IMG/VR virus record: IMGVR_UViG_3300027733_000032
Direction: 5' to 3' (one strand)
From: a virus
DNA length: 64,000 nt
In this document: positions 1-64,000 of the stretch, piece after piece
Layout of the letters: every line of letters starts with the position of its first letter
How positions within the stretch are numbered: the first letter of the stretch is position 1
The notes under the pieces: model-generated
Database searches by the model: none
Seen by the model: the letters and a program-made list of their open reading frames with translations, nothing else
Told to the model about the DNA's origin: nothing
Program-made: the position numbers and the translations under genes

Positions 1-2001
1 ATATGGGAGTTTTTTGTATTCGTCGTACGAGATTAATTGCTTACTTGCAGCGCCGCCCGCACCACCGAAGGCACGCGATACGCGTTTTTCCTCAGAGCGT
101 GCGGCATGTGCTGCGAGTTTCTGCTCGGATGTCATTCCTTGTGTTGCTCGACCAATGCTATTTAATTGTTTAGAACGGGCCGATGCCATACCAGCACTAG
201 TAATTGGCATACCATTGGGGCCTAGGAGTCCGCCTGCGGATGTTACTCCCGCAGCACCCGGAACTCCACCTACGCCACCAACAGCATTTTGTCCCATTGC
301 TGCTTGTCTGCGAGCCTTGTTCGCTGCTCGCTGTTGCTGCAGTGCAGTCTGGCCACCAGAAGTGGCCTGTCCTTTAGGCGTAAAACCGGTGACCGTGACA
401 TTATCTGCCTTGACTGTCATCAATTTTGTTGAGGGCATGACGCCGCCGATGTGTTTGGTCATGCTTCGTTTTGCACCCATTAGGCCAGCAATTACGGCAA
501 ATGAACCAAACCCACTACCACCGAACATGCCTTTTATGCCGCCAATCAGCGATGTAAAAATGTCAAATATTCTCGTGACACCATCAATGATTTTATTTAT
601 AAACGGCAATGCGTCTACAAAAGTTTCACGAACACTTCCTGCGTACTTCATAAATACGGTAATGAAATTTCCAATTGCAGTACCGAACTGCAGGAAGTCA
701 TCTTTATTTTTTACTATTAAGTCATTCATGTTGCCGAAACCATCTTTAAACATTGTTCCGAGTGGGCGGAATATATTGCCAATCGCTTGCTCCAGAACTC
801 TTGCACCATCAATCAATGGTCGCAATTTATCTATGACCATATCCCAGCCATCTCTGAATTTGCCCCACCAACCACCCATTCTGCTGAATATTCCTTCAGA
901 TTGTGGCCCCCATTTGTGAACAAAATTAACAAAAAATTGAGCGGCTCTGTCGACCATTGAAACAATCTTGTCAAATAAACCTTGATTCCCCCCGAAGGCA
1001 GTAATATCACCGCTCAGTTGAATAACTGTGCGTTTAAATATACTTACAAGTTTGTCCAAAGTTTCTTTTGCTGGCTTAAGGAATGGTCCACCTATGTCAG
1101 CGAACATTGTTTTAATTGAGGCGAAAGATGCCTTGAATCGATTAAGCAACGTATCGTTAACTGCAGCCAATTGACCACTCACACCACCCATTGATGCCAG
1201 TTCGCCACTGTTAATCGCGGCTTTTAATTCCTCTACTGTGTCGATGCCCTTTTTCTTTGCTGTCTCCAATGCCTTGGTCATCTGTGGTCCCATGGCTTTT
1301 GCTGCTTCGGTGACCTTCGAGAATGATGCTTTGGGGTCCTGTAGGGCCGCTACGAGGTCGCCAGCAGCCTTCATGCCCTGTTCTAGCGGTTGCCCGGCGG
1401 CGGCAAAGTCACCAAGGCCCTTAAGTAAGTTCTGTGATGCTGCGGTGAACGTACTGGTCTTGGAAATGGACGCAAAAGCCCCCTGGAGGGCCTCTGCGCC
1501 AGCAGCAGCCAGATTGGTGTCATTCATGAGTGAACGCATAGTCACGGAGACTTGCTGGTAGTTTTTCCCACCCTGAAAAGCGAACATTGATTGTTGCTGC
1601 TCTCGCATCGCTGCTGCTGCGGTAGATATTGCAACACCCACTGCGAGGGCTGCTCCTGCAGCACCTTTAGCGACCCATTGGAAGGCTTTCATGGACATAT
1701 TTCCAAGAACGAACGCTCCATGTACCGCCATCATCGCCGCACCAAGGGCAGCGACTTGGACGGTGGCCAACTTTGCGCTCATGCTGACAAATTTTCCGAT
1801 TGCCTTACCGGTTCCGACAACCATTTTATCAACGGAGTCAAAGTGTTTTTTCCACTTAATATTATTTTGGTCAAGAGCGTGAGTTGTCTGTTTCCCGTAT
1901 AGGGCTGCCTTTGCAGACAGTTTGTCCATTTTGTGGCCAACATTATCTAACTTTTGTTCACCCTTTGTTATGATTCTTACCAAAAGGTTGTTAGTAGCCA
2001 T
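1..2001 (-). CDS. tape measure protein, runs off the left edge (missing from the ORF track because it has no stop in the window)
   Basis: ATG at 2001 with AAGGA SD 8 nt upstream. Reads MATNNLLVRIITKGEQKLDNVGHKMDKLSAK..., Ala/Gly/Lys-rich and helical. Lies directly after the tail chaperone/tube/sheath genes. Confidence 0.85.
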   Translation of the reverse strand, partial: MATNNLLVRIITKGEQKLDNVGHKMDKLSAKAALYGKQTTHALDQNNIKWKKHFDSVDKMVVGTGKAIGKFVSMSAKLATVQVAALGAAMMAVHGAFVLGNMSMKAFQWVAKGAAGAALAVGVAISTAAAAMREQQQSMFAFQGGKNYQQVSVTMRSLMNDTNLAAAGAEALQGAFASISKTSTFTAASQNLLKGLGDFAAAGQPLEQGMKAAGDLVAALQDPKASFSKVTEAAKAMGPQMTKALETAKKKGIDTVEELKAAINSGELASMGGVSGQLAAVNDTLLNRFKASFASIKTMFADIGGPFLKPAKETLDKLVSIFKRTVIQLSGDITAFGGNQGLFDKIVSMVDRAAQFFVNFVHKWGPQSEGIFSRMGGWWGKFRDGWDMVIDKLRPLIDGARVLEQAIGNIFRPLGTMFKDGFGNMNDLIVKNKDDFLQFGTAIGNFITVFMKYAGSVRETFVDALPFINKIIDGVTRIFDIFTSLIGGIKGMFGGSGFGSFAVIAGLMGAKRSMTKHIGGVMPSTKLMTVKADNVTVTGFTPKGQATSGGQTALQQQRAANKARRQAAMGQNAVGGVGGVPGAAGVTSAGGLLGPNGMPITSAGMASARSKQLNSIGRATQGMTSEQKLAAHAARSEEKRVSRAFGGAGGAASKQLISYDEYKKLPY

Positions 2002-2027
2002 CTTGGATATCCTTACACAATAAAAGA

Positions 2028-2228
2028 CTAGGGTTTATTACGTTTAGCCTCGCGGTCTTGCCTATCGCGGTCGTTCTCTATAACTTTAGCACACGCCATC
2101 AGTAGTAGCCATTCGTCTTCTGTGGTGTTAAGTAATTCGAGCGGATTGACATGCCATAATTCCGCTAGTCTGGCGGAATTTATGACAAACGGGTCTTCAA
2201 CTAGTTCGTCGAAGACCCTTTCGTAGGG
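2028..2228 (-). CDS. tail assembly chaperone GT extension (-1 frame, 66 aa)
   Basis: The -1 frame reads PYERVFDELVEDPFVINSARLAELWHVNPLELL...KRNKP*. It has no ATG/GTG/TTG between the upstream TGA and the overlap with the chaperone. Overlap at GAC CCT ACG; 10-bp hairpin 6 nt downstream (2191-2218). Confidence 0.75.
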   Translation of the reverse strand, partial: PYERVFDELVEDPFVINSARLAELWHVNPLELLNTTEDEWLLLMACAKVIENDRDRQDREAKRNKP

Positions 2229-2731
2229 TCCTCTGTCTCGACAGTGTCGGAGTATCCTGCAGCATCAAGAATCGCTAGTGCGGCAGACTCTAAGTGAGGG
2301 TCAACCCCGAAAAAAGCGCGTACAGCATCAGGAACAGGACGAGTAGTCTCTGTTGTCGACATAATGATGTCCGAAGCAAAATTTAGACGATTTCCGTCTT
2401 CATCCATTACTTCCTCGTCATCCATAAGAATGCCCGTGGTTGAATTACCAATAACGTAGCAAGCAAACTTTGTTGAGTCCATACCAGCCTTGGTGTCTTC
2501 ACCGGAGTTGCGGCGCCAAGCACGAATCTGATTTTGAGAAATATTCGGAGAAATACGCAACTTGACGCCAGGTCGAGATGGAACTTCTAGGAGTACCGCA
2601 GGACGTTCAACCTTAGTTGAAATTGCATCCTTGAGGCGGTCGAGAGTGGTCTCGCCCTTGGGCTTGGATGTTGACTTGCCAGCCTTTGGTGTTGCTGATG
2701 TGTCGTCTGAGTAAAGTGATTCTGCTGTCAT
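2201..2731 (-). CDS. tail assembly chaperone (G-like)
   Basis: Located between tail tube and tape measure; acidic 176 aa ending ...EDPTKGSSTN. Confidence 0.75.
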   Translation of the reverse strand: MTAESLYSDDTSATPKAGKSTSKPKGETTLDRLKDAISTKVERPAVLLEVPSRPGVKLRISPNISQNQIRAWRRNSGEDTKAGMDSTKFACYVIGNSTTGILMDDEEVMDEDGNRLNFASDIIMSTTETTRPVPDAVRAFFGVDPHLESAALAILDAAGYSDTVETEDPTKGSSTN

Positions 2732-2809
2732 AAGTCATGAACTTAGCACATACAAATCTGCCATAGTGAAACAAAACCTAATTTTATAACTAGAATAAGT
2801 TATTACTTA

Positions 2810-3286
2810 TTAGGAACTTGAACCAGAGGCAACAGTAGAGACACTGAAGGTCATTGAGAATGTGGCCGGAGCACCAGAAGACGAGTCGCCATCAGGCTCG
2901 GTAATGCCTACGAGGAGGGCTCGTGGGTACACTCGGTCGGCACCAATAACTTCGATGTCGCAGTTATAGGTCTTTACGTTGACGTTATAGTACGACTTGC
3001 CAACGAGAGTACGAAGGTTGCGAATCTTGCGAGCAAGACCAGTTGCACCGTCCGAAAGTTCTTGAATGAATTCGTCGTCATAGTGAGCCGTGAGGGTAAT
3101 GTCACCAATTTCAAAAGGAGCACACAGTACTGTGGGGAACTGAGCGCCACCTTCGTAAATCTTTTCAACGGAAGCCGTGATTTCGCCACCAGAAACCTGG
3201 GCGAAACGGAATCCTTCCCACTTAGGGTGAGTGGTGTCTACTGGCGCAATGTCTGCCAGGATTTGCCTCTGAGATACCTTTGCCAT
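2810..3286 (-). CDS. tail tube protein
   Basis: 158 aa, beta-rich, follows the sheath; F-x-x-V-S-G-G-E-I and ITLT motifs typical of contractile tail tubes. Confidence 0.85.
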   Translation of the reverse strand: MAKVSQRQILADIAPVDTTHPKWEGFRFAQVSGGEITASVEKIYEGGAQFPTVLCAPFEIGDITLTAHYDDEFIQELSDGATGLARKIRNLRTLVGKSYYNVNVKTYNCDIEVIGADRVYPRALLVGITEPDGDSSSGAPATFSMTFSVSTVASGSSS

Positions 3287-3312
3287 TTAATCCTCCGATA
3301 TTCTTAATAAAC

Positions 3313-5106
3313 TCAGACCACTGAGGTGGTCAGATTGGACTTGATGATGTCAACTTGAATTGAGTCACCAATACTTGAAACACGCAAACCGACGCGTGCT
3401 GTCACCGTTCCGTCAACTAGTTGAGCGAGCGGATTGAGTGAATTGTCACACTTCACCGTGTAGCCATAGTCAATGCGACGACCATTGACATCGAATGCCT
3501 CATACAAGGCTCCAAGTGTCCGCAAGGGCTCCATAACTGAAACCAATTTTGCTTCGATTGTTGCAAAAACGCTGTTTCGTCCATCGATAACCGTGAACAA
3601 AACATCTTCGAGTGTTCTGTTTGCCTCAACGACTACATGGTTGACCACGTCCTGGGCATTGATGTAACGGAAGTTCGCCGTATCTAGAGACAACGAACGA
3701 GCACCATAGATGCGCACAAGGTTGTTAATAACTCTGATGGCATTGACTGCGCTTGCATCAAGTTGATTGCCAACTGTTGAGTCATATGACGCATAGACTC
3801 CATTAATAAATCTGGCATTAGAGATGATTCCCGCTCCGGGCTGGTGTGGCCCAATCTGGTTATGGGCACGACTACGTGCGCCTGCAACATATCCTGTTGG
3901 CGGAATGAAGCGATTGACGCCGTTGGTTCCAGTTGGTGCGGATACCCACGGTGCATACATTGCGATGTGTTCTGCATTCTCTGAAATCTGGATTCCTTCT
4001 GCGATGTCGCCAAGGTCCGTGGACGAGGTTGTCGTCTTGGCTGCATGAACGATAGCAATTCTGCTCTTTGCGTTACAGTGAGCAATTAGGGCAACCGTAA
4101 ATGCATCCAGAGTACCACCAGAGTACGTTGCTGGTGATTCTGGGCATGCGACAACGCCTGCGCCGTATGCATCAAGGAAGTCATCTAGGGCAGAAGCGTA
4201 TTCGTTTGCGCCTGGGGACGTCGTGCCATCGCTACCCGCAGTACCAAGCGAGCCACCAGCAGGGCCAAATGAGCGTGCTGAAAAGATATCTGGCAATACG
4301 TAAAATGCTGAAGTTCCAGCGACGCCAACGATATTGGTGACCGAGCCAGCCGTAAATGTGAGCGTCGAAGAAACTGTAATAGAAGTAGCCGAAACAATGC
4401 TGGCAACCGTCATGGCTCCTAAACCAAAGGAACCAGGGGACCCGGGGGTGGCGGTAATTACCTGTCCTACCGTCAAGTTGGCAGTACTGCTCATGGCCGT
4501 AATTGTTGCGGTGTATGGTCCAGAACCAGTAACCGAACCAACCGTGCCTGTCGTACTAACTATCAAACTGGATGATGCTAATTCCGCATCAGTGGCAGTG
4601 ATGAGTTGAGAAACCACCGGATGAGTATTGATTTTTCCACAAATTTGTGCATTTGTAGTACAAGAACCCGTTGACATTAAGAGAGTGGTGCCATCATAGA
4701 TGCTTACAACTCTAGAATTCGTAACGTTTCCAGCGGTCACGGCGACTCTCAGGGCATTTGCCGAAGCGCCAGGACCCTGAGCGGTCAAAGTAATTGATGT
4801 AACGGGCGATGCGGCGGCGTTCTTGAGCAATGATGTTGCTGTCGCAGTGCTGGTGGTGTTTGGAACACGGGAAATATAGCAGCGTGTGCCACCTTCTTCA
4901 AAGAAAGATTCCACTGTTGAATGCAGGAAGGAGCCGCTCGTGTATCCGCCATACTTTAATTCAAAGTCTTCGAGGCTAGTAACTAAAAGCGCCTCATCAA
5001 CGGGTCCACGTAGTGCCTGCCCCACAAAGAATGCTTGAGATGTTTCACGAATTGTAGTATTTGCAGGACCAGTACGTACTGCGGTTGAAATTTGGATACC
5101 GGGCAT
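3313..5106 (-). CDS. tail sheath protein
   Basis: MPGIQI start, FFVG-x-x-x-RGP, VTSLEDFE-x-x-YG, C-terminal PPTGYVAG, NAIR, IYGARSL, NFRYIN. An inserted Ser/Thr/Gly-rich beta module is present. Confidence 0.93.
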   Translation of the reverse strand: MPGIQISTAVRTGPANTTIRETSQAFFVGQALRGPVDEALLVTSLEDFELKYGGYTSGSFLHSTVESFFEEGGTRCYISRVPNTTSTATATSLLKNAAASPVTSITLTAQGPGASANALRVAVTAGNVTNSRVVSIYDGTTLLMSTGSCTTNAQICGKINTHPVVSQLITATDAELASSSLIVSTTGTVGSVTGSGPYTATITAMSSTANLTVGQVITATPGSPGSFGLGAMTVASIVSATSITVSSTLTFTAGSVTNIVGVAGTSAFYVLPDIFSARSFGPAGGSLGTAGSDGTTSPGANEYASALDDFLDAYGAGVVACPESPATYSGGTLDAFTVALIAHCNAKSRIAIVHAAKTTTSSTDLGDIAEGIQISENAEHIAMYAPWVSAPTGTNGVNRFIPPTGYVAGARSRAHNQIGPHQPGAGIISNARFINGVYASYDSTVGNQLDASAVNAIRVINNLVRIYGARSLSLDTANFRYINAQDVVNHVVVEANRTLEDVLFTVIDGRNSVFATIEAKLVSVMEPLRTLGALYEAFDVNGRRIDYGYTVKCDNSLNPLAQLVDGTVTARVGLRVSSIGDSIQVDIIKSNLTTSVV

Positions 5107-5204
5107 GGCACCTTCCTAACTCATCATGGCATTAAACTATCTATGCCTACTTGTTCAAATTGTTATCGCAAGATTTGTTACTCTCAATAGAGAATAGCAA
5201 AATA

Positions 5205-5642
5205 TCATGCTGTTTCTTGCACCTCGGTGCCTTTATTTTCATCAGGAATATCAGTAATGTCAGTTTCCTGGAGCGCCAATGGTTCTGTTTCATCGGTATT
5301 TTTTGGCTCTTCTTCACTTGCTGTTTCCAATAATTCCGATACGTCAGCATTATCATCTGACTTAATCGTCTTTTTCAGTTTCTTGAGGTTGTTATTAACT
5401 GGCTTTTCTTCGGGCACTACTTCAACTTTTTCGCCTCTGAGAACAGCAATGAGACCTTGTAATTCTTGCTTTTCCAAAGATGCATCCAACTCAGCCACGG
5501 CAACAACAGTTTCTGCTCTGACGTAATGTAGGTTGTTTGTCAAATAAATCCAGTCGTTGGAGATGTTGGTAATGACGCAATATCCAGCATTGAGGTAATT
5601 CTGCTCCTCGCCTTTACTGATTTCAATAAACTTATGCAACAT
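5205..5642 (-). CDS. hypothetical protein with acidic C-terminus
   Basis: 145-aa ORF with GGAGG SD inside the tail operon. Confidence 0.6.
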   Translation of the reverse strand: MLHKFIEISKGEEQNYLNAGYCVITNISNDWIYLTNNLHYVRAETVVAVAELDASLEKQELQGLIAVLRGEKVEVVPEEKPVNNNLKKLKKTIKSDDNADVSELLETASEEEPKNTDETEPLALQETDITDIPDENKGTEVQETA

Positions 5643-5681
5643 ATGGTCCTCCAGGGGTTTACACGTATTTTACACGATTAT

Positions 5682-6530
5682 TTAATTCAGGGAAGTAAAG
5701 GCAACTGCAACACCACTTGAAACATAGGAACCCAGGGAACCAACGATTCCTCCAACGGTAAAAGTTGTCGCAGTTCTTGCGGTTATTGTTTCTGCCGAAA
5801 TACCAAAAGTTGCTGGATTAATGCCAGTTACCGTAACTCTTTGCCCAACAGAGAAATTATTGACAGCAGTATAGGTGACGTTAGTTCCGCTCTTGGTTGC
5901 ATTGGTCACTATCGCCGAACGTGATTCAGATAGTCCAAATGATTCTACTGTCAGGTCAATATTGCTAACTATGCCGATTGGTTCACGCATGACTACTTCA
6001 TCTATTGATAGGTCGTAGCCAATATAGGCACCAGCCATGACTCGGTCACCCTTGAGGAGCGTCAAGTCGGAATATTCTTCGGTGATACTAGACTCGTCAA
6101 TCATGACCTTGAAGGTCTGGCGTGGGTCCGTAGCCTTAAGGCATGGGTAGTCGAGAATTGCCGAGCGAACGACCGTCGTGAGCCTGTCTCGCATGAGCGT
6201 TACCTCTTCTGGGCCATAATTGCTGTCGGTCCTGTCAGAACGAACCCAGACGTACGTACGCATATTGTAATTGACCCGATAGAGAGGGTTATTTCTGTCG
6301 AACCCTATTCTTTCCAGTCCAGACATTGACATTGCAACAGTGATGATTGTTGGCCACTCGTCTAGCGCAATAGGCTCATAGGTTGTGTACTTGACTGGAC
6401 TCGGCAATGCAATGTCATCAAGATTCCAGCCATTCCTATAACTAACAAGGCGCGTAGGAAGGTTGACAGCCAAGTACGAACTCACATAGGACTTAGCAAA
6501 ATGCGAGCCATGCATTAAGTCAATTGTCAT
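5682..6530 (-). CDS. tail terminator/completion-like protein with C-terminal FCCH-like beta module
   Basis: Position between neck and sheath genes; C-terminal SGTNVTYTAVNNFSVGQRVTVTG repeat module. Confidence 0.6.
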   Translation of the reverse strand: MTIDLMHGSHFAKSYVSSYLAVNLPTRLVSYRNGWNLDDIALPSPVKYTTYEPIALDEWPTIITVAMSMSGLERIGFDRNNPLYRVNYNMRTYVWVRSDRTDSNYGPEEVTLMRDRLTTVVRSAILDYPCLKATDPRQTFKVMIDESSITEEYSDLTLLKGDRVMAGAYIGYDLSIDEVVMREPIGIVSNIDLTVESFGLSESRSAIVTNATKSGTNVTYTAVNNFSVGQRVTVTGINPATFGISAETITARTATTFTVGGIVGSLGSYVSSGVAVAFTSLN

Positions 6531-6535
6531 TTTTG

Positions 6536-6991
6536 TTACTCGCTCTCATGAATATAGTCGACTGCCCATTTGCCCCATTTATCATTCGCTCCCTTGGGCT
6601 CGAATACAATTTGGCGTCTAGGCATTTTCGATGTTCCCATTTGGTGAAACTTGGCGTACGGTACATCGGTGCCAAATACAGCATAATGTTTACGAATAAT
6701 ATTCGGCTTGCCTTTAAGACTACGCAGGCTTCTAAATAGGGTTTTGCCTGAACGCATCATTATTGGATTTGGGTCATTTTTTATTTTCCACGCCGAATAT
6801 TCTGGGTCCAGGGCGTCCCATTTTGCCCCAGATTCTAAGCCGCCAACCATGAAGTTGTTTGCCCAAATTTGTTCCAGGTCTTCACGAATTTTCTTAAATA
6901 CAGGGCCATAATCGCCTGTTCGCTTTTTGGCTTCCTTGATGAAATCTTCTATTTCGCCGTTCTCATATGACATTTTTATTTGAAATTGCAT
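6536..6991 (-). CDS. virion morphogenesis / neck protein (Mu gpG / P2 gpS-like)
   Basis: W-x-x-L-x-P-x-Y and FGTDVPYAKFHQMGTSKMPRR motifs. Confidence 0.8.
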   Translation of the reverse strand: MQFQIKMSYENGEIEDFIKEAKKRTGDYGPVFKKIREDLEQIWANNFMVGGLESGAKWDALDPEYSAWKIKNDPNPIMMRSGKTLFRSLRSLKGKPNIIRKHYAVFGTDVPYAKFHQMGTSKMPRRQIVFEPKGANDKWGKWAVDYIHESE

Positions 6992-6998
6992 AACACCA

Positions 6999-7859
6999 CT
7001 ACGAGACCCTCACGCGCTTGTATCGCTTTATCGAAGCCAGTTCTCGGTCAGAAAAACCAGTCTCTAATGGAGCAACGTTACGTGACTCCAAATCTTTAAT
7101 ACCGACTACATCGTCGTGCATGTTTTGCATTTCACGAGTCGCAGCACGCAAAATTAGAAGTTTGAAAATTGCTATTTCGGTTCCATCTAACCCAGCATCG
7201 TAGGTAATTTCAAAAATGTCATTAGCAAATCCACGGAAAATATCAATACCGTAGCGACGAACGACATAGTCGTGTCCGGTTGCTGCTGCCGTGCCGCCAG
7301 AAGTATAAGCACCAAAAGTGCCAGCAACTCCGCCGACCGTAAAGGTGTTCGTCGTTACTGCTGTTATCTCTTTGTTCTGGAGATTGTAGACAGTTGGAAC
7401 AATCCCTGTCGTAAGGACGGTTTGTCCCTTTGTGAACTTATGTCCATTGGCGGTAAAGGTAACATTTGTTCCACTCTTTACTGCGCCGGTCACCGTTGCC
7501 ACCCTGTCTATACCTTCTCCGAAGAATGTTCCAGCCGTAGACGTATTCTTAATTTGAACGCTATGTACTTTAGTTACTGGCGAGTTGCGTAAATAGATTG
7601 TTGGTGACGGCTGAGAGTACGTCAATGGATTCATTGTGGTGCTGGTGGAAGTATTGTAGAAAAATGAGTCAGTGGGCATGCCGACGTGGTTGATAGGCAG
7701 GGTGACTTCCTCTACAAACGTGCTTACCTCAATCGGCCTACGCAAATAAGCCTCTATTTCGCTCTGAAGGCCTGCTAGTACCATTTCTGCTGCATCTTGC
7801 TGACGCAGGGAGAATCTGATGTCCATATAGGAAGTGAGGTCGCTAATAGTAACTAACAT
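6999..7859 (-). CDS. head-tail adaptor with inserted FCCH-like beta module
   Basis: MLVTISDLTSY start, SEIEAYLRRP, ITYDAG and LLILRAATRE motifs typical of gp6/gp15-like adaptors; AGGAG SD. Confidence 0.8.
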   Translation of the reverse strand: MLVTISDLTSYMDIRFSLRQQDAAEMVLAGLQSEIEAYLRRPIEVSTFVEEVTLPINHVGMPTDSFFYNTSTSTTMNPLTYSQPSPTIYLRNSPVTKVHSVQIKNTSTAGTFFGEGIDRVATVTGAVKSGTNVTFTANGHKFTKGQTVLTTGIVPTVYNLQNKEITAVTTNTFTVGGVAGTFGAYTSGGTAAATGHDYVVRRYGIDIFRGFANDIFEITYDAGLDGTEIAIFKLLILRAATREMQNMHDDVVGIKDLESRNVAPLETGFSDRELASIKRYKRVRVS

Positions 7860-7892
7860 AAATCACTCCTATTTTGATGTATTAAAATATTT

Positions 7893-8036
7893 TTATCGTG
7901 TGCGCTTAACTACGCCCACAGGACCTTTTCCTCTACCGAATAGGTTCGCCGCTTTGGCAAATCCACCAGATACTGTTTGGCGGAGTTTTCCAACAGCGCG
8001 ATTAACAGCACTTCTAATTTTTCCTTGTGGGTCCAT
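7893..8036 (-). CDS. small very basic protein (47 aa, missing from the ORF track)
   Basis: AAGGAG SD, then MDPQGKIRSAVNRAVGKLRQTVSGGFAKAANLFGRGKGPVGVVKRTR*. Confidence 0.65.
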   Translation of the reverse strand: MDPQGKIRSAVNRAVGKLRQTVSGGFAKAANLFGRGKGPVGVVKRTR

Positions 8037-8103
8037 TTTGGGCTCCTTTAAAATTTACTCATGTAATAGAAAGTCTACCATGACATGGCCTTGCTAATAA
8101 TGA

Positions 8104-8664
8104 TTATCTATCAGCATTGGGCGGGCGTTCTATGGAGATTCTACCCTCTTCTACCGTCCCAGAAGGGGCCTCCACGGGAACCCATGCTCGTGAATAAGTA
8201 TGATTTTTTATATCCCTATGAATGATGAGTGTTCCGTCAAGCATGAGTTCAAGTTCGTGAAATTTCATACAGAACTTTGAAACAAAACCAGTTTCGTCAA
8301 GTTTTTTGGTCTTACCTAAAGTCCGAACCACGCGAGATAGTTTTTTTGCAACAATTGAACCACGCCCACGATTAACCTGAACGTGGATAATCATTGCGTC
8401 CAATTCGGAACATTCTATGTACGTCACAGGGATTCCTTCAGTGAACATCGCAGCCAAGTGAGGATTTCCTTTAATGAGGCGCACTCTTTGTGTACCATCA
8501 ATGATTTTATTAGTTTCCTTATGAACAATAATTGGAGACAATAAACCCGTTGTTCCTATCGAATCAGCAAGAACGAGCAAGTCTGGTCTGAGAATGTACG
8601 TTGACGTCCAGTCGAATTCTAATAAGTCATTGATATTCACAATGTCAATTTTCATATCATTCAT
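8104..8664 (-). CDS. ParB/Srx-fold protein, IbrB-like
   Basis: LADSIGTTGLLSPIIV, IIDGTQR and QVNRGRG; overlaps the upstream PAPS-reductase-like gene. Confidence 0.8.
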   Translation of the reverse strand: MNDMKIDIVNINDLLEFDWTSTYILRPDLLVLADSIGTTGLLSPIIVHKETNKIIDGTQRVRLIKGNPHLAAMFTEGIPVTYIECSELDAMIIHVQVNRGRGSIVAKKLSRVVRTLGKTKKLDETGFVSKFCMKFHELELMLDGTLIIHRDIKNHTYSRAWVPVEAPSGTVEEGRISIERPPNADR

Positions 8665-10759
8665 CTTCTTCTTGTTGTAGAGCGGCCAGTCGTACTGAGT
8701 GAGCCTTGGTTTTTGGTCCGACAGGAGAAACCGACGAGACTGTTAGTGAGTTGAGTAGCAAATTGCGAACCAGCCAGTTCATGGGATATGAATAGGGGTC
8801 GGATGCATGCTTTTTCCTAAATTCTGCAGCGTACGACATCGCTCGCCTCTTAAAATCTTCGCCCCAGATATAGGTTTCAATAAATTCCCTAATCTCTGGC
8901 CACCCACCATCTGCGGTTTCTCGGATTAGTTTTTCAATATCAAAATCTGGATACCAGCGTCGCTGTGCGTCGATTTCCGGCCAACACTGCCAGAGCCCAT
9001 CGTAGAATTCTGGTTCCGTCGCAACAACATCACCAATCCGACGAATTGCCACAGCGTGCAATGGAATGCCGACTCGCTTGTTTGAATTGGTCAATGTGGC
9101 GAGGTCGTAATATTCGCAATATTCTGCGCCATGTTCTTCTGAAAGAAACTTGAAAACATCATCAACTTGCCAGTCGTAAATAATCTTTGCAAACTTCATC
9201 GGCAAACCCTTTTTAGACTTGTAGGGGGTAACGATGTAACTTTCATGCAATTTCTGAACAACCGAGCGATATCTGACCATCGACTCGGCAGCACGTACTC
9301 CAGTAATGAAGGCTATGTTGCCAGTCTTTCCCTGAGTCGTGTAATAATCAATATGCTCTGGCAGGGGGCTACGATGGTCTAAGCCGAAGTGGTAAGCCGT
9401 AATTGCCCATTCTGGCATTGGGCGATACAGATTGCATAATTGCATTCGATGCTCGTGCCACAATAATTCGACCATTCGCCTACCAAGAGACCAAACCTCT
9501 GTCCCCGTAGGCAAACAATTCCCCGTGAGAATATGGTCAGCCAGAACAAACGAATGCGTTTTATCTACAACAGCGCAGTAAACTTCATCGCTTCCATCAT
9601 CTTCAACGGAAACAACCTTCCATAAACGCTTACGTCGATTAGTAGATTTAGCAGAAGACAGCCACCTATCTTTGTGATGAGGGATAATGAAAAATTCTGA
9701 AGTTAAATCTTCGCGAGCAATAGTCATTTGCCAAGACTCAGACTCGGCGTTCCCATAAGTGCCGACCACGGCTTTATTTATGCCATGAGTGAAAATTCCT
9801 AGATTCGTACATACTGTCCGGAAAAACTCTAAGTTTTTCTTTTTGGATGATGCGATTGTTACTTTTCCTTCTTTGGATACACACCCATCAGCGGCAAAAT
9901 ATCCAGAAAGCCACCCATAAAGATAGGATGGGGACTCATCGAGTGATGGATAGTCTTTAAAAAAGAAAGGAAGACCAATAGCGCGTGGCTGCTGAATTTC
10001 ATCCTTGCGCGCTCCTGCGCTCGTAGATGTTATGTGACCATCAAAATATTGTTTCATGACAGTATCTTTGTCACCATGAAAAGTTACTTGGCATCCATTC
10101 GAAGACTTATTGCCGTCACCAAATACAAATCCATGAGCAATGCCGAAAGGACTAGGTAATTTGACGTGTCTAAATTTCCAAGCACCAACCAAGCAGTCAC
10201 CTGGCCTTAGGTCTTGAGTTAATCGTTCAATTTTTTCTTCTTTTTGTTTCCCAAGTTCCGTCCATCTATTCCGCACGAACCAGCGGTGGTCGGGCGTCGC
10301 TCTGATTGTCTTGGTGACGCCATTGCGCATTAATGTGACCTTCTGAACATTACGATGACCAAAGTGGCGAATTGGGGCAGTAACCCACACACCCTTATTG
10401 GTCATTAGTTCGTGTTCTTCACCTGCTAGGTCCCTAATCGGAAATGTTCCGCGTCGTGTAATAACTTCAGTATCACCATCGACGCAATACCACTCCATAT
10501 CTACCCAGTCGTAATCCCTTACTTTCATGACATAGTCAAGTAGTACAGGGCTGACCATTTCTTCGTCACGGAAAATTACTTTGACTGGACCAAGTCCGCG
10601 TTCTTCGTGGATTTCTTTGGCTAAATAAAGAACGGCGCTAGAATCTTTACCGCCAGAAAATTGAACACAGACAGTATCGAAGGTGTCGTAAACGTGGCGG
10701 ATACGCTGCCGTGCAGCCTCTACGCACGAAATATCCAGAAACATGCGTTGCCGAGTCAT
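8657..10759 (-). CDS. PAPS-reductase/PP-loop family protein (IbrA/DUF3440-like) interrupted by an intein
   Basis: VQFSGGKDS PP-loop, FRDEE, ITGVRAAES-x-x-R, KIIYDWQVDDVF and RVGIPLH. Confidence 0.85.
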   Translation of the reverse strand: MTRQRMFLDISCVEAARQRIRHVYDTFDTVCVQFSGGKDSSAVLYLAKEIHEERGLGPVKVIFRDEEMVSPVLLDYVMKVRDYDWVDMEWYCVDGDTEVITRRGTFPIRDLAGEEHELMTNKGVWVTAPIRHFGHRNVQKVTLMRNGVTKTIRATPDHRWFVRNRWTELGKQKEEKIERLTQDLRPGDCLVGAWKFRHVKLPSPFGIAHGFVFGDGNKSSNGCQVTFHGDKDTVMKQYFDGHITSTSAGARKDEIQQPRAIGLPFFFKDYPSLDESPSYLYGWLSGYFAADGCVSKEGKVTIASSKKKNLEFFRTVCTNLGIFTHGINKAVVGTYGNAESESWQMTIAREDLTSEFFIIPHHKDRWLSSAKSTNRRKRLWKVVSVEDDGSDEVYCAVVDKTHSFVLADHILTGNCLPTGTEVWSLGRRMVELLWHEHRMQLCNLYRPMPEWAITAYHFGLDHRSPLPEHIDYYTTQGKTGNIAFITGVRAAESMVRYRSVVQKLHESYIVTPYKSKKGLPMKFAKIIYDWQVDDVFKFLSEEHGAEYCEYYDLATLTNSNKRVGIPLHAVAIRRIGDVVATEPEFYDGLWQCWPEIDAQRRWYPDFDIEKLIRETADGGWPEIREFIETYIWGEDFKRRAMSYAAEFRKKHASDPYSYPMNWLVRNLLLNSLTVSSVSPVGPKTKAHSVRLAALQQEEDE
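9518..10486 (-). mobile_element. intein (323 aa) with LAGLIDADG homing endonuclease
   Basis: Starts WY|CVDGDTEV (block A); ATPDHRW (block B); HGFVFGDG and SGYFAADG LAGLIDADG motifs; ends VYCAVVDKTHSFVLADHILTGN|C. Confidence 0.92.
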
Positions 10760-10768
10760 GATTTAATC

Positions 10769-11176
10769 CTATTGCCCCTGTTGCTCTTCATTTAAGTCGA
10801 CAATAGCAGTAATGTGACGCATGGACCATCCATCGTTGAGAAATTCACTGCTTAGGGTCTTGACGAGACCCGATTTATTAATCATCAGATAGCCATGTTT
10901 GCCAGTTTTCTCACATGTCATTGAACATATTTTTTCGTGTTTACGAACAACGGCATTCATGCTTTCCACGTTGTGTGGGTTGGAGGGGTTGTAGTAATAA
11001 CGCAAACCACCAAATTTTTCTTTTATTTGAAAAATGGTATATCCGGGGTCAAGTAACGAAAGTTCCTTATCGCACATAGATATGATTCTCCACCAACCCT
11101 CATCACATGAAATATGAGTCCCATATTCTGGGTTAATGCGCAACAATACTGGTTGCAGATAATCTGGATAATCCAT
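10769..11176 (-). CDS. hypothetical phage protein (QIKEKFGGLRYY motif)
   Basis: 135-aa ORF; the motif is recurrent in phage hypotheticals. Confidence 0.7.
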   Translation of the reverse strand: MDYPDYLQPVLLRINPEYGTHISCDEGWWRIISMCDKELSLLDPGYTIFQIKEKFGGLRYYYNPSNPHNVESMNAVVRKHEKICSMTCEKTGKHGYLMINKSGLVKTLSSEFLNDGWSMRHITAIVDLNEEQQGQ

Positions 11177-11177
11177 A

Positions 11178-11393
11178 TTAATCCTTTTTACGAAGGTCCA
11201 ACTTGAAGGTTAGCACTCCATCTTCAAGTGTTGCTTCGCAGTCGCCTATCATCGCAAAATCCTGAAAATCCACCTTTGCCTGATTGACAAAAAGGGCACG
11301 TTCCGGTCCAGCCACTGGTGGTAATGGGCGTTTTTTCACAGCCTCTGCTCGCTCGCGAAAACGGGCTAAAATTTCATTTGGGTCCAGCATCAT
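11178..11393 (-). CDS. hypothetical protein
   Basis: ORF tightly packed in the operon; likely start MMLDPNE. Confidence 0.6.
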   Translation of the reverse strand: MMLDPNEILARFRERAEAVKKRPLPPVAGPERALFVNQAKVDFQDFAMIGDCEATLEDGVLTFKLDLRKKD

Positions 11394-11592
11394 ATTCTTC
11401 TTTTGTAGCACGTAGTACAAGCGTTTCTTTATCGCGTGAAATTGGGTCTCCTGCAGGCCACTCCTCTTCCATGGGTATTTCCAATGTATACCAGGTGCGA
11501 TTTTCCATTTCCGTAATTTTGTATTTACGTCTTCTTTCTACCGTTGATTTAAGACGAATCTTGTCAATATCTTCATTATGAGACATTATCAA
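11374..11592 (-). CDS. hypothetical protein
   Basis: 72-aa ORF overlapping both neighbours on the operon strand. Confidence 0.5.
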   Translation of the reverse strand: MIMSHNEDIDKIRLKSTVERRRKYKITEMENRTWYTLEIPMEEEWPAGDPISRDKETLVLRATKEEYDAGPK

Positions 11593-11863
11593 TCATTTCA
11601 TATAGGGCCTCAAATGCCATCTGATTGGATGAGCAAAAAACGCTATCTGATAATTTTATAATGTAATCACCCAAGTGTGCCTTCATCTCCATATCGACTC
11701 CCTTGAGTAAGATAATCAAATCTGGCCTACTTTCATCACCATTGCGTGGGACGACAGTTAGTAAACCACCGCACCAGTCGGCCACCTCACGTTGATTTAA
11801 TGGCATAAAACGCATAGCCTCAACATCGAGGCCGATTCGACGGTACCTTTGGACAGTTAGCAT
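11576..11863 (-). CDS. hypothetical phage protein
   Basis: 95 aa; VEAMRF...AHLGDYIIK pattern common in phage hypotheticals. Confidence 0.65.
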   Translation of the reverse strand: MLTVQRYRRIGLDVEAMRFMPLNQREVADWCGGLLTVVPRNGDESRPDLIILLKGVDMEMKAHLGDYIIKLSDSVFCSSNQMAFEALYEMIDNVS

Positions 11864-11864
11864 A

Positions 11865-12026
11865 TTAGGCGTTGTTCTTCTTTAGAATTTCCAAAACTTC
11901 CGCCAGAAGAACTTTGATTTCCTTCAATGTTTCGTGTGATTCACGAGCAGGCCCCCCAGCAAGGTAGGCATTGCGTTGTGCTTCCATGCGTGCATTTTCC
12001 TTAATTGCTGATGCATTGCGTTCCAT
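11865..12026 (-). CDS. small hypothetical protein (53 aa, missing from the ORF track)
   Basis: GGAGGA SD, then MERNASAIKENARMEAQRNAYLAGG...KKNNA*. Confidence 0.6.
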   Translation of the reverse strand: MERNASAIKENARMEAQRNAYLAGGPARESHETLKEIKVLLAEVLEILKKNNA

Positions 12027-12028
12027 GA

Positions 12029-12283
12029 CTATTCCTCCACTGTTGTTTTTTTATGACTGGCTGGCTTCCTGAACTCCATCATTAACTCTTCAAGAATTTT
12101 CTGACTGACATGCTCAGGAGTATTGCCCTTAATGGCAGACATTAGTTTTTCACTAAACAATATTTCTTTTTTGAGTTGTTCGGTAAGGAAATAAACGTCA
12201 TTTCTCAATGCAAAAACATCGTTAGAAAGGGCCTCGTACTCTCTACGTAAACCACTGAGGACGTATTCGGCATCACTGCTCAT
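12029..12283 (-). CDS. hypothetical coiled-coil protein
   Basis: 84-aa ORF in the operon. Confidence 0.55.
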   Translation of the reverse strand: MSSDAEYVLSGLRREYEALSNDVFALRNDVYFLTEQLKKEILFSEKLMSAIKGNTPEHVSQKILEELMMEFRKPASHKKTTVEE

Positions 12284-12557
12284 TTAGAACTCCTACATCG
12301 TTAAAATTTGTTGAGACATGGCCATTGACTCCCACATCGTAGACTGTTTCAATCCAGACCTGAGCACCACAAGATAATGGAGTGCTCGGCTGATAAACAA
12401 CACGAGCAACAACATTTCCGAGACCATCACAAATCTCAACTTCATCACAATACGCCGCTTTAGCACTACGCGTTTTTCTTACGCTTAGCGGCGGCTGTTC
12501 TGCTTGATGTTTTTTATTTGAACGAATCGTATTGCTATTTACGTGAACTATTGCCAT
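12273..12557 (-). CDS. hypothetical phage protein
   Basis: 94 aa; IVHVNSNTIRSN...PLSCGAQVWIET pattern. Confidence 0.65.
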   Translation of the reverse strand: MAIVHVNSNTIRSNKKHQAEQPPLSVRKTRSAKAAYCDEVEICDGLGNVVARVVYQPSTPLSCGAQVWIETVYDVGVNGHVSTNFNDVGVLNEQ

Positions 12558-12566
12558 TTTGTGAGA

Positions 12567-14498
12567 CTACTTGATTGGGCAGGCACCAGTAGCGCAATCA
12601 TCCAATTCAACCAAACCATCAAATGCTGGACGATGTAGGGGAACGGAGAAATCAATCCTGCTCAGCGACTTCTCATAGGCCTCTTTGGTGCATTCTTCAT
12701 ATGGTGGCAATGGGAAGTTGTGGTCCGTATGAAGAAGGAATGAAACCGACTTCACAGAATTGTCGTAATTCTTTGAGAGCCACTCTTTGATTTCCGAAAG
12801 TTCTTCCTTGCGATAATACACGGTCACCGAAACAGCATTGTCTGCCCATTCGGTCTGCATTTTCTTGACCCACTCAAGTTGAGCCACCGCAGTCATGCTG
12901 CTTGCCAGCACAGAGCCCTCAGGGGACTCACAGGGGAATTCAACAACAAAGCGAGTGTGGTCTTCACGACCATCGATTCCAACGTCGTAGCAGACCTTGT
13001 AGCCGCGCTTGCGGCAAGCCTCAACCAATGGGTCAGATGAACCAAAGCGGACGCGACGAATATAATACGGCGCGAATGCTGGGTGAATCCCTGGCGTGAC
13101 GCCAGGAAGCAATGAAAGCGTCCCTGAGGGCTGTACGGTTGTCAGACGAACCGAGACGGGCAATCCATTCTCTTTTGAATACTGAGCGTCAAGCGCCTCT
13201 AGGTAGTCGTATGCATCGGCCAACCACGAAATTTTATCCTCTGAGCACTGAAGGATTCCCGTAATAGACTGGCCTAGACGAGCATTCTTTTGGACAATTT
13301 TGGTCGTCTTCTCGTATGGGTAGTTCATGCGAGTAATTTGCTTTTGAGTTTTGTATAGCAAATATGAGATGTCCTTAAATTGTTCTGAAGAAGCAATATT
13401 TGGGAGGAAAATCGTTGAGAGGTTGCATGATTCACCATCACCTAGTGCAATTTCAGCACAAGGATTAAATCCTTCAATGGTCGGGTCAGCCTTGAGTTGT
13501 CCTACGCGACCGAACTTGCGGGCAAGTTTGCGATTAACTAGGCCATAGGGCTCTCCGGTGCCGTCATAACCCTTCCATAGTTCTGCAGCAATCTCGTCAT
13601 AGCCATCTGCGTAGATGCTGTTATTACTGTTTGCTCGCCATGCGGGAACATTTCCGGAACCCCAGTTCTTTGCACGGAGAAACAGCACGTCATCAGGGTC
13701 ACCGATGGCGATTTGCGCCGAACGACGCGACGAACCCGACACAACGATACGACCAATGATGTTGCAAATGTCCAAAACGTCAATGGAGCGAAGTTTCTTG
13801 CCAACACGATTTTCAAGGACTTTACAAATGTCCGAGATGCCATCAATGAGAGCACCAGGGCCCGATGCAGTCCCACCGAACTTCTTCAGTGGGGCGCCGT
13901 ATTCGCGAACAAGAATCGTCGAATACGTAAATGAACGACCTGTTTCAAAATATGACTTCAGCACTGAATGAAGTAGGCGACGCCATCCTTGACGACTATC
14001 GGGAACGATAATGTCTGCATCATTAGTACGTTCGTGACTAATCGTGATTCCGCCCTTAACTTTGGGCAAATCATGAATCTTTGAGCGTTCAACAGAGAAG
14101 CCGACTCCGCCACCAAGCATGAGGTAATCGAAAAGAAGTTCAAAGTCTTCAATCTTCTCGATGTTGGTGAAGTAACAGTTATTGAGACTCGTGCCTGAGA
14201 ATTCTTTTGTCAAGGTTGTCCCAAGTTGCCACAATGAGCGACCCGCAAATGAACAACGAAGGTTGAACATGTGGTCAAAAAGACGTTCTGCTTCTTCCTG
14301 AGTATATGGAACGCCAATATCAATAGCGCCGTTAATGACTCGTTGAAGTGTTTCTACCCAAGTTTCCGTATCTCCATTATCTTTTTTGCGACTATAAGTA
14401 CGCAGAAAAACGATTTCCCCCATTCCGTTAAATCCCCATGGTGGTGTTTGCTCTGAGTAATTACGTACAAATTCATCGGAAATCCGGGTCATAGCCAT
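12567..14498 (-). CDS. nrdJ: class II (adenosylcobalamin-dependent) ribonucleotide reductase
   Basis: FLRTYSR, LNNC, RRSAQI, GFNPCAEI, TVQPSGT and C-terminal DCATGACPIK redox pair. Confidence 0.95.
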   Translation of the reverse strand: MAMTRISDEFVRNYSEQTPPWGFNGMGEIVFLRTYSRKKDNGDTETWVETLQRVINGAIDIGVPYTQEEAERLFDHMFNLRCSFAGRSLWQLGTTLTKEFSGTSLNNCYFTNIEKIEDFELLFDYLMLGGGVGFSVERSKIHDLPKVKGGITISHERTNDADIIVPDSRQGWRRLLHSVLKSYFETGRSFTYSTILVREYGAPLKKFGGTASGPGALIDGISDICKVLENRVGKKLRSIDVLDICNIIGRIVVSGSSRRSAQIAIGDPDDVLFLRAKNWGSGNVPAWRANSNNSIYADGYDEIAAELWKGYDGTGEPYGLVNRKLARKFGRVGQLKADPTIEGFNPCAEIALGDGESCNLSTIFLPNIASSEQFKDISYLLYKTQKQITRMNYPYEKTTKIVQKNARLGQSITGILQCSEDKISWLADAYDYLEALDAQYSKENGLPVSVRLTTVQPSGTLSLLPGVTPGIHPAFAPYYIRRVRFGSSDPLVEACRKRGYKVCYDVGIDGREDHTRFVVEFPCESPEGSVLASSMTAVAQLEWVKKMQTEWADNAVSVTVYYRKEELSEIKEWLSKNYDNSVKSVSFLLHTDHNFPLPPYEECTKEAYEKSLSRIDFSVPLHRPAFDGLVELDDCATGACPIK

Positions 14499-14563
14499 AT
14501 CTTTCTAGTTGGTTGAGGCAGGTGGAAAGAAGATTGTAGACGACGCGAAAATAAAGAAAGTGT

Positions 14564-14875
14564 CTACAGTAGACCTAATCTTTTTGCTTCGTCTTGCGAA
14601 ATATTTTCGCCCTTCTTGTATACCAGAACTCGCGCCTTCGTGTATGGCGTTATCGGCTTTTCTTCCCAAATATCTTCTTCAACGAACACAGTTATCCCGC
14701 CTCCGCCAGATGAAGATGCATCAAATCCAATAATATGCTTAGGCGGTGTGCCGTCGGTACAATCGCCGGTTGGATGACCGCACACAGGACAAGCCTGTCG
14801 GTCGGCTCTTGAAATTCTAATACCGTCAATACCCGAGTTGCTAATTCCATGATATTCAGAAAAATAAAGGTCCAT
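14564..14875 (-). CDS. hypothetical protein with CPVCGHPTGDC Zn-binding motif
   Basis: 103-aa ORF, preceded by a TGG-TACGAT -10 box 6 nt before the ATG. Confidence 0.65.
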   Translation of the reverse strand: MDLYFSEYHGISNSGIDGIRISRADRQACPVCGHPTGDCTDGTPPKHIIGFDASSSGGGGITVFVEEDIWEEKPITPYTKARVLVYKKGENISQDEAKRLGLL

Positions 14876-14893
14876 TGACCAATCGTACCAGAG

Positions 14894-14969
14894 TGCCCCT
14901 GGCGGGATTTGAACCCGCGTGTCACCCCTACGGTTTCTACGCTTTATAAGAGCGGGCCGATACAGGGGC
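14894..14969 (-). tRNA. non-canonical tRNA-like RNA, anticodon UAU (Ile), lacking a D-arm
   Basis: Perfect acceptor stem GCCCCTG/CAGGGGC with A discriminator; perfect T-arm GCGGG-TTCAAAT-CCCGC; anticodon loop CT-TAT-AA on a 4-bp stem; only 7 nt between acceptor and anticodon stem; 20-nt variable region; no encoded CCA. Confidence 0.8.
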
Positions 14970-14975
14970 CTGTTC

Positions 14976-15608
14976 TTAAAATTCTTCTACATTAAATCCA
15001 TCCAGATGCATGGCATGAATCATTGCATCCATCTCCTCGTCGGAGTATTCGTTCATTGGGGCGAGACTCAGGGCCTCCCTTAACATTTTAGGAACTGGGG
15101 CAGTCCTCATGATTTCGTCAAGATTTCTCGTATATCCAGTAGTTTCGCCCCATTCAATGGAGCGCCCTATCTCGTAAGAGTAAGGGACGGTGGCGATTGT
15201 GGTCTGAGTCTCCCCTGTAACTTCATTAATTTCGCAATGCGTCACGGTAATACACTCCTTGACTATATTTTTGCCATCTGCAAATGCTTTACGTAAATCT
15301 GCGCCGTTGAGACGTGTCTTGTCAAATGTTTCAAAACCTTCGGCCACTAGCGATATCGCGTCCACCGCCCACGCCACCCTAATGGCATTGCACATTGCCT
15401 GGCATCGAGGGATTCTCTCAAGAACCGGCACGCGCATGTATTCGTTGCGCAACTGAGCAACCATGGATAGTCGACCTTCGCGCCATCCAAAAAAATTGAA
15501 TGCCAAATCCTCCCCTAATCCATATTCTTCAACCATTAAATCTTTTGCCACTTGGGCACTTGTAATGGTAAGAGCAATTTTGCTCATGTCATCAGGGTAT
15601 TCTTCCAT
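14976..15608 (-). CDS. hypothetical protein
   Basis: 210-aa ORF; TAGTTT -10-like box 6 nt before the ATG. Confidence 0.7.
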   Translation of the reverse strand: MEEYPDDMSKIALTITSAQVAKDLMVEEYGLGEDLAFNFFGWREGRLSMVAQLRNEYMRVPVLERIPRCQAMCNAIRVAWAVDAISLVAEGFETFDKTRLNGADLRKAFADGKNIVKECITVTHCEINEVTGETQTTIATVPYSYEIGRSIEWGETTGYTRNLDEIMRTAPVPKMLREALSLAPMNEYSDEEMDAMIHAMHLDGFNVEEF

Positions 15609-15656
15609 CTCGCAAAACTAATCGATGCAATAGTTCCGCCGTTGCAACTACGGCGT

Positions 15657-15672
15657 TGCTATCATTCCAAAT
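15657..15672 (+). promoter_or_regulatory. extended -10 promoter TGC-TATCAT, likely leaderless
   Basis: TATCAT at 15660-15665, 7 nt before ATG 15673; no SD. Confidence 0.55.
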
Positions 15673-16068
15673 ATGAGCAACAAAAACACCCCCAACAAAA
15701 AGACATCAACCACAAAGGTTGCTGCCAAAAAGAAGACTACCCAGAAGAAGGTTGCACAAAAGAAGGCAGCCCCCGTGAAGTCCGTAGCCAAAAAGGCTGC
15801 AGCAGCACAGGCAAATTCTTCATCGGCGGCCCCAGTGAAGAAGAAGGCTGGCCGACCACCGAAGTCTATAGTGCCAAAGGCTGCCTCTACTCTTGTAGTG
15901 CCAACCGGCGTCGAACTCCCGTCGGCAACCTCAACCACCGCTGCGACTGGTTCAGTTGCAGATTCGGTAGTGATGAGCCTGTCGTGGCAAAAGGCGGCTG
16001 CCAAGCCAACTAAATCGCAACGATTCAAGAACTTCTTCCGTCTATCGGGCCGCAAGAACAAATCCTGA
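15673..16068 (+). CDS. Lys/Ala-rich histone-like protein
   Basis: KKAAPVK/KKVAQKK repeats, GRPPK AT-hook-like motif, almost no acidic residues. Confidence 0.65.
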   Translation: MSNKNTPNKKTSTTKVAAKKKTTQKKVAQKKAAPVKSVAKKAAAAQANSSSAAPVKKKAGRPPKSIVPKAASTLVVPTGVELPSATSTTAATGSVADSVVMSLSWQKAAAKPTKSQRFKNFFRLSGRKNKS

Positions 16069-16133
16069 AGAAAAAGCAAACCAACTAGTGAATGGCTAAT
16101 TTGGGCTATCATTTAGTCCAGGAGGTATGCTTT

Positions 16134-16313
16134 ATGAAGAAGAAAATTGATGCCATTAGTGAGGCTGCAGCAATCATAGGTGCCGACCCCTCAACATTAA
16201 ATGAGGAACAAGCGCAGAAAATACTGCGCTCAATGGTTATGTCAAACGAAAGTATACGTATTCGTAAGGCAAAGAACAATATTGGGAAAATCAAGGACAA
16301 GGGCAATGAGTGA
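16134..16313 (+). CDS. small hypothetical protein
   Basis: AGGAGG SD before ATG 16134 (MKKKIDAISEAA...). Confidence 0.6.
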   Translation: MKKKIDAISEAAAIIGADPSTLNEEQAQKILRSMVMSNESIRIRKAKNNIGKIKDKGNE

Positions 16314-16578
16314 GTTAGTTTCGCGCGTACACAAGTTAAGTGATGAAATTATTTACCTCAAAGAGCGAGTTCTTGAAGAGCAACGCAAATATGTGGACGA
16401 AGTGGACCACTCCGACCAACTTGCTCATTTCTTGACCATACTGCACGACGGCAAAAAATGTATTTCATTTTGTTCTTTTTGCGACATTATTCGAACTCAC
16501 GAAACAAGACGCATGGCGGACGCCGTTGACTCATCTGCGCCAAACTCAACATCAACACAAATAGTCGTCAACCCGTAG
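16306..16578 (+). CDS. hypothetical protein (C-x-x-x-C-x-x-C)
   Basis: Likely start MSELVSR, overlapping the previous stop. Confidence 0.55.
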   Translation: MSELVSRVHKLSDEIIYLKERVLEEQRKYVDEVDHSDQLAHFLTILHDGKKCISFCSFCDIIRTHETRRMADAVDSSAPNSTSTQIVVNP

Positions 16579-16584
16579 GAAGCG

Positions 16585-16929
16585 ATGCATCTCAGTACGC
16601 TAGAGGACTATATTGCCGAATTGGCCAATCATTCCCTAGAAGGAACAAGCGAATTCCAGTCTAACGACGAGATAGTTCGGCGATTAATGGACATTCTTAT
16701 TGTTGAAGAGTCACGAATTCCTGATTTCATCATAAATGGCGACCACTTTTATGATTATGATACGGAATCGGATAATGAAGATTTCTTTGTCCCAGCAATA
16801 AAAGAAGATTTTTTGCAAATGGAGAAAATTATGAAAAAAATAATTTGGGTGATGATGACTACTTTTGTCGGCATTGCATGTTTTCTCTATGGTTTTTTTA
16901 GCGCGCCACAGAAGGTTATTAAAAAATGA
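16585..16929 (+). CDS. hypothetical acidic protein with C-terminal transmembrane segment
   Basis: IIWVMMTTFVGIACFLYGFF hydrophobic stretch. Confidence 0.5.
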   Translation: MHLSTLEDYIAELANHSLEGTSEFQSNDEIVRRLMDILIVEESRIPDFIINGDHFYDYDTESDNEDFFVPAIKEDFLQMEKIMKKIIWVMMTTFVGIACFLYGFFSAPQKVIKK

Positions 16930-17255
16930 TTGCTAATACAGAACCAGAACCACTAATTGTTCTTGCTTTGGGACAAAAAAAGCCACAGCCAGTAATCAGT
17001 TGCTCCTACCAAGGAATTGAATTCACACATAACGGTGGCAGGTGGGGCGCAAGGCGTGAGTATGACACCGAGACAATCTCATTGTTTACTATCAAAGAGT
17101 ACGAAGGAAGCAACACTCGCACCCACTCGCTTGTTGCGGTCATTCCATCAGGACATCCGCTATTGGGGAATTTCGACTCTTACTCGGAGTTCTCGGCAAT
17201 CGTGAAGTATCTAATCGAGCACTATTCTGTAGAAAAGTATATTGAGGCATCGTGA
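16926..17255 (+). CDS. hypothetical protein
   Basis: ATGA overlap with the previous gene. Confidence 0.55.
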   Translation: MIANTEPEPLIVLALGQKKPQPVISCSYQGIEFTHNGGRWGARREYDTETISLFTIKEYEGSNTRTHSLVAVIPSGHPLLGNFDSYSEFSAIVKYLIEHYSVEKYIEAS

Positions 17256-17470
17256 ATAACGAAGAATTGTTTGAAGAAAACGAATTCATTGACCTAGACA
17301 ACCCCAATAACGCCCCAGTTCATTTTGCTATGGAACGCTGGAATATTTGCATGTCGTGCGACAGGCTTTTAAAAGTTACTCGCCAATGCAAAGAGTGTGG
17401 ATGCTTTATGAAGGTTAAGGTCAGACTCAAGAACTCATCGTGCCCATTGGGCAAATGGGGACAAGCCTAA
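17252..17470 (+). CDS. small Cys-rich putative Zn-binding protein
   Basis: CMSC...CKECGC...CPLGKW. Confidence 0.7.
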   Translation: MNNEELFEENEFIDLDNPNNAPVHFAMERWNICMSCDRLLKVTRQCKECGCFMKVKVRLKNSSCPLGKWGQA

Positions 17471-17473
17471 TTC

Positions 17474-18277
17474 TCAGCACTCTGAGTGTGCATCTATAAA
17501 GGAAATCAATTTCCCTGCAGTTGTATCTCCGTCGTATGCTGATTCATTTCTAAGCCACTTGATAAAGTCGTACCAACGGCGCTGCTGCTCTGGTTCATCA
17601 AAGACAATGGTGTATTGAACAACCGCCTTGGGAGCATTAGGTACTTGCATCTGATTGGTTACAAGTCCGCTACCACGCACGGCGACGTCGTCGTGTGAGA
17701 CGTTTGAAGGGGCAACAATCTGTCGCTCACCTTCATCGTCCTCTCTTACTAAAGAAGAAAGAATGTGGGCCCCAATGTCCGCAATAGGTTGAATTACAGG
17801 GGTCATATATTCGGAGCGTGATGCTTGTTCTGGCATACGTTCCTGTTCGTACATATTCTCTTCCATGGATGCAATTTCAAAATCGTCCCAACCGAGGCCA
17901 TCGAGAAGTTCTGAATAATCCTCAACGATTTCACCAAGAAGGTCGGTAATAAGAGCGGAGTCAGAGCGACCAAGTTCAGATGTTCTGTTGTCTGCCAACG
18001 CAAACGCAACAGCCCTAGAGTCATCGGCGTCATATTGGATTGCGGCAATATGGGTCCAACCCAATTTCTTAGCCGCCATGACCTGATGGTTCCCAGCAAT
18101 GATTGTGGAGGTTCCATCGTCATTGGGTCTGACGACAATCGGTCGTAACTGTCCGAACTCTGCATATGAGGCCATAATTGCATTGACATTTCCGGTTCTT
18201 GGGTTTCCACTGAGATGTTCCAAGGTCGTTATGTCCACAGCAAAATCTTCTAAGGATTTATCAATTTTATGATTCAT
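17474..18277 (-). CDS. ParB/Srx N-terminal domain protein
   Basis: NPRTGNV, SYAEFGQLRPIVV, IIAGNHQV and ALADNRTSE. Confidence 0.85.
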   Translation of the reverse strand: MNHKIDKSLEDFAVDITTLEHLSGNPRTGNVNAIMASYAEFGQLRPIVVRPNDDGTSTIIAGNHQVMAAKKLGWTHIAAIQYDADDSRAVAFALADNRTSELGRSDSALITDLLGEIVEDYSELLDGLGWDDFEIASMEENMYEQERMPEQASRSEYMTPVIQPIADIGAHILSSLVREDDEGERQIVAPSNVSHDDVAVRGSGLVTNQMQVPNAPKAVVQYTIVFDEPEQQRRWYDFIKWLRNESAYDGDTTAGKLISFIDAHSEC

Positions 18278-18333
18278 TATTATTCTCCATTTCTCATGAA
18301 CCTAACCACTTTAACTCTAGCAATTTAACGCCA

Positions 18334-18681
18334 TTACGGCCCTACCTGAGCCCTTACGTTTGCATTGAGCGTACGCATTGCATCAATCGACGTACGAAGG
18401 GAGAGGAGTTTTTCACGTTTGGCCTTAACTAGGCTTTCAGAAATCTTATAATCAAAATGTTCGTCAGCAAGTTTATATTCTGCCCAAGCCTCACGTTCTT
18501 TGATTGAACCTTTTGCAGAGAGATATTCTTTCGCCCAGTTCGATTTATACAATGCTTCTTTTTTTGCAGCGTCACCAGCAAGTTTTTCAAATGCTTCAGT
18601 CTCTTCTTCTAGCATGTCGAGGAGGCGGAGCATCTCGTTTTCAATATCAATTTGACTGATTGGTCCATTACGTATTCCCAT
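18334..18681 (-). CDS. helical hypothetical protein (possibly UvsY-like mediator)
   Basis: All-helical 115 aa next to the RuvC-like gene; the UvsY resemblance is weak. Confidence 0.4.
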   Translation of the reverse strand: MGIRNGPISQIDIENEMLRLLDMLEEETEAFEKLAGDAAKKEALYKSNWAKEYLSAKGSIKEREAWAEYKLADEHFDYKISESLVKAKREKLLSLRTSIDAMRTLNANVRAQVGP

Positions 18682-19255
18682 GAGGAGCGCCCGTTTCCAT
18701 TATCGGTGACCAATCAACATTCTTCAATGCATCAAGGCTCACTTTTGGCCAATCATAGTGCCCCATACCCAGTGCTGTCCAGCCCATCTCCTCTAGCAAC
18801 CATGCGTCAACCTCGTCATCGGCACCCTTACCAGACCAAACTATCCCAGTTCGTGCAGAGACAGCAGAAATGACTTCAGTCTTTGCGGCGTTCCCTCGCC
18901 CTGTAGCAAACTTTGCTCGACAAGTTGGCGGAACGTCTACGTGAGGGATGCCCAATTCAAACAACATTAGACGAATAACGCCACCCAATTCACCTATTTT
19001 GTGCGACTGTGAATTTCTAGCAGCAAAAGCATAACCCTCAACAACAACGCAAGTTACCTGATTTTCTACAATAATTCTATTAACTTCTTTGCGAATATCG
19101 TAAAGGCGCTGAGATTCTTTGGTCTTGACGGCAATTGAACCTGTTTTATTATTAATTGCCCATCCTGTTGATGTCAAAGATAAATCAAGTCCCAATATAC
19201 TCACAGTGAGAGCATAGTGCATATTCTCAATATGAAATGAACGCATAAATAGCAA
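18668..19255 (-). CDS. RuvC-like Holliday junction resolvase
   Basis: ILGLDLSLTSTG, VVVEGY, KFATGRGNA-x-K and DDEVDA acidic motifs. Confidence 0.88.
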   Translation of the reverse strand: MLFMRSFHIENMHYALTVSILGLDLSLTSTGWAINNKTGSIAVKTKESQRLYDIRKEVNRIIVENQVTCVVVEGYAFAARNSQSHKIGELGGVIRLMLFELGIPHVDVPPTCRAKFATGRGNAAKTEVISAVSARTGIVWSGKGADDEVDAWLLEEMGWTALGMGHYDWPKVSLDALKNVDWSPIMETGAPHGNT

Positions 19256-19284
19256 AAACGGCGGAGGATAATCCTCACGCCGTT
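19254..19284 (-). terminator. intrinsic terminator
   Basis: AACGGCG(T)GAGGA-TTA-TCCTCCGCCGTT followed by a T run on the minus strand. Confidence 0.65.
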
Positions 19285-19340
19285 CTCACTACTACCTTGT
19301 CGGGTTTAGTTCTTGTTTATAAAACTATTGTACATTAATT

Positions 19341-19697
19341 TTAATAGTCAAAATCTACCCATATACCAATAGTCAAATCTTCTCCTGGAATTTCCGTTCC
19401 AACCCTGTCAATATCGACCACGATAATATCGCCTAAGGCAAATTTATTATTAGCCGCCGTTCCCGCAGCCGAAGAATATGCCCCTACCGCTATGGTTGGC
19501 CTGTTTGCTTGGGTGGTAAATACTGTCGTATCCGCGATGTTGATGTCGACAATGATTGTTGCACCAGATGCTGGAGTACCCACTGAGGTGTATACGCCAA
19601 TAATTTTTCCGCTAGCAGGCATTCTTGCCGAGGTGCGTCTTTTTGCTGCGGATAGTTCTCCACCAACACATAGGGTTATTAGTTGTTTGGCCATCAT
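19341..19697 (-). CDS. putative minor virion/decoration protein
   Basis: Beta-rich 118 aa, paralogous to the N-terminal part of 19786-20424 (PTG-x-x-x-x-x-DI...GD-x-x-x-x-DID-x-VG). Confidence 0.55.
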   Translation of the reverse strand: MMAKQLITLCVGGELSAAKRRTSARMPASGKIIGVYTSVGTPASGATIIVDINIADTTVFTTQANRPTIAVGAYSSAAGTAANNKFALGDIIVVDIDRVGTEIPGEDLTIGIWVDFDY

Positions 19698-19731
19698 CTT
19701 TTTTCTTATTTAATAGTTAAGTGATAAAGCA

Positions 19732-19759
19732 GAAAGCGGGAGGTCTCCCTCCCGCTTTC
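19732..19759 (-). terminator. intrinsic terminator with GAGA tetraloop
   Basis: GAAAGCGGGAGG-GAGA-CCTCCCGCTTTC, 12-bp perfect stem after the 19786 stop. Confidence 0.7.
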
Positions 19760-19785
19760 ATACAAATTACTGAATTATTTACGAA

Positions 19786-20424
19786 TTAGAAGCGGCCAGC
19801 GTCAAGTCCGCCAACTGCAAGCGTTGTAGACGCTGCTTCCTTGTATCTGATTGCAAGCGTGTAACCAGAACCGGCGACTGTCGAGCCAACTGAATCACAG
19901 TCAAAAGAAAGAACTGCGCCTCTTGGAACGATGACTGGCGAGGTGGTGCAGACGATAGTTCCGCCACTGCTATAGGTACCTGGAGTGCCAACGACGCCAG
20001 TAACAGTGACTGTCGTCGAAGTAACTGCAGAAACCTGCTTGTCGGTAAAGTTGTAAGGCACTGCGCTACCTGCTGAAACAGTGACTCCCGAAACAGTAAC
20101 CTTGTCGCCGACCTTGAAAAGGTGACCAGCGGCAACGGTGTAAACAGCGGTTGGTCCGGCACCATTGACGGCACCGCTGATGGTGCCATTCTTGCGAATG
20201 ACAGCGGCTGTAGCCGGCACGAATGTCGTGGCGGATACGGAAAGACCAGCGGCAAGGATGCTGGTTCCGTCAGATTCAATGTCGAAAGTCGCAGCGGAGC
20301 CAGTGGGGGCGGTGTTTAACTGCAACGTCGCGCTAAGAATTTCTGCGCTGAACGGCATTACGAGTGCAACCTTTTGAGCAGCGGTCAGTGCTGCTGTATC
20401 ATTAAAAACAAATGCTAGCGTCAT
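19786..20424 (-). CDS. putative minor virion protein with inserted FCCH-like module
   Basis: Ala/Thr/Ser/Gly-rich; AAGHLFKVGDKVTVSG module; AGGAG SD. Confidence 0.6.
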   Translation of the reverse strand: MTLAFVFNDTAALTAAQKVALVMPFSAEILSATLQLNTAPTGSAATFDIESDGTSILAAGLSVSATTFVPATAAVIRKNGTISGAVNGAGPTAVYTVAAGHLFKVGDKVTVSGVTVSAGSAVPYNFTDKQVSAVTSTTVTVTGVVGTPGTYSSGGTIVCTTSPVIVPRGAVLSFDCDSVGSTVAGSGYTLAIRYKEAASTTLAVGGLDAGRF

Positions 20425-20611
20425 TATTTTCTCCTACTTTTAAGGGCCCTTTCTGGGCTATTAAAACTTTACTACAAAATGATTGACCGTTAGCAGAAGT
20501 ATTGCATTAATCCCAGGAATGTTTTGCTGGGCTAAGTTTGAATGGTGACGAAAGATGATTCATAATTTTCTAGGAGCAAGTAGGATATAATGAAAATAAA
20601 AGGATGTTCGC

Positions 20612-20908
20612 ATGCCAGGACCACTCGTAGTCAAGCACTCACACGTAACCTTGTCAAACACGACCGCTGCCGCCGCCCTATTTGATGATGGTGATGATGT
20701 GAATTATAGTGTTACTTTTATTGTTCAAAATATTCATGCAACAGCAATAGTGTATATTGGCGGCGCTAGCGTCACATCTTCTAATTATGGCATCAAAATA
20801 GCACCTAACGAAAAAATTGATTTTACAGAAATGCCTCGATACCCTGGTATTTATGCCATCAGTGATACTAATGCATCAAAAATATCAGTAATGCGGATGA
20901 GTAAGTAA
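20612..20908 (+). CDS. hypothetical beta-rich protein, probably structural
   Basis: TATAAT (20586-20591) and AAGGA SD upstream; IVQN...VYIGG-x-x-VT-x-x-NYG pattern. Confidence 0.6.
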   Translation: MPGPLVVKHSHVTLSNTTAAAALFDDGDDVNYSVTFIVQNIHATAIVYIGGASVTSSNYGIKIAPNEKIDFTEMPRYPGIYAISDTNASKISVMRMSK

Positions 20909-20931
20909 TTAAGATTATTTACAAACAGGCA

Positions 20932-21231
20932 CTAAGCCCAAGAATGTTTAGCCAAGCCAAGTTCGAACGCCAAGGCAGGGTGGTTCCCTATCCTCATATG
21001 GCACGAGCGGCACACGCACAATAAATTTGATTCATCAATAATTGAACCGCCCTGGGAGCGCCTAACGAGTTCATGTACATCGACGCTACCCATTCTTACG
21101 TAGGTCGCCTTTTCGTCATGCTTGGCGAAAACAGGACACGCTTGGCAGTATGGGAATTTTTCAAGCATTCGTACAACGACTTTTCTTCGCTCTACATATT
21201 CTGCTTCTTTTTTCTTGCTTCTAAAACGCAT
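20932..21231 (-). CDS. HNH endonuclease
   Basis: CQAC...DVHE-x-x-x-RSQGG...NL-x-x-VCRSCH; likely start MRFRSKK. Confidence 0.85.
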   Translation of the reverse strand: MRFRSKKKEAEYVERRKVVVRMLEKFPYCQACPVFAKHDEKATYVRMGSVDVHELVRRSQGGSIIDESNLLCVCRSCHMRIGNHPALAFELGLAKHSWA

Positions 21232-21241
21232 AACTGCCTTT

Positions 21242-21802
21242 CTATAGGGATGATACGTCGATATTATCAAATTCCCACTTGTTTTGAAGCGACGCCCAGA
21301 GTGCTTCATCTATCGAAGTTGGCTCCATATCGTTTTCTGTCAACAGTTGACGATGTGCAGAAATTGCACGTTTCAGGAATTCGACTTGTTCCCAGCCAGT
21401 TGAGTGCATGATTGAGCCGGTTTCAATCATTTTCGTTATTTCATCAAGTTTTTTATTAACATGAAACTTGAAACGTTCAATTTTTGTTCGCTTGTTCTTA
21501 TATGAATGCTCTGCCTGCTGGAGTAAATTTCTCTTACTCCCGTAGCGAGACTCAATCTCTGAAAAACGCCGAAAATCAGCAGTCTCGTCTTCGTGCAAAT
21601 CTTCCAGTTGTTCTTCGAGATTATTAATTAACACAAGCAGGCACTTCTGCCACTTCTGCCAATTTTCTTTTTCCATAAGGATGCTTTTTTGCGATGACGA
21701 TAATTTGTTTTTCACATCCTCCGCAACCATATAGGCAAACATGTCGTCACTAATCATTCTGTTCATTTCTTCCATCCTGGACATATCGTCTTGTAAGCAC
21801 AC
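21242..21802 (-). CDS. hypothetical helical protein
   Basis: About 180-aa ORF in the recombination cluster. Confidence 0.65.
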   Translation of the reverse strand: MCLQDDMSRMEEMNRMISDDMFAYMVAEDVKNKLSSSQKSILMEKENWQKWQKCLLVLINNLEEQLEDLHEDETADFRRFSEIESRYGSKRNLLQQAEHSYKNKRTKIERFKFHVNKKLDEITKMIETGSIMHSTGWEQVEFLKRAISAHRQLLTENDMEPTSIDEALWASLQNKWEFDNIDVSSL

Positions 21803-22554
21803 CAGTCACATAGGCGCGTTTTATTGTATTTAAATTCACCAGTTCTACATGCCTCTTCTACCATTTCATGGCTTTCGGATACATATTGAATGATTCCCTC
21901 ATTGCTTTCTTCGGTTAATTGATAGGTGAAATTGACCCCATCCTTAAGATACAACAACTGAAGTTCGGTGATATTTGGGACTTCTTTTGATAATAGTGCA
22001 GCATAAATTCTTAATTGAATGAATTTATCTTCAACATAGTTTTTGCTAGGTTTTTTGCCAGTCTTGTAGTCGGAAATTCTAACTTTTCCATCCTCTATGC
22101 CCTCGTAGCGGTCGATAAAACCTTTAACTGTGGCTTTCCCCAGAGGACCATTGAGTTCACTTTCTATCCCTTGAGGAAACACTTCTTTTGGATTTTCGAC
22201 TTTCCATAAATTCTCAAGACACCACCATGCGCTCCAACGGAATTTAAGCATTTCGTCGGCGCGAACATAGCCACGAATTCTATTTTCCCAATCCGAACGA
22301 TGCCATACCGTTGACGCAAGCGATTTTACGGATGTAATTGTTCTTTCTTCATTGGGTAGCACATAGAAGTCCTCTAATATTTCATGAACAAAGTTGCCCA
22401 GCAGGGTGGCCGACGATGGCTGGTCGGGGATTTTGTCAATCTTGTTGAACTTGAACTTCAATGGGCACTGCCTGAAGGTACTCATTGAAGATGGCGACAA
22501 ATATGGTGGCATTGCATAAACAAAGCCAGTGGGGATTTCCTTTTCCTCACTCAC
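21763..22554 (-). CDS. PD-(D/E)XK RecB-like exonuclease
   Basis: LSPSS-x-x-x-F-x-x-CP, G-x-x-VH-x-x-LE, GFIDR...ISDYKTG, QL-x-x-Y and C-x-x-C-x-x-x-x-x-C Fe-S/Zn cysteines. Confidence 0.9.
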   Translation of the reverse strand: MSEEKEIPTGFVYAMPPYLSPSSMSTFRQCPLKFKFNKIDKIPDQPSSATLLGNFVHEILEDFYVLPNEERTITSVKSLASTVWHRSDWENRIRGYVRADEMLKFRWSAWWCLENLWKVENPKEVFPQGIESELNGPLGKATVKGFIDRYEGIEDGKVRISDYKTGKKPSKNYVEDKFIQLRIYAALLSKEVPNITELQLLYLKDGVNFTYQLTEESNEGIIQYVSESHEMVEEACRTGEFKYNKTRLCDWCAYKTICPGWKK

Positions 22555-23407
22555 CCTTATCGTGCATGAGTTCTGAGCCAGGGAAAAGAATCTTCGTGGA
22601 CTGCTCAATGAGCGCCATGACTCCATGAATAGTTACTGTTTCTCGCGTTGGCTTCGGCTGTCCATTGGCGAACTCGCCCCAGAATCGGGAAAGTTCCTCC
22701 TTTTGCGTAGAGTCAAACTGCTTGCTCAATTCAATGAACTTCGACCAAAGTGCGGAGATTTTGGGGTCTACTTCAATAACCGGATTACTTACGGCATGGT
22801 CACGCTCGATTTCAAGACTAAGCGCCTCGTCGGAACGAGCAAGATATAGAGCCACGCCAAGTTGCTGGGCGGCCTTTTTTAGCGCATCAGAAACAGCGCC
22901 CTTGAATTCATCACCAAGGTCAACAATGTCGCCTTGTTTTGTGCGCTTAATTTTCTGACCGCCGAAACCGTCTTTTTGGACCATTCTGAAGTTGTCATCC
23001 ATATGGATATTTAATCGAACATGAGCCACGATGAAATCTGGGTCAAGGGCATCCCTTTCGCATCTAATAATTTCGGATGACCACCCGTGTATCCCGAAAA
23101 TCCTATTCAAACGTGCAATTACTTCGCTGACAGGAATGTAAACAAGAGTCGTACCACCCTTACGAAGTTCGCGCTCCATCTCTGGGGGAAAGGGTTCGCT
23201 GAGTTCGGCCTGAATGCGCTCGTTCTCAATTTTTAATTCCCGTGCAAACTTTGCTTGGCGCTCGTCAGTCTTGCGCCAATGCTCCTCTTCCCAATTATCG
23301 TCACGTGAAGCAATATCATGAGCAATATTCATTTTCTTTATCCCCTTATCGTTAATTATGTTGTCGGTTTCCGACTGTTCTGATTGTTGTTTTTTGGCAG
23401 ACGCCAC
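22547..23407 (-). CDS. Rad52/Sak-like single-strand annealing protein
   Basis: LSEPFP, YIPVSEVIARLNRIFG-x-x-GWS, K-x-A-x-SDALKKAA-x-x-LGV-x-x-YL. Confidence 0.85.
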   Translation of the reverse strand: MASAKKQQSEQSETDNIINDKGIKKMNIAHDIASRDDNWEEEHWRKTDERQAKFARELKIENERIQAELSEPFPPEMERELRKGGTTLVYIPVSEVIARLNRIFGIHGWSSEIIRCERDALDPDFIVAHVRLNIHMDDNFRMVQKDGFGGQKIKRTKQGDIVDLGDEFKGAVSDALKKAAQQLGVALYLARSDEALSLEIERDHAVSNPVIEVDPKISALWSKFIELSKQFDSTQKEELSRFWGEFANGQPKPTRETVTIHGVMALIEQSTKILFPGSELMHDKGE

Positions 23408-23907
23408 TACAGTTTTTCTTTACTAATAACAACGCTGATTTTTCCTTCAGATTTTTGGCAATAATCATCAGCACTAATACCAATTTTATTTAATTCCCCA
23501 ACTCGCCAATAAGAGGGGGCCGCATATTCCAGCATCTTCTGCATCATTTCCAGGGGAGACGCTAACACTTCTCCCGTATCAATGTCAATAGATGATTGAT
23601 AAACGCGATTGGAAACTTCTGCAGCAAGACCCTTGTGGTCCCATGACTTCCTGTCACTACCAATTCTTCTTTCGGCAAGGAAGCCGTCGGGAAGGGACAC
23701 AAACGATTCGTTCATACGGTCCGCCACCAATGTCTCTGTGTGTTCATTCAACATTGCAATATCCTTTTTCAAGGAATTAATTGCTGAATAGATTAAACAA
23801 GACTCTGTGATGTCTGCGCCATCCGATGTTATTGCATCGACGATATCGGCACTCGCTTCTCCAATAAGTCGGCGGATTTCCTCAATTAACTCAACTGGAG
23901 TAGCCAT
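23407..23907 (-). CDS. hypothetical phage protein
   Basis: 166-aa ORF with AGGAAGG SD, coupled to the Sak-like gene. Confidence 0.65.
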   Translation of the reverse strand: MATPVELIEEIRRLIGEASADIVDAITSDGADITESCLIYSAINSLKKDIAMLNEHTETLVADRMNESFVSLPDGFLAERRIGSDRKSWDHKGLAAEVSNRVYQSSIDIDTGEVLASPLEMMQKMLEYAAPSYWRVGELNKIGISADDYCQKSEGKISVVISKEKL

Positions 23908-23930
23908 AGTACCTTCCTGGTTGCAACTTC

Positions 23931-25235
23931 CTAGACGATGATACCTATGCGCTTGCGCTGTGGCAACCCCAAGCCCGTCAAATGTGTAAAACCTCCAACC
24001 ACGGAGTCAACCTGGTCGTCGTGGTCGCAGGCTTCCGGGAAAGATGAAAGTTCATCCATCCAATCCGTAAGCCAAGTTGCCCGCACGCACCGGACGTTGC
24101 CATTCGCCACTGCTGCGGCAAACGGCATTGCTCGTGTCGTTTTATCACCAGTTGAACGAATTCCCATGAAATCGTAACCACTCAGTACGTATCGGGCATA
24201 TTGGTCGACTAAAGCCTTACCTGATGAGCCTGGCTCCTGCTCCATGCGTATTGCTACAGCGTGACCATCTTCGTATGCCGTTTGAGCAATCAACTGCTCA
24301 ACTTTCTCCCCACGCACTCGCGCTTTCTTTACGTCAAGCACGTAGGTTATGCCTTGGTCAAACAAAACCAAGGTGCCGACTGTCCAGTCTGGATTGGGGT
24401 TGCTGTGTGAAGGCTCTGTGGCAGCAAGGTCCCAGAATCGTACAGCCCTGGCGGACGTGGTAATTTTTGGCATATCCTCGTTGTCGATAATTACTATATT
24501 TTCACGGTCAAACATCGACCCAAGTGTGGTTGCCCACCAGTCACCATCTTCTAGGCGCTTTCGTTCCACTGGGTCCAATGCTTGAAGTGCGGCGCGATAG
24601 GAGTCAGCGTCAATTCCGGGGTTGTCGGTCAGTTTTGATGGGACGAATATTCTACCCTTGTCATGCCCTTCAACGATAAAACGTTGCCGAACCCAGTTAG
24701 GCGCAGGGTTGCATGCTGAACGCATTCTCAATGGGACTTGGGATAGTGGTCCAGATACTGGTCGACGGAGACGAGAGAACATGTATCGATAATCATTTTC
24801 TCGTATTTCCGTAACTTCGTCCATCCCAATAAATTGGAATTCGGCACCTTTGTAGCGCAGGTAGTCTTGTTGATTGTTGAGATAACCAAAAGAAATTCTA
24901 GCGCCCGACGGGAATACTGCCGTATAGTTATTCGCGTTCCAGCGAACGTCATCATATGGGGCCATCCAGTTAATAAACCGGTCCATGATGGCTCCAGGGA
25001 GAGCAAGGTCGGCATACGTACGGCGGAAAATGATTGCTGAATAATTAGGTATATCTACATACTGAAGAGCGGACATAAGGAGTGCGGACGACTTGCCCCC
25101 GCCTGCTGCTCCGCCAAATAGGGCTTCTAGTGAGTAGGTGCGCAGGAAAACCTTTTGAGTCATTGATGCTTCTTCTGGGCAGAAAGGCGGCAGTTTTGGC
25201 TGCAAAAAAGCAAGTACACTATTCCAATCTGTCAT
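23931..25235 (-). CDS. terL: terminase large subunit
   Basis: Walker A GGAAGGGKS, Walker B FIGMDE, NP motif, RNase-H-like RFWDLAA ... HDDQVD. Confidence 0.95.
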   Translation of the reverse strand: MTDWNSVLAFLQPKLPPFCPEEASMTQKVFLRTYSLEALFGGAAGGGKSSALLMSALQYVDIPNYSAIIFRRTYADLALPGAIMDRFINWMAPYDDVRWNANNYTAVFPSGARISFGYLNNQQDYLRYKGAEFQFIGMDEVTEIRENDYRYMFSRLRRPVSGPLSQVPLRMRSACNPAPNWVRQRFIVEGHDKGRIFVPSKLTDNPGIDADSYRAALQALDPVERKRLEDGDWWATTLGSMFDRENIVIIDNEDMPKITTSARAVRFWDLAATEPSHSNPNPDWTVGTLVLFDQGITYVLDVKKARVRGEKVEQLIAQTAYEDGHAVAIRMEQEPGSSGKALVDQYARYVLSGYDFMGIRSTGDKTTRAMPFAAAVANGNVRCVRATWLTDWMDELSSFPEACDHDDQVDSVVGGFTHLTGLGLPQRKRIGIIV

Positions 25236-25315
25236 GTTCTACCTCTGAGGCTAATTTTTGTATTAGATTGCCGTTACAAGAAACCGACAACAATGGACGA
25301 GAAACACATTAACAC

Positions 25316-25525
25316 ATGAAAAATATTCTACGCCGCCTGCTCGGCCCATGGGACCCAGCATCACTACTAGGTCGTTTATTCATGCGTTCCACAGCCGCCA
25401 ATGTAATGATGGTATTGTTTATATTATTGACTAGCGTTGGAACAGTATTAATCTCGCCTCCCGTGGGCCTCATTGTAGCGGGTGTAACTTGTGGAATCTA
25501 CGGCTATTTGTTGGGCTCTGAATAA
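25316..25525 (+). CDS. small two-TM membrane protein preceding the portal
   Basis: Two hydrophobic segments in 69 aa. Confidence 0.6.
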   Translation: MKNILRRLLGPWDPASLLGRLFMRSTAANVMMVLFILLTSVGTVLISPPVGLIVAGVTCGIYGYLLGSE

Positions 25526-25527
25526 TT

Positions 25528-27558
25528 ATGGCATGGAATAAGACAGAAACAAAATCACTCATCCCTGGTCCGACTAGGGCCATTCTTGGGCCTGGTGCTC
25601 CGATTGCACAAAACCCATCCTTTGAAGGCAAGGGATACCGTGACCCGTGGGACATTGAACGTGCCTACAAAGAGGGAATGCAGAAAGTTACTTGGGTTTC
25701 CCGTTGCATTGACGCAATTGCCGGGAATCAGGCACGCCTTCCAATTATTCTTCGTAAGAACAACTCTCCTGATGGCCAGATTGTAAGCAAGGGCAGGAGC
25801 GGGAAGTCAACAATATTAGACCTCTTAAATACCAAGTCCAATATTGGTGAAAATTCATACATTTTTAGGTACAGAATGTCATCTCAGATTTTGCTGGGAA
25901 CTCGTGGTGCCTTTATTGAAAAAGTGCGTGGGCGAGATGGTGGGATTATTGGACTAAACCTGCTCCCGCCGCAGCATACAAGCCCTATTCCCGACCCTAA
26001 AACTTTTGTTTCTGGATACGAAGTCCTTATGCCGAATGGCGACAAGGTAATCATGAAACCTCAGGACGTATGCTGGATTCGTAGGCCACACCCAATTGAC
26101 CCGTATCTTTCCTTGACTCCAATGGAATCTGCTGGTGTTGCCATTGAAATTGAAAACTTAGCCAAACTATATAACCGCAACTTCCTTCTCAATGACGGTA
26201 GACCCGGTGGGCTTCTTGTTCTTCGTGGAGAGATTGACGATGATGATAAAGAAGAATTGAGAAGTCGATTCAGAGGAAATATTGGACGAGTTGGCTCAAC
26301 TACGGTAGTTAGTGCGGATGATGGCGTTGATTTCGTGGATACCTCATCAAGCCCAAGAGATGCCGCCTATATCCAAATGCGTCAAATTACAAAAGAGGAA
26401 ATTCTTGCCTCTTTCGGAGTCCCCGAATCAGTCATTGGCAACGCCTCTGGCAGAACTTTCAGCAATGCGAGTGAAGAAATCCGTGTTTTCTGGAATGAAA
26501 CGATGGGGCCACACTTGGAAATTCTTGCCAGAGCACTCGACGAACTAGACGATGACCATTACGTCGATTTTGACACTTCGTCTGTCCCTGTTTTGATTAT
26601 GGCCAAACAAGAGGTTGAGCGTTATAGCCTAGAAGAATTCAGAAGCGGAATGATAAGTCTAAACGAATATAGGACTGTGACTGGCAGGGAAAAAGTTGAG
26701 TCAGAACTGGCCGACAGCCTCCTAATGAACCCCAACCTGACCCCAATCGGCAATACGGAAAAGCCCATGGCCCCACCACAGCAGGGTATGCCCATGCCGG
26801 GGGCACAGCCAGGAATGCCGCCGGGAATGCCGGGAATGCCACCAGAAGCAGCAGGAATGCCCCCAGGGGCGCCAGATGCAAATACGATGAGCGGTGCACT
26901 TGCCATGGAGCAAGCCGGGGGAATGGCCACTCCAGGAGGCGCTCCTGCGATACCCCCAGAGATGACTGGAGGCCCTGCGGCTGCCGGTCCGGGAGCGTTC
27001 GGTCAAATGTCCATGAATCCTGCGGAAATGCAGTTCAAAGAAGACATTAGTGAAGTTTCGCTCAATCGCTGGACCGAGATATTAGATAGAAGTCTCGAAC
27101 GAGTTATGGAGCGTAGTCAGCGTGTTGTTTTAGAAAAATTGAGTGGTCAAAAATCAAAGAAATCCCTAGCCCAGGGTGTTCTTGACATAAATTCAATTCT
27201 TCAAACCGATGTTTGGACCAGACAGATGGACGAGGACATTCGACCCGTTCTGTCTGCCATTATAAAAGACTCAAAAATCAATCATGCGGAGAAGTGGGCA
27301 ATGTATACGCCCCCCACAAACGAAGAAACTGCCGTAAACATAGATGCTCAAATGGGAAGAATAAAATCCCTTTATGATTCCTGCGTAGCAACACTTTCAG
27401 AATCTATATTCAACTCTTACGGGATAAGTAGTGATGATGAGCGGTATACCGCTTTACGGACGTCTGTTAATACCGTCTTTACGGACATGTTAGCCAACCA
27501 GCGTCCACGCATTGCTTCCTCAGAGGCAAAACGCGCATGGGAATTCTGCCGCCCATAA
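25528..27558 (+). CDS. HK97-family portal protein with Pro/Gly/Met-rich linker and helical C-terminal extension
   Basis: WVSRCIDAIA, NDGRPGG, FGVPESVIG-x-x-x-x-x-TFSNA, ISLNEYR. Confidence 0.93.
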   Translation: MAWNKTETKSLIPGPTRAILGPGAPIAQNPSFEGKGYRDPWDIERAYKEGMQKVTWVSRCIDAIAGNQARLPIILRKNNSPDGQIVSKGRSGKSTILDLLNTKSNIGENSYIFRYRMSSQILLGTRGAFIEKVRGRDGGIIGLNLLPPQHTSPIPDPKTFVSGYEVLMPNGDKVIMKPQDVCWIRRPHPIDPYLSLTPMESAGVAIEIENLAKLYNRNFLLNDGRPGGLLVLRGEIDDDDKEELRSRFRGNIGRVGSTTVVSADDGVDFVDTSSSPRDAAYIQMRQITKEEILASFGVPESVIGNASGRTFSNASEEIRVFWNETMGPHLEILARALDELDDDHYVDFDTSSVPVLIMAKQEVERYSLEEFRSGMISLNEYRTVTGREKVESELADSLLMNPNLTPIGNTEKPMAPPQQGMPMPGAQPGMPPGMPGMPPEAAGMPPGAPDANTMSGALAMEQAGGMATPGGAPAIPPEMTGGPAAAGPGAFGQMSMNPAEMQFKEDISEVSLNRWTEILDRSLERVMERSQRVVLEKLSGQKSKKSLAQGVLDINSILQTDVWTRQMDEDIRPVLSAIIKDSKINHAEKWAMYTPPTNEETAVNIDAQMGRIKSLYDSCVATLSESIFNSYGISSDDERYTALRTSVNTVFTDMLANQRPRIASSEAKRAWEFCRP

Positions 27559-27564
27559 ATAGTA

Positions 27565-27652
27565 TACTGAAACTCAATACACTAATTTCAGTAAACTAGA
27601 CATATTTCCAACATAGTTATCATTAGTTGCAGAATACTCACACCTACTGAAA
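27565..27652. promoter_or_regulatory. TACTGAAA inverted/direct repeat cluster upstream of the protease
   Basis: TACTGAAA 27565-27572, inverted copy 27586-27593, third copy 27645-27652; GTATACTGAAA recurs at 39566-39576. Confidence 0.45.
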
Positions 27653-27682
27653 CTATCATTGTCAATAGACGCTAGGAGAGAT

Positions 27683-29143
27683 ATGTCGCAAAATACCACG
27701 TCAGATATCAATTTCAAGGCACTTAATGGGCAGTTCAATATTGATGAGGCCCAAGGAATCGTCGAATGTTTTGTTGCTGCTATTGGCAACAAGGACAGCG
27801 TAGGCGACGTAATTGTCTCGGGGGCGTTTAATGAAAGTCTCAAGCGTCGCAAGCCTCGCGTAGTTTGGGGACACAGTTGGAATGACCCCATCGGTAAGGT
27901 CATCGAGATTTACGAAGTACCCGCAAACGACCCGCGACTGCCAGCAAAGATGAAGCAGGCCGGAGTTGGTGGAGTTTATGCACGCGTTCAGTTTAATCTC
28001 GCAACTGAAAAAGGAAGAGAAGCATTCTCTAGCGTTGCATTCTTTGGTCCAGAACAAGAATGGTCAATTGGCTACAAGACACTCAATGCCACTTTCGACC
28101 CAAATGTACAGGCTAACATTTTAAGAGAAGTCGAACTTTATGAAGTAAGTCCTGTTCTCCATGGTGCCAATCAGTTGACCGCCACCATCTCCGTAAAGAG
28201 CGAAGAGGGTGAAAAGTGTGGCGTTCCAATGGGTATGCCAAATTCCCCTCATATGTACGGTGGTACCCCTGCCCCCTCTGCAATACCACGGATTGTCTCC
28301 GTTGATGCCAACAGGCTTTCTCCAATACGAGTCATTAGTGGAGTTGCCCAGCAGGCCCGACCCGACCATAGCAATAATTCACGTGAAGATATTTTTGGTG
28401 AAGGAGAGGCGAGAACACTTTCGGATGAAGCACGGAATATGCTTGCCATGGAATTAATGACGCGTTCCCGTGCGAATCTTGATGTTGTTTATGCAACAGA
28501 AAATTCCGTAGTATTCAACCGCGAGGTTGGGCAAGGAAACCACATTACATACCGTCTTTCGTATTACAGAGACCCGGATAGTGGCGAATATATGTTTGGC
28601 AAGCCCGAAAAAATGGGCAGTCATAGCGATGACAGTAGAATTGCCTCGCCAACCGTAGTCCCATCACAGATGCCTTCGATGCCAATGATGGTCAAACCAC
28701 AGGCCGTCAATCCGTACTCGATGAGCGGAATGCCTTCTGCTGTTCCCCAGATGGGTAATTATGGAATGGAAAAGTCACTTGATTTTGGCGCAGATACAGC
28801 GGCAGATTTTGTTCTTTCAGGAATTCAAAACGGCTCTATTTCTTCGTCTACCGGAAATGAAAAAATTGACGCAGTTATTGACATTCTCAAGGGAATGACC
28901 GGGAAGTCGGATAATCAGCAGGTATTTACCATTGCGTGTGAACCACATGAGGCTTTCTATATTAAGTCAGCAATCGACCCGGTTCTCGAATACCACCGCC
29001 TTGATGTAGAAATCGACGAATACGGTATTCATGTCGTCAATGGGCTATCCACTGAATCAATTAGCGCATTAACCAAGGCCGCAGAATCTATCGAAACTAT
29101 CACCACTAAGGCTGGTGGTTCAAAAAAATACAAGCGCCCTTAG
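27683..29143 (+). CDS. HK97-type prohead maturation protease with long C-terminal extension
   Basis: AGGAG SD before ATG 27683; DSVGDVIVSGAF, WGHSWNDPIGK, EWSIGY and LYEVSPVLHGAN. Confidence 0.93.
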   Translation: MSQNTTSDINFKALNGQFNIDEAQGIVECFVAAIGNKDSVGDVIVSGAFNESLKRRKPRVVWGHSWNDPIGKVIEIYEVPANDPRLPAKMKQAGVGGVYARVQFNLATEKGREAFSSVAFFGPEQEWSIGYKTLNATFDPNVQANILREVELYEVSPVLHGANQLTATISVKSEEGEKCGVPMGMPNSPHMYGGTPAPSAIPRIVSVDANRLSPIRVISGVAQQARPDHSNNSREDIFGEGEARTLSDEARNMLAMELMTRSRANLDVVYATENSVVFNREVGQGNHITYRLSYYRDPDSGEYMFGKPEKMGSHSDDSRIASPTVVPSQMPSMPMMVKPQAVNPYSMSGMPSAVPQMGNYGMEKSLDFGADTAADFVLSGIQNGSISSSTGNEKIDAVIDILKGMTGKSDNQQVFTIACEPHEAFYIKSAIDPVLEYHRLDVEIDEYGIHVVNGLSTESISALTKAAESIETITTKAGGSKKYKRP

Positions 29144-29190
29144 TTTTCGGCCTTGGGTTAAGTCTCGAATCTAAGGGCCTAGGGCCAAAA
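29122..29190 (+). other. predicted -1 programmed ribosomal frameshift signal
   Basis: A AAA AAA heptamer in the protease frame (29122-29128), 7-nt spacer, stem GCCCTTAG (29136-29143) / CTAAGGGC (29171-29178), with pseudoknot potential to 29179-29190. Confidence 0.8.
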
Positions 29191-32100
29191 ATTGGAACAC
29201 GACTTAGTGGTGGGCTTCGTGCAGCACCGCCAGGAATGTCATTTGTTGACATAACAGGAACCGTTGACGCAGATACAGACGGAATAGTGTTTGAAGGCAA
29301 GCCCGGTCTTGAACGACCCATAATCCCTAGATTCCTTGTACCTAAGAATCTTGCTCGCAAAATTTCTTCACTCACCGAAGGCGACGCCCTAGAAATAGAA
29401 AAGCAACGACGCAGTGGTGACGGCAATATTTCCTTTGACGAAACAAAACTTCGCTCAATTATTGAAAAAATTGGCGGAGACGTCAACTCCTTGAAGCCCG
29501 TGGACGATACAGCCGAAACCGGCATGCGTAGTGCGAACGCCTCAGACGGCCCGGATTTCCAAGAACCACCGATTGCCGATGTACCAGAACAGTTTGATGG
29601 TTTCTGGACCCCAGACGAAGAACAATTGCGCGACCTAGATAAGCGTTCTGGTCGCAGGACACCTCCTCCTCCTCCTGCCAATATCGGGCAGAAGTATGTA
29701 ATTTCACGGGATGATGATGGCGTTTATTTTGCGGAGAATATTTCAGCAGAAGATGTTTGGTCGCTTCGTTCCGGTGCATCAAAAGCGCCGAAGCGTCCTT
29801 TCTTTGCCCCACGTGGAGGCGGGAATAAGCCAGATAACGGCGAAGGTTATTACTTCTCTACAAACGGAAAACGCTATTGGGGCAAGTATGGCGCAGCGGG
29901 AGCGTTGGTCCGTCGTAAAAATTCAGACGGAGAATACGAATATTTTCTAGCGAGACGCGCTGATGGTATGTCGGTCGGTGGTGGCAAGTGGTCATTCCCT
30001 GGTGGGGCACACAAAGATAAAGAAAATTCAAAACTTCCAGGTGCTACTGCGATTGAAGAATTTGGCGAAGAGGTTGGTGGAGATATCTCTACACTCAAAC
30101 CAATTCACACCTACACAGACCAGGTTGCCCCTGACTGGAAATACGACACTTACGTGTTTGAGGTTGGGCCGGATGAACTGAATGACTTACGGTCGATGGA
30201 CGGCGAAAGCACTGATACGGGTTGGTTTACGGCATCTGACATTATACAAATGGCAGAAGACGACAAACTTCTAGAGTCATTCAAACGTTCAGCAAAAGAA
30301 GTATTTGCTCTTTCTGGAGATGAAGTCAAGGGCAATAAAACTACAAGAAAAATTAAAAAAACATTGAAGAAAATTAGTGGCGAAAAAGTTACTTCTTGGC
30401 AAGAAAAGATAAAAAAATACGAACCAATTGAACCAGAAGATTATTTTGATATCAATAATGAAATGCAGTCTGATTTTGGTATTTCTATTGGCCAAGTGAT
30501 GCAGGATGAATACGATGAAGGCGCATCTATTAAGGAGATTGCGGAAAACTGGGGAATTTCAGCCCATGAAGTTGAAAAATTGCTTAGTGAAAATAAAAAG
30601 GGCGGAATGTCATCAACTTCCGTCGGACAAATCATGCAGGATGAATACGACGAGGGTGCGTCAATAAAAGAAATTGCAGAAAATTGGGATATAACGACTC
30701 AAGAAGTTGAAGATTTTATGAGTCGACCACCTTCTGTCGGGATGTCATCTGCCAAAACGAATAGAGATTCACGAGGGCGCGACGCAACGCCAGCAAAAAA
30801 GAAAAAATTAGACTCCGTTATAGATTTTGTTATAGACAAAATTAGTCCAGTCACAGTAATCCAAGCATATATAGATTTTTCTGATAGACGACAGGAAAAA
30901 AAGAATCCAAGCCTTACGGCTGAACGTCTTGCAAGAGAAGAAAAAATGAAGTCAGGAGTCGATAAAGCAGGCAAATCAGGCATATCTATTGCTACAAAAA
31001 TGGCATTACCAGAGTACAAGACGCTTATGGAGAAAGTTTCCCTAAATGGGGAGACTGTTCTGGCAAGTACATCAGCAAGAACTGCCGAAGTTCAAAAACT
31101 TATCGACAATTTGGCATCAAAAGTTGATGGTGATTTGGATGGAATGGATTTCTCCAAAGGAAACTTCTCTGGCATTGATTTTAAAAATTACTCATTACGT
31201 AACGCAAGTTTCTTTGGCTCCACTCTTGATAAATCTAATTTTTCTGGATGCATTATTGACAGCGCCACTTTTGAAGATGCTTCTTTAATTGATGCAAATT
31301 TAAGCAAGATAAGTCAAGCATGGCGCATCGATTTCTCGGGAGCGAATCTAACAAATGCAGATTTAACCAAACTCAATATGCACTCCGCTCTATTGAACGA
31401 AACAAACCTTGAAGGGGCAAAACTTGATGGAGTAAATCTAATCATGGCTGACATTAGGGATATGGATTTCTCTAACGCTCGAAGCATGAGGGGTGTCTTG
31501 CTAGAAGAAGTACAGGGAGAAGGTGCAAACTTTGGTGGTCTCGATATGACCAACTCATCCTTTGTCTCCGCAAACTTGACAAACACTAATTTTAGTAATG
31601 CAAATTTAACTCGTTCAGATTTAAGAAACGCAAAACTGGATAAGGCTGATTTTAGTGGCGCAAACATGGAGGGTATTGAACTAGAAAAACCAGGTTTATC
31701 TCCATCCAGCATGAAAGAAACAAAATTTGACAATATGCCGACCAAGGGCGAAGAGGGCACCCCTTCGGGTATGAGTTCCCTTACGCGTCCCTATCGTGAT
31801 ACCAGTGATGAAGAGTTAAAGGCCCTGTACGAAAAATATTTACGTTACCTAGGCGGCCCTGGGGACAAGGGTGACAGCGATTTTACATACATGCGACGGT
31901 CAAAAGAATATGACAAAATTAAGAAAGAAATTGCTCGGCGTGAGAAAGATGGCAAAAAACCAAGCAAGGGAATGAGTTCTGAAACAAAGTTGCCAGGAAA
32001 TAAAGAAATGCCAGGATTACCAGATGATGAATTAACATCAAAACTTGATGACAATGTAAATTCGCTCAATGAACTGGAAACTCTTCTTGACGATGGAGAA

Positions 32101-35100
32101 ATTGACCTCGCCGAGTACAGAAAGCGTCAAATCCCATTACGTAAAGAAGCGGCAGAATTGGGCGCAGAGAAAAAACGTCGGTCTGGTGAAAAGCCAAAAA
32201 CTGGTGAAACTGGCACTCTAAAAAGAGAAAAAGTCATAGACCGTGGCGATGGGATGATTAAGCGCGACGAACGCGGAAATCCATCTGAATGGAATGGGCA
32301 GAAATTCTTAGACGGAGAAGCAGGAAAACGCAGACAGGCGATTCTTGAACTTGGCTTCACCGAGCAAGAAGCAGACACTCTTCTTGGCCAGCGACCAAGT
32401 CCGCAAAAATCCGGCATGGGAAGTCGCAGCAGCGCCAAGACTAAGCCTACATTTTCACTCACTCCATTGAACTTGTTCATCAAGCGCGAGACAACGCGAA
32501 CAAAAGGACCGGTCCCAGAGTTGAGCGGATGGTCAGACAGAGAATTGGCCGATTCTCTCTCAATGTACGATATTCGCGCACCACGTGCGTGGGACGAAGA
32601 ACGTGGTTCATTCATTCCTTCATGGTTCCCTTCGAAAGACTCTCTAGTTCGTGAATTTGATAGTCGTGGTTACAACGTATTTCTTGGTACGTCTGGTTCA
32701 AGACAATACAACGATTTAATGTTCTCTGTTCTGGCGAAAGATAATGCCATCCCGCAAGAAATGCGCAGGAGAATATGGAAGCCGTCAGGATTGCTTACGA
32801 AGGCAGTACGTGATGGTGAAGAAGAAACGGGTCAAGTTTTCCCATTGAAGTCAAGGATGAAGAATTGGGAGTTTGCGGCGCAAGCGGCAGATATGACTGA
32901 TGTAGAAGTTCGCTCACTAGATGTCGAGTTCGACAATGAACGAGCAAATAAACTCGCCGACGTACGGTCGGGAATAATCTCCAAGGAGCAGTTTAATAAA
33001 TGGTACGAGGGAGAACTCACGCCGCTTAGACGTGCGCTTTCTGCAGAACTTACACGTCGTTCGTTAAGGAAGGCCGTAGATGGAAAACAGACAATAGAAT
33101 CTGTTTTTGGTACCGGACTAACACCAAGAGAATATGCATTCCTATCAAAGGACCCATTGTTATTTACTCGGGCAGCGGGAATGATGTCGCGCAATGGTGG
33201 TTCAACTATCGACAAGATGGTTAAAAATGGAGAAATTACTCAAGAAGACCTTGAGTTCATACAGCAATACCATGACCTATCTGACAGACTAAGCGTTGAT
33301 TTGTATGACGAGTTAACGAATTTATTTGGCTCAAATCCGGATGACGTTGATTGGGATTCGCTTGATATCGATACTAAGTCAAAGTCGCGAGATATTCACG
33401 CTAAGTGGATGAGAAAATATTCTGCATCATTATCTCAATTGGGCGACGGTCAAAAAAGAAGTCGCAATGAACTTGCGAATATGGGCTTTGACGATGGGGA
33501 AATCGACGACATAATGACCGGAAGCATGTCTTCTGGTGGCATGTCTTCCAAGCGTAAATCAAACAAAAAAATTACGTCAAAATGGTCTGAAGAAGACAGG
33601 CGTGCATTTACTGAACAAAACCTTCGTTCCAAGAAAGTACCGAAGAAGAAAAAGAAAGGTCCAGTAGCCAACGAATGGACCGAACGTCGCGCTGGAAGAG
33701 AAATTAAGTCAACGACGCGAGCAAGTGATTCTACTTATGGCGATTCTGCAAAAACAGCATCGTATTACGAGTCTCTCGCAAATCAATATTTTTCTGGAAT
33801 TGCTGAATATGTTGGCGAAGACACTCGAATAGTAAACAGTAATTACAACCCAAATATACCTACCATGGATGAGCCGTTTGCATCAATCCGAACGTCGACA
33901 GTTGGCTCACTCAAGGATGGGGACTTCCTTCCTGACGGATTTGATGCTCCAAGCATGTTTTCTACTCCTACGAATCCACGTTACAAAGTTGTCTATGTGA
34001 GCAAAGACAAAGATGGGCAGATTGTATTCGGAGCACGCGATTTACAGACTGGTGAATTGCTCGTAAAGAAAATGGGCGTAAATGAAATTCTTCCAAATGT
34101 CATGCGTCAATCTACCAATAAGCGATTTGGTGGAATGTCCAGTTCTAGGAAAGTTGGAGATGTAAAACTTCACGCCAAGTTGGCCGACCAATTTAAATTC
34201 GAACAATTTGATGAAATTGAGAAAGACCTGAATGGTTTTATTGACGAAATAAATTCAATCAATGAACAACTTAATATTATTTGGAAAAATGGCCAGCGCC
34301 GCACAGACGCTGGACTGCCAGATTCTGACTTTGACGAAAAACGCTATGGCGAACTAGAAGATATGCGTTCGAGCCTAGAAGATACAGTCGGAGAATATGT
34401 AAAATTCGCCGAATTTGTTGCTCAAGAAAATATTATGCGTCGCCGCAATAAGGCTGCAGTAAAACTTGCAAAAGAAAAAGTTCAAAATGCACTAAAAAAA
34501 CAAGAGTCTCCAAGCGGCAATCCATTTGAGATGAACGATATTGATACTCGTAGGCTTTTTGAACTTGGAGTGACAGAAGCAGACGTTGCTGACATATTGG
34601 ATTCATTCGACATTGATGACCGAGAGATGGAAAGAGTATTTACTGCTGGTCGACCACCATTTACTGGGACAAAATTTGCTAAGCAAATTTCCAGCATTAT
34701 AGATAGTCGCTCTTCACTAGATGGTCCTGAATTTGAAGAATTTGACCCAGAAGACGAAGACGAACAAAGAGAGATTTCAAAACTTGCAAGAAGAATGATT
34801 AATTCTGCGGCAGACGATTCTGCTCGTCGTTCCAAAATCACCGACCGCTCAAAGACGATGATTGATGTTGGCGTATCCTCTTCGTCTTCTGGCGGCATGT
34901 CAAGCAAGACACCAATGGGTAAAGGGCTTGGCACCAGTAAGGTCCTCTACCCAACGCGACCAAATAAATTTATCGCAAAAGATGTTTCGTTTGTATTTTA
35001 CGATGCCAATCGCGAAGAGTTGTCTGTTGGCTACAAAGATAAAAAGAAATATGTTTTTGGTGGCATTACTCCAGAAATGGTCAACGACATTGAGAATGGC

Positions 35101-38100
35101 AAAAATTCACTAATCGCTTCACTCAATGCCGTCAAGAAAGATGCGCGCTACACAATCAACCCAGATGGCACGGTCATGGGCTCGCCCCCGAATACCCTCA
35201 AGTTACTGAATCGCGACAAGGACAGACTTGAGTTAATTGGCGATGACCTCGAAGTCGTTGAGTCTGTTATTGACGGCCTAAAGAATGGCCAAAACGACAT
35301 GACGCGCAAAATGCGCAGCGATAGAAGAAATCAAGCCATGTCAATGGCATCTGGATTGGCTAAAAATAATGAATACGCAATGGCTTTCAATATCATGGAC
35401 GCACTTGATGAGATAGATACGCGCACTAATGGCGCTGGGTATATGCCCAATGGAATGCGCTCGTACGCGGCAACAATACATCCAAGAGTTCAAGTTGGTC
35501 TATCACAGGATGAAGTTGGCGAAATCCGTGATGAAATACGCGCGATAATGCGTAAACATAACGGGAATTTCTTTATCAAGGATGGCCTATCCAAGTACGA
35601 CGGCAATCTTGCTGCTGCACAAAAGAAAGAAGGACGTGCTCAACTAGTACTCCTTTTGCCTGAATATAACGCCATCATGAATTCCTATGAAGAATTAGCG
35701 AAAATTGACCCAGACTGGACTTCTGTTGTCGGGCCACATCCGGTGGAACTTGCTGGTGTTAGCAAGGACGGACGATTCGACACGGAGAAATTCAAGCAGA
35801 CTGGAGATTTTGCCGGAAAACTCATCAACAATGGAGCACCTAGTGAAATCACTGTTGCTGAACAGCGCGAATTGATTAATTGGGCAAGACGTCAACCCGG
35901 TTTCAGAATTGTTCAAAGTATTGCCTCTTCATATGATGAAAAAAATGGCGCACTTACCGCGAATCAGTGGCGCACGCTCCGTTCACTTCATAGTAACTAT
36001 GGCAAGAATCAATACAACAGAGGCGGCTTAGAATCTAGAAGAAACTCTATTGGTATGCGTTCAACCAGTAGTACCGATGGACCCATGCCCATGAATGCGG
36101 TTTCCGGAAATACCATGGGGAATTTTGTTCCCTATGGCGGACCAACCGAAGGTGGCTCACGCAACGCCGAAGTTATTCCCAATGTAGACATCAAAGGCAA
36201 ATCAGTAGAGCAGGTGGTTCCAGAAGGAATCAGCGATGAAGAAGCATTGGCACTCATAGAGAGTATCGGTGCATATCACCCCAAGGCGAACCCTGATGGA
36301 ATCAAGGGACGAGAGTATGTCGAGCGTAGAACGCGCTTGCTGGATTCAATCGCAGAAACACGCAGAATCACCGAGCGACGAGCAGCACTTGAGCGCGCTC
36401 AGCAAAGTGGCCAAATAGGCGACGACGTCAACCTGCCAAGTCATTTAGAGTTTTGGCCATTGGTTTCAGAAGACACTAAGTCCAGGTTGAATACGGCTGC
36501 GCAAAACAAATATGGCGCTCAATTCATAGACCTAGAACCATACCAAATGGAAGATGTATTGGTTTTTGAAACAGGCGCATCTGGCTACTACTCCGCTGGG
36601 ACTTTTAAGCAAATTAAAAAGCGACCAAACGCCATTGATATGGAGGACTGGGAACGCTTGCTCCTTCCAGTTCATCAGCGTGTCAGCGAAATAGATGAAG
36701 AAGAAAAAATAAAGCGCGAGGCTGCTCGACTTGAAGCCGATAATAGTCCATCGCTCGAAGACATGTTAGACGACCCCAATATTGCCCCAGAACGCAAAGC
36801 CCGAATTGAAGGCATCCTTGCAATGCGGCGCGAGTCGGAGCGAAAGTGGAAAGAGTCTGCACAAACCTCTTCGGCAAAACGCAGAAGTGCTGCAAAGAAG
36901 GAAATAAAACTTCAAAAATATGAAACCATTGATGATGTTGGGCGAGACTCAGTTAAAAATATTGAGACAATGGCCAAGGCTAAGTATGGGTCTAAGTTTG
37001 ACTCCCTCACTCCCGTACAACAAAAAGATGTACTTGACTCTTACGCCAAGGAAAGATTTGGCGTTGAGCATTACAGGAACATTGAACAGTCAGTCCAGAA
37101 GGCGCAGTCAATGGCCGAACGTTTCTCTCAACAAGAAAGAATTGACGGAGAACACCTAGCGGCATGGGATTCAATTACTGATTTCTTCAACTCATCAGAG
37201 CAACCTTCATTCACTGGCGAAAAAATAGATTCTTTACGTGAACTACTAGACAATTATCCAATTGAAAATGAAAATTCAACCGATGCCGAATTATTGTTGA
37301 GTAATAAGATTGAAGATATTTCTTCACTTATTGACGAAATGGAAATGTCTTATGATGACGAAAACATAACCATACCTACTGGCCGTACCGGTGGAATGGC
37401 TTCAAGCAAAAAATTCACTCCGCGTGGGGTGGAGGTTGAGCGAGATGAATCATCTTCACGTATTGGTGGCATGTCATCTCTATTTAACAGAAATAAGCCA
37501 GACAAAACAGAAACAGATACTGGCACGGTGAAGGCTCCAGATAAGCCTTCAAAGCCGGAACGCAAGAAGCCAATTGTTACAGATGGATGGAAAAAAGTTG
37601 GCGGTCAAGGCGGCTCTAATCCGGGCGGATTTTTTGAAGATGAGAATGGCGTTCGCCATTACGTAAAGACGCCACGAAGTCTCTCTCATATTGAAAGTGA
37701 AGTGCTCGCGGCAGAACTATACAAGATGCTCGGTCTCGGGGTTCCGCAAATTTCCCAAGGCTCGTATCAAGGTAAGCCCAATGTCGTATCAACACTTATT
37801 AGCGAACCAAGCAGACCCATCACTGGGGCTATGGGTGACGGTAGTAAGCAATGGCAAGCAAAAGTCATTGAAGGATTTGTGGCAGACGCATGGCTCGCCA
37901 ACTGGGATGCCGTACTTAATGACAATGTTCGTGCTGACAAAAACGGAAACCCTATTCGTGTTGATAATGGTGGCTCCATGAAGTGGAGAGCGCAAGGCGG
38001 CCCGAAGGGTGCAGCATGGGGGAATACTGTTGGTGAAATTGACTCACTAAGAGGACAAAGCCCTGCTGCTCCTGTGTATAGGCAGATAACTGACCAGCAA

Positions 38101-39528
38101 ATCAAGGACCAAGTTGCAAAACTGGAAGCAATTTCTCCGGACACAATCAAAGCGACTGTGGCTTCAATCGTGTCCGACCCCGCCGAAGCAAAAGAATTAA
38201 CAGACACGCTGTTGGCAAGAAGGCAAGACCTCATTAATCGCTTCGGCAAGGGGCGTAGTGCAGGAATGTCTTCACGCACTGCACTAAAACCAATGCCAGA
38301 ATTTGGTTCACAGAAATTTATGGAATCTCTGCCTGCGACACTCAGCGACCTCTCGAATGAGGAACTTATGCGAATGTGGGACTCAACGAGGCCGTTTGTC
38401 AACCTACAGCAGTACGAGATGGGCGAGAATGCGAAGAATTTGAATATCCGAATGGAGAAAATTAAAACAGATATTCGTAAGAGAATTAAGAGTGAAGTTT
38501 CTTTGAGGAATGGTGCTCCGGAATCTCGTTCTGAAAAAATCGGCCAAGGGTCTGCTGAGGCCATGGCTCGGGCTTCGGTAGAAAGAAAGAATCGCTCCGA
38601 GGCAATTAGAAATTTATTAAATAATCGTTCAAACGCGATTAAGAAGTATTACTCCTCAACGCGCATGGAAGACGACCAACACACCGCCATATGGGACGAC
38701 ATAGATGCAGCCCTCATGGCAGACGGTGATACAGACATTACACTCTCCAAACTTGACTCAATGATTCAACTTTTAGATGACTATATTTCTTCTAACAAAA
38801 AAGATGTTTCCAAAAATGAACAGAGACGCAATGTGGGTCAGGCTGAAAAAATGCGCATCTCTCTTGCTCAATTAGCAGAAGAGTATGCAAGCGACCCATA
38901 TGTGAAAAATGGCGGAGAAGACTTGGAAAAGCCAAAGACTCCACGAATTAATCGCAATGGGGCAGAAACTCAGAATCCTGCATCAGAAAATAACAATATT
39001 TCTTCACGAATTTCCATGGCTCCAACTAAAACAACCGCTCAATATATGAGCGCACGCAAGGGTGAAGCAAGAGCAGAGGGGATGCGTTCATCTACGGGTA
39101 TGGCGTCCAAAACCGGGAGGGCGGAGATTCGTGGAGAAGCAACTTTCTTTAAGTCTATCCAAGACATGCTCTTATATGAAGCAGGAAAATCAGACGATTC
39201 TAAAGCGTCTTCCGCCCTACGTACGCTACACACAATAATGACAAGACAGAAGTCGGGCCTCATATCCGACAAGAGAACTAACGCTGGGGCAATATATTTA
39301 ATGCAGGATGAATTAGACAACATTTTAGATGCGTTATTTCTATCCATTGACAGACAGGTCGGTAGAGACAATGCAGATAGAGCAAAATTGCTATCAAATT
39401 TTGCTGACATGCTAGCAATGGCTGGTATGGCCACATTTATTGACAAGTCAGTTCCAGAAGTCAATTCCCGAACAGTCAAAAAATTCAATAGCGAGGGGAG
39501 AGAAGTGGAAATACCCTTAAATGAATAA
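29128..39528 (+). CDS. giant modular cargo polyprotein A (Nudix, duplicated HTH-like, pentapeptide repeats, KTSC-like, HipA/PI3K-like kinase), probably made as a protease frameshift fusion
   Basis: Frame is open from 29110 with no start codon until 29236, yet homology to protein D begins about 20 aa before that ATG. Domain motifs are listed in the findings. Confidence 0.8.
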   Translation: MQAPLVFGLGLSLESKGLGPKIGTRLSGGLRAAPPGMSFVDITGTVDADTDGIVFEGKPGLERPIIPRFLVPKNLARKISSLTEGDALEIEKQRRSGDGNISFDETKLRSIIEKIGGDVNSLKPVDDTAETGMRSANASDGPDFQEPPIADVPEQFDGFWTPDEEQLRDLDKRSGRRTPPPPPANIGQKYVISRDDDGVYFAENISAEDVWSLRSGASKAPKRPFFAPRGGGNKPDNGEGYYFSTNGKRYWGKYGAAGALVRRKNSDGEYEYFLARRADGMSVGGGKWSFPGGAHKDKENSKLPGATAIEEFGEEVGGDISTLKPIHTYTDQVAPDWKYDTYVFEVGPDELNDLRSMDGESTDTGWFTASDIIQMAEDDKLLESFKRSAKEVFALSGDEVKGNKTTRKIKKTLKKISGEKVTSWQEKIKKYEPIEPEDYFDINNEMQSDFGISIGQVMQDEYDEGASIKEIAENWGISAHEVEKLLSENKKGGMSSTSVGQIMQDEYDEGASIKEIAENWDITTQEVEDFMSRPPSVGMSSAKTNRDSRGRDATPAKKKKLDSVIDFVIDKISPVTVIQAYIDFSDRRQEKKNPSLTAERLAREEKMKSGVDKAGKSGISIATKMALPEYKTLMEKVSLNGETVLASTSARTAEVQKLIDNLASKVDGDLDGMDFSKGNFSGIDFKNYSLRNASFFGSTLDKSNFSGCIIDSATFEDASLIDANLSKISQAWRIDFSGANLTNADLTKLNMHSALLNETNLEGAKLDGVNLIMADIRDMDFSNARSMRGVLLEEVQGEGANFGGLDMTNSSFVSANLTNTNFSNANLTRSDLRNAKLDKADFSGANMEGIELEKPGLSPSSMKETKFDNMPTKGEEGTPSGMSSLTRPYRDTSDEELKALYEKYLRYLGGPGDKGDSDFTYMRRSKEYDKIKKEIARREKDGKKPSKGMSSETKLPGNKEMPGLPDDELTSKLDDNVNSLNELETLLDDGEIDLAEYRKRQIPLRKEAAELGAEKKRRSGEKPKTGETGTLKREKVIDRGDGMIKRDERGNPSEWNGQKFLDGEAGKRRQAILELGFTEQEADTLLGQRPSPQKSGMGSRSSAKTKPTFSLTPLNLFIKRETTRTKGPVPELSGWSDRELADSLSMYDIRAPRAWDEERGSFIPSWFPSKDSLVREFDSRGYNVFLGTSGSRQYNDLMFSVLAKDNAIPQEMRRRIWKPSGLLTKAVRDGEEETGQVFPLKSRMKNWEFAAQAADMTDVEVRSLDVEFDNERANKLADVRSGIISKEQFNKWYEGELTPLRRALSAELTRRSLRKAVDGKQTIESVFGTGLTPREYAFLSKDPLLFTRAAGMMSRNGGSTIDKMVKNGEITQEDLEFIQQYHDLSDRLSVDLYDELTNLFGSNPDDVDWDSLDIDTKSKSRDIHAKWMRKYSASLSQLGDGQKRSRNELANMGFDDGEIDDIMTGSMSSGGMSSKRKSNKKITSKWSEEDRRAFTEQNLRSKKVPKKKKKGPVANEWTERRAGREIKSTTRASDSTYGDSAKTASYYESLANQYFSGIAEYVGEDTRIVNSNYNPNIPTMDEPFASIRTSTVGSLKDGDFLPDGFDAPSMFSTPTNPRYKVVYVSKDKDGQIVFGARDLQTGELLVKKMGVNEILPNVMRQSTNKRFGGMSSSRKVGDVKLHAKLADQFKFEQFDEIEKDLNGFIDEINSINEQLNIIWKNGQRRTDAGLPDSDFDEKRYGELEDMRSSLEDTVGEYVKFAEFVAQENIMRRRNKAAVKLAKEKVQNALKKQESPSGNPFEMNDIDTRRLFELGVTEADVADILDSFDIDDREMERVFTAGRPPFTGTKFAKQISSIIDSRSSLDGPEFEEFDPEDEDEQREISKLARRMINSAADDSARRSKITDRSKTMIDVGVSSSSSGGMSSKTPMGKGLGTSKVLYPTRPNKFIAKDVSFVFYDANREELSVGYKDKKKYVFGGITPEMVNDIENGKNSLIASLNAVKKDARYTINPDGTVMGSPPNTLKLLNRDKDRLELIGDDLEVVESVIDGLKNGQNDMTRKMRSDRRNQAMSMASGLAKNNEYAMAFNIMDALDEIDTRTNGAGYMPNGMRSYAATIHPRVQVGLSQDEVGEIRDEIRAIMRKHNGNFFIKDGLSKYDGNLAAAQKKEGRAQLVLLLPEYNAIMNSYEELAKIDPDWTSVVGPHPVELAGVSKDGRFDTEKFKQTGDFAGKLINNGAPSEITVAEQRELINWARRQPGFRIVQSIASSYDEKNGALTANQWRTLRSLHSNYGKNQYNRGGLESRRNSIGMRSTSSTDGPMPMNAVSGNTMGNFVPYGGPTEGGSRNAEVIPNVDIKGKSVEQVVPEGISDEEALALIESIGAYHPKANPDGIKGREYVERRTRLLDSIAETRRITERRAALERAQQSGQIGDDVNLPSHLEFWPLVSEDTKSRLNTAAQNKYGAQFIDLEPYQMEDVLVFETGASGYYSAGTFKQIKKRPNAIDMEDWERLLLPVHQRVSEIDEEEKIKREAARLEADNSPSLEDMLDDPNIAPERKARIEGILAMRRESERKWKESAQTSSAKRRSAAKKEIKLQKYETIDDVGRDSVKNIETMAKAKYGSKFDSLTPVQQKDVLDSYAKERFGVEHYRNIEQSVQKAQSMAERFSQQERIDGEHLAAWDSITDFFNSSEQPSFTGEKIDSLRELLDNYPIENENSTDAELLLSNKIEDISSLIDEMEMSYDDENITIPTGRTGGMASSKKFTPRGVEVERDESSSRIGGMSSLFNRNKPDKTETDTGTVKAPDKPSKPERKKPIVTDGWKKVGGQGGSNPGGFFEDENGVRHYVKTPRSLSHIESEVLAAELYKMLGLGVPQISQGSYQGKPNVVSTLISEPSRPITGAMGDGSKQWQAKVIEGFVADAWLANWDAVLNDNVRADKNGNPIRVDNGGSMKWRAQGGPKGAAWGNTVGEIDSLRGQSPAAPVYRQITDQQIKDQVAKLEAISPDTIKATVASIVSDPAEAKELTDTLLARRQDLINRFGKGRSAGMSSRTALKPMPEFGSQKFMESLPATLSDLSNEELMRMWDSTRPFVNLQQYEMGENAKNLNIRMEKIKTDIRKRIKSEVSLRNGAPESRSEKIGQGSAEAMARASVERKNRSEAIRNLLNNRSNAIKKYYSSTRMEDDQHTAIWDDIDAALMADGDTDITLSKLDSMIQLLDDYISSNKKDVSKNEQRRNVGQAEKMRISLAQLAEEYASDPYVKNGGEDLEKPKTPRINRNGAETQNPASENNNISSRISMAPTKTTAQYMSARKGEARAEGMRSSTGMASKTGRAEIRGEATFFKSIQDMLLYEAGKSDDSKASSALRTLHTIMTRQKSGLISDKRTNAGAIYLMQDELDNILDALFLSIDRQVGRDNADRAKLLSNFADMLAMAGMATFIDKSVPEVNSRTVKKFNSEGREVEIPLNE
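30481..30720 (+). repeat. tandem duplication of a ~35-aa HTH-like unit
   Basis: S[IV]GQ[VI]MQDEYDEGASIKEIAENW occurs twice, separated by KGGMSS. Confidence 0.85.
31140..31720 (+). repeat. pentapeptide repeat domain in protein A
   Basis: A[DN]L-x-x type repeats (ANLTNADLTK, ANLTNTNFSNANLT). Confidence 0.9.
31768..31945 (+). repeat. 55-aa module copy 1 (RPYRDTSDEEL...YLGGPGDKGD...ARRE)
   Basis: Near-identical to the copies at 50501-50680 and 50710-50880. Confidence 0.92.
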
Positions 39529-39590
39529 TCATAAAATATTATTCATTTGCACTGCTCAATATAGGGTATACTGAAATCACGTAATCAAAT

Positions 39591-41387
39591 ATGGCCAAAC
39601 AATTCAAATACTTCTGCATGGTGAACCAAGAAAAGGCTATTATGCCATGTAGTGGTTGTAGTAGCCCCAATGGCTGCCTTTTAAAAACCATGCACTACAA
39701 GGAGTCGACAACAATGAACTACGACGAAAAAGCAATAGTTAAGATTGAAAGCGACGGCAGTGTTGCTAAGTGCGCTAAGGGTCTTGCCGTCAGCGAGTGT
39801 GGCTTTAAGGCTGGCTCAAAAGTCTGTGGCAAGTGTGGTGCCATGCCTGTTCAAATCAAGATGGTTCCTGTTGATGACATGGCAGACGAAGACATGATGG
39901 ACGAAGAAGACGACATGACCGAGCAGCAGAAAATGATGATGCGTCGTCGTACTGCTCGCAAGGCTATGGGGATGCCCATGGACGATACGGAAGACGAAGA
40001 AACCGTAGCCGAAGACATGGAGTCAATGCCTGAAGATGAGGAAATGACTAACGGCAAGATGTGGGGCGGAAAGCCGTACCGCAAGGGCATGCGTATGCCT
40101 GCATCAGAAATCATGGACGACGAAGACATGATGGATGACGAAGAAGACGTGGCTAGCAAGTCGCATGACGACAACATGAAGAGAATGCGTCGTCAAAGAA
40201 AAGCAATGGATGCCGCAATGAGCATGGGCGATGACGAGGATTTGCCAGACGAAGACATGATGGATGATGAAGAAGAAGTCATGGCTACTCCAAAGGGCTA
40301 CGGTCGTGGTGGTATGCGCTACAAGTTGGACGAAGAAGACATGGCCGAAGGTCCAGAAGACGGCATAGATGATGAGGAAGACCTCCTTGAAGGCGACGAA
40401 GAGGAAGACATCGTTCCCATGCGTCGCCCAATGAATGGTCAGACCCCCAGCATGGAAGACCTCCGTATGGCTCGTCTCCGCAAAATGGGCACCAAGTCTG
40501 CCGACGTCGGAATTAATGGATACCTCTGTGCAATTGACCGCAAAGTACATCCAGGTTCAATCTCCGTCTGTGATGACTGCCCAGGTGGCTGCATGGCAGA
40601 AAAGGGACTCCCAGGGCTCCTCCACATCGAAGGTCTCGCAGAAATGATGTTCAAGGGTGACGTTATCGATTCTGGCTACTCACAAGAAGCCGACATGTTC
40701 GTTATCGACGTTCAGACTAAGTCTGGCAATGTCAATGAGATTTTCATTGATGGAACCACGGCAGAAGTGCTTGGATTCCACCGTCTTGATGACAGCGTTT
40801 TTGAACAGAAGTCGCTCATGGACGATATTCAACTTATCGACTTCAATGAAGCCGCTGAACTTGCCGTGAAGTCGGTTCCTGGAATCGTCGTGGCTGTTGA
40901 GCCAAGCGTATTTGAGGGATTTGACGCCTATCAAGTAGAAGTGGATGGCTTTGACCAGAAGTCCTATGACGTGTTCGTCGCCCTTGATGGCGAAGTTCTT
41001 GGCTGGGATAAGTGGGAGCCTGAAGACACCGACCAGATTGAGGCAGAGGCTGCAGAAATTGCACTAAAGAGAGCGTTTCCGGACGACAAGCGTCAAGAAA
41101 TGGCCAAAGAAGGCACCGCAATGGATGACGGTTCTTTCCCAATTGCCAATGAATCTGACCTTCGTAACGCAATCATGTCTCATGGCCGAGCAAAAGATGT
41201 CGAGGCAGCAAAAATGCACATCATGAAACAAGCCAAGGCAATGGGCAAGGAAGACATGATTCCTGCTGAATGGGTTTCCGGCGGGGAGAAGTCGCTAACT
41301 GTCGAAGGCGGTCCCACCGATGAATTCCTTAAGACTCTTGTTGAGTTTGAATTGCTTTCGGCTGAAGTTGACGAAACCGGTAAGTGA
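39591..41387 (+). CDS. acidic Met-rich head-associated protein with Cys clusters, two PepSY-like domains and a C-terminal GSFPI..DL-x-NAI..GRA domain (scaffold/core candidate)
   Basis: Motifs visible in the translation; alternative start at 39714 with AAGGAG SD. Confidence 0.6.
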   Translation: MAKQFKYFCMVNQEKAIMPCSGCSSPNGCLLKTMHYKESTTMNYDEKAIVKIESDGSVAKCAKGLAVSECGFKAGSKVCGKCGAMPVQIKMVPVDDMADEDMMDEEDDMTEQQKMMMRRRTARKAMGMPMDDTEDEETVAEDMESMPEDEEMTNGKMWGGKPYRKGMRMPASEIMDDEDMMDDEEDVASKSHDDNMKRMRRQRKAMDAAMSMGDDEDLPDEDMMDDEEEVMATPKGYGRGGMRYKLDEEDMAEGPEDGIDDEEDLLEGDEEEDIVPMRRPMNGQTPSMEDLRMARLRKMGTKSADVGINGYLCAIDRKVHPGSISVCDDCPGGCMAEKGLPGLLHIEGLAEMMFKGDVIDSGYSQEADMFVIDVQTKSGNVNEIFIDGTTAEVLGFHRLDDSVFEQKSLMDDIQLIDFNEAAELAVKSVPGIVVAVEPSVFEGFDAYQVEVDGFDQKSYDVFVALDGEVLGWDKWEPEDTDQIEAEAAEIALKRAFPDDKRQEMAKEGTAMDDGSFPIANESDLRNAIMSHGRAKDVEAAKMHIMKQAKAMGKEDMIPAEWVSGGEKSLTVEGGPTDEFLKTLVEFELLSAEVDETGK

Positions 41388-41416
41388 CAAAGCAGTAAGT
41401 GGGATTGGAGCCCGGA

Positions 41417-44400
41417 ATGGCGGGTAAAGGTATCCCTCATCGTTATTCCATTAAGCGTTCCAATACGTTGCATGAGCGTAACATCGATGAGGTTGCTCTA
41501 TATTTTAAAGAACTACAGACGTATGCTGCTGCTCAGCCATACCTCAACCCATTTCTTTCCATCAAAGCACTAAGCCCTGACGCTAAGGCCAGCAACGCCA
41601 CTGCTAAGCCTGAATCAAAACGTACCTCAGCAGACGAGGATGAGCAAAAACTAAAAATAGAGTTCAACCCTAAGGCGACACGTAAACCAGGTCAGGTATT
41701 AAAACTTCACGTTACCTATGACGAAATGAAGTCAAAAGAAGGTGCCAAATTTGGCTGGATTGACCCAGCAAAAATGCCTTCCAAAGAAGAAATAAAAGCA
41801 AGCAAAGAAGAATTCAAAAAGACTATTGCAAGTAGGCCTACTGCAGTTTTTCGCGAGTATGAGCGTGGTCTGGACGGCAACCCAACACCTCGCCTTCTAA
41901 GTGAAGTTCGCTACAAGGGGCTTGGACAAACGATTGGGCAAATGCAGCCCGAACAGCGTGTAGGTAATGCTGCAGCGGCGGCTCTTGGTGTCGTATTTGA
42001 TGCTGCCGGAAAAATGCGCTGCCCTCCAGGCACACCAAATGCAAACCAATTTACTGACGAAAACATGTCTAACTGTTTTGTATTTTCCCCATTGACCGTA
42101 GCGCGAGAAATTCTACGCGTTGGTCGACGTCTCGCCGAAAGACTAGATGGCAGCGGTGGAGCGACCAGCAGGCAAGACCTTCGTTTTGATACTGCCTATG
42201 ACGCCGAAGCATTCCGAAAAGCAGAACGAGTAAAGGGCGTCTACACTAAAGCCGAAAGAATGCGGGAGAAGTGGGGTGCAAGAACAAGCGCAATAGAAAA
42301 TATGTTTACAAAACATGGCATTGATATGGACGACTCCATTGGTGCTGCAAACGGAGACCATATTCATGCTCTTGCTAATGAATATAGTTTTTCTAAAATT
42401 GCAAAAATATATTCCGATGCGGACCCTGACTTTACATTCTTCGACCCATCAAATGGCGAGGAAATAACCGACGACATCTGGAATTCTTTTGACTCTGCAA
42501 AGAAGGCAGAAGTCGCGTCGTACAATGCAAAACGCTACGACGAATCATTACGTCAAGAAATTACAGAGATGGTTCCTGAATCGATTAGGGAAGCAGCAAG
42601 AAATGGTGATGCTGATGCTCAGAAAGCCCTAGACGAGTATGTCGAGCGCACCCGAGAGATTCACCACAAAACGCAACGAGGAATGCTTGGTTCATTGCTT
42701 CAATACAAAGACGAAATGGGCGATAGGCAAGATGCTTTTGGTGGTTTCAGTAGTCATGGAATTTCTGGAAAAGATTTAGTCACTACGGAGGCAATGGCAT
42801 TGCCTAACATGGATGAAAATGGGATGCCTGCGGTGACCATTACCATCAATCCAATGTCCGTCGCTGTTCGAGGTAGGATGCCTTACGAAAAAAATGGTTC
42901 GCTATTTCTTGAAATAGAATCAGATGTGTCTCTCAGTGAAGCAGAGAAACAAACAGAGATATTAAGAGTTATGCGCGAAATTACTGATGCGCAAGAATTT
43001 GTAAACCTTGTTGGTTATGCTAACGAACAAAGTGCCGCTCGTGGAGTTGCTGACCTTGGCGTTTCCTCAGAGGAGATGAAGGGTGCTCACGTCATGTGGC
43101 ACGAACTTGGTCACGTTCAACAATATAACGTTGCTAGAAATAAAATATATGATTTTTATGACAAAAATGGTTTCTTCCCCGTAGTCATTGACGGAAAACT
43201 TGAAAAATTAGAAACACCTCCAGCAGCATGGAGCAATGGGACGTGGGCAAGTGCCATGGACTCAATGATGGGTGCCACTGCCGATAGAGGGGGGCCCTTC
43301 GCCAAAACGGGCGCAATGGGATTCCCTCCCTTTGGGACAGACGAGTTTGAAGATTCATTTCTTCATTTTGTATCTGGCAATTACTATCAAGACAAAGTTC
43401 AGGGAGCACTAGGAGTACTTGGTCTCCCTGAAGAAGGTGCGCATCGTCAACTTGCCCTCATGGAGGGAACGACAGAACTCTTTGCGCTTGAAAAATTGGG
43501 AGTTATCGAAGGTCCGGAAGTAAGGCAATTCACTTCATGGATGGACCCCGTAGACCCAGCACCAGTACCCTCACTACCTCCTGGGGCCCCACCTGAGGTT
43601 CCTGACGTCCCAGGACCAGATGTCCCCGAGATACCGACTGCGCCGCCAACAACGCCATCCCCGCCCCCTGGAACAACAATAATTGATAACAGCACGACTA
43701 TCAATATCGTTATCAATGGACCAATAAATATCCATGTTGGTGGAACGGCTCCGGATTGGGACGAAGGAGCCATTGAGCCCCCAATTCCACCAAGAAAAAC
43801 CGTCGACCTTAAGTGGGAAGACATAACGCCAATGATTCTTGCGGACAAAGACTCTCAGTGGACTGCCTCTCCATCAAGTGGCGCTGATATTGGGCAGAAC
43901 AAAGACATGCAAAAACTGTGGTTGGACAGCGTATTTGGCATGGGTCCAGAAGAGGGGGGATTTGTACCAGAACAAGGTGAACTTCCTCGCATAGATAAAG
44001 ACGCCTATTGGAAGTTGTCTCCACAGCAAATGGATACTAGATACGAGTTTTTACGTGGTGAAGCAGATGCTTTAATTCTTAAATCGGAAACAGAATCATT
44101 AAATAAAGATGAGCAAGCCAAGTTATGGCTCGCAACAAAGGGCATGCAACAAATACTTGACATGAATGGCAAGAAAGCAGCACTCGCCGACGCCAAACGT
44201 GAAGAATACCTAAGAGATGGCTTCGACCCGACTCCAGGGAAGTACCTAAGACAAGTCGACTCACCACTGAAACCTCAGCAAAAAGGTTTCCGAAAATTAG
44301 CAACAAAACGTGCCGAAGAACGTGGTTACGATGTCGTTGAAATAGACGATGATGAACTTTCGCACTGGGCGCGTGAAATTTCAGACCATGCTGGAACAGC

Positions 44401-47400
44401 GAGTGATTCTGGTGCGGATGCCTTCAGCGGAGCCGACCGCCCATATAAGCGTGGCGAAGTAAGAAATAATCCAAGTTTCAATACCAAGAAGAATCTTGAA
44501 CGTAATCCAAACTACGAACCAAGCAATGAGCCTCCCACTCCAGATACGGATTCTGCAGGATATGTTGGAAGTAAATTGGACGAAATCAAATCACGCTCGA
44601 CTCCAGAACAGCGTGCGATTCTTGACAGTAGTGAAACTGTAGAAAAGCGCGAATCGGTCGAAGCCCTTATGGATTCTTCAGACCCAAGCAAATTGTCTGG
44701 GATGCTGAGTAGGAGTGCGGAAAAACGACAAGCAGCAAAAACTGGGGGGGAAATAAAGCGCTCAACTCCTAGTGAGTCTGGCGACATTATTGATGATGAT
44801 TTCGAGAGCGGCGTTGTGCCATTCCTGGATTTAATAGAAACATCAAAATTTGACGACGACGTCAAACTGGTTACCTCCATGCAAATTCCAAAAAATGGAA
44901 TTTCGGATGGGGACACAATCGACCACACTAAAATTATGCGTGGCAAAGTTGTCGATTTTGATACTAGTGATGGTTTTGATTTCAGCCAGCCCGAAGCCAA
45001 CAGGCGAGTGGTCATCGAAATGCCCAAGGGCAGTCGTGGCGTCCCATCAAAGAATGCACACAACGGCGACACTGATGACTACCTCTTGCCGCCAGGAAGT
45101 CTTTCTGTTGTTCGCGTCGACCCTGATGGGACAATTTTTGCAACACCATTAGAGCAACATGGCAAAAAAGAAATTCTCGATGACATGGAGAAAAATCTCA
45201 ATGGGATTGAACTAGGTGCTGATTCTTTGGAAGAATTGGAACGTCGTACGCTCTTGAGTTCAATAAGCAAAGAACGTTCAAAAGTTGTTCCAGAAAAGCG
45301 TACAACTCGTGGATTGAGTAGTTCAGGTCCCAGGGCCGCGCGTCAGTCTGCTAGAAATCAAGCGATTGTTGATGGCTTCGATAAAAATGGAAGCAGTATC
45401 TACGGTACGGATACCCGCATCGGCATGTCGCCCGAAACGCTTGCACGTATGGAAGGCGAGAGTAATGACAAATTCAGAAAAGCACTTGGCCTAGACAGAA
45501 GCGTAGAGATTCCAAAGCGTGACCAACGCGTTGAATCGTCCGTAGCAAAACTTGGTGGTCTCCTATCTGGGAAAGCAGAACCCTCAAATCAAGAAGAATT
45601 TGAATTTGTTAATTCGCTTTCACCGGAACTCAAAGATTTATTCACAAGCCTCGATGCCTCTGAAATTAAGTCAATAGTTGACGATGAACTTTTCGACTAC
45701 CACCAACAGTTTGACGACAGGGTTCGAATTTCCCTGCACCCGGAAGAGTTTAAGGAATTCTTAAAGACTGGAAAACTCAAGAACATTACGGAAACAAAGC
45801 CGAATAGTGCATCGGCGTCGATGTTAAAGGAGTTTGAGGGCAAATTAGGAATGTCTGAAAATTTGCCAGATGGTGCTCGCAGCCACTCTGGTTTCATGGT
45901 TCACAAAACACATACGGACGAAATTGCGGATTACTTAAATGAACTGCCTGGAAATGGCATTTCTCGCAATCCGCACTTCTTCTCTGAAACAGATGATGTA
46001 AATCCATCCGGAAAATCACGTGCTGGCGGAAAAGTTATTGATTTGGTTCTCGCTCCAGAAGTTGCTCAGCGTGCCGTATACGGTCGCGGAGACGTCACTG
46101 GTGGAGAAGTACTTCCAACTCCCGTACTTTCTACCAACAGAGCAGAAGTCGGTAGTGCTTTTGTGAATCTATCGGATGTTTCTGAATCAAGCGAACTTGA
46201 TGGAATGAAACAAATTGCCGAAGTCCTAGAGTCAAGCATTACCGGAAATAAAACAGGCCTTGGTGGCGGACACGGGGTCCCAACTTCTGTCAAGAGCAGA
46301 AACCCAGGATTTGCGCATGAGGCACTTGTTGCTGGTGGCGTGACTATTGCAGACGCAGAACAAATCCGCATCCCCGTAGAAGCACTAGACATGGAAGATG
46401 TCACTGTTTCGTTTGATGGTGTCGAGTTAGATAATGTGCGACAGCAATTAAGTCAGGCTGGATTGACTAATTCAGAAATTGATGACGTCATTGACAAAAT
46501 TGGTGCTGGTATTGCGCCGTATGCGCTACCCGAAATTGAACGCATGCGACAGGGGATGGCCTCTGAAAAAATGTCAGAGGAACTCTCATTGGTTCCGAAT
46601 CATTCAATGACGCTCGTTCCTACTAATCCCGATGGCGTAGACGTTCTTAATCCAGACCCATTACCCGGCGAGCCGACTACAAATAAAGAAATGCGCGATG
46701 CTTGGAGAAAGCGTTATGCCGTCGAGTCTCAACTGAAAAGTATTAAGGATTTGGCTAAACATGAAAAAGAAACCAAAGGCAAAATTGAACCACGCATGTC
46801 GGCCAAATCCCCGTCAGGAGAATCGAGGGTTTCACAGAGACGACAAGGTATTCGTTATTCAGAAGACGGATATAAATCAATATACGAAAATGGTATTGAC
46901 GACTTCGTAAGCGAAGCGGTAGATACTGTTGAATACAACCCCAAAACACGTGAACTTCGCGTCTTATTTAAGGGACAGTCAGACCCCTATCACTTCCTTG
47001 ACGTAGACCCTGATGATTTAGAGGATTTTGGCGACGAATTTGAGCCAATCGGCAACAAGATTGACAGAATTAAGCGCACCAACAATCGTACTGTTAGAGG
47101 CCCGGACGGTTCCGTAATTCGCTGGGACGGTAAAGAATGGTCCTATGAAGACGCTGGCATGAGTAGCAAGAAGCCTAGTGTTCCATTCGATGGCGATATT
47201 TCCGATAAGACCCCAGATGACATTGCGTTTGACAGTGACATTGATGAAATCATTAGCCCAAGTAGCACTTCCAGAATCGGAATGTTTATCCCTCAGGAGA
47301 GAGCGACAGACTCGGACATTTTTGATACCGATGAAATAAAAAAACGCATTGAGGGAATGAGTGCTCGCCTTGGGGAAATGAACCCTCGCGATATGGACAG

Positions 47401-50400
47401 ACGGAAACCTCGCGTCGATGAAAATGGCCGTCCCCAACAACTCCTTGGTGCTGGTATGGCATCTCGTCGCGATAGTAAACTTGCAGAATCTGACAAGCCC
47501 AAGAAATTTGGATTTGGTAAAAAATCAAAAATCAAACAGGGCGTCGAATCCGACGATGAGAGGCGCAAGCGCATTCTTGAAATGTCAAAGGGAGACCCTC
47601 GCACTTCTCCTGGCGTAAGAAAAGCCAATTATCAAACATATGACGGCAAGGATGTTTACGCAGTAGACAACATGGATGATGCAATTGCACTCTTAGTTGC
47701 CGGACATCATGTTGACCTGTCTGACTCCCATGACGAGGGTGACCTTTGGGGAGAATTTAAGTCCTTTAAGAAATGGCTCAAAGGCGTAGACAAGGCCGCT
47801 GCCAAGAAAATGAGTTTCAACCTTTGTTCCGTGCATAAAGAAGGAGCAAACATTTTCTGTGGAAAGCACAAGGGCATTATTCGTGACGATATGCCGCAAG
47901 TTGGTGGAACCGTGACTGACCCCAACGCCCCTGCAATAAGGCTCTGGGTTGGTGGCCATGTTCATGGCAACTCCTTTGACTCCTACAACGGCGCAAACAC
48001 CCCAGACTGGGTGAAGCAGGGGCTATTGTCCGAACAGACAGACCCAGAACTTTTCAAGCGAGCCAAGGCTGAGTCTGACAGATTAGAAAACGTATATCGC
48101 GCCCTCGGTAGTCGCTACTACCCAGGAAACACGGTTGACCCATTGACAGAGGCTGAGAAACAAGAATTCTTCTCATTGACCGACATCCGCAAGGTTGAGC
48201 CGGACATGATTGACAATTTTGTTGATGTTCTTAGGGCAAACGGCGTTAACGTCAGCGAACCAGAAGACCGCGACCCCATGACTCTGCGCGCAACACAAAA
48301 TGAACTTGTTGCTGGAACAGTTCTTGGACTATCAGACGCAATTACTAGTTACGAAGACATGTTGCAAATTGGTCAACGACCAGATGGCACGCCATTCACT
48401 CAACAAGATTATGACAGAGTTCGGATGCTTGGGCCAATACTTGTCACAAAAGACGGTTATATTCTAGATGGCCATCATCGCGTATTCGGAAAAGTAGCGG
48501 CAAACTTTGACCGAGAAGATAACGACCAACTTGCGCAAAAAGTTCGTGTTGTTGATATGCCACTAGAAGCACTTTTGTCGTTTACTCGTGCCTATGGAGA
48601 GCACATTGGAATTGCCGCAGCAAGTGGGCAAAGCACGGAACGACGTACTCTTCCAGATGACATCAAGACCCCACTTGACATCATTCCAGCAGCAGCGGGG
48701 GATTTGGAAAAACTAAACGCCGAATTCACAGACAACCTAGATGACAAAGTTAAAGCCCTCGAAGAACGTGATGGACATCCATTCTTTAAGCCTGAATCAC
48801 CAGGATTTGAACAGGGTGAATCGTATAGGCAGTCAATGCAATTTGTTGAGCGTCGCGTATTGACTGACAAGCAACCAGGAGAACGTTCATCTCCGTCGCG
48901 CGTTCCTTCATCTGGAGGAATGGCGTCGCGTCGCTCGGGCATTACGACGCCAGGAGGACGAGACAGCGTTGGTGCAAATAGGGTAGATACATCAAGCGCA
49001 GTGCAGCCCAATGCCAGAAAGATGCATGAGGATGCTGTCAGTAAAACAATGGATGCCCTGGACGGAGTGAACCTCGATGGTTTGAGCGAAAGTGAACTCC
49101 AATCACGATTTGGTGTTGCGCGAAGTGGAGAAAAGTCTTTAATTGATAGCAGGGACATCTACCATACGACAGATGGTGCTACGGCAATCGCAATGCTCGC
49201 ACGTGGGTACAACGTCGAAGTAGATAATGATGGTCTTGCAGCAGAAGTATCCGACAGTCAAGCAGCATTCAGGAAAATGATTGAAGCAAATGTTAAAAAA
49301 CTTGAAAATCTTTCTGCTGACGAAAGAAACGCACTACTCGATGAACTTACCGTAGATTTATGCAAACTATATGTTGCTGGCAAAAATGTCATGTGTGGAG
49401 AAAATATCGGCATTGATAGGGAACAGATGCCACAATTGTCGGGCCGCACACTGGGTGACGATACGCTAGCGATGCGTGCCGCAAAAGATGGACACATCCC
49501 TATGAAATGGGCGGCTATCGATGAAAAGAACCTTCCGCCAGAGGAATTGGCAAGATTTAAAGAATTAGAAGCAAAACATGTAGCACCAGGCAGGGATGAA
49601 ACATTTGGTCCTGGTGAAAAAGAAGAGTTCTACAGTCTTGTCGACTGGAATAATAGCGAGGCTGATGTTGTAAAAGAATTTGAAAAGAGTCTTGAATCAT
49701 CGTTAAAGCCTGTAGACAAGGATGGCAACCCTACTTCGGCAGTTATTCTAAAAACAGCCAGGCCAGAATCGTATAAAGCATCACAACGTCAATTGGTTGG
49801 TCATAAGACTGACGAAATGCGTGATGGTATTCGAGAAAATTTAACAAAATTTGATTCACACGCCGAATCACTCGGACTCAAAAAAGGTACACCAGAATAT
49901 AAAGAAATGCGTGCGAAGTGGCTTGCTGGGGAATATAAATTTGCTGACAGCAATGGGGTAAAAGTCAAAGCATGGTGGACTGACCCATTACTTGCAACAC
50001 GCGATGGATACGTACTGGACGGCCATCATAGGTGGGCGGCAATTAAGTTAATTAATGACGAACTTCCAGAAGATGAGAAACTTAGCCTTCGATGGAAGGA
50101 AGTACAAACAAACGTTGTCGAAGCCCTCACTTTAGGAAAAGCATTCCAGGATAAGTGGGGAATTAAAGAGGCGAAACTTAAAGGCGAACGTCAATTTGTT
50201 AAAAATGATGAAGTCCCAGGAATTGAGTTGGGTGAAATAGTCAAAGAGATGGATGAATATCACTCCAAATTGACAGACACGTTGGATGAATTACATAGCA
50301 ATAATCAATTCATTCGTAAACAATCTCTTGGTGCACGAAAGAATCCAAAAGTTGCCGCAGCACAGGTGGAGGCAGGCAAACGTGGCGAAGAGTGGGCCGC

Positions 50401-51706
50401 TCGACAGAGTGGGGTGAGTGGCGGAAAAGTACGCGTACCTCGTGAAAAACTTGAAGAAATACGTGGCGGAAAACTTGAAGAAGTGAGTGGTGAACCTCAA
50501 GGAATGCGTTCTCTTTCGCGTCCTTATCGCGACACGAGTGACGAAGAACTAAAAACCCAGTACGACAAGTATTTGCGCTACTTGGGTGGCCCTGGAGATA
50601 AGGGAGACGGCGACCTTACCTATATGCGACGGGCTAAAGAGTTTGATAAAATTAAAAAAGAAGTTGCTCGACGTAGGGAAGATGCTGGAGTAGATGGCGG
50701 TGGTCGCGGTTCTCTTTTACGTCCTTATCGCAATACGAGTGATGAAGAATTAAAAGCAATATACGAAAAATATTTACGTTACTTGGGAGGCCCTGGAGAC
50801 AAGGGTGACAGTGATTTTACCTACATGCGACGTTCAAAAGAGTTCGATAAAATTAAAAAAGAAGTTGCTCGGCGTGAGGAATATGCTAAAAAACCAAGCA
50901 GGGGAATGCGGTCCTCTGTTGGCAAGAATGTGCGCGTCCGTGCTGGCGAGGGCGGCGTCCCCGAGAAAGTATCCTCAGGCCAGCCCGATACTCCCGAAGT
51001 AAAGACGCCACCAAAAATTGAGAGAACTCACAAGGGTGTAGATATACCTGAATTTATCGACGAAATGCCAGCCGAAGGTCAATATAGCGACGAGGTTGTT
51101 GAAAAAGCAGTTGAACTACATGACAAAGTCAAAAAAGTTGAACCAGAACTTACTGACAATTTGATTGACATGGCCGCCGAAGGTGGCGGAGAGATGGAAG
51201 GTCTTGAATTCAGGTTTAAGGCAACTAAAGGAAACGCAAAGAAGATAACTAATATTTCGCGAGATAGCGGCATATCGGTAGAAGAGGCACAACTGCAGGT
51301 TCCCGACGCGGTCAGATACACAATGACATTTCCTGAAGAAGAATATGTTGGCGGAGCAGAAAACGTAATTAGTCGTCTTGAGGGAATAGGGCATGAAGTA
51401 CAAGTTAAAAACTACTGGGACGAAGGCGATGGATATCAAGGAATTAACATCGTAGTAAAACACCCTGATGGTTTCTTGTACGAGTTGCAACTACACACGC
51501 CTGAATCGTTTAAAGTTAAGCAAGCAGCACACGATGCTTATGACGAGTATCAAAAAGAAAAAGATGATGTCATTCGTTTGGAGTTATTCCGAAGAATGGC
51601 TGCCGCTGCAGGAGAACTTCCAATGCCCAAGGGTGACGTCAAGGGAATAGGCAACCTAGCCAGGAAGAACTTTCAGACTTGGGCACAACAACAGGGAGGC
51701 AAGTAA
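41417..51706 (+). CDS. giant modular protein B (zincin HExxH, degenerate VIP2-like ART, DUF3626-like, KTSC, two ParB-like, C-terminal RelA/SpoT-like)
   Basis: GGAG SD before ATG 41417; HELGH 43100; LDGHHR twice; D-x-x-RY...YQGIN...ELQLHT. Confidence 0.8.
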   Translation: MAGKGIPHRYSIKRSNTLHERNIDEVALYFKELQTYAAAQPYLNPFLSIKALSPDAKASNATAKPESKRTSADEDEQKLKIEFNPKATRKPGQVLKLHVTYDEMKSKEGAKFGWIDPAKMPSKEEIKASKEEFKKTIASRPTAVFREYERGLDGNPTPRLLSEVRYKGLGQTIGQMQPEQRVGNAAAAALGVVFDAAGKMRCPPGTPNANQFTDENMSNCFVFSPLTVAREILRVGRRLAERLDGSGGATSRQDLRFDTAYDAEAFRKAERVKGVYTKAERMREKWGARTSAIENMFTKHGIDMDDSIGAANGDHIHALANEYSFSKIAKIYSDADPDFTFFDPSNGEEITDDIWNSFDSAKKAEVASYNAKRYDESLRQEITEMVPESIREAARNGDADAQKALDEYVERTREIHHKTQRGMLGSLLQYKDEMGDRQDAFGGFSSHGISGKDLVTTEAMALPNMDENGMPAVTITINPMSVAVRGRMPYEKNGSLFLEIESDVSLSEAEKQTEILRVMREITDAQEFVNLVGYANEQSAARGVADLGVSSEEMKGAHVMWHELGHVQQYNVARNKIYDFYDKNGFFPVVIDGKLEKLETPPAAWSNGTWASAMDSMMGATADRGGPFAKTGAMGFPPFGTDEFEDSFLHFVSGNYYQDKVQGALGVLGLPEEGAHRQLALMEGTTELFALEKLGVIEGPEVRQFTSWMDPVDPAPVPSLPPGAPPEVPDVPGPDVPEIPTAPPTTPSPPPGTTIIDNSTTINIVINGPINIHVGGTAPDWDEGAIEPPIPPRKTVDLKWEDITPMILADKDSQWTASPSSGADIGQNKDMQKLWLDSVFGMGPEEGGFVPEQGELPRIDKDAYWKLSPQQMDTRYEFLRGEADALILKSETESLNKDEQAKLWLATKGMQQILDMNGKKAALADAKREEYLRDGFDPTPGKYLRQVDSPLKPQQKGFRKLATKRAEERGYDVVEIDDDELSHWAREISDHAGTASDSGADAFSGADRPYKRGEVRNNPSFNTKKNLERNPNYEPSNEPPTPDTDSAGYVGSKLDEIKSRSTPEQRAILDSSETVEKRESVEALMDSSDPSKLSGMLSRSAEKRQAAKTGGEIKRSTPSESGDIIDDDFESGVVPFLDLIETSKFDDDVKLVTSMQIPKNGISDGDTIDHTKIMRGKVVDFDTSDGFDFSQPEANRRVVIEMPKGSRGVPSKNAHNGDTDDYLLPPGSLSVVRVDPDGTIFATPLEQHGKKEILDDMEKNLNGIELGADSLEELERRTLLSSISKERSKVVPEKRTTRGLSSSGPRAARQSARNQAIVDGFDKNGSSIYGTDTRIGMSPETLARMEGESNDKFRKALGLDRSVEIPKRDQRVESSVAKLGGLLSGKAEPSNQEEFEFVNSLSPELKDLFTSLDASEIKSIVDDELFDYHQQFDDRVRISLHPEEFKEFLKTGKLKNITETKPNSASASMLKEFEGKLGMSENLPDGARSHSGFMVHKTHTDEIADYLNELPGNGISRNPHFFSETDDVNPSGKSRAGGKVIDLVLAPEVAQRAVYGRGDVTGGEVLPTPVLSTNRAEVGSAFVNLSDVSESSELDGMKQIAEVLESSITGNKTGLGGGHGVPTSVKSRNPGFAHEALVAGGVTIADAEQIRIPVEALDMEDVTVSFDGVELDNVRQQLSQAGLTNSEIDDVIDKIGAGIAPYALPEIERMRQGMASEKMSEELSLVPNHSMTLVPTNPDGVDVLNPDPLPGEPTTNKEMRDAWRKRYAVESQLKSIKDLAKHEKETKGKIEPRMSAKSPSGESRVSQRRQGIRYSEDGYKSIYENGIDDFVSEAVDTVEYNPKTRELRVLFKGQSDPYHFLDVDPDDLEDFGDEFEPIGNKIDRIKRTNNRTVRGPDGSVIRWDGKEWSYEDAGMSSKKPSVPFDGDISDKTPDDIAFDSDIDEIISPSSTSRIGMFIPQERATDSDIFDTDEIKKRIEGMSARLGEMNPRDMDRRKPRVDENGRPQQLLGAGMASRRDSKLAESDKPKKFGFGKKSKIKQGVESDDERRKRILEMSKGDPRTSPGVRKANYQTYDGKDVYAVDNMDDAIALLVAGHHVDLSDSHDEGDLWGEFKSFKKWLKGVDKAAAKKMSFNLCSVHKEGANIFCGKHKGIIRDDMPQVGGTVTDPNAPAIRLWVGGHVHGNSFDSYNGANTPDWVKQGLLSEQTDPELFKRAKAESDRLENVYRALGSRYYPGNTVDPLTEAEKQEFFSLTDIRKVEPDMIDNFVDVLRANGVNVSEPEDRDPMTLRATQNELVAGTVLGLSDAITSYEDMLQIGQRPDGTPFTQQDYDRVRMLGPILVTKDGYILDGHHRVFGKVAANFDREDNDQLAQKVRVVDMPLEALLSFTRAYGEHIGIAAASGQSTERRTLPDDIKTPLDIIPAAAGDLEKLNAEFTDNLDDKVKALEERDGHPFFKPESPGFEQGESYRQSMQFVERRVLTDKQPGERSSPSRVPSSGGMASRRSGITTPGGRDSVGANRVDTSSAVQPNARKMHEDAVSKTMDALDGVNLDGLSESELQSRFGVARSGEKSLIDSRDIYHTTDGATAIAMLARGYNVEVDNDGLAAEVSDSQAAFRKMIEANVKKLENLSADERNALLDELTVDLCKLYVAGKNVMCGENIGIDREQMPQLSGRTLGDDTLAMRAAKDGHIPMKWAAIDEKNLPPEELARFKELEAKHVAPGRDETFGPGEKEEFYSLVDWNNSEADVVKEFEKSLESSLKPVDKDGNPTSAVILKTARPESYKASQRQLVGHKTDEMRDGIRENLTKFDSHAESLGLKKGTPEYKEMRAKWLAGEYKFADSNGVKVKAWWTDPLLATRDGYVLDGHHRWAAIKLINDELPEDEKLSLRWKEVQTNVVEALTLGKAFQDKWGIKEAKLKGERQFVKNDEVPGIELGEIVKEMDEYHSKLTDTLDELHSNNQFIRKQSLGARKNPKVAAAQVEAGKRGEEWAARQSGVSGGKVRVPREKLEEIRGGKLEEVSGEPQGMRSLSRPYRDTSDEELKTQYDKYLRYLGGPGDKGDGDLTYMRRAKEFDKIKKEVARRREDAGVDGGGRGSLLRPYRNTSDEELKAIYEKYLRYLGGPGDKGDSDFTYMRRSKEFDKIKKEVARREEYAKKPSRGMRSSVGKNVRVRAGEGGVPEKVSSGQPDTPEVKTPPKIERTHKGVDIPEFIDEMPAEGQYSDEVVEKAVELHDKVKKVEPELTDNLIDMAAEGGGEMEGLEFRFKATKGNAKKITNISRDSGISVEEAQLQVPDAVRYTMTFPEEEYVGGAENVISRLEGIGHEVQVKNYWDEGDGYQGINIVVKHPDGFLYELQLHTPESFKVKQAAHDAYDEYQKEKDDVIRLELFRRMAAAAGELPMPKGDVKGIGNLARKNFQTWAQQQGGK
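50501..50880 (+). repeat. 55-aa module copies 2 and 3 in tandem
   Basis: Differences from copy 1 are mostly at third codon positions. Confidence 0.92.
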
Positions 51707-51990
51707 TGAAAATGATTTCATCCGATACCCCTGAATCAACTAGGTACTTCTTTCATGTGCTCAACAATGGGAAGGTTATTGGCCTATTTCGCCTTTATCT
51801 CAACCTGGACTACCCGAAGAAAGGCTCCAAGGGGATTGAGGAAGTTGAATGGAGAAAAGATGAGTGGCTCGCCACCACCGACCTTACTGGTTTTATGATT
51901 AACGGCTCCCATGAAATAATGGAAGTCGACGAGGAAATAGCACGTTCAAAGTTTCCAAAAGCATTTGATGAAAATGAAGGCACAAAGTGA
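51706..51990 (+). CDS. small protein coupled to the RelA/SpoT domain, candidate immunity protein (94 aa)
   Basis: TAATG stop/start overlap, GGAGG SD. Confidence 0.55.
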   Translation: MKMISSDTPESTRYFFHVLNNGKVIGLFRLYLNLDYPKKGSKGIEEVEWRKDEWLATTDLTGFMINGSHEIMEVDEEIARSKFPKAFDENEGTK

Positions 51991-54900
51991 AATTGCGTGC
52001 AGTTTTAGTAGGAACTTTTTACGACAGCAAGTTGTATTACTTACTCGACCCCGTTGGTGAGAAAAATTCAACTGGTGCTCTCGTTGATAAAAAGGGAAAT
52101 GTTGAGTACGTTAAATTCTTTCATTTCATTAAATCTAACCCCAATGTCAAAGAATTAAAATTCAGCAAATTTCATCGTTTCCTCTGGAATGCCCCCAGTC
52201 CTGAAGATAAGCCCAAGTGGATGCGTACGTTCATTAATGGCACCCAGCCAGTCGGCGAAGAAATGTTGCAGGGTGCAAAGATAATCACCGAACTCTCTCC
52301 TGTTGTTGAGAAAAAACAAGACATAGGAGAAAGGGCTCTTCAGTTTAAGTCAATGAATGCATCACAAAACGCATCACGAATACAGGGTTCTGTACTTGCT
52401 AGAAGCGTTAAGTCCATTAGAGAAAAATATGGATTTAAGGGTATTGGAATGTCAATAGGAAACAAGCCAGCCATAGATGGTGATGGTGATGGATTTGTAG
52501 ATGACGGGCTTCCAACAATGAGGCCATTCATCCCTGGCTTCGACTTTGTCTTAGATGCCGCCGGGAACATTCGGGAGACCAAACCTACGAATCAGATTAC
52601 AAAACCCGTAACTCGTGGCGGGATGAGAAGTGGTGTCGTGACAAGACCACAGACACTCGAAGATAGGCTTGCTCCAATTTCAGAACAGGAAATGCGAGAT
52701 AGTTTTAGAAAAATTCGCTCATATGTTGAGATGAAATTCAACGATGGTGTCCCTTTTTCAAAAAAAGGCGAGGCATTAGCAATACTTAAAAAAACTATTC
52801 CGTCTTTTGCCTCTGGCGAATCATACATTGAGTTTTTAAATAATTTGCCGAATGATGATGATGTTATCCCTGATTGGGCAAGGCGATACCTGGATTCCTT
52901 CCTACTCTCAATAGATGCCCAACCAATGTCTGCTCAATTTAATTATCATATGAGAAGAGCAGCGGATAGTAAGAGTTACGAAGGTGCAGTCGGCACTAGG
53001 CCCGGAACCAATGATTATGTCATGGTCGACCCAGTAGGGGAAAAGTACGCTCCAACACGAACAAGGCAGCCCCTTATTGTTTTTTGGTACAAAGAAGCAG
53101 TTGCAGTAACGCCAGCAGTATCGGTTACTGCCGATAAAAGAATGGCTCCATTCTTAGTAAGCCATGCAATTTCTGCAAACGCAATGAATGAGCAACTCTT
53201 GAATGCCGGGATAACTAAGCGCCAACTAGAAGATTTGAACAATCTAGATAGGGTTGATGCAACACTTGTGAGTATTATTACTTCACTAAATGAAATAATT
53301 CAACAAAATCCAACTGCGAGAGTTAATGATGCTGAAAAAATATCACAAAACCTAGTTAATGCCATTGAGGCTTTTGTAGATGTAAAAATATCTAATTCAG
53401 TCATAGACCCTAAAACTAATTTTTTTCTTGAAACTCCAAAAATTCCAGCAGTAACTTTCAAAGACTCCAAAGATAGAGAAAAGCCTTTTATACAAAGCAA
53501 TATTTTGCGACAACTCGTAGACAAAATTGTAAAATCCAATAACAATCCTTTGCTTTCAGACTTGCTAACAAGTGCCCAGGATGCGAGTTTGTCGGCTCAG
53601 CGAACAATTTCTAGTGACAACACTCTTAGAAAAACTCAAAGAAAACTATCATCCATCATGGAAGATGCGCGAGTTTTAACGACCGGCATGATTGCAGTGC
53701 ATGAATCAAATCACATGCTACAAAATATTCAAGCATATATTGATGTGCAAAATGAAGCATCTATTCTGAGAAAAAAATTAATAGACGAACGCATTAATGC
53801 AGCAAACAAATTGCAGATTCCAATAACTCCCGAGATACTCGCAGCAATAGAAGATGAAATAAAAGTAGAAAATTTATATCAAGATTTATTTGTTGAAAAA
53901 GCAGTAAAACTTGCTAAGAGCGATATTGATTTAGCAAAGAGTCGACTCCTTCATGCTGATTTGGCGCGTGTCGACGCAATTTCCTTAAACTTAGAACGCG
54001 ATAAAAAGTCTCCTGAATATAAAAAAACTCCGGACGAAGCACCCGCTCATTATGGATGGAGAAATACGGATGCCGTAGTTGATGCCACGAATCAAATGAT
54101 ATTGAAGTGGGCTGAATTCAATAATCAGGGTGATTCTTCTTTGTCTGACAAGCAAAAATTAGCAAAACAAGCAATAGTAGATTTTCTAAAACAACCACTA
54201 TTTGATGGAACTAATGAGATAAAAATTGGAGAAGGGATTGCTCGTATACTAAATCAATTGGACGCTATCTACGTTGGCGACCTGTCTACTGCGTTTGCAA
54301 ACAATGGGCCTAGATTTGTATCGGGAGAAAATCTTAATATTGGAATGGTCGCAATACTCCTTAATTCAGCACTGATTGAAGATGCTCAGCGAAGAAATAT
54401 CTTTAGTGGATTGAAATTGCGCAATTATTCAGCACTTCTTAATGAAGTTGGATTTCCTGATTTCGCTATTATGGACATGAATGGCGATGGAGTGAAGATA
54501 CAGGGACTCGATATTAATGAGTCAAGGAAACTATCTGCTGCAATCATGAATATGAATAGACTTGCCCTGTCAATTCCTACCGACCCAACAAACGGCATGG
54601 TATCTCCGTCACTGAGCGTGAGAGCAACAACTGCGTTGAGGGCATTTCCTGACGATGCAATGCTGCCATGGCCATTTTCAAATTTGACCAAAACTGAATT
54701 CCTAGCACTACCGGATGATACTTTCATTAAAGGATATGAAAAATTAATTGATACATCATTAAAGGCACTTTTGGGCGTCGCAAGACCACAAGATATAGGC
54801 ACGTTCCTTGAAGATTCATTAATATCAATGAATTGGTGGGACAAACTGTCAAAAGAAGAAATAGAACTACTTCTTGAAGTGGGAAAACGAATTGGTGAAC

Positions 54901-55199
54901 CGAGCATCAAGACGGGCAGGTCGGGTACGGGTTATGCCCCATATATGGGACACCTCACTCCTCAGCATTTACCAATGTTGGCCATCCATCCACAATTTTC
55001 TGAATTTACGGCAGAATTTGCCGTTGCCGAACTATTTGGTGTTGCTTTATCGCAAATAGACATATCTATATCACCAGATGGTAAAAAATCTGCCACTACG
55101 CGAGCATTGTCGGATAATGAGATAGCGGCAATAATGAAATTTATGAGATGGATGTATCCAAATCAAATGTTGGGCGAAAAAATGGAGACAATGCAGTGA
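51987..55199 (+). CDS. large modular protein C with DxDxDG tag and HExxH (HESNH) motif
   Basis: GTGA overlap; IDGDGDGFVDDG-x-x-x-x-RP; GGMRS; HESNH at 53700. Confidence 0.75.
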   Translation: MKLRAVLVGTFYDSKLYYLLDPVGEKNSTGALVDKKGNVEYVKFFHFIKSNPNVKELKFSKFHRFLWNAPSPEDKPKWMRTFINGTQPVGEEMLQGAKIITELSPVVEKKQDIGERALQFKSMNASQNASRIQGSVLARSVKSIREKYGFKGIGMSIGNKPAIDGDGDGFVDDGLPTMRPFIPGFDFVLDAAGNIRETKPTNQITKPVTRGGMRSGVVTRPQTLEDRLAPISEQEMRDSFRKIRSYVEMKFNDGVPFSKKGEALAILKKTIPSFASGESYIEFLNNLPNDDDVIPDWARRYLDSFLLSIDAQPMSAQFNYHMRRAADSKSYEGAVGTRPGTNDYVMVDPVGEKYAPTRTRQPLIVFWYKEAVAVTPAVSVTADKRMAPFLVSHAISANAMNEQLLNAGITKRQLEDLNNLDRVDATLVSIITSLNEIIQQNPTARVNDAEKISQNLVNAIEAFVDVKISNSVIDPKTNFFLETPKIPAVTFKDSKDREKPFIQSNILRQLVDKIVKSNNNPLLSDLLTSAQDASLSAQRTISSDNTLRKTQRKLSSIMEDARVLTTGMIAVHESNHMLQNIQAYIDVQNEASILRKKLIDERINAANKLQIPITPEILAAIEDEIKVENLYQDLFVEKAVKLAKSDIDLAKSRLLHADLARVDAISLNLERDKKSPEYKKTPDEAPAHYGWRNTDAVVDATNQMILKWAEFNNQGDSSLSDKQKLAKQAIVDFLKQPLFDGTNEIKIGEGIARILNQLDAIYVGDLSTAFANNGPRFVSGENLNIGMVAILLNSALIEDAQRRNIFSGLKLRNYSALLNEVGFPDFAIMDMNGDGVKIQGLDINESRKLSAAIMNMNRLALSIPTDPTNGMVSPSLSVRATTALRAFPDDAMLPWPFSNLTKTEFLALPDDTFIKGYEKLIDTSLKALLGVARPQDIGTFLEDSLISMNWWDKLSKEEIELLLEVGKRIGEPSIKTGRSGTGYAPYMGHLTPQHLPMLAIHPQFSEFTAEFAVAELFGVALSQIDISISPDGKKSATTRALSDNEIAAIMKFMRWMYPNQMLGEKMETMQ

Positions 55200-55582
55200 T
55201 TTACATAGAAAATGATAATCAAATAAAGTGGGAGAATTTTGTTAATAAAATGTTTGGAGTGTTTCCAGTCAACCTCACCAACACTGGTAATCTATCAATC
55301 GACCAGGCAATTGGGTTTATGCAAAAACAACAATATGGAGTTGACACCTACGCCGACATGAGAATGACCAAGGGCGAAGAATTCTTTGGAATTGACAATA
55401 CTGGCCGAGGCAACATTATTCGTGATAGCGAATATATGAGTTACCTACTTCTAAAATACGGTATGATTAATATTGCTCCAGAAAATAGACAGCAGTATTG
55501 GTCGACACCCGAGGGCAAAGAGGTTTTTCGTTCCATAACAAACGAACTTGCCGACAAAATGCTTGTCCCTTTTGAACTATAA
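55196..55582 (+). CDS. small protein coupled to protein C, candidate immunity protein (128 aa)
   Basis: GTGA overlap with the protein C stop, GGAG SD, AT-rich like the C-terminal part of C. Confidence 0.5.
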   Translation: MIYIENDNQIKWENFVNKMFGVFPVNLTNTGNLSIDQAIGFMQKQQYGVDTYADMRMTKGEEFFGIDNTGRGNIIRDSEYMSYLLLKYGMINIAPENRQQYWSTPEGKEVFRSITNELADKMLVPFEL

Positions 55583-55595
55583 TCATATATAACGA

Positions 55596-56255
55596 GTGGA
55601 GAATTATATGGGTGAATACAATATCAAAGCACCACAGGATGCAATAATCCCAGATATATTTCCTCAGGAACGCATTACTGGAGACATTCTCAAGGGTCAT
55701 GGTCCGCGTCGTGGCAATCTAGAACGCCTCCTTCGATACTGGCGTCCAATCATGCGTAAACCAGGTGGCTTTAGGCGGTGCAAGGTCATCCTCGCAGACC
55801 ATCCTGAATTATTCCCACTAAACAACATTTGCGCTTGGCTCCACCACGAAACTACGGGATTGTGGCCAAACGAAGGATGCCACCATCCCACCATGAAAAA
55901 CTGCCGTCGCAAACTAAAAAAAGGCGTAAATGGTTCACTTTTCTCAGATTCACAATTCAATAATCGTCTTCGTAAATTAAATGGTCCTGATAAGAAATCA
56001 GCAGACGATGTATTTTTTTGGGACGAATGGAATACAAAAGGTTTACAGCCTTACGAGAATGACGAGAATCCAGTAGTCACTACAGAGGATATAAAACATG
56101 CTATTTTAGTATTAGTTGACTTCTCTACAATGGAGCCAGACTTCTGTGACTACCTTCGCGACGATTCTCAATGGGATTACGAAGGCGAAATGGACGATGG
56201 TGCAATGTTTAAGTCCGCTGTTCCACCAAGCGAGGATTGTGGATGCGATAAATGA
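55596..56255 (+). CDS. head-associated protein with LRYW..PG.F.RC...CA..H..TG.WP domain
   Basis: Motif resembles a domain fused to actinophage capsid maturation proteases (recalled, not searched). Confidence 0.55.
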   Translation: MENYMGEYNIKAPQDAIIPDIFPQERITGDILKGHGPRRGNLERLLRYWRPIMRKPGGFRRCKVILADHPELFPLNNICAWLHHETTGLWPNEGCHHPTMKNCRRKLKKGVNGSLFSDSQFNNRLRKLNGPDKKSADDVFFWDEWNTKGLQPYENDENPVVTTEDIKHAILVLVDFSTMEPDFCDYLRDDSQWDYEGEMDDGAMFKSAVPPSEDCGCDK

Positions 56256-58285
56256 TTATTTACGATTTGCAGAAACCGAGTAAATGTTGCCCAAATTCCG
56301 TGGTTACTGTTCGTCGTCATATCGTCGAAACGAACCGCCAGCCACAGGGCGGAAGCATTCTTTTTTCTCAAAAGGCCGTAAATCCAGAAATAGTCACATA
56401 CAAAGCACTTTCTCAGTCCCACGGAACTAGATTTAAGTACGAAGTTAAAAGAGTAGGGCTGGTTGGCTCTAGTGGGAAATTGGGACAAACACTACAGGCT
56501 GCTGGTTCCTATGTCCTTCCTGGAGATTCGTCTCCATTGCGTAGCCCGGTTAGGTCCGGTCTATTCACGGCAATAACTCCCGGAGTACCTAACTTCAGTA
56601 GGCCACGCGGCCCCAAGAGGGACAGAACAGCAAGATGCCCTGAAGGATATCAATACGGTGGTCGTTTTACTAATAACGAACTATCCACATGTGGAGCCCA
56701 ACTATTTGACATTCCAGGACCACTGGGGGTCGTTATTGGCGTAATTGCCCGAGCACTTCGTCGTGGCGAACGAGCCGTAGCCGATGCCATGCAAGGGACC
56801 CCATTGACCCCTGGGGATTATGGTGGCAGCCTCATAGATTCACGTCGACCACAAATACCGCGCGTCGCAGACGCTAATCCAGCCTCACGGATGGCCGAAA
56901 TTACCCGCCTTGCAAAAGAGATGGGCGCTCCCAAAATCAATGCTTCACGCATGGTGCGTCGTGATGGATTTGTTCTTGAACCAGTAGTAACACCAAGAGT
57001 CCTTCGCGCAATTCCAGACAACAGAGACATGGAGGGTGCCGCATATCTTATGCGAATCAACGACCTTCCAAGCCTGGGTCAAGATGAATTAGGACTTCTT
57101 TCCAATACTGGAGTAACTAATCTAACCTATGTTCTTCCAGGTGGCTCAACAATCACTCTCGAAAAGGTACGCTCATTAACCGTTGGCGAGCGCCGCAAAC
57201 TTGGTAGAACAGTCAATTCAGCAGCAGCGATTGATAATTCAGAAAATCCAACCGCCCGTCTCATGAAGGTAGCCCAAGAAACTGGCGATGGTATTAAGTA
57301 TTCCGAAAATTTTGTAAGCGTGAATAGACCCCATGAAATTGTTAGGGGTAGAAATGGGAAAAAGACGGAACGGTGGGTTCGTGAACTTCTTGACGGCATC
57401 CCAGTGGCAGAAACAGCGCCATCACGTGAGACTTCGTCTGTTGCCGCAATAGCCGACAAGATTAAAGACGTAGATGAGGCTGCAGCCTTTATTGAGCAGG
57501 GTGGAAGCCTGGCAAGAATTTCGCCGGATATTCTTCAGCAGGCCCTCACAAAAAACAATTTATTCCGCTTGCGAGATATGGGCAATGGAGTCACTCGGCT
57601 TGATGGCCCTAGAGGCAAAACTTATTCAATTTATCAATCTCGCAATGAGTTTGACCATATCAATAGCACTTATGCTTCCGATATTCAACAACATCTGGGC
57701 CTAGAGTCGCCAGATGTGTATCCGATTGGTTCGGGTAGTCGCCGTAATTATCTTATGGATTCGACACTAAATACCTACCCTGGAATAACTCCACGTCGAG
57801 ACATTCCAATGAATCAAGTTAGTCCAAAAAAAATGGCATCACTATTTGTCTCTGACTATTTGAGTGCCAATAGAAACAGAAATCCGCTGTCAATAGAAGT
57901 GATGCAATTAGCGGACGAAAATGTTCCAGTAGTCAATTCCTTTGACTCAGAATTAACAGACTTGGCTAAAATAAAGATTGCAGACCGTAATAAGGGCGCA
58001 ATTGAAGACATGCGCTCATTGTCTGCCAATGGCGTTTTCGGCAAATATTATGCTGAACTTAAAAAATCACAGCAAAATCAGTACATTACTGAAATTAGGG
58101 AATTAATTGCACGGGCTCGCCTATTTAATTTTGTAAACTTTAAAGAGAGACTTCAGCGTGATGGCGCGCTTTCCGATGCGGAACTTGCACATGTTGACAT
58201 TATTAATACAATCAGCAAGCAAAGGCTGAATATTCTCGAAAATCAACAGGAAAGACTTGTTGAAATACTCGGAGGTAACAAGTGA
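56252..58285 (+). CDS. 677-aa head-operon protein with RCPxG..FT tag and degenerate HipA-like kinase C-terminal domain
   Basis: ATGA overlap; YASDIQQHLGLESPDV ... SDYLSANRNRNPLSI parallels the kinase in protein A. Confidence 0.6.
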   Translation: MIIYDLQKPSKCCPNSVVTVRRHIVETNRQPQGGSILFSQKAVNPEIVTYKALSQSHGTRFKYEVKRVGLVGSSGKLGQTLQAAGSYVLPGDSSPLRSPVRSGLFTAITPGVPNFSRPRGPKRDRTARCPEGYQYGGRFTNNELSTCGAQLFDIPGPLGVVIGVIARALRRGERAVADAMQGTPLTPGDYGGSLIDSRRPQIPRVADANPASRMAEITRLAKEMGAPKINASRMVRRDGFVLEPVVTPRVLRAIPDNRDMEGAAYLMRINDLPSLGQDELGLLSNTGVTNLTYVLPGGSTITLEKVRSLTVGERRKLGRTVNSAAAIDNSENPTARLMKVAQETGDGIKYSENFVSVNRPHEIVRGRNGKKTERWVRELLDGIPVAETAPSRETSSVAAIADKIKDVDEAAAFIEQGGSLARISPDILQQALTKNNLFRLRDMGNGVTRLDGPRGKTYSIYQSRNEFDHINSTYASDIQQHLGLESPDVYPIGSGSRRNYLMDSTLNTYPGITPRRDIPMNQVSPKKMASLFVSDYLSANRNRNPLSIEVMQLADENVPVVNSFDSELTDLAKIKIADRNKGAIEDMRSLSANGVFGKYYAELKKSQQNQYITEIRELIARARLFNFVNFKERLQRDGALSDAELAHVDIINTISKQRLNILENQQERLVEILGGNK

Positions 58286-61200
58286 AAAATTACGCCATCC
58301 TTAGAGACGCGGTCGAGGAAAAAGTATTTGGCCTCGTCATTGAAAAAGATGGTGGTTTTCGTTTCTACGGAGCCGATGACAGAGCAAAAGAGTGGGCTAA
58401 TTGGGCTAACTCGACATCACTCAAGTCCCTACAAGAAGCACTTCCGGTTGGCGTCATTGCCACCGACAAGCGTCCATTAGTGAATGATACTGAATTATTT
58501 ATTGAATCACTTATTGAATCTGCATCAAATGCTGGCGAAATAAAGAAGCCGACTTTTTCATACAAGAGTTCATATGTTACTAGAGCAAACTCATCAACCC
58601 CGTCAGCCCGAGATTTTCAACTGCGTTCGTTCAATATCGACGCCAGACAGAATGCCATCAACTTCAAGGTTTACGCATTTAAGAATGACCAGAAGTCATC
58701 TTCGCTAATGGCGAAAATTCGTTCGGCTGGTCTTGGCTTCAATGAAAAAACCGGTGAATTCAGAAGCAATGACATAACAATTTCTCATTCCTCGCTACAG
58801 CAGAATATCGAAACTACATACACCAAGTCGCTACAGCGCAATATTGGTTTCAATGTCATGGCAGCCAAGAATGTTTATGCTAAATCACTCAGTCCTTTCT
58901 ATACGCACCCCAAAGTCATTGAACTCAAAAGACTCGGTGGTGCAATTGGTCCAAAGTTGGGTCGTGGACTACGTTCCGCTCCGATGGGAATGGTATTCGT
59001 CGACGTTACCGGAGCGATTGATGCTGACAAGGATGGCATTGTCTTTGAGGGTAAGCCTGGATTAGAACGACCAATTATTCCTAAATTCATTCTTCCAGAA
59101 GGTGTCGGTCGTCGTGTGGCTTCACTGATTGGTGGAGCAGCAGAACAGAATGAAAAGAATCGCCGCTCGGGCGCGAATGGTGGTGGAGTAATTGACGAGG
59201 CAAAACTTCGCAGTATTCTCGGAACTGACGCCTCATCCCTCAATAAATTAAATGCTCCTTCTCCGTTGACTGATAGCGATAACGCAAATGCCACTGGCAT
59301 GCGTTCTATTGCTGGGAACATTAGAAGTCGACGTGATGCGATTATCGCTAAACGTACTGGCTCGATAGACCTGTCTAGGGTTGGGCGTGGTGAAAAGACT
59401 CAGTTGAATACCGGCGATTCGCGCGCTGTTGAAAAAATGACATGGGATGATTCGGCAAAGGAATTAATTGTCACGTTTGCTGGTGGTCGCACATATACGT
59501 ACAACAACGTCGACGACAGTTGGGTTGATGAACTAGAGAAAAATCCTGATGCACTCGGTCGCATCATGAATGACATCAAGAAGGCTGGATACGATTTCAC
59601 TTCAGGTGGAACCCACGCTCCAGACAAAACGCTTGCCAGCAGAATGCAGGGTCGCCGTGAGGCGGCAGGAATGCGCTCGGCTAGAACCGGCAACAATAAC
59701 CCGCTCAAGCAATCCGAAGTAGATGAACTTTTCTTCGACAATGCTGCATGGTCAAATGATGCGCTTCAGTTCGGTATAGATACGGACTCTCGTGGGAATT
59801 ATGATATTGAGGGAAATAATCCATTGTCAGATGTTTTGTATCGAGAATTCCCCGGCAGATTCAATGTAGATGAAGGTGGCAGAGTCGGAGTACCACGCCA
59901 AGACCCTGAAGTTGTTTTTGATTCCTCAAACATGAGCGATGAAGAACTTGCTCTTTTCACTGACATTCTCGCAGAAAATGACCCTGCAGTCTTGAAAGAT
60001 TTCCCTACTAGTTCAGGTACTGGCATGTCCTCTCGCAAGGGACCAGACGCGACTACTAAAAAGACGAATTTGTCCGAAACGAAGTGGAAAGGCAAGCGTC
60101 TTTCAGATGATTTGCTAAGTAGGGAAGATTTAAGTGGAGAAGACCTTTCTGGTGCCAATCTCGAAGGTGTGAATTTAAGTAATAAAAACTTCACTGGAGC
60201 GAATTTAAGCGAAGCCAATTTATATGAAGCCAATTTGCAAGGCGCCCGCCTCGTAGATGCTGACCTTTATGCAGCCGATTTAATTAAAGCAAATCTCGAA
60301 GATGCAAATCTCGAAGGCGCACGTCTAGAGTATGCCGATTTGCGTGAAGCAAATTTATTAGATGCCAATTTGAATGGAGTAAATTTAAACGATGCTCAAC
60401 TTGGTTTTGCAAATCTAGACAAGGTTGACCTTGGGGGCGCCAAACTCAGTGGCGCTGACCTAACTGGGGCATCATTATGGAAAGCAAATCTTGAAAATGT
60501 AGACCTGAGTAATGCTTATTTAGGCAATATTAAATATATGACAAATGCCAAACTACAGGGGGCAAATCTCAGAGATGCAGACCTCAGAGGTACGGACTTG
60601 TCCATGGCAGACATGACAGATGCAGACCTCAGGAATGTCGATTTTACTGGCGCAAACCTAGATGGTGCAATTTTTTCTGGAGCAAATCTAAATGGCACAA
60701 AACTAGATAAGGGCTGGGAACAAAGCGTTGGCATGCGCTCATCAAGGAAGCCAAGCAATAATGACTTTGACACGAATAGATTTCTTCCCTCATTGGCTGA
60801 CAGAGAAAACTACGTTGCTAGTGACGAATACGAAGCAGACCTAGAGGATTGGCTCACTCGTTTTCCAAGAAAGACAGAAGCGGATTTCCGACGCAGCAAG
60901 ACGTTCATGGAAAACGTAAGCATGTTTAATCCAGGCCCGGATGTCTCTGAATTCTCAAGAGAAGCAGACATTTACGACGGATGGTCTCCTGAGGAAATTG
61001 ATTCAGGCCTACCCGACACTCTCTGGCGAGGTATGAGTTCACGTACTAGTGGCCTCACTCCAGAAGGCAAACGCGATATTAATGACGCAACAAAGAAGTT
61101 GTCAGATTTCTCGCGCAATTCAGCGTTTGGTGACGTGTATCCAGGTGCAGAAAAATTTGACAGCAATAAGAGACTGCATCAATCCATTAGTGACATGTTC

Positions 61201-63543
61201 GAGGATGCAGACATGCCTTCGCAACGTGTTCAAGATGTTCTCAATGCCATACAGGCACTTAAAGAAGTCTTTGGTGAGGATTCCGACGTTGGAATTAGCG
61301 ACCGCGTTGAGTACGCATTAGACTATATCGCCCCAACATTTGACTCACGCGTTGCATTGAGCGGTGGCGTTCGACGTAGTAGCGGTAGTGTTGCCCCCAA
61401 TTCAGGCATGGGTTCACGCACTAGTGGCGCTGTACGACCCGCTGGATTTACTCAGCGTTCACGCACGGCAATGCTGGAAAGAACAGCAATCGGCTCACCA
61501 ACAGGAATGCGTTCTGCCCGGAAGAGTGCGCTCTACAAGGCGCATGAGATAAGTCCAGGGCAACAGAGGGCTTCTGCTAATGATGGGCAATTATGGGAAA
61601 CCCTATCGCCCGCAGATAGGCAGTTATTTGCCGAAAGGGCACGTGCGCGTGAAAGCGAACTTATCGACATGTTGTTCGACAAGTTTGATATTCCAGTCAA
61701 TGGAACAGATAGACGTCTTCTTGACGAGACGTTGCCAGCAAAAGAACGTGCAAAAATAATGAAACAAACAGGGGGAGGAAATCCGTGGGTTGTCGCAAAC
61801 CAAGATGCCTATGGTCATTTCCTTCTTGCAGAAGAAGGGCTTAAGCCTTTATTTTCTGGCGAGTATGGCGTTCAGAAAAAAGCAAAAGAACTAGCCAAGG
61901 AAGCGCGTGAGCATCTTGCCAAGGGCGAAATAAAAGAACATAAAGAAAAAGTCACAAAACTAACCACCCTTCTGCGTCTATCCGATGACCTGGAGACGCT
62001 TAGTGCAGCGCGCATACAGGGAGATGCCGATGATTCACTCATTGACAAAAATGACTCATACGACTTCGCCATTGACCATTTACATCCAGTTTCCAAGGCA
62101 AGAATTATGGACATTGGCGCAACGACGACGACTAAGGGCAAGAACTCTGCCCCAGTGGAGAAAATAAATCCCTATTCAAAGTCTGGCTCGAATAGGCCTT
62201 TTGAGTTCAATTTTTCTAAAGCACAAATGGCTGCAACTTCAACCGCAATCAATGTACCTGGACGTCCATTAAGCGAAAAAGACGACATTCTTCGTTCTGC
62301 TGGAGTTCCTGGAGATGACGTCAAGGTAAAGAAAGCAAGCAGAGTTGGTGGATTACTTGATTTCTTACGTACAAAAACACAAGACCTAAGTAAGGCTGAC
62401 GAAAAAGCCAAAGAACGCCGAATCAAAAAGATGCGCCAACAAGGCATAAACATTGGTTCAGTACAGGTTGGCGAGCGAAAGACTGACAGGCCGTCACTCC
62501 TTGACAAGCGAGCAATGAAGATAAGCCGTATTGCTCGAAAGAAACTACTCAATGCGAAGGCTCGCAAGATGGACGCTCTTGATAAGAGTGCGGCAGGCAA
62601 CAACGACTCCGTGCCATTAATTGCTTCTGCTGAGTCTGGTGCAAGAATGCTGACACCAGGTGGCATCCTTGCTCTTTCTAAAGACCTCAAAGTAGGCGAA
62701 AGAGAATGGAAAAAGGCCTACAACAGTAAGGGGCGAAATGACAGCGGACACTCCCTCGCATTTGCATGGGAAGCGGCGGGCATGAATGGAACTCCAAACC
62801 CAATTAATGAAGAAGAATATAGCGCACTCCTTGCTGCCGGTTGGATGCCAATCAAACGTGGAACTGGTGCTCGTGGTTATGCAATTTCGTACATGGACCA
62901 TCCAAAGCGATTTCTCCCACCCGCTGGCGAAGCATATGGTCCTGGTGAATACTGGTCAACTGGTCCAAGTACTGCTTGGATTGGAGGGTACTATCCAGAC
63001 CCAGGCGAACTTGGTGACGGACCAGGAGGAATTGCTGGCCTACTACCCCCGACCGCCAAAATTATGAAATCTAGCGAACTTAATACCATTCGTGAACAGC
63101 ATCGTGCGTTTTCTTCACCCATTCTTGGAAACTTCTCTGGTTATCCAGAGGGAGAATTAGAAAAAACCCCACAACAAGATTTTGTTGACCAATTAGTTAG
63201 TGACGTTTTTGGAAAAATTCCACGAGATTCAGAAGTTTGGGATTCGGCCATTGGAGGAATGACATTGCAGTTAATTAGTGCACTTGAATCGAATCCATCG
63301 CCAGAAGAATATAAGAAATTGCGAAATGCGCTATTCCGCCTAACCACCCTGGTTAATCAACACGAAAACGTTTATGGTCCAATATTTGGTGCTGACGCCC
63401 TAGATGTTGGAGGTGATGTAATGTTGCTCATGAACCGTGCAGCGGTTTCGGTATTTGCTGACCCACTTCCAGTTGATGAGATTCTTTCACTCTCTCAAGG
63501 ACGAGGTCTTTCGCCGGGATACGTAGTACCAGGACGTAAGTAA
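58282..63543 (+). CDS. giant modular protein D (DxDxDG tag, KTSC, pentapeptide repeats, C-terminal ART/PARP-like domain)
   Basis: GGAGG SD and GTGA overlap; seven GMxS motifs; IKRG...YGPGEYWS...LLPPTAKI. Confidence 0.8.
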   Translation: MKNYAILRDAVEEKVFGLVIEKDGGFRFYGADDRAKEWANWANSTSLKSLQEALPVGVIATDKRPLVNDTELFIESLIESASNAGEIKKPTFSYKSSYVTRANSSTPSARDFQLRSFNIDARQNAINFKVYAFKNDQKSSSLMAKIRSAGLGFNEKTGEFRSNDITISHSSLQQNIETTYTKSLQRNIGFNVMAAKNVYAKSLSPFYTHPKVIELKRLGGAIGPKLGRGLRSAPMGMVFVDVTGAIDADKDGIVFEGKPGLERPIIPKFILPEGVGRRVASLIGGAAEQNEKNRRSGANGGGVIDEAKLRSILGTDASSLNKLNAPSPLTDSDNANATGMRSIAGNIRSRRDAIIAKRTGSIDLSRVGRGEKTQLNTGDSRAVEKMTWDDSAKELIVTFAGGRTYTYNNVDDSWVDELEKNPDALGRIMNDIKKAGYDFTSGGTHAPDKTLASRMQGRREAAGMRSARTGNNNPLKQSEVDELFFDNAAWSNDALQFGIDTDSRGNYDIEGNNPLSDVLYREFPGRFNVDEGGRVGVPRQDPEVVFDSSNMSDEELALFTDILAENDPAVLKDFPTSSGTGMSSRKGPDATTKKTNLSETKWKGKRLSDDLLSREDLSGEDLSGANLEGVNLSNKNFTGANLSEANLYEANLQGARLVDADLYAADLIKANLEDANLEGARLEYADLREANLLDANLNGVNLNDAQLGFANLDKVDLGGAKLSGADLTGASLWKANLENVDLSNAYLGNIKYMTNAKLQGANLRDADLRGTDLSMADMTDADLRNVDFTGANLDGAIFSGANLNGTKLDKGWEQSVGMRSSRKPSNNDFDTNRFLPSLADRENYVASDEYEADLEDWLTRFPRKTEADFRRSKTFMENVSMFNPGPDVSEFSREADIYDGWSPEEIDSGLPDTLWRGMSSRTSGLTPEGKRDINDATKKLSDFSRNSAFGDVYPGAEKFDSNKRLHQSISDMFEDADMPSQRVQDVLNAIQALKEVFGEDSDVGISDRVEYALDYIAPTFDSRVALSGGVRRSSGSVAPNSGMGSRTSGAVRPAGFTQRSRTAMLERTAIGSPTGMRSARKSALYKAHEISPGQQRASANDGQLWETLSPADRQLFAERARARESELIDMLFDKFDIPVNGTDRRLLDETLPAKERAKIMKQTGGGNPWVVANQDAYGHFLLAEEGLKPLFSGEYGVQKKAKELAKEAREHLAKGEIKEHKEKVTKLTTLLRLSDDLETLSAARIQGDADDSLIDKNDSYDFAIDHLHPVSKARIMDIGATTTTKGKNSAPVEKINPYSKSGSNRPFEFNFSKAQMAATSTAINVPGRPLSEKDDILRSAGVPGDDVKVKKASRVGGLLDFLRTKTQDLSKADEKAKERRIKKMRQQGINIGSVQVGERKTDRPSLLDKRAMKISRIARKKLLNAKARKMDALDKSAAGNNDSVPLIASAESGARMLTPGGILALSKDLKVGEREWKKAYNSKGRNDSGHSLAFAWEAAGMNGTPNPINEEEYSALLAAGWMPIKRGTGARGYAISYMDHPKRFLPPAGEAYGPGEYWSTGPSTAWIGGYYPDPGELGDGPGGIAGLLPPTAKIMKSSELNTIREQHRAFSSPILGNFSGYPEGELEKTPQQDFVDQLVSDVFGKIPRDSEVWDSAIGGMTLQLISALESNPSPEEYKKLRNALFRLTTLVNQHENVYGPIFGADALDVGGDVMLLMNRAAVSVFADPLPVDEILSLSQGRGLSPGYVVPGRK
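60120..60710 (+). repeat. pentapeptide repeat domain in protein D
   Basis: More than 30 A[ND]L-x-x type repeats, bounded by GMSS and GMRS. Confidence 0.92.
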
Positions 63544-63562
63544 CTAGGACAAGGAAAATAAA

Positions 63563-63901
63563 ATGGCACAAAAAGTAGACCCACGAGAAGAATTTCATCT
63601 AGCACATAACCTCATAGGTTTGCTTATGACATTCCCTCCATTTTCAATTGACCAAGATATGAGAAAGCAGTTTCAGAATGAATCAGTTCTAGCAATTGAA
63701 AGTCTTGTTCAATCTAGTGCTAGTGATTCCGAATGGAATTCAGTACATGACACGCTAATGGAAAAGTACGCTACCGAACTAGAGGAAGCGTCATTATGGA
63801 ATGCTAGAAGTAGCGGAGACACGGAAGAGGCGAAAAAGTTGGCGTTGGCCTTGGAGGGTAAGACCCCAGAAGAAATCAAAACTTATTTGTTCTTGTCCTG
63901 A
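63563..63901 (+). CDS. small acidic protein after protein D, candidate immunity protein
   Basis: AAGGA SD; begins 20 nt after the D stop. Confidence 0.5.
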   Translation: MAQKVDPREEFHLAHNLIGLLMTFPPFSIDQDMRKQFQNESVLAIESLVQSSASDSEWNSVHDTLMEKYATELEEASLWNARSSGDTEEAKKLALALEGKTPEEIKTYLFLS

Positions 63902-63927
63902 ATATCACTGCTTTAGGTGGATTGAAA

Positions 63928-64000
63928 ATGGCTGCTCTATCATCGAAAACTATGTCCAAGATGAGGGCATTGCGTCAAGCACAAAAACTTGGTTGCTCTG
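63928..64000 (+). CDS. partial ORF running off the right edge
   Basis: AGGTGG SD, MAALSSKTMSKMRALRQAQKLGCS... Confidence 0.5.
   Translation, partial: MAALSSKTMSKMRALRQAQKLGCS

What the first reader, a model, noticed from the sequence alone, without database searches (positions are those of the whole stretch)
14894..14969. D-arm-less tRNA-like RNA with a UAU (Ile) anticodon and a 20-nt 3' insert
Seen: perfect acceptor and T arms, only 7 nt (TATCGGC) where the D-arm should be, and a 20-nt segment after the anticodon arm (AGAAACCGTAGGGGTGACAC). Its CCG(TA) can pair with the 5' (TA)TCGG, extending the anticodon helix, and its GG run could stand in for the D-loop GG. There is no encoded CCA. Known: most bacteria read AUA with lysidine-modified CAU tRNA, UAU anticodons are rare, and D-armless tRNAs are mainly mitochondrial. 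Inference: a functional AUA decoder (ATA codons are frequent in the giant genes), a decoy for anticodon nucleases, or a regulatory mimic. Similar RNAs may already be reported; a search is needed.
Basis: partly seen in the sequence, partly recalled or inferred. Interest (0 to 1): 0.7.

Follow-up and report, generated by a model that had tools for sequence, protein, structure and literature searches.

The report
Phage isoleucine tRNA with rewired D-arm
This 76-base phage gene is very probably a working isoleucine tRNA for the AUA codon whose D-arm is rebuilt from pieces on either side of the anticodon arm. I could not find this non-cloverleaf layout described, and standard tRNA finders miss it.

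Summary
On the minus strand at 14894-14969 lies a tRNA-like gene with a perfect 7-bp acceptor stem, a canonical T arm, a UAU anticodon loop and no D hairpin. Rfam tRNA scores it 37.6 bits (threshold 29); ARAGORN finds nothing.

It is not a one-off or a relic. Pattern scans and a covariance model recovered 109 distinct relatives in viral contigs, and more in cultured Streptomyces, Microbacterium and crAss-like phages, where they are almost all unannotated.

- **Rebuilt D stem:** the three bases before the anticodon arm pair with three bases after it in 56 of 56 sequences, with four pair types.
- **D-loop copy:** the next segment reads U-A-R-Y-(N)-G-G, and its purine covaries with the base before the T stem (G-C 31, A-U 25, no exceptions).
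- **Identity marks:** members carry Ile, Arg or CAU anticodons. Arg members have A after GG; Ile members have U.
- **Behaviour in arrays:** members fill anticodon slots their arrays lack, and encode CCA when their canonical neighbours do.
- **Swap in sister phages:** phage Stanimal has rewired Arg(UCU) and Arg(CCU) exactly where phage Jay2Jay has canonical ones.

Charging and decoding are inferred, not shown. This scan has met the same class before on other DNA. I found no published description.

The parts
14963..14969 (-). Acceptor stem, 5' strand (RNA nt 1-7, GCCCCUG)
   Evidence: Pairs 7 of 7 with 14895-14901. All seven pairs covary in the family.
14960..14962 (-). U8, A9 and the U that faces U40 (RNA nt 8-10). 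The last is read as position 22 of a 13-22 type U-U layer.
   Evidence: U8 and A9 are invariant in members found with a pattern that left the 5' part free. The roles of these bases are inferred.
14957..14959 (-). Rebuilt D stem, strand before the anticodon arm (RNA nt 11-13, CGG). Equivalent to canonical positions 23-25.
   Evidence: Paired with 14931-14933 in 56 of 56 distinct sequences, with up to four pair types per position. The search pattern left these bases free.
14940..14956 (-). Anticodon arm (RNA nt 14-30). It comprises C26, a C-U mismatch layer, a 4-bp stem CGCU/AGCG and the loop CUUAUAA. The anticodon UAU lies at 14946-14948.
   Evidence: Rfam alignment. The stem is 100% paired with compensatory changes. 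This copy carries a double compensatory change, G-C where its relatives have A-U.
14934..14939 (-). Linker U-A-GAAA (RNA nt 31-36) between the anticodon stem and the returning D-stem strand
   Evidence: GAAA was fixed by the first search pattern. Relaxed scans show other linkers in sister subfamilies, such as GAGAA, UAGCA and UCGUUAAAA. Its role is inferred.
14931..14933 (-). Rebuilt D stem, strand after the anticodon arm (RNA nt 37-39, CCG). Equivalent to canonical positions 10-12.
   Evidence: Covaries with 14957-14959.
14919..14930 (-). D-loop-like segment plus junction (RNA nt 40-51): U13, A14, G15, GGG with G18 and G19, U20, then GACA and C48.
   Evidence: GG and the CA before the last base are invariant although the patterns left them free. 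The purine at 14928 covaries with the base at 14919: G-C 31, A-U 25, none other. The base after GG is U in Ile/CAU members and A in Arg members.
14902..14918 (-). T arm (RNA nt 52-68): stem GCGGG/CCCGC and loop UUCAAAU
14894..14901 (-). Acceptor stem 3' strand (CAGGGGC) and discriminator A (14894). No CCA is encoded.
   Evidence: All Ile/CAU members have A73.
14976..15608 (-). Upstream gene (210 aa, function unknown). Its stop codon lies 6 nt before the tRNA.
   Evidence: The order orf210, tRNA, orf103, RNR is kept in L150, L098, L020, L190, L198 and L206, where the protein is only 47% identical. No Pfam or PHROG family matches.
14564..14875 (-). Downstream gene (103 aa, function unknown). It starts 18 nt after the tRNA and is followed by the class II ribonucleotide reductase gene at 12567-14498.

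Best explanation
The element is a gene for a working tRNA-Ile(UAU) that reads AUA, with a tRNA core joined in a non-cloverleaf order.

In a normal tRNA, bases 10-21 (the 5' strand of the D stem plus the D loop) lie before the anticodon arm. Here the equivalent segment lies after it.

- **5' strand path:** acceptor strand, U8-A9, then directly a short strand equivalent to 22-25, then the anticodon arm.
- **3' strand path:** anticodon arm, a GAAA linker, a strand equivalent to 10-13, a D-loop-like run A14-R15-Y-(N)-G18-G19-N20, a short CA-Y48 junction, then the T arm.
- **Resulting stack:** the D stem encloses the anticodon arm as one continuous stack. I count ten layers, the same as the canonical D stem plus anticodon stem.
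- **Elbow contacts:** the D-loop GG can still reach the T loop, and R15 can still pair with Y48, giving an L shape.

The RNA is probably cut from a polycistronic early transcript between two small genes. It would then be given CCA by the host enzyme, charged by host IleRS and used on the host ribosome. AUA makes up 20% of this phage's Ile codons.

**Shown:**
- the anatomy
- covariation of every helix and of the 15-48 pair
- conservation of GG
- class-specific N20 and N73
- gene-array behaviour

**Inferred:**
- the three-dimensional fold
- processing
- charging
- decoding
For: **1. Structure under selection.**
- In 56 distinct relatives, 98.8% of pair cells are standard pairs, against 33-46% when partners are slid by 1-3 columns. 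No shuffle out of 500 reached the observed covariation score.
- The long-range helix was never required by the search pattern. It is 100% paired, with G-C 24, C-G 23, U-A 7 and A-U 2 at its middle position.

**2. Tertiary signature.**
- The 15-48 type pair is G-C in 31 sequences and A-U in 25, with no exceptions. Switches occur inside the UAU, GAU and CAU groups.
- In 53 further distinct members it is A-U 47, G-C 3 and other 3.

**3. Identity marks.**
- A follows GG, matching A20, in all 19 Arg members of the first set and in 47 of 49 of the second. From general knowledge, A20 is a known ArgRS identity element in E. coli.
- U follows GG, and A73 is present, in all Ile/CAU members.

**4. Array behaviour.**
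- 61 of 96 family loci hold canonical tRNAs nearby.
- Only 1 of 56 rewired genes shares its anticodon with a canonical neighbour, against 9.0 expected from shuffling (no shuffle of 10,000 as low).

**5. 3' end regime.**
- Rewired genes that encode CCA sit in arrays where 86% of canonical tRNAs encode it.
- Those that lack CCA sit in arrays where 9% do.

**6. Natural swap.**
- Streptomyces phage Stanimal has unannotated rewired Arg(UCU) and Arg(CCU). They occupy the two slots where its relative Jay2Jay has canonical Arg(UCU) and Arg(CCU).
- Flanks and acceptor stems are homologous, and in the UCU slot the T arm is nearly identical and the GCG/CGC D stem is kept.
- Stanimal's only annotated Arg tRNAs are UCG and ACG.

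**7. This copy.**
- All stems are intact and it scores 90.7 bits on R1.
- Its position between orf210 and orf103 is conserved while orf210 has diverged to 47% identity.
- It carries a compensatory double change in the anticodon stem.
- ATA occurs 11.3 times per 1000 codons.

**8. Distribution.**
- The strict pattern hit 97 viral contigs but only 7 contigs among 185,579 species genomes, all of them MAGs.
- 149 of 151 Planctomycetota genomes have no R1 match.
Against: - No expression, processing, charging or decoding data exist for any member.
- No RNA 3D model could be built here, so the L-shape is an inference from covariation.
- For this one sequence the minimum-energy fold is a different hairpin that buries the anticodon, at -30.5 kcal/mol. 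The family fold is -26.5 kcal/mol.
- The anticodon stem has only four Watson-Crick pairs plus a C-U layer.
- Redundancy does occur. Jay2Jay has both a rewired and a canonical Ile(GAU). Microbacterium phage Zooman has a rewired Arg(ACG) with a weakened long-range helix next to a canonical one.
- Family members were found with patterns that fixed UAUC, GAAA, UA and the T loop, so the invariance of those bases in the first set says nothing.
- Sequences are related by descent, so the shuffle controls overstate significance.
- The host of this phage is unknown, so its need for an AUA reader cannot be judged.
Confidence: 0.65

Rival explanations
1. It is a tRNA-shaped RNA that is not used for decoding. 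It could be a decoy or sponge for host anticodon nucleases or other tRNA-targeting defences, or a regulator that binds a tRNA-binding protein.
For: The anticodons in the class (Arg, Ile, CAU) overlap the targets of known tRNA-cutting toxins; from general knowledge, colicin D cuts tRNA-Arg. The odd core could serve to avoid use in translation. Nobody has seen the RNA charged. Redundant copies exist in Jay2Jay.
Against: A decoy has no reason to avoid the anticodons of canonical tRNAs in the same array: 1 shared against 9.0 expected. It has no reason to take over the exact slots and anticodons of canonical Arg tRNAs in a sister phage. It also has no reason to keep synthetase marks such as A20 and A73, or to follow its neighbours' CCA-encoding habit.
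Confidence: 0.15
2. It is charged and used on the ribosome, but not as a plain Ile adaptor. The rewired core changes which synthetase charges it or how it reads, so AUA would be read with another amino acid or with altered wobble.
For: Allo-tRNAs with unusual branches often carry UAU anticodons and were proposed as missense suppressors (PMC5389517). An unmodified U34 could also read AUG. The D arm carries identity elements for several synthetases.
Against: Class-specific marks fit the anticodon: A20 only with Arg anticodons, and A73 with all Ile/CAU members. In arrays the rewired gene fills the missing Ile or Arg slot. There is no sign of odd ATA usage at conserved positions, though I did not test this formally.
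Confidence: 0.07
3. It is a decaying tRNA pseudogene that lost its D arm by deletion and gained junk in the variable region.
For: ARAGORN rejects it. Rfam scores are low, 37.6 bits here and 30-34 or below threshold for relatives, against 41-74 for canonical neighbours.
Against: There are 109 distinct relatives with compensatory changes in every helix, including the one formed by the supposed junk. Synteny is conserved while neighbouring proteins fall to 47% identity. Seven or more anticodons share the same architecture.
Confidence: 0.03
4. It is a Y-RNA-like tRNA mimic (YrlA type) that works with a Ro protein in RNA quality control.
For: Streptomyces phages that carry the class also encode a Ro-like protein. 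YrlA is a known bacterial tRNA look-alike; this lead came from an earlier scan note.
Against: No TROVE/Ro gene is present in this 90-kb record, which is about 60% complete. No Y-RNA family reached its Rfam gathering score in the window, nor E<=1 around the element. The RNA ends in a plain acceptor stem with no Ro-binding helix. It has a proper anticodon loop whose anticodons complement the arrays. Most carrier contigs show no link to Ro.
Confidence: 0.03
5. It is a phage attachment site or an integration scar copied from a host tRNA gene.
For: Phage att sites often lie in tRNA genes, and the 3' half is very tRNA-like.
Against: Both acceptor strands are present. Pfam and PHROG scans of eight nearby genes named no integrase. 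The gene sits among replication and nucleotide-metabolism genes. The family is nearly absent from cellular genomes, with 7 MAG contigs in 185,579 species genomes.
Confidence: 0.01

Closest known systems
Canonical bacterial and phage tRNA-Ile, including tRNA-Ile(UAU) (Rfam RF00005)
   Same: - 7-bp acceptor stem
- A73
- 5-bp T stem with UUCRAAU loop
- 7-nt anticodon loop with U33 and A37
- GG for the elbow
- a 15-48 type pair
- placement in phage tRNA arrays
   Different: There is no D hairpin between nt 9 and 26. The 5' D-stem strand and D loop lie 3' of the anticodon arm, so the D stem encloses the anticodon arm. The variable loop is replaced by this segment. ARAGORN does not call it, and Rfam scores it about 30 bits lower than its canonical neighbours.
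D-armless mitochondrial tRNAs of animals, e.g. mt-tRNA-Ser(AGY) (PMC4013460, PMC9427863)
   Same: There is no D hairpin at the usual place, only a short connector after nt 9.
   Different: Mitochondrial forms simply lose the arm. They have eroded elbows and depend on adapted partners. Here the D stem and D loop are kept but relocated, the T loop and GG are canonical, and the hosts are ordinary bacteria.
8/4 and 9/3 tRNAs and allo-tRNAs of bacteria and phages (Mukai et al. 2017, PMC5389517; review PMC7609411)
   Same: They are naturally occurring non-standard tRNAs found in metagenomes and phages. UAU is a predominant anticodon, and standard finders miss them.
   Different: Those change the acceptor/T-stem split and carry a long variable hairpin, with the D hairpin in place. 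This one is 7/5, and its extra segment pairs with the 5' strand instead of folding on itself.
Permuted tRNA genes of Cyanidioschyzon merolae (general knowledge, Soma et al. 2007)
   Same: The order of tRNA segments along the gene differs from the cloverleaf order.
   Different: There the whole gene is circularly permuted and processing restores a normal cloverleaf. Here the ends are in the normal place, so the mature RNA itself would have the new topology.
YrlA, bacterial Y RNA with a tRNA-like domain (general knowledge; lead from an earlier scan note)
   Same: It is a tRNA look-alike encoded by bacteria and some phages.
   Different: YrlA has a Ro-binding stem and no decoding anticodon loop. 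This RNA has neither a Ro-binding stem nor a Ro gene in its record.

Membership tests
tRNA, canonical cloverleaf (Rfam RF00005) | 7-bp acceptor stem with an unpaired discriminator | tested here: met
   7 of 7 Watson-Crick pairs plus A. All seven pairs covary in the family.
tRNA, canonical cloverleaf (Rfam RF00005) | 5-bp T stem with a 7-nt UUCRAAU loop | tested here: met
   GCGGG-UUCAAAU-CCCGC.
tRNA, canonical cloverleaf (Rfam RF00005) | Anticodon arm with a 7-nt loop, U33 and purine 37 | tested here: met
   Loop CUUAUAA. The stem has 4 Watson-Crick pairs plus a C-U layer and is 100% paired in the family.
tRNA, canonical cloverleaf (Rfam RF00005) | D hairpin between nt 9 and nt 26 | tested here: not met
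   Four bases stand where the model has 15 positions. ARAGORN finds nothing in any mode.
tRNA, canonical cloverleaf (Rfam RF00005) | Core signatures: G18 G19 and the R15-Y48 pair | tested here: met
   Both are present, but on the segment 3' of the anticodon arm. GG is invariant. The 15-48 type pair is G-C 31 and A-U 25 with no exception, and fits in 50 of 53 further members.
tRNA, canonical cloverleaf (Rfam RF00005) | Score at or above the curated gathering score | tested here: met
   37.6 bits against 29. Of seven relatives checked, four pass narrowly (29.9-33.6 bits) and three fail.
tRNA, canonical cloverleaf (Rfam RF00005) | Aminoacylation and decoding on the ribosome | not testable with these tools
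   There is only indirect support: identity marks, array complementarity and slot replacement.
   CGG/CCG followed by UAGGGG. R1 scores 90.7 bits. Members score 72-97 and canonical tRNAs 32 or less.
Mitochondrial-type D-armless tRNA | D arm replaced by a short unpaired loop with no compensating element, and a degenerate elbow | tested here: not met
   A compensating helix is 100% paired. The T loop and GG are canonical. ARAGORN's mitochondrial modes are silent.
allo-tRNA and 8/4 or 9/3 tRNAs | Acceptor/T branch split 8/4 or 9/3, and a self-folding long variable arm | tested here: not met
   The branch is 7/5. The extra segment pairs with the 5' strand and not with itself.
YrlA / bacterial Y RNA | Match to a curated Y-RNA model, and a Ro-binding stem extending from the tRNA-like domain | tested here: not met
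   tRNA was the only family over its gathering score in the window, and no Y-RNA family appeared at E<=1 around the element. The RNA ends at the acceptor stem.
YrlA / bacterial Y RNA | A Ro (TROVE) protein encoded by the same genome | tested here: inconclusive
   No TROVE match in the 90,311-base record, but the record is only about 60% complete.

The most novel reading that the evidence does not exclude
Rewired-core tRNAs are full decoders on ordinary bacterial ribosomes, and the rewiring is adaptive. It keeps the surfaces read by RNase P, CCA-adding enzyme, class I synthetases, EF-Tu and the ribosome. It removes the D-arm and variable-loop features that host or rival tRNA-cutting defence nucleases need. 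Phages would then keep reading AUA, AGA and AGG when cellular tRNAs are destroyed.
Probability: 0.12. Interest if true: 0.95.

Novelty: new variant of a known kind. Interest (0 to 1): 0.8.

Why it matters
[quoted passage not shown] If these genes work, bacterial translation naturally accepts a tRNA whose core strands are joined in another order. That would show which parts of the cloverleaf are really required.
- **Annotation:** the class is missed by ARAGORN and sits at or below Rfam's threshold. Phage tRNA sets are therefore undercounted. Stanimal's readers for AGA and AGG, and the AUC/AUU reader of a crAss-like phage, are unannotated.
- **Engineering:** it offers a natural scaffold for designing orthogonal tRNAs.
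- **Testability:** carriers include cultured Streptomyces and Bacteroides phages, so the question can be settled at the bench.

Tried and rejected
- **ARAGORN:** bacterial, intron, relaxed-score and three mitochondrial modes all found nothing.
- **Close relatives:** megablast of the 5-kb surroundings against 50,697 phage records found no match. blastn of this copy alone found only T-arm matches to Streptomyces phage tRNAs. Relatives in cultured phages appeared only when other family members were used as queries.
- **Single-sequence folding:** it prefers another hairpin, z = -1.9. I give this little weight against the covariation.
- **Early versus late ATA use:** the contrast is weak, 15.7% against 22.8% of Ile codons, though the RNR gene has 0 of 41.
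- **Promoters and terminators:** the scan gave nothing above background on the tRNA's strand.
- **Upstream gene orf210:**
  - No Pfam, PHROG or PDB sequence match was found.
  - A confident AlphaFold model (pLDDT 86) gave no Foldseek match.
  - It gave only common-arrangement matches to pilins and RelE-like toxins, Z 6.3 or less.
  - No link to the tRNA could be shown.
- **Literature:** six searches for D-armless or non-canonical phage tRNAs found no description of this layout. The library lacks most subscription journals.

Full report
**What is there.** The window is part of a 90,311-base uncultured virus record, about 60% complete.
- The nearby genes are phage-like: a class II ribonucleotide reductase, an intein-bearing PAPS-reductase-like gene and ParB-like genes.
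- On the minus strand at 14894-14969 lies a 76-nt tRNA-like gene. It fits a 100-nt gap between two minus-strand genes of unknown function, 14976-15608 and 14564-14875.
- It has a perfect 7-bp acceptor stem, discriminator A, a canonical T arm and the anticodon loop CUUAUAA.
- Only UAUCGGC stands where the D arm should be. Twenty bases lie between the anticodon stem and the T stem. No CCA is encoded.
- Rfam's tRNA model matches end to end at 37.6 bits (threshold 29). It skips the D arm and treats 17 bases as an insertion. ARAGORN reports nothing in any mode.
- It is the only tRNA-like gene in the record.

**It belongs to a large family.**
- A pattern that fixed only the anticodon loop and the T loop found homologues in viral contigs.
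- A second pattern left the anticodon and the candidate pairing bases free. It hit 97 viral contigs and gave 56 distinct sequences.
- Their anticodons are UAU, GAU, CAU, UCU, CCU, UCG and ACG, that is Ile, Met or Ile2, and Arg.
- A covariance model built from them (R1) separates members (72-97 bits) from canonical tRNAs in the same contigs (32 bits or less).
- Two looser patterns plus R1 added 53 distinct members with other linkers between the anticodon stem and the returning strand, mostly Arg.

**The structure is under selection.** On the 56-sequence alignment, 98.8% of pair cells are standard pairs. With partners slid by 1-3 columns the figure is 33-46%. No shuffle out of 500 reached the observed covariation score.
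- *Long-range helix.* The bases before the anticodon arm (CGG here) pair with the bases after it (CCG here). No search pattern required this. It is paired in 56 of 56 sequences, with G-C 24, C-G 23, U-A 7 and A-U 2 at its middle position.
- *D-loop-like run.* After this helix comes U-A-R-Y-(N)-G-G, which reads like positions 13-19 of a normal tRNA.
- *15-48 type pair.* The purine in that run covaries perfectly with the base just before the T stem: G-C 31, A-U 25, no other combination. Switches occur inside the UAU, GAU and CAU groups. This is the behaviour of the R15-Y48 tertiary pair. In the extended set 50 of 53 sequences fit.
- *Unforced invariants.* GG, and a CA before the last base, are invariant although no pattern fixed them.

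**The model.** Relative to a cloverleaf, the segment equivalent to positions 10-21 has moved from before the 22-25 strand to behind the anticodon arm.
- The D stem then encloses the anticodon arm as one continuous stack.
- By my count the stack has four Watson-Crick pairs, a pyrimidine-pyrimidine layer, a junction, three Watson-Crick pairs and a U-U layer. That is ten layers, as in a canonical D stem plus anticodon stem.
- The GG can still meet the T loop.
- This fold is inferred. No RNA 3D tool was available. For this single sequence the family fold (-26.5 kcal/mol) is 4 kcal/mol less stable than an alternative hairpin.

**Evidence that it acts as a tRNA.**
- *Identity marks.* The base after GG is A in all 19 Arg members of the first set and in 47 of 49 of the second. 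It is U in all Ile/CAU members. From general knowledge, A20 is a major ArgRS identity element in E. coli. All Ile/CAU members have A73.
- *Array setting.* 61 of 96 family loci carry canonical tRNAs near the rewired gene.
- *Complementarity.* Only 1 of 56 rewired genes shares its anticodon with a canonical neighbour, against 9.0 expected from shuffling. No shuffle of 10,000 was as low.
- *CCA habit.* Rewired genes that encode CCA sit in arrays where 86% of canonical genes encode it. Those that lack CCA sit where 9% do.
- *Cultured phages.* Family members used as blastn queries matched 7, 11 and 47 cultured-phage records, overlapping sets that are mostly cluster BE Streptomyces phages. With few exceptions nothing is annotated under the match.
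  - In crAss-like Kehishuvirus 'tikkala', a rewired Ile(GAU) fills a tRNA-sized gap between tRNA-Trp and tRNA-Met. The only canonical Ile tRNA in that 23-tRNA array is UAU.
  - Streptomyces phage Stanimal has three unannotated rewired genes: GAU, UCU and CCU.
- *Slot swap.* Stanimal's UCU and CCU genes lie exactly where its relative Jay2Jay has canonical Arg(UCU) and Arg(CCU).
  - Flanks and acceptor stems are homologous.
  - In the UCU slot the T arm is nearly identical and the same GCG/CGC D stem is kept.
  - The GCG-U-A-R-U-GG-A run stands before the anticodon arm in one phage and after it in the other.
  - Stanimal's annotated Arg tRNAs are only UCG and ACG.

**This copy.**
- All helices are intact.
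- Compared with its closest relatives it has a double compensatory change in the anticodon stem.
- The order orf210, tRNA, orf103, RNR is kept in six contigs where orf210 is only 47% identical.
- ATA makes up 20% of Ile codons, 11.3 per 1000, in the window's large ORFs.

**Distribution.**
- The strict pattern hits only 7 contigs among 185,579 species genomes. All are metagenome-assembled genomes.
- 149 of 151 sampled Planctomycetota genomes have no R1 match.
- The class is therefore essentially viral.

**Weak points.**
- Nobody has seen any member expressed, charged or read.
- Redundant copies exist in Jay2Jay. A copy with a weakened helix exists in Zooman.
- The first set was collected with patterns that fixed several motifs.
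- Sequences are related by descent, so the shuffle statistics are generous.
- Rival readings (decoy, recoding adaptor, pseudogene, Y-RNA-like mimic, att remnant) are listed with their evidence. The record has no Ro gene.

**What is known.**
- Reviews of non-canonical tRNAs list tRNA-Sec, tRNA-Pyl, allo-tRNAs, 8/4 and 9/3 forms, and armless mitochondrial tRNAs. None has this layout.
- A 2024 paper states that all known bacterial tRNAs are cloverleaves (PMC11551756).
- Searches for D-armless or non-canonical phage tRNAs found nothing.
- Earlier notes of this scan describe the same class on other DNA, with Arg and Ile(UAU) forms, and reached similar conclusions. I re-derived the structure independently. 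The 15-48 covariation, the CCA habit, the anticodon complementarity test and the Stanimal/Jay2Jay slot swap were not mentioned in the short summaries I could read.

Noticed in passing
L004-L006, L015, L017, L018, L021 and about 80 more loci: Many viral contigs carry another odd UAU tRNA type. It has a long extra arm after the anticodon arm whose loop reads CCAGAUUAGCGG or similar, so it contains GAU. Some copies have a normal D arm and encoded CCA; others have an unusual 5' part. An earlier scan note (e1-121598) calls this a phage Ile tRNA with two anticodon-like arms.
   Followed up: no
window 14976-15608 (-): This 210-aa protein has no Pfam, PHROG or PDB sequence match. Its AlphaFold model is confident (pLDDT 86, pTM 0.85) but gives only weak pilin-like or RelE-like matches (Z 6.3 or less). 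It lies immediately upstream of the rewired tRNA in the closest relatives, and homologues occur in about 25 carrier contigs.
   Followed up: partly
L337 (Streptomyces phage Stanimal OP021680) 6455-6531, 19114-19191, 23431-23507; L215 (Jay2Jay KM652554) 19999-20075: These are unannotated rewired tRNA genes in cultured phages. The GAU copy always follows a small 'nucleotidyl transferase' gene. The same region encodes a Ro-like protein, an RNA ligase and a polynucleotide kinase, so these phages carry a full RNA repair and quality-control kit beside 40 or more tRNAs.
   Followed up: partly
L217 (Microbacterium phage Zooman OK040793) 1488-1563: A rewired Arg(ACG) with a weakened long-range helix (one base missing) lies directly after a canonical Arg(ACG). 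It may be a copy that is decaying because it is redundant.
   Followed up: no
L216 (Kehishuvirus 'tikkala' OQ198717) whole 5-kb array: ARAGORN finds 23 tRNAs, including an Arg(UCU) at 726-797 that the record does not annotate. It finds no Tyr tRNA. An earlier scan note (e1-4040102) reports a rewired, pseudoknotted tRNA-Tyr in crAss001-like phages.
   Followed up: no
L090 and L108 (about 4157-4236), L109 3536-3615: These divergent UAU members have a longer linker, AUUAAAA, before the returning strand. They score 60 and 46 bits on R1 and look like a bridge to other subfamilies.
   Followed up: no
window 12567-14498 (-) versus 51987-55199 (+): The ribonucleotide reductase gene uses ATA for 0 of 41 Ile codons. 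A 1070-codon plus-strand gene uses it for 32 of 79. Overall the strand contrast is modest, 15.7% against 22.8%.
   Followed up: partly
window 8657-10759 (-): The PAPS-reductase-like gene is interrupted by a LAGLIDADG intein, as shown by Pfam hits to Intein_splicing and LAGLIDADG_3.
   Followed up: no
G128:C5:197045-197121 and the MAG contigs L208-L214: The few R1 matches in 'cellular' assemblies lie on contigs of metagenome-assembled genomes (Planctomycetota, Bacteroidota, Snowella, Chthonomonadaceae). They may be binned phage contigs or prophages and could hint at hosts.
   Followed up: no

Follow-up and report, generated by a model that had tools for sequence, protein, structure and literature searches.

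A phage prohead protease gene that is very likely extended by a programmed −1 frameshift into a giant cargo polyprotein

How is a reading frame of 3,466 codons expressed when it runs on from the end of a phage protease gene one base out of register, and is open well before its first possible start codon? The question is raised by positions 27683 to 39528 of the window, the whole 64,000-nucleotide stretch of viral DNA analysed here, which belongs to a 90-kb virus record about 60% complete. Together with a terminase-portal-protease head module, this record carries several giant ORFs, a tail sheath gene and, beyond the window, a presumed capsid gene. Its sole S78 gene is an HK97-type prohead protease ORF (27683..29143, + strand) that lies between the portal gene (25528..27558, + strand; Pfam PF04860, E 1e-45) and the presumed major capsid gene; the S78 domain spans residues 23-175 of the product (PF04586, E 4e-12, over cut-off), whose translation contains WGH and WSIG motifs. 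A C-terminal domain of about 90 aa (28860..29128, + strand), present in both predicted products of the locus and in relatives that have no cargo, is modelled as a small alpha/beta fold (pLDDT 66); fold searches with this model and with that of the cargo C-terminal domain returned generic matches only (best Z 7.1 and 6.4).

The best cultured matches, confined to the protease domain and at 36-41%, are in Gordonia, Brevibacterium and Streptomyces phages, and no relative was found in GTDB genomes. There are two relatives with complete genomes (151 and 158 kb), and each of them has two WhiB genes. The virus is probably an actinobacterial myovirus, and the sample identifiers suggest that these phages come from freshwater. 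Several features of the surroundings were recorded in passing. Downstream of the cargo, 39591-41387 encodes a 598-aa acidic protein, rich in Met and Asp and with an N-terminal Cys cluster, that has no family match, directly follows the protease in cargo-less relatives and is a possible scaffold. The window's 219-aa protein (55596-56255) is fused into the protease ORF of contig L030 (near 5800), where it constitutes another protease fusion partner. The terminase genes on the minus strand of L228 (1-523) and L233 (1-564) encode 811 and 785 aa, compared with 434 in the window, and LAGLIDADG and Hom_end matches in the former suggest an intein. The tail assembly chaperone is a separate gene (2201-2731, minus strand; PHROG 5088), so that the usual G/GT-type location is not that of the protease junction; a short −1-frame ORF overlaps its end (2030-2731, minus strand) ahead of what is presumed to be the tape measure gene; a G/GT-type frameshift is likely at this place, but no canonical heptamer is present (ACG AAA GGG near the end).

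At the junction itself, the protease codons run through a slippery heptamer, A AAA AAA, formed by seven consecutive A (29122..29128, + strand) in frame with them, and TAG (29141-29143) closes frame 0 four codons further on. The −1 frame is open from 29110 to 39528, with no ATG, GTG or TTG until 29236. The coordinates of the heptamer, of an 8-bp stem 7 nt beyond it and of this start-less frame, all contained in a preliminary description of the locus, were verified, and the fusion of ~3,950 aa proposed there computes to 3,948 aa (438 kDa). We conclude that a programmed −1 ribosomal frameshift very likely generates two products from this site, namely the 486-aa protease (53 kDa) and a 3,948-aa protease-cargo polyprotein. 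Because a lone A7 is not unusual in the window, whose + strand holds 23 such runs (about 11 of them in frame in late genes), the case for recoding rests on conservation. Further in-frame A AAA AAA sites occur in late and cargo genes, for instance at 30411, 34494, 47338, 52760, 55916 and 57826. Two other routes into the cargo were considered and rejected: stop read-through or an alternative code, since frame 0 stops again after 5 codons, and a +1 shift, since that frame closes 10 codons past the frame-0 stop.

Just 5' of the shift site, two Gly codons (GGTGGT, 29114..29119, + strand) are complementary to the anti-SD, although their role is uncertain: known SD stimulators of −1 shifts sit at 9-14 nt (PMC5009743), and the element of the window is closer to the heptamer than that. 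Across the family, anti-SD pairing at close spacing falls in the top decile in 28 of 36 junctions and pairing at 9-14 nt in 13 of 36, the window not being among the latter, and GGT-GG is found at 34/41 junctions versus 133/291 in the background. On the 3' side there is a predicted stimulatory hairpin (29136..29178, + strand) whose 8-bp stem (29136-29143/29171-29178) begins 7 nt past the heptamer, includes the frame-0 stop and encloses an inner stem (29146-29149/29166-29169); its pair probability is 0.79 and its fold z −2.0. The outer stem is invariant in all nine close variants, and the inner one shows a single wobble-keeping change and a single break. Conservation in related genomes, a check proposed in the preliminary description, extends to the heptamer, the 7-nt spacing and the stem but not to compensatory changes, none of which is seen among the nine; as the 3' arm also encodes the S-K-G of a putative protease site, the pairing is predicted rather than proven. 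Both points argue against frameshifting, as do the proximity of the SD-like element and the fact that in E. coli A_AAA_AAA is far less shift-prone than A_AAA_AAG (PMC5009743). An additional pseudoknot helix that had been suggested is unsupported, one of its pairs being broken in 5/9 close relatives. The idea of a single hairpin for the entire window clade was also discarded: the other subclade has a different, shorter hairpin, in which the same initial GCCC, at the same 7-nt spacing, pairs with a nearer GGGC instead, so that structures differ by subclade, and pairing is lost in contigs L226 and L231. An Rfam search gave no match for the element.

Scans of viral and metagenome contigs, combined with contig look-ups for protein homologues, identified 22 distinct junctions with the polarity of the window (window included), which derive from separate IMG/VR, JGI, ENA and Logan assemblies and extend down to 62% protease identity. 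All 22 read A AAA AAA followed by T, with a frame-0 stop within 0-4 codons, and in all the relatives the −1 frame stays open until either the gene or the available DNA ends. Lys-Lys is preceded by TCA, CAA or TTA, so that the residue varies (Ser, Gln, Leu) around a constant final A. Synonymous changes are about 9-fold suppressed within the element (6/130, compared with 255/596 outside it; six pairs, not fully independent), and p-values are generally overstated by the non-independence of sequences within a clade. By virtue of the conserved heptamer, the frame break common to these 22 sequences and the frozen synonymous sites, −1 recoding and the resulting protease-cargo fusion, as originally put forward, are strongly supported by comparative evidence.

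What the preliminary description missed is that the signal is family-wide and usually of opposite polarity. About 100 distinct junctions have a slippery site at this place (A AAA AAA, G GGA AAA, T TTT TTT or A9-11), mostly accompanied by lineage-specific hairpins, and in most relatives the protease is in frame with the cargo and the heptamer is retained at the same position. The 48 opposite-polarity junctions consist of 29 with G GGA AAA, 18 with A AAA AAA and one with T TTT TTT; in 47 of them the −1 frame stops after 1-9 codons (background median 8; P of 1 or less, 0.16). In the background, XXXYYYZ sites are in frame at 26 of 44,843 codons, and Gly-Lys is hardly ever written G GGA AAA (3 of 288 pairs). 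While the letters of the heptamer and the amino acids that it encodes change across lineages, the XXXYYYZ form stays; the hairpins of these lineages, unrelated in sequence, start from about 4-7 nt downstream, and 20/31 are in the lowest energy decile. Very probably, then, a slip makes the short protease in the in-frame relatives and the fusion in the window clade.

In a tree rooted on two cargo-less, long-branch proteases, the window type forms one clade (100/99) nested among in-frame lineages, and constraining the other junction types to one clade is rejected (p-AU 8e-8). The distance from the heptamer to a DxDxDG motif in the cargo leader is 46 codons both in the window clade and in the in-frame group of L004, which therefore differ by one net base. 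The window clade is a derived one-base reversal of an ancestral in-frame fusion. The family ancestor would thus have made the fusion in frame and the short form by slipping, and a net loss of one base after the heptamer would have reversed the polarity, changing the share of product that bears cargo from 1−f to f. Two further relatives (L080:6288 and L081:3367) have lost the heptamer and carry the cargo as its own gene, with its own ATG upstream of the Lys of the putative protease site; others have a short protease and no cargo at this position. The short form is therefore predicted to be the universal product.

Could the shift arise from a base added during transcription rather than from ribosomal slippage during translation? 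If RNA polymerase added an A within the run, normal translation of such mRNAs would give the fusion, and a sister clade exhibits what this predicts: its runs are A9-A11, both shifted frames close within about 6 codons, and the hairpin and SD-like element are weak or absent, a pattern known from Thermus dnaX (PMC5009743). That clade fits polymerase slippage, on the evidence of its sequences. For the window the same explanation is unlikely, because polymerases are reported to slip efficiently on runs of 9 (PMC5009743), and runs of about 9 or more A/T are found in the A9-A11 clade but not here, where there are only 7 A; moreover, the 29 relatives with G GGA AAA have just 4 A, and the conserved 3' hairpin lies at ribosomal spacing. 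The A-run clade also contains a second polarity reversal, represented by L303-L305 (three contigs, two sequences; off the tree), in which the long ORF is in the −1 frame; near 3290 (3140 in L304) these contigs read A9 and then G.

Translation of the cargo mainly by itself, from ATG 29236 or by re-initiation, with the heptamer as a relic, is distinctly improbable, even though gene callers place the cargo start there and two relatives do have a separate cargo gene. This ATG has no SD at usable spacing, and its Met is replaced by Leu (TTA) in L003 and L233, and in in-frame fusions it lies inside a motif. Over the 36 codons ahead of it, the window and L002 differ by 12 synonymous changes and a single non-synonymous one, so that the stretch is coding, as the preliminary description had suggested, and constrained at the amino-acid level; a motif of the cargo leader occurs three times in the genome. 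Synonymous sites in the element are frozen. In the relatives with a separate cargo gene, the heptamer has been lost and an ATG has appeared upstream of the Lys site, which speaks against a relic. Less probable still is a broken fusion whose cargo is a recent pseudogene: the cargo is dispensable, in that some relatives lack it altogether, but its frame is open for 3,466 codons in the window and to the end of the contig or locus in all same-polarity relatives, and both its leader and its C-terminal domain are conserved. Finally, that an in-frame fusion was misassembled at the homopolymer, or undergoes phase variation at the DNA level, is scarcely credible despite in-frame fusions being the family norm and contig L238 of the A10 clade being one A off otherwise matching ones (near 3297 it has A9 where L234 has A10; error or phase variation is possible there), for the frame break is shared by 22 sequences that make up one clade, the A7 is also present in in-frame relatives, whose difference lies downstream of it, and L003 maintains the net frame of the window with A8. 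Taken together, the shared break, the constrained 36 codons and the loss of the ATG in L003 and L233 remove assembly error and make independent initiation unlikely.

Programmed frameshifting would accordingly operate as follows. Ribosomes arriving at A AAA AAA would pause at the hairpin, which starts 7 nt further on; part of them would stay in frame and terminate four codons on, releasing the 486-aa protease, and others would slip by −1 and continue to the end of the 3,948-aa polyprotein. The sequence signal and its conservation are observed; from them we infer slippage on the ribosome and its efficiency. The preliminary description had assumed that a minority of ribosomes shift, so as to load a fixed low copy number of effectors; given an ancestral in-frame fusion, a high efficiency is no less compatible with the one-base reversal (PMC5009743). 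A low copy number is possible but not favoured, and reversibility hints at a high efficiency, as in dnaX.

The cargo ORF (−1 frame, 29128..39528, + strand) is a chain of modules. Near its start is a leader made of a Gly-rich stretch and the DxDxDG motif (29176..29331, + strand), which includes Met 29236 and is common to two stand-alone cargo genes and to relatives. Among the modules that follow are NUDIX (29896..30255, + strand; PF00293, E 1e-5, over cut-off; PHROG 1198) and pentapeptide-repeat (31087..31698, + strand; PF00805, E 1e-24; PHROG 15350) domains, as well as weak HTH and KTSC matches. A probable HipA/PI3K-like kinase module (37471..38262, + strand), to be taken as a lead only, was recognized from motifs by eye and a match of 0.92 to an Atlas cluster with PF00454 on 38% of its members; it has no Pfam, PHROG or PDB match. 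A C-terminal helical domain of about 130 aa (39094..39528, + strand; model pLDDT 81) is kept wherever the cargo end is fully sequenced (22 cases, of both polarities). Most modules are without a family match. They are punctuated by GM[SRAG]S motifs, of which there are 16 in this cargo and 38 across five cargo proteins, GMRS and GMSS being 83- to 95-fold enriched. A DNA-repeat origin was excluded because the codons vary freely; this, and the Leu that often replaces Met in relatives, identifies the motif as a protein-level joint. Some relatives are devoid of it and may use another tag. An HTH-like stretch in tandem on both sides of a GMSS joint (30600-30740) suggests module duplication. Four more giant cargo-like genes are present (41399-51706, 51987-55199, 58282-63543 and 63922 onward), which have K/[AGRS]-L sites, GM[SRA]S joints and, in at least three, DxDxDG-type leaders; the cargo amounts to about 13,000 aa in all, with pentapeptide, KTSC-like, ParB-like and head-morphogenesis-like matches.

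Between the protease and the leader, the fusion contains a putative protease site, L-E-S-K/G-L (29164..29181, + strand; Lys codon 29173-29175). Its pattern, phi-x-(x)-K/[AGS]-L, recurs at K12 of the protease, at K98 of the presumed capsid protein and in other cargo leaders; the capsid protein is presumed from position and size, and its F-K98/S99 motif parallels the K103/S104 cleavage site of HK97 (PMC10275583). These motifs and the position of the gene moderately favour a scheme in which the fusion would enter the prohead with the protease and be cut at ESK/GL, with the GM[SRAG]S joints as probable further sites, and the modules would be delivered with the DNA. A need for the protease in cargo targeting, implied in the preliminary description, is not supported: in two relatives the same cargo has its own ATG and carries a leader that is about 20 residues long. 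This leader ends in DEK/A and is reminiscent of a short capsid-targeting propeptide. More tentatively, the locus may embody a Gag-Pol-like programme, in which a protease-borne, self-processed polyprotein would supply about 15 injected effectors and the recoding site would be retuned by changes of polarity (at least twice) or of mechanism (ribosomal heptamer or polymerase A-run) or by gene splitting.

With these observations the few known phage recoding sites gain a gene class in which recoding is hidden in annotations, in-frame members appearing as one giant gene and window-type members as two genes with a wrong start. A single homologous site offers a natural series for the evolution of stoichiometry, from in-frame fusion with slip-to-stop through slip-to-fuse and long A-runs to a split gene and cargo loss. 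Polarity reversal is exemplified by dnaX, and low-efficiency Gag-Pol-like sites are held not to be simply reversible (PMC5009743); measured efficiencies of the cassettes described here would directly test that rule, and the family points to how freshwater actinophages may dose the proteins delivered at infection.

Phage frameshifts covered by a review of recoding fall in tail chaperones and in capsid and tail proteins, and those in structural genes include lambda G/GT, gene 10 of T7 and T3, A2, A118 and PSA (PMC5009743). In common with them, the junction would set the ratio of two virion-assembly products, and the G GGA AAA of the family has also been reported as the shift site in the tail chaperone of mycobacteriophage TM4 (PMC4626039); unlike them, it lies in a maturation protease gene and appends a modular extension of about 3,470 aa rather than a chaperone tail or an Ig domain. 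The carboxysome pair CsoS2A/CsoS2B (PMC5009743) provides another parallel, as a −1 shift to a nearby stop gives the short form of a protein that organises the interior of an icosahedral shell, but that protein is unrelated and involves neither a protease nor a cargo polyprotein. In architecture the cargo recalls phage polyvalent proteins (Iyer et al. 2017, PMC5512222), large multi-module proteins encoded in the portal-capsid region and predicted to be packaged and injected: NUDIX, HTH-like, pentapeptide, KTSC-like and kinase-like modules are combined in one chain within the portal-terminase late region, although the hallmark domains MPTase, ArdC, ART and MuF, like SNF2 and methylase, have no Pfam or PHROG match in it. 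Frameshifting is absent from that 2017 paper, which names proheads only in a reference, and a search of the literature, mostly outside subscription journals, that linked phage proteases, scaffolds and capsids to frameshifting or to polyvalent proteins found no description of this arrangement. The predicted proteolytic processing would be shared with the protease-processed head proteins of T4 and SPN3US (PMC5694885, PMC10052503).

The closest counterparts are dnaX and Gag-Pol. As in bacterial dnaX (PMC5009743), which yields tau and gamma, one gene would give a short and a long product; a −1 shift would lead to an immediate stop in most lineages, with reversed polarity in few and a long A-run variant; and an A-rich heptamer is combined with a hairpin and an SD-like 5' element. 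The family departs from dnaX in that the gene encodes a phage head protease with a variable cargo of 580-3,500 aa and not a polymerase subunit, the junction heptamers end in A and not G, and the SD spacing differs. As in the Gag-Pol of retroviruses and totivirus L-A (PMC5009743), an assembly gene would end in a −1 shift by which a polyprotein is fused to its product, presumably for packaging and later proteolysis; unlike there, the virus is a dsDNA tailed phage, homology is lacking, the ancestral polarity is opposite and the protease, being upstream of the shift, is part of both products. In summary, although it is homologous to neither, the junction resembles dnaX in recoding logic and Gag-Pol in purpose.

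What the first reader, a model, noticed from the sequence alone, without database searches (positions are those of the whole stretch)
29128..63901. A ~35-kb head-operon insert of multi-effector proteins with polymorphic-toxin-like effector/immunity pairs
Seen: between the protease and the (not yet reached) capsid gene lie proteins of 3430, 598, 3435, 1070, 219, 677 and 1753 aa, mostly translationally coupled. B, C and D each end in an enzyme-like domain and are followed by a 94-128 aa ORF. Known: MuF polymorphic toxins in phage head modules carry C-terminal toxins with downstream immunity genes. Inference: this is an expanded, apparently MuF-independent version in which many effectors are packaged and injected before phage transcription, for host takeover, anti-defence or competition.
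Basis: partly seen in the sequence, partly recalled or inferred. Interest (0 to 1): 0.85.

Follow-up and report, generated by a model that had tools for sequence, protein, structure and literature searches.

The report
Giant punctuated phage capsid-cargo polyproteins
An uncultured phage, probably of actinobacteria, puts about 45 kb between its capsid-protease and capsid genes into giant chains of swappable effector modules joined by a G-M-x-S linker; these are probably loaded into the capsid, cut apart and injected with the DNA, but neither loading nor cutting has been measured.

Summary
The ORFs of 3430, 598, 3435, 1070, 219, 677 and 1753 aa are real. The array continues past the window with a fifth giant ORF (3273 aa: ArdC, MPTase-PolyVal, zeta-like kinase, pentapeptide). 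It ends at an HK97-type capsid gene, 45.3 kb after the protease.

These are polyvalent proteins (Iyer et al. 2017) in an extreme form.
- A G-M-[S/R/A]-S linker occurs 42 times against about 2.4 expected. It brackets every recognised domain and is held at protein level.
- Relatives use other dialects at homologous positions: GMRS, S[T/L]RS and R[L/F]SSG.
- Ten relatives keep the same gene order, with 23-47 kb between protease and capsid. The ends of the giants are conserved and the middle modules are shuffled.
- The prohead protease is joined to giant A by a -1 frameshift site here. It is fused in frame in seven of ten relatives.
- B ends in a (p)ppApp-synthetase-like toxin domain. It is followed by a 94-aa ORF that co-occurs with the domain in 4 of 4 lineages.
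- D ends in a weakly supported ADP-ribosyltransferase-like fold. C's end stays unknown.

Packaging, cleavage and injection are inferred. The general kind is published; this architecture was not found in the literature. Earlier unchecked notes of this scan describe similar arrays in other genomes.

The parts
25528..27558 (+). Portal protein (676 aa) with a roughly 290-aa C-terminal extension conserved in the clade
   Evidence: PF04860 E 1e-45. It is 62-68% identical over its full length in four relatives. No MuF domain was detected.
27659..29143 (+). Prohead serine protease (S78 domain at aa 31-183) plus a roughly 300-aa C-terminal part
   Evidence: PF04586 E 4.5e-12; phrog_80 E 3e-27. The catalytic domain is 70-78% identical in ten relatives.
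29121..29180 (+). Candidate -1 programmed frameshift signal. The slippery heptamer A_AAA_AAA is at 29121-29127. A stem-loop at 29133-29180 covers the protease stop codon (29141-29143).
   Evidence: Sequence read. The fold has dG -22.9 kcal/mol, z -2.3. The -1 frame is open from 29110 and encodes a peptide homologous to the in-frame protease-giant linker of relative G001. Relative G005 has the same heptamer, a stop and a -1 continuation.
29236..39528 (+). Giant protein A (3430 aa), with 17 GMxS sites. Domains: junction module aa 1-97, NUDIX 221-340, HTH about 420-465, pentapeptide repeat 620-820. Coding probably starts upstream through the frameshift.
   Evidence: The termini are conserved and the middle is shuffled in relatives.
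39591..41387 (+). A2 (598 aa), a conserved core gene of unknown function with no GMxS sites
   Evidence: The C-terminal 310 aa are 63-77% identical in four relatives. Its nearest families are viral only.
41399..51706 (+). Giant protein B (3435 aa), with 7 GMxS sites. The N-terminal 1750 aa are conserved. It also has KTSC-like and weak ParB-like stretches.
51128..51634 (+). C-terminal toxin-like domain of B (aa 3244-3412): RelA/SpoT-type alarmone ((p)ppApp/(p)ppGpp) synthetase
   Evidence: PDB 8vx3 (SaEAS) E 1e-12 to 4e-14. XopAD C-terminal region NF041399 E 4e-27. phrog_2859 E 1e-46. An Asp aligned with the SaEAS catalytic D121 is present and invariant in four lineages (PMC12691689).
51706..51990 (+). 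Bs (94 aa), a candidate immunity protein for the B toxin domain
   Evidence: TAATG overlap with B and a GGGAGG Shine-Dalgarno-like box. A homologue lies directly downstream of the synthetase domain in L051, L060 and L081/L094 (G004), and is absent where the domain is absent.
51987..55199 (+). Protein C (1070 aa), with 2 GMxS sites and no assignable domain
   Evidence: Orthologues sit in the same slot in G001, G002 and G005.
55196..55582 (+). Cs (128 aa, GTGA overlap with C), a positionally conserved small ORF of unknown function
   Evidence: Homologues follow C-type genes in G001 and G005.
55596..56255 (+). E219 (219 aa), a conserved core gene of unknown function
   Evidence: 55-67% identical in four relatives.
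56252..58285 (+). F677 (677 aa), a clade-wide core gene. The N-terminal 200 aa are disordered; aa 200-677 have an atypical protein-kinase-like fold.
   Evidence: Found in 34 distinct relatives. AlphaFold model with pLDDT 80-90 over aa 200-677. Foldseek hits: CtkA 2e-5, actin-fragmin kinase 7e-5, HipA 5e-4, PI3K, CotH. No homologue in cultured phages.
58282..63543 (+). Giant protein D (1753 aa), with 7 GMxS sites. Layout: N-terminal head of about 218 aa, junction module aa 219-342, KTSC-like 380-422, pentapeptide repeat 595-860, conserved C-terminal domain.
62392..63540 (+). C-terminal domain of D (aa 1371-1753) with an ADP-ribosyltransferase-like fold (weak to moderate support)
   Evidence: Model with pLDDT 76, pTM 0.75. 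VIA-align: PE-like toxin Spx Z 6.8, cholix toxin 6.4, diphtheria toxin 6.4, exotoxin A 6.1, ParT 5.2, and many PARPs. Foldseek gave nothing below E 0.1.
63563..63901 (+). Ds (112 aa), a small ORF conserved after D-type genes. It could be an antidote or a chaperone.
   Evidence: 23 homologues at the same position in relatives.
63922..64000 (+). Start of giant protein G (3273 aa; it continues as L001:6300-16121:-). It has 9 GMxS sites. Domains: DUF3721, junction module about aa 216-333, zeta-like kinase 753-880, pentapeptide repeat about 1030-1200, and a full ArdC (ArdC-N plus MPTase-PolyVal) at 1446-1740. A 106-aa ORF and the HK97 capsid gene (L001:4317-5627:-) follow.

Best explanation
The region is a capsid-cargo array. 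Five giant polyvalent proteins (A, B, C, D, G; 12,961 aa) are interleaved with conserved non-cargo genes: A2, E219, the F677 gene (kinase-like fold) and several small ORFs.

Proposed mechanism, with the status of each step:
1. Shown from sequence: each giant is a string of autonomous modules, 47 segments in all. They include ArdC, Qnr-like pentapeptide repeats, NUDIX, a zeta-like kinase, an alarmone synthetase and an ART-like domain. The modules are joined by a G-M-[S/R/A]-S linker held at protein level.
2. Strongly indicated by comparison: giant A is made as a C-terminal extension of the prohead protease. Here and in relative G005 this uses a -1 frameshift at A_AAA_AAA. In seven of ten relatives it is a direct in-frame fusion. 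D and G carry their own N-terminal heads of about 220 aa, followed by the same conserved junction module (GLR-x-AP-x-GM-x-F-[V/I]-D-[V/I]-TG..DAD-x-DG..ERPIIPRF).
3. Inferred: these heads carry the chains into the procapsid, much as Gag-Pol carries enzymes into a retroviral particle.
4. Inferred: the prohead protease cuts at the linkers and releases dozens of separate effectors.
5. Inferred: the effectors leave with the DNA and act before any phage gene is transcribed. Expected roles are anti-restriction (ArdC, DNA-mimic-like pentapeptide repeats), nucleotide or alarmone manipulation, and protein modification.
6. Inferred: Bs neutralises the (p)ppApp-synthetase-like end of B in the producing cell.
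For: Anatomy:
- ORFs and domains.
- The linker occurs 42 times against about 2.4 expected. In 500 shuffles per protein, no count exceeded 5 for any protein.
- Its density is 3.24 per 1000 aa in the giants and 0.38 per 1000 aa in the other 54 ORFs.
- Of the 42 sites, 39 use a distinct 12-nt codon string, with all four Gly and all six Ser codons in use.
- No site falls inside a Pfam or PDB domain match, except possibly one at the end of D's pentapeptide repeat. ArdC (G 1446-1740) is bracketed exactly by the sites at 1427 and 1790.

Comparison with relatives:
- 436 IMG/VR relatives of the capsid were found.
- The same gene order is kept, with 22.7-47 kb between protease and capsid, in ten relatives.
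- The termini are conserved and the middle modules move between slots. For example, ArdC sits in our G but in the A-type protein of G004.
- Ends of homology blocks lie near linker sites: 23 of 128 against 10.9 +/- 3.7 expected, p 0.0035.
- The linker differs by lineage (GMRS, S[T/L]RS, R[L/F]SSG) and occupies homologous positions.
- MPTase/ArdC is absent from the arrays of G002 (complete genome) and G005, while the S78 protease is always present.

Link to the protease. The junction module is found in only 44 cluster representatives among 1.84 billion proteins. It always sits at fixed offsets (about 1-45, 224-242 or 475-495) in proteins that mostly run to 1500-4980 aa.

Toxin and immunity.

Precedents: polyvalent proteins, including some fused to assemblin-like peptidases (PMC5512222), and processing of ejection proteins by the prohead protease in SPN3US (PMC10052503).
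Against: - No virion proteome, cleavage assay or frameshift assay exists, and the phage is uncultured.
- The substrate specificity of this S78 protease is unknown.
- The only capsid site that resembles the linker (NGANM-[A/S/P]-[S/A], about aa 116-124) is invariant in all five lineages. It does not follow the linker dialects, and the protease catalytic domain is about 70-78% identical across those dialects. A simple picture of protease and site co-evolving is therefore not shown.
- B and C lack the junction module, so how they would be loaded is unexplained.
- hhalign found no similarity between the heads of D and G and the protease C-terminal part.
- The stem-loop statistics are modest: z -2.3 here and about -1 in G005.
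- Most modules have no recognisable function, so calling them 'effectors' extrapolates from the few that do.
Confidence: 0.55

Rival explanations
1. The giants are packaged cargo, but the GMxS, STRS and RLSSG linkers are not protease sites. They could be serine modification sites, for example for the clade-conserved F677 protein with its kinase-like fold. They could also be purely structural spacers that keep modules independent in an uncut beads-on-a-string protein, as N4 vRNAP is packaged unprocessed.
For: The last Ser is the one position shared by all the dialects, and it is often flanked by Arg or Lys. A gene with a protein-kinase-like fold sits in the array in every relative examined. Iyer et al. 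note that N4 vRNAP and ArdC are transferred uncut (PMC5512222). The capsid site does not co-vary with the dialects.
Against: The position of the basic residue relative to Ser differs between dialects (-1, -3 or +1), which does not suit a single kinase. Strict lineage-wide 4-5-residue motifs are more than a spacer needs. Chains of more than 3400 aa made of unrelated enzymes would have to pass through the portal and tail channel unfolded and then refold as one piece.
Confidence: 0.2
2. The linkers are cut, but by another protease: the MPTase-PolyVal zincin domain carried in G, or a host protease. In this reading the cut happens after injection rather than inside the procapsid.
For: G carries a high-scoring MPTase-PolyVal domain (E 8e-35). 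Iyer et al. proposed exactly this role for it (PMC5512222).
Against: The arrays of G002 (a complete 137-kb genome) and G005 show no ArdC/MPTase match, yet they keep dense linkers (12 GMxS; about 45-64 S[T/L]RS). In ArdC the MPTase domain is part of a protein that is transferred uncut.
Confidence: 0.12
3. The proteins are not virion cargo. They would be late-expressed cytoplasmic or released proteins that merely sit in the late operon, such as polymorphic toxins for competition after lysis, or large structural or internal-scaffold proteins.
For: No direct evidence of packaging exists. B and C lack the junction module. B ends like MuF-type, T6SS or T3SS polymorphic toxins and has an immunity-like ORF.
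Against: In-frame fusion of a giant to the prohead protease in seven of ten relatives places at least the A-type chain inside the procapsid. ArdC and Qnr-like DNA mimics are useful only at DNA entry. The array's position between protease and capsid is conserved in every relative examined.
Confidence: 0.1

Closest known systems
Polyvalent proteins of phages and conjugative elements (Iyer, Burroughs, Anand, de Souza, Aravind 2017, PMC5512222)
   Same: Large multidomain polypeptides combine unrelated activities and are encoded next to portal-terminase head genes. The hallmark domains ArdC-N and MPTase-PolyVal are present, along with kinase, NUDIX and ART-like domains. Some published examples are fused to assemblin-like prohead peptidases. 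Delivery with the DNA is predicted there too.
   Different: Here there is an array of five giants interleaved with conserved core genes, spanning 45 kb (23-47 kb across the clade). The modules are separated by a strict, lineage-specific short linker, with about 42 sites and up to 18 segments per protein; the paper reports 2-15 domains per protein. The protease sits at the N-terminus, joined by a -1 frameshift or by fusion, whereas the paper describes the peptidase at the C-terminus. A dedicated junction module is restricted to this clade.
MuF polymorphic toxins of temperate phages, including the (p)ppApp synthetase Apk2 (cited in PMC12691689)
   Same: A head-module protein has a variable C-terminal toxin domain (B: alarmone synthetase, matching the C-terminal part of PHROG 7625) and a small downstream ORF that travels with the toxin domain.
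   Different: No MuF domain is present. The toxin is the last of eight linker-delimited segments of a 3435-aa chain. The other C-termini (D, probably C) are conserved, not polymorphic.
Internal and ejection proteins processed by the prohead protease: T4 IPI-III and Alt; phiKZ and SPN3US (PMC10052503, PMC7411985)
   Same: Cargo proteins are loaded into the procapsid, trimmed by the head protease at a short motif and ejected into the host.
   Different: Those are separate gene products with an N-terminal targeting or pro-peptide and a T4 gp21-type protease (motif ending in Glu). Here the protease is HK97-type S78, the motif is G-M-x-S, and dozens of modules are strung into polyproteins.
Retroviral Gag-Pol (by analogy only)
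   Same: A -1 frameshift at a slippery heptamer followed by an RNA structure extends an assembly protein into an enzyme polyprotein. That polyprotein would be co-assembled and then cut by the particle's own protease.
   Different: There is no homology. The phage version is inferred and not demonstrated. In most relatives the fusion is constitutive rather than produced by frameshifting.

Membership tests
Polyvalent proteins (Iyer et al. 2017) | One polypeptide combines several domains with unrelated biochemical activities | tested here: met
   A: NUDIX, HTH and pentapeptide repeat. G: zeta-like kinase, pentapeptide repeat, ArdC-N and MPTase. B: alarmone synthetase plus other modules. D: pentapeptide repeat and an ART-like domain.
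Polyvalent proteins (Iyer et al. 2017) | Hallmark domains (ArdC-N, MPTase-PolyVal) | tested here: met
   G: PF18818 E 8e-35, PF08401 E 4.5e-23, PDB 6sna ArdC E 3e-48. These were not found in A, B, C or D.
Polyvalent proteins (Iyer et al. 2017) | Encoded among the late or packaging genes of a portal-terminase phage | tested here: met
   Terminase 23931-25235 (-), portal, S78 protease and HK97 capsid flank the array.
Polyvalent proteins (Iyer et al. 2017) | Transferred into the host together with the DNA | not testable with these tools
   This needs virion proteomics or infection assays.
MuF polymorphic toxins | N-terminal MuF (SPP1 gp7) domain | tested here: not met
   No Phage_Mu_F hit at E <= 0.01 in the portal, the protease or any array protein. 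phrog_7625 matches only B aa 3233-3411.
MuF polymorphic toxins | Variable C-terminal toxin domain with a cognate downstream immunity gene | tested here: inconclusive
   B: the domain is present in 4 lineages and absent from G001 and G005, and the Bs-like ORF co-occurs with it in 4 of 4. Neither binding nor neutralisation was tested.
RelA/SpoT-type small alarmone synthetase toxins (Tas1/Apk/SaEAS-like) | Sequence similarity to the synthetase domain, with the catalytic Asp conserved | tested here: met
   8vx3 E 4e-14 over 169 aa. The residue aligned with the SaEAS D121A position is Asp (B aa 3303) and is invariant in 4 lineages (PMC12691689). The reaction product, (p)ppApp or (p)ppGpp, is unknown.
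ADP-ribosyltransferase toxins | ART fold with an H-Y-E or R-S-E catalytic signature | tested here: inconclusive
   The structural hits are dominated by ARTs, but Z is only 5-6.8 and Foldseek E is above 0.1. Invariant R, E-Y-W and D residues exist but were not mapped onto a catalytic signature. Pfam gave no hit.
Programmed -1 ribosomal frameshift | An X_XXY_YYZ heptamer in the 0 frame, a downstream structure after a 5-9 nt spacer, and an open, coding -1 frame | tested here: met
   A_AAA_AAA at 29121-29127. A stem-loop starts at 29133, dG -22.9, z -2.3. The -1 peptide is homologous to the in-frame linker of G001. G005 has the same arrangement.
Programmed -1 ribosomal frameshift | Frameshifted product is actually made | not testable with these tools
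   This needs a reporter assay or proteomics.
Prohead-protease-processed capsid cargo (T4 IP or phiKZ/SPN3US type) | The linker motif equals the protease's cleavage motif, as also used in capsid or scaffold maturation | tested here: inconclusive
   The capsid has NGANM-[A/S/P]-[S/A] just before the HK97 domain, and the junctions have G-M-x-F. Both resemble GMxS but are invariant across the linker dialects. No cleavage data exist.

The most novel reading that the evidence does not exclude
A widespread clade of uncultured phages, probably of actinobacteria, uses a Gag-Pol-like strategy. The capsid-maturation protease is extended, by a -1 frameshift or by fusion, into a polyprotein of several thousand residues, and further giants carry their own heads and the same junction module. 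In total 23-47 kb of swappable effector modules are loaded into the procapsid. They are cut at a lineage-specific 'punctuation code' (GM[RS]S, S[T/L]RS, R[L/F]SSG) into dozens of enzymes and injected with the DNA. The code changes as a whole between close relatives.
Probability: 0.4. Interest if true: 0.85.

Novelty: new variant of a known kind. Interest (0 to 1): 0.68.

Why it matters
If the model holds, these phages spend a third to a half of their coding capacity on pre-made proteins delivered at the moment of DNA entry. That would be the largest injected arsenal known for a phage of ordinary size. It would also be a natural, modular system for loading arbitrary proteins into an HK97-type capsid and releasing them.

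The roughly 47 linker-delimited segments are mostly of unknown function, so they form a ready-parsed catalogue of candidate anti-defence and host-takeover proteins. The wholesale change of linker dialect between close relatives offers a direct way to study how protease specificity and substrates co-evolve. The frameshift-versus-fusion variants would be a phage parallel to Gag-Pol.

The finding also extends the polymorphic-toxin idea to a carrier without MuF, through the (p)ppApp synthetase and its candidate immunity gene.

Tried and rejected
- blastn of the head genes against cultured phages: no match.
- F677 against cultured phages by tblastn: no match.
- ESM Atlas look-ups for F677 and A2: only unnamed viral clusters.
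- Pfam, PHROGs, NCBIfam and PDB sequence searches for C, A2, E219 and the small ORFs: nothing usable.
- Large-database searches for Bs and for the C-terminus of C: only unannotated close relatives. Immunity status could therefore not be tested through outside gene contexts.
- Search for short free-standing homologues of A's modules: only contig-truncated fragments and generic pentapeptide-repeat proteins.
- hhalign among the D and G heads, the protease C-terminal part, A2, E219, the conserved C-termini, and Cs against Ds: no pair above 2% probability. A common loading domain beyond the junction module was not found, and Cs and Ds are not detectably paralogous.
- The idea that the linkers are DNA-level repeats or recombination sequences was rejected, because 39 of the 42 sites use a distinct 12-mer.
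- The idea that the protease's own internal SGMPSA (aa 357) is a conserved self-cleavage site was rejected, because it is not conserved in relatives.
- The per-locus motif survey of the 80 capsid-flank loci was too noisy to classify dialects beyond four.
- One search was a mis-specified alignment and was not used.
- Literature searches found no description of this clade or architecture.

Full report
**1. Observation**

The + strand from 25.5 kb onward carries a head operon. It starts with a portal (25528-27558, PF04860 E 1e-45) and an S78 prohead protease (27659-29143, PF04586 E 4.5e-12; phrog_80 E 3e-27).

| Gene | Window coordinates | Length (aa) |
|---|---|---|
| A | 29236-39528 | 3430 |
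| A2 | 39591-41387 | 598 |
| B | 41399-51706 | 3435 |
| C | 51987-55199 | 1070 |
| E219 | 55596-56255 | 219 |
| F677 | 56252-58285 | 677 |
| D | 58282-63543 | 1753 |

Three small ORFs also exist: Bs (51706-51990, 94 aa), Cs (55196-55582, 128 aa) and Ds (63563-63901, 112 aa). Junctions are TAATG, GTGA or ATGA overlaps, or gaps of 11-62 nt.

The window is the minus strand of a single 90,311-bp contig. Reading on past the window shows a fifth giant ORF, G (3273 aa, L001:6300-16121:-). A 106-aa ORF follows, and only then the HK97-fold capsid gene (L001:4317-5627:-, PF05065 E 1e-43). The interval from protease to capsid is therefore 45.3 kb, half of the contig.

The contig has no terminal repeat. 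Relatives of 86-91 kb are rated 57% complete, and complete relatives with terminal repeats are 137-160 kb. The true share of the genome is therefore probably nearer a third.

**2. What the proteins contain**

| Protein | Domain hits |
|---|---|
| A | NUDIX (aa 221-340), HTH (about 420-465), Qnr/MfpA-like pentapeptide-repeat domain (620-820) |
| D | KTSC-like stretch, long pentapeptide-repeat domain (595-860) |
| G | DUF3721, zeta-toxin/AAA_33-like P-loop kinase (753-880), pentapeptide repeats, complete ArdC (ArdC-N plus MPTase-PolyVal; PDB 6sna E 3e-48, aa 1446-1740) |
| B | C-terminal RelA/SpoT-type alarmone synthetase (see below) |

B's synthetase domain matches PDB 8vx3 (SaEAS) at E 1e-12 to 4e-14, the XopAD C-terminal region NF041399 at E 4e-27, and phrog_2859 at E 1e-46. 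It also matches the C-terminal, non-MuF part of the 'head morphogenesis' phrog_7625. The residue aligned with the catalytic D121 of SaEAS, which is mutated to Ala in the crystal construct, is Asp. It is invariant in four lineages (PMC12691689).

ArdC-N and MPTase-PolyVal are hallmark domains of the 'polyvalent proteins' of Iyer et al. (PMC5512222), which are predicted to be injected with phage or plasmid DNA. This is the correct published frame for the finding.

About 90% of the 12,961 aa has no family assignment.

**3. The linker**

G-M-x-S occurs 17, 7, 2, 7 and 9 times in A, B, C, D and G. That is 42 sites, where composition predicts about 2.4. In 500 shuffles per protein, no count exceeded 5 for any protein.

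- The density is 3.24 per 1000 aa in the giants and 0.38 per 1000 aa in the other 54 ORFs of the contig.
- The sites lie in Ser/Gly/Pro/Arg-rich stretches. The third position is S, R or A in 36 of 42 sites.
- Of the 42 sites, 39 use a different 12-nt string, with all Gly and Ser codons in use. The motif is therefore selected as a peptide and is not a DNA repeat.
- No site interrupts a recognised domain, except possibly one at the end of D's pentapeptide repeat. ArdC is bracketed by the sites at G 1427 and 1790, the synthetase sits in the last segment of B, and the NUDIX-HTH pair sits in A 98-458.

**4. Relatives**

The capsid has 436 relatives (69-84% identity) in IMG/VR, on contigs of up to 160 kb. 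The closest cultured phages are actinobacteriophages at 46-48% capsid identity and 43% portal identity: Brevibacterium phage Cantare and Gordonia phages DalanDe, ChisanaKitsune and GMA6. An actinobacterial host is therefore a reasonable guess. In the two cultured phages whose head regions were read, Cantare and ChisanaKitsune, there is only a small cargo-like region, and it lies between portal and protease. Across the two it includes an RNA ligase, a VIP2-like ART and ORFs of 970-1040 aa.

In ten uncultured relatives, the distance from protease to capsid is 22.7-47 kb. In the four relatives whose arrays were read in full (G001, G002, G004, G005), the gene order is the same as here: portal, protease(-A), A2, B, C, small ORF, E219, F677, D, small ORF, G, capsid.

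- Portal, protease, the A2 C-terminus, E219, F677 and capsid are conserved (39-84% identity).
- The giants keep their N- and C-terminal ends, but their middle modules are lost, gained or moved between slots. ArdC lies in our G but in the A-type protein of G004. The NUDIX segment sits 1200 aa further along in G005. G 1787-2211 and the ArdC block are in the opposite order in G001.
- Ends of homology blocks lie within 12 aa of a linker site more often than expected: 23 of 128 against 10.9 +/- 3.7, p 0.0035.

**5. Linker dialects**

| Lineage | Linker | Count |
|---|---|---|
| G001 | G-M-R-S(-R) | 44 |
| G002 | GMRS | 12 |
| G005 (protease and capsid among the closest to ours) | S-[T/L]-R-S | TRS 45 against 5 expected |
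| G004 | R-[L/F]-S-S-G | 23-24 |

In pairwise alignments the dialects occupy homologous positions. Examples are AAGMRSAR against SVSLRSSR, GGMSSKRK against PSTRSKRG, and, upstream of the synthetase domain, GMRS against RLSSG. The shared core is hydrophobic/Thr, then R/S, then S.

A genome-wide switch at dozens of sites implies that something acting in trans reads the motif. MPTase/ArdC is missing from the arrays of G002 (a complete genome) and G005, while the S78 protease is universal. The prohead protease is therefore the best candidate reader.

Two points argue for caution. The capsid's only similar site (NGANM-[A/S/P]-[S/A], just before the HK97 domain) is invariant in all five lineages. 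The protease catalytic domain is also about 70-78% identical across the dialects. Co-evolution of protease and sites is therefore not demonstrated.

**6. Link to the protease**

The protease frame ends ...GGSKKYKRP*. TC-A_AAA_AAA-TAC gives a perfect X_XXY_YYZ heptamer at 29121-29127. The -1 frame is open from 29110. A stem-loop (29133-29180, dG -22.9 kcal/mol, z -2.3) starts 5 nt downstream and covers the stop codon.

I tested it independently.
- The -1 peptide upstream of A's annotated ATG (..GPKIGTRLSGGLRAAPPGMSFVDITG..) is homologous to the in-frame linker of G001 (..GKIGPKLGGGLRAAPAGMAFVDITG..).
- G005 has the same heptamer, a stop and a -1 continuation.
- In G001, G002, G004, G006, G007, G008 and G009 the protease lies in one open frame of 1667-4203 aa.

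**7. Junction module**

The first 70-100 aa of A recur inside D (aa 219-342) and G (about 216-333). All three copies are preceded by the same GLR-x-AP-x-GM-x-F junction and contain an invariant DAD-x-DG..ERPIIPRF core.

An exhaustive profile search of 1.84 billion proteins found the module in only 44 cluster representatives. It always sits at one of three offsets: about 1-45, 224-242 or 475-495. The proteins mostly run to 1500-4980 aa. Those offsets place it right after a D/G-type head, right after a fused protease, or at the start of a frameshift-type ORF.

The module is therefore a clade-specific adaptor between an N-terminal 'head' and the cargo. Its function is unknown. The DxDxDG loop suggests metal binding. 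hhalign found no similarity among the heads themselves. B and C lack the module.

**8. Toxin and immunity claim**

*B and Bs.* The synthetase domain is present at the C-terminus of B-type ORFs in four lineages (ours, L051, L060, G004) and absent from G001 and G005. A Bs homologue of 79-94 aa follows it directly in all four and was found nowhere else. This is the signature of a polymorphic toxin with its immunity gene. Binding could not be tested.

*D and Ds.* An AlphaFold model of D aa 1371-1753 (pLDDT 76, pTM 0.75) gave no Foldseek hit below E 0.1. An exhaustive structural alignment, however, is dominated by ADP-ribosyltransferases: PE-like toxin Spx Z 6.8, cholix toxin 6.4, diphtheria toxin 6.4, exotoxin A 6.1, ParT 5.2, MbcT 4.7 and many PARPs. 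Z values of this size are not decisive. Both this domain and Ds are conserved throughout the clade, so they are not polymorphic. Ds could be an antidote or a chaperone.

*C and Cs.* These remain unassigned.

**9. Core genes inside the array**

F677 is found in 34 distinct relatives. In some lineages it lies only about 1.6 kb upstream of the capsid gene. Its residues 200-677 fold with pLDDT 80-90 into an atypical protein-kinase-like domain: CtkA 2e-5, actin-fragmin kinase 7e-5, HipA 5e-4, PI3K and CotH. This raises a rival reading in which the conserved Ser of the linker is a modification site. A2 and E219 are conserved and unexplained.

**10. Interpretation**

The best-supported model is a capsid-cargo system. 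The chains would be loaded through the protease fusion, or through a head plus the junction module. They would be cut at the linker by the prohead protease and ejected with the DNA. Bs would protect the producing cell. My confidence in the whole chain is about 0.55.

| Step | Approximate confidence |
|---|---|
| The proteins are polyvalent effector chains | 0.9 |
| They are packaged into the capsid | 0.7 |
| The linkers are cleaved | 0.5 |
| The cleavage is by the S78 protease | 0.4 |

Rival readings are that the linkers are uncut or are modification sites, that cleavage is by MPTase or a host protease, and that the proteins are not virion cargo.

**11. Novelty**

The kind is published: polyvalent proteins, some with assemblin-like peptidases, and processing of ejection proteins by the prohead protease in phiKZ and SPN3US (PMC5512222, PMC10052503). 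Five literature searches found no description of the following features:
- a multi-gene array of 23-47 kb between protease and capsid;
- a strict, lineage-specific linker;
- an N-terminal protease joined by frameshift or fusion;
- the junction module.

I rate it a new variant of a known kind.

Earlier notes of this scan (unchecked AI notes) report similar punctuated, protease-headed polyproteins in other genomes. Notes e1-5782185 and e1-5765511 describe what may be members of this same clade.

Noticed in passing
window 8657-10759 (-): A 700-aa ORF pairs an N-terminal PAPS-reductase-like stretch with intein-splicing and LAGLIDADG domains. It appears to be an intein-interrupted gene in the replication/nucleotide-metabolism module.
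   Followed up: no
window 56252-58285 (+): F677, a core gene of the whole clade with no homologue in cultured phages, has an atypical protein-kinase-like fold (CtkA/HipA/PI3K-like) behind a 200-aa disordered N-terminus.
   Followed up: partly
L001:3508-3990 (-), L001:871-1278 (-), L001:1275-3500 (-): Directly after the capsid gene come a ferritin-like protein (PF00210 E 3e-14), a 741-aa protein with DUF6321, and a staphylococcal-nuclease-like protein (PF00565 E 1e-12). These are unusual neighbours for a head gene.
   Followed up: no
window 26680-27558 (+), portal aa 385-676: The portal carries a roughly 290-aa C-terminal extension that starts with a Pro/Gly/Met-rich low-complexity run (repeated GMPP-like units). 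The extension is conserved over its full length in relatives and has no cultured-phage or MuF match.
   Followed up: partly
window 1-2001 (-), continuing beyond the window start: The ORF at the left edge of the window is part of a 1428-aa minus-strand ORF with no Pfam match. It contains two GMxS motifs.
   Followed up: no
relatives G001 and G002 (L090, L091): Lineages in which the protease is fused in frame still keep the GGT-GGT-TCA-AAA-AAA heptamer at nucleotide level. A -1 slip there would end translation early, so frameshifting might produce the short protease form in those phages.
   Followed up: partly
window 12567-14498, 21763-23407, 17474-18277 (-): The minus-strand module encodes a class II ribonucleotide reductase, a Cas4-like PD-(D/E)XK nuclease with a Rad52-like annealing protein, and a ParB-N protein. 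The terminase (23931-25235) is divergent from the portal.
   Followed up: no

Follow-up and report, generated by a model that had tools for sequence, protein, structure and literature searches.

Genomic context and carrier protein

The window, i.e., the whole stretch of 64,000 nt that was analysed, belongs to the IMG/VR virus record IMGVR_UViG_3300027733_000032, which comprises 90 kb of an incomplete genome estimated to be about 60% complete. The features that matter for the head module are listed with their positions in the window:

25528-27558: portal gene (PF04860), just upstream of the prohead protease gene
27659-29143, plus strand: prohead serine protease (Peptidase_S78; Pfam PF04586, E 4.5e-12)
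41399-51706, plus strand: giant ORF B, encoding a polyvalent cargo protein of 3,435 aa with the synthetase as its last module (ORF list)
50903-50914, plus strand: last G-M-R-S site of ORF B (residues 3169-3172), predicted cleavage point (direct reading)
51014-51703, plus strand: folded small alarmone synthetase domain of RelA/SpoT type, Apk2/EAS clade (sequence and model matches)
51694-51699, plus strand: GGGAGG, the Shine-Dalgarno sequence of the small ORF, within the end of ORF B (direct reading)
51706-51990, plus strand: IapK-like protein of 94 aa, predicted cognate immunity protein acting by binding (selection, linkage, profile homology)
51987-55199, plus strand: ORF of 1,070 aa, another protein of the head module, containing a single G-M-R-S (ORF list)

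ORF B unites several unrelated domains and is encoded together with packaging genes, as is characteristic of polyvalent proteins. PHROG 2859 matches it in three stretches, residues 2860-2911 give a weak ParB-like match and a KTSC-like region is also present, while most of the protein has no family match. Its modules are separated by G-M-x-S linkers, of which ORF B has seven, compared to 0.5 expected from shuffled sequences; the counts in the three giant proteins of the module are 17, 7, and 7, with fewer than one expected in each. The S78 protease is presumed to be the enzyme that processes these proteins. The last G-M-R-S is followed by 26 residues that are disordered in the AlphaFold model, and a G-M-[RS]-S motif just upstream of the synthetase module is also found in the related loci L007 and L002. 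Cutting at this site is predicted to release the last module with a length of about 265 aa. Release from a polyprotein, as assumed in the original prediction, is thus suggested by the enrichment of G-M-x-S and by a site at the module border that is conserved in three relatives, whereas the likewise assumed injection is made plausible by the place in the head module and by analogy to MuF and polyvalent proteins.

No MuF domain (PF04233) was detected in ORF B or elsewhere in the 90-kb record, which also revealed no match to Aph1 of phiARI0462 or to PF13328 (HD_4), and neither a tyrosine integrase nor a serine recombinase. Since the record is incomplete, these absences are weak evidence. At the DNA level, no relative of the head module was present in the phage collection, and searches for related loci returned nothing, either with P0040 among genome contigs or with the 1,070-aa protein, itself lacking a family match, in IMG/VR.

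The synthetase domain of ORF B

The C-terminal 230 residues of ORF B match alarmone synthetases far beyond chance expectation. In a phmmer search of PDB sequences, they hit 8vx3 (SaEAS; E 5e-14), and they match PHROG 2859 with an E-value of 6.5e-31 and the XopAD C-terminal region of NCBIfam with 8e-29. The AlphaFold model of the domain (pLDDT 89) shows the mixed beta-sheet with flanking helices that is known from RelQ, RelP, and RelSeq. Foldseek aligned it to 8vx3 with a TM-score of 0.82-0.85 (E 2.7e-12) and gave 35 matches with E <= 1e-3; all matches listed down to an E-value of about 4e-3 are chains of alarmone synthetases or the RelA/SpoT family, with SaEAS on top, Tas1 (Apk1) second and RelP, RelQ, and RelSeq thereafter. 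These matches agree with the RelA/SpoT-like synthetase that had been proposed from motifs, and the fold comparison, which could have contradicted this assignment, found alarmone synthetases as the best structural matches. Among phages, tblastn led to the C-terminal domains of MuF proteins from S. pneumoniae, Pasteurella, Mannheimia, and Aaphi23 phages, with an E-value of 7e-16 for MuF proteins of S. pneumoniae prophages.

The Pfam model RelA_SpoT (PF04607) did not match the domain at E <= 0.1, and the domain is hence considered divergent. The same model gave matches to only three of 30 homologues, all weak and under the Pfam cut-off, revealing that this clade is poorly covered by it. As far as computation shows, the C-terminus of ORF B is an alarmone-synthetase toxin of a known phage toxin family.

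Four catalytic motifs can be read directly from the sequence (all on the plus strand):

51212-51244: syn1, R-F-K-A-T-K-G-N-A-K-K
51305-51322: syn2, D-A-V-R-Y-T, with the catalytic Asp 3303
51431-51448: syn3, G-Y-Q-G-I-N (G-x-N)
51482-51499: syn4, E-L-Q-L-H-T

All of them lie downstream of the last G-M-R-S, exactly as had been stated. The superfamily patterns R-x-K...K (syn1), D-x-x-R (syn2), and E-x-Q-x-[RH]-T (syn4) are present, with the catalytic residues R3272, K3274 through K3282, D3303, R3306, E3362, Q3364, H3366, and T3367; across 30 homologues, D, R, E, Q, H, and T show no or hardly any variation. D3303 aligns with the position of the D121A exchange in the crystallised SaEAS mutant (8vx3), and the alignment also reveals the Apk signatures RYT in syn2, GxN in syn3, and xH in syn4.

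A deviation concerns syn1, where Ala at +3 and Gly at +6 after the Arg take the place of two serines of the family consensus. The replacement of the usual RxKS by RFKA, already pointed out earlier, is real and recurs in relatives: the nearest ones have Ala or Thr at +3, the Apk2 homologue of the S. pneumoniae prophage phiARI0462 has Thr, and L007 and L002 retain the Gly at +6, which is found in P0015 as well. Judged from these alignments, RFKA is not a defect.

The 94-aa gene

The stop codon TAA of ORF B (51704-51706) gives its last A to the ATG of the small ORF, and GGGAGG lies 6 nt upstream of this ATG at 51706, so both the TAATG overlap and the separate Shine-Dalgarno sequence described before were found again. 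At its other end, the stop of the small ORF is overlapped by the GTG start of the 1,070-aa ORF at 51987 (GTGA). A comparison with L007 showed purifying selection (pN 0.14, pS 0.85), and the 94-aa ORF is a real gene. Among 9,123 ORFs of 82 related loci, the HMM of its family gives matches at 50 of the 82 loci, each time exclusively to the ORF whose start lies at the end of the synthetase gene.

The small ORF has no family in Pfam or NCBIfam, and phmmer found only four relatives among 1.8 billion representatives. BLASTP against IapK of phiARI0462 was not significant, tblastn against the phage collection gave no match, Foldseek with the model of the small protein found nothing significant in the PDB, and searching PDB sequences with the family profile resulted in chance-level matches only. 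The family is visible only by profile. When its profile was aligned to that of the IapK family by hhalign, a probability of 86.8% was obtained (E 4e-6, score 32.8), compared to a mean score of 9.2 and a maximum of 17 in 200 shuffles. On this profile homology, the small gene is a distant relative of IapK, the known antidote of the Apk2 family, and in phiARI0462, Pmp4, Aaphi23, and Javan phages, a gene of the IapK type is likewise located directly 3' of the toxin gene. This homology is accompanied by a weak fold resemblance to Tis1 (6ox6_B), which ranked fourth of 48,161 chains with near end-to-end coverage, its Z of 3.6 being in the range of chance arrangements. The idea of a candidate immunity gene thus gains support from three independent sides: purifying selection, exclusive positional linkage, and the profile homology to IapK.

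Comparison with known systems

Apk2 has been characterised in prophages of S. pneumoniae, M. haemolytica, P. multocida, and B. caccae as part of Apk2-IapK-Aph1 MuF modules (PMC12226406, PMC10083569). The synthetase of ORF B is homologous to these (p)ppApp-synthetase domains of phage MuF toxins (27-34% identity) and shares with them RYT, GxN, and xH; in both cases, the toxin forms the C-terminus of a head-module protein and is directly followed by a gene of the IapK superfamily. In contrast, ORF B has no MuF N-terminus but is a 3,435-aa carrier of several modules with G-M-x-S linkers, the record has no gene for an Aph1 HD-hydrolase, a (p)ppApp hydrolase, nothing in the 90-kb fragment points to a temperate lifestyle, and the homology of the small gene to IapK is seen only when profile is compared to profile. 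As there is neither a MuF domain nor Aph1 in the record, the packaging logic of Apk2 is not simply transferable.

The closest solved structure is SaEAS of Streptomyces albidoflavus (PDB 8vx3, PMC12691689), whose active site is laid out in the same way, down to the Asp whose mutation served to inactivate the enzyme. SaEAS, however, is a Sec-exported stand-alone enzyme without an immunity gene, whereas the domain of ORF B is the tip of a phage protein, has no signal peptide context and is adjoined by an immunity-type gene. The products within this group differ, Apk2 producing (p)ppApp, SaEAS both alarmones, and VpEAS and AaEAS (p)ppGpp. Tas1 (Apk1) and Tis1, which form an effector-immunity pair of the type VI secretion system in P. 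aeruginosa (PDB 6ox6), resemble our pair in that Tas1 is the second-best fold match of the synthetase and Tis1 is covered almost end to end by the model of the small protein, though only with the Z-score given above; they differ in the PAAR/T6SS delivery of Tas1 and in a very low sequence similarity.

RelA/SpoT and ParB-like domains have been listed among the components of polyvalent proteins, the former being read as injected effectors (Iyer et al. 2017, PMC5512222). Like these, ORF B is a giant protein with multiple domains whose gene accompanies packaging genes and which is predicted to reach the host cell along with the DNA. While the processing of polyvalent proteins has mainly been attributed to zincin-like metallopeptidase domains (PMC5512222), the candidate processor of ORF B is an S78 prohead serine protease encoded by a gene of its own, with a G-M-x-S code; what the present analysis adds is the IapK-like immunity gene linked to the toxin. 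The toxSAS pairs (PhRel/gp29-gp30 of phage Phrann, CapRel, and FaRel2) also combine a toxin of the RelA/SpoT fold with an adjacent neutralising gene, but they are weaker fold matches, target tRNA, have unrelated antitoxins and are cytoplasmic defence or exclusion modules that form no part of virion proteins.

Proposed mechanism and alternatives

Taken together, we consider it probable that the C-terminal module of ORF B is an active nucleotide 3'-pyrophosphokinase, delivered by the virion as a toxin and coupled to an IapK-like immunity protein. Late in infection, ORF B would be made along with the translationally coupled 94-aa protein, which would bind the synthetase and block its acceptor-nucleotide site, as IapK does when it neutralises Apk2 by binding (PMC12226406). 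Owing to this proposed block, the producing cell would not be drained of ATP. What speaks against this scenario is that a turnover of about 100,000 per minute has been reported for SaEAS and that an enzyme of this speed would starve the phage of ATP, too, the immunity gene being positioned in a late operon. ORF B would then enter the procapsid, where the prohead protease may cut at the G-M-x-S linkers, the last cut at residues 3169-3172 yielding the free enzyme of about 265 aa. In the next infection, this enzyme would exit the capsid together with the DNA and use ATP to pyrophosphorylate adenine and/or guanine nucleotides; the resulting (p)ppApp and/or (p)ppGpp would bring the metabolism of this new host cell to a halt, possibly to the benefit of the phage.

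A different role of the small protein, unlikely but the strongest of the competing explanations, would be that of an assembly adaptor or chaperone which ties the synthetase to the prohead protease or the procapsid, neutralisation being a by-product or absent. In many relatives, the IapK-like domain is the N-terminus of a prohead protease of the XkdF type (PF14550), which was true for all 13 longer family members found; such fusions make an adaptor role possible, instead of or beside immunity. Furthermore, IapK-like and prohead protease genes are adjacent but separate in L097, the domain heads a 1,578-aa ORF with DUF3626 and ART domains in L030, and the stop of our small ORF is coupled to the next head-module gene. 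On the other hand, the homologue IapK neutralises Apk2 toxicity through binding, XkdF proteases of cultured actinophages do not have the IapK-like domain, and orphan copies, one of them adjoining a GmrSD restriction gene, are located in contigs of cellular appearance, at a large distance from any capsid gene, and this location agrees better with immunity than with assembly.

That the synthetase acts late in the producing cell and is not delivered by the virion, causing host shut-off or the exclusion of rival phages with a timing set by the small protein, appears rather improbable to us. Such a role would agree with the missing MuF packaging domain and with packaging and ejection being deduced indirectly; moreover, the 90-kb fragment yielded neither an integrase nor a recombinase, so protection of a lysogenic producer cell is not an obvious use of the immunity gene. 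However, the synthetase belongs to a giant protein whose gene is located after that of the prohead protease and before further genes of the head module, the linker motif at the border of the synthetase is the one that also delimits the other modules, and related domains reside on MuF head proteins.

A little less probable still is pyrophosphorylation of the 3' CCA of tRNA, as catalysed by PhRel, CapRel, and FaRel2, in place of free nucleotides. The substrate of toxic small alarmone synthetases is not reliably readable from sequence, and conversion of the Apk2 motifs did not switch specificity in the study that defined the Apk signatures (PMC12226406). FaRel2 and CapRel are indeed among the Foldseek matches, but with TM-scores by query of 0.35-0.40 (E about 2-3e-3), compared to 0.62-0.65 (E 1e-11 to 1e-12) for SaEAS. 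Nucleotides are used by Apk2 and SaEAS, the closest sequence relatives with tested activity, and the partner is related to a blocker of the acceptor-nucleotide site. Of the two effector types originally proposed, the alarmone synthetase is therefore favoured by fold and relatives, while the tRNA-modifying enzyme is disfavoured by its weaker matches and by the IapK-related partner. Finally, a catalytically dead remnant with a structural role, to which the replaced syn1 serines and the failure of Pfam RelA_SpoT to detect the domain could point, is very improbable, as all invariant family residues (D, R, K, N, Y, E, Q, H, and T) are kept, the same substitutions recur in relatives under selection, and a dead enzyme would give no reason for conserving an immunity gene in such tight coupling.

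Implications

Phage-borne alarmone-synthetase toxins have so far been studied as MuF fusions of temperate phages. Besides our preferred reading of a virion-delivered synthetase with its coupled immunity protein, the distribution of the IapK-like domain leads to a more speculative proposal, which we put forward only tentatively: the domain may constitute a widespread immunity superfamily acting as a safety catch that is removed by capsid maturation. Protease-fused forms might hold the toxin inactive in the cytoplasm, carry it into the procapsid, and arm it once the protease cuts and destroys itself, whereas bacterial orphans might disarm an injected synthetase as an anti-phage defence.

Here, the same pair of toxin and immunity gene is encountered on a different carrier, namely a giant cargo protein of a large phage that is apparently processed by a protease. 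The IapK immunity family is much enlarged, comprising at least 114 unnamed protein clusters, with recurrent fusions to prohead proteases and orphans in cellular-looking contigs. This provides testable ideas on how a virion may carry a lethal enzyme safely, and on whether bacteria turn stolen immunity genes against injected phage effectors.

Genomic setting

The source, an IMG/VR virus record, comprises 90,311 bp and is estimated to be about 60% complete; the window was taken from its minus strand. Its structural genes are arranged as follows:

Large terminase gene, in the window, divergently transcribed
25528-27558, portal gene, after the terminase gene
27659-29143, S78 prohead protease gene, after the portal gene
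29236-39528, plus strand, giant ORF A of 3,430 aa, first of the plus-strand head module
Between A and B, plus strand, ORF of 598 aa
41399-51706, plus strand, giant ORF B of 3,435 aa
51706-51990, plus strand, ORF of 94 aa, directly after B
51987-55199, plus strand, ORF of 1,070 aa, its GTG start overlapped by the stop of the 94-aa ORF
Thereafter, plus strand, ORFs of 144, 219 and 677 aa, in this order
58282-63543, plus strand, ORF of 1,753 aa, last of the head module listed here

In ORF A, residues 221-340 form a NUDIX domain, about 420-497 an HTH/sigma-like region and about 760-820 pentapeptide repeats, and the 1,753-aa ORF carries long pentapeptide-repeat stretches together with a KTSC-like region. 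On the minus strand, an intein containing a LAGLIDADG endonuclease domain splits a PAPS-reductase-like protein (8657-10759), and the products of a replication and metabolism region (12567-14498, 21763-23407, 17474-18277) include a B12-dependent (class II) ribonucleotide reductase, a Cas4-like PD-(D/E)XK nuclease whose neighbour is a Rad52-type annealing protein, and a protein of the ParB-N type. Searches of the 90,311-bp fragment, about 60% of the estimated genome, revealed neither an integrase nor a recombinase.

The C-terminus of B is an alarmone synthetase

The original prediction of a RelA/SpoT-like synthetase at the C-terminus of B proved correct and is well supported by PDB 8vx3, by Foldseek and by matches to the Apk2 family of MuF-phage (p)ppApp-synthetase toxins. 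Direct inspection of the sequence recovered all the features described beforehand in place, including the motifs R-F-K-A, D-A-V-R-Y-T, G-Y-Q-G-I-N and E-L-Q-L-H-T after the last G-M-R-S of B (residues 3169-3172). Pfam did not detect the synthetase domain. A phmmer search of PDB sequences matched 8vx3 with an E-value of 5e-14, the structure of SaEAS, an exported alarmone synthetase of Streptomyces albidoflavus (PMC12691689); Asp 3303 of B is aligned to the alanine of the SaEAS mutant D121A, which is inactive and was, for this reason, the form crystallised. An AlphaFold model based on 29 metagenomic homologues reached a pLDDT of 89, with the 26 residues right after G-M-R-S disordered, and its best Foldseek match was again SaEAS (E 2.7e-12, TM 0.82-0.85), followed by Tas1/Apk1, RelP, RelQ and RelSeq, with FaRel2 and CapRel as weaker matches. 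PHROG 2859, PHROG 7625 (annotated "head morphogenesis") and the XopAD effector model, in its C-terminal region, match the module as well. In each of the 128 isolated-phage records found by tblastn, from phages of S. pneumoniae, Ralstonia, Pasteurella, Mannheimia, Haemophilus and Aggregatibacter, the match lies at the C-terminal end of a MuF-type head protein; the Apk2 family has been characterised from such proteins of S. pneumoniae, Mannheimia and Pasteurella (PMC12226406).

The reading of R-F-K-A in place of the usual RxKS, flagged beforehand as a deviation, is real but no anomaly, since the nearest relatives have Ala or Thr after the syn1 lysine, and the Apk2 homologue of the S. pneumoniae prophage phiARI0462 has Thr there, while the Gly at +6 of syn1 is kept within the window's own lineage. 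The full set of family-invariant residues is retained, and so are RYT, GxN and xH, the signatures given for adenosine pyrophosphokinases (PMC12226406). As SaEAS carries these signatures too, yet prefers guanine acceptors, the nucleotide product cannot be called from the sequence; the identity of the enzyme as an alarmone synthetase is firm.

A linked small gene related to IapK

As described beforehand, the TAA stop of B and the ATG start of the 94-aa ORF have one base in common, and GGGAGG lies 6 nt upstream of the ATG. A single-sequence phmmer search of 1.8 billion representatives revealed four relatives of its product and no more, two of which (L007 and L002) are encoded in the corresponding position, after a giant ORF whose C-terminal end is the same synthetase. 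Compared with the window, L007 shows 78% identity in the synthetase and 80% in the small protein, and L002 shows 49% and 36%, respectively. Between the window and L007, a pN of 0.14 against a pS of 0.85, at which synonymous sites are saturated, indicates that the small ORF is under purifying selection.

Of 311 IMG/VR loci found to encode synthetase relatives, 80 were taken, and a profile of the small-protein family was searched against 9,123 six-frame ORFs of at least 40 aa across 82 loci. At E <= 1e-3, 50 of the 82 loci were matched, always in a plus-strand ORF starting where the synthetase-bearing gene ends, with zero matches elsewhere among the 9,123 ORFs. Members of 79-82 aa also stand behind giant carriers. 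The unmatched loci are mostly of two kinds, with either the synthetase internal to a giant ORF or the contig ending directly after it. In the IMG/VR loci L014-L017, L021-L026 and L038-L041, the internal synthetase is followed by a further 458-1,116 residues of the giant ORF (2,575-3,219 aa where complete), and the next gene encodes a distinct conserved protein of 154-166 aa, with no IapK-like gene there.

The family alignment (31 members) was compared by hhalign with the genes directly following the Apk2-type gene in phiARI0462, Pmp4, Aaphi23, Javan119 and Javan452, the position of the binding immunity gene IapK (PMC12226406). The two alignments matched over 57 columns with a probability of 86.8%, an E-value of 4e-6 and a score of 32.8, against a mean of 9.2 and a maximum of 17 for 200 column shuffles of the latter, and 13.4 for the reversed alignment. 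We regard the relationship of the small gene to IapK, and its linkage to the synthetase gene, as firm. Foldseek of its AlphaFold model (pLDDT 78) against the PDB gave no match; in an exhaustive VIA-align comparison, Tis1, the immunity protein of Tas1/Apk1, ranked fourth of 48,161 chains and was covered nearly end to end at a Z of only 3.6, a predicted likeness of fold that weakly corroborates the kinship.

A polyvalent and apparently processed carrier

Unlike Apk2, which has a MuF domain and is encoded with the HD-type (p)ppApp hydrolase Aph1, B and its record lack both: neither a MuF domain nor an HD-type hydrolase was found in the 90,311 bp, estimated at about 60% of the genome. The architecture of B rather fits the polyvalent proteins (Iyer et al. 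2017, PMC5512222), among whose components RelA/SpoT domains have already been described and read as effectors injected with DNA.

G-M-x-S, mostly as G-M-[SR]-S, occurs 17 times in A, seven times in B, twice in the 1,070-aa ORF and seven times in the 1,753-aa ORF, with 0.1-0.9 expected, and is likely, judged by sequence, to be the cleavage code of the prohead protease. The window, L007 and L002 each have G-M-[RS]-S directly upstream of the synthetase module; the remaining carriers compared have no such site at this border, and in IMG/VR the other giant synthetase carriers lack the G-M-x-S code. Enrichment and border site together support, short of proof, cleavage by the phage's own protease.

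The reading we favour is an alarmone synthetase that travels in the virion and has a co-translated IapK-like inhibitor. In the producer cell, the inhibitor would keep the synthetase inactive, the prohead protease would free the enzyme from the polyprotein, and the freed enzyme would pass into the next host, where the phage too would have to tolerate the loss of ATP. Of these steps, we infer binding, cleavage, packaging and ejection.

The wider IapK-like family

Stand-alone family proteins formed 114 clusters of 63-113 aa, none with a named member or a Pfam domain. All 13 longer members (P0153-P0165 inclusive) consist of an IapK-like domain followed by an XkdF-type prohead serine protease (PF14550), an architecture shared by many related phages, as in the following fusions:

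L049:6684-7430
L066:6726-7484
L046:6527-7261
L039:1049-1855
L043:6654-7562
L056:6664-7407

Taken by itself, the protease portion matches enzymes of Arthrobacter and Microbacterium phages in which the N-terminal domain is lacking, so that the fusion is not a generic feature of these proteases. The fusions suggest a role as an adaptor removed by maturation, which the inhibitor might also play; we consider this rather improbable, whether as a rival or a complement to co-translated inhibition, which we continue to prefer.

At L030 (6615-11348), an IapK-like domain heads a 1,578-aa ORF with DUF3626 and ADP-ribosyltransferase domains; the synthetase gene lies upstream of the ORF that gives the Pfam match to the latter. 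P0020 combines synthetase and ADP-ribosyltransferase domains in one protein. A pairing of the synthetase with another toxin-like domain is seen in some carriers (L030, L050, L051, L057, L062 and L097), and an IapK-like gene still comes next.

Sampling in the reverse direction, from family members to their contexts, had a mixed outcome. It revealed a synthetase-tipped giant of 2,917 aa (L094) and, on a cut contig (L097, 1-537), a visible upstream domain that resembles an ADP-ribosyltransferase, with R, S-T-S and E-x-E motifs read by eye. Other copies have no synthetase within 4 kb, on cellular-looking contigs of similar G+C:

L004:6001-6228 (L004-6), adjoining Ni-SOD and an ABC transporter
L095:4001-4231 and L096:4001-4231, a single protein with two different surroundings, GmrSD being the neighbour in one of them
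L099:3058-3282 (L099 and L100), adjoining UvrD-like helicases

These may be orphan immunity genes. The locus itself is well supported as a fresh variation on the Apk2/IapK toxin-immunity theme already known, here with a polyvalent carrier that is apparently processed by a protease, and the more novel leads come from the immunity superfamily, with its protease fusions and orphan copies.
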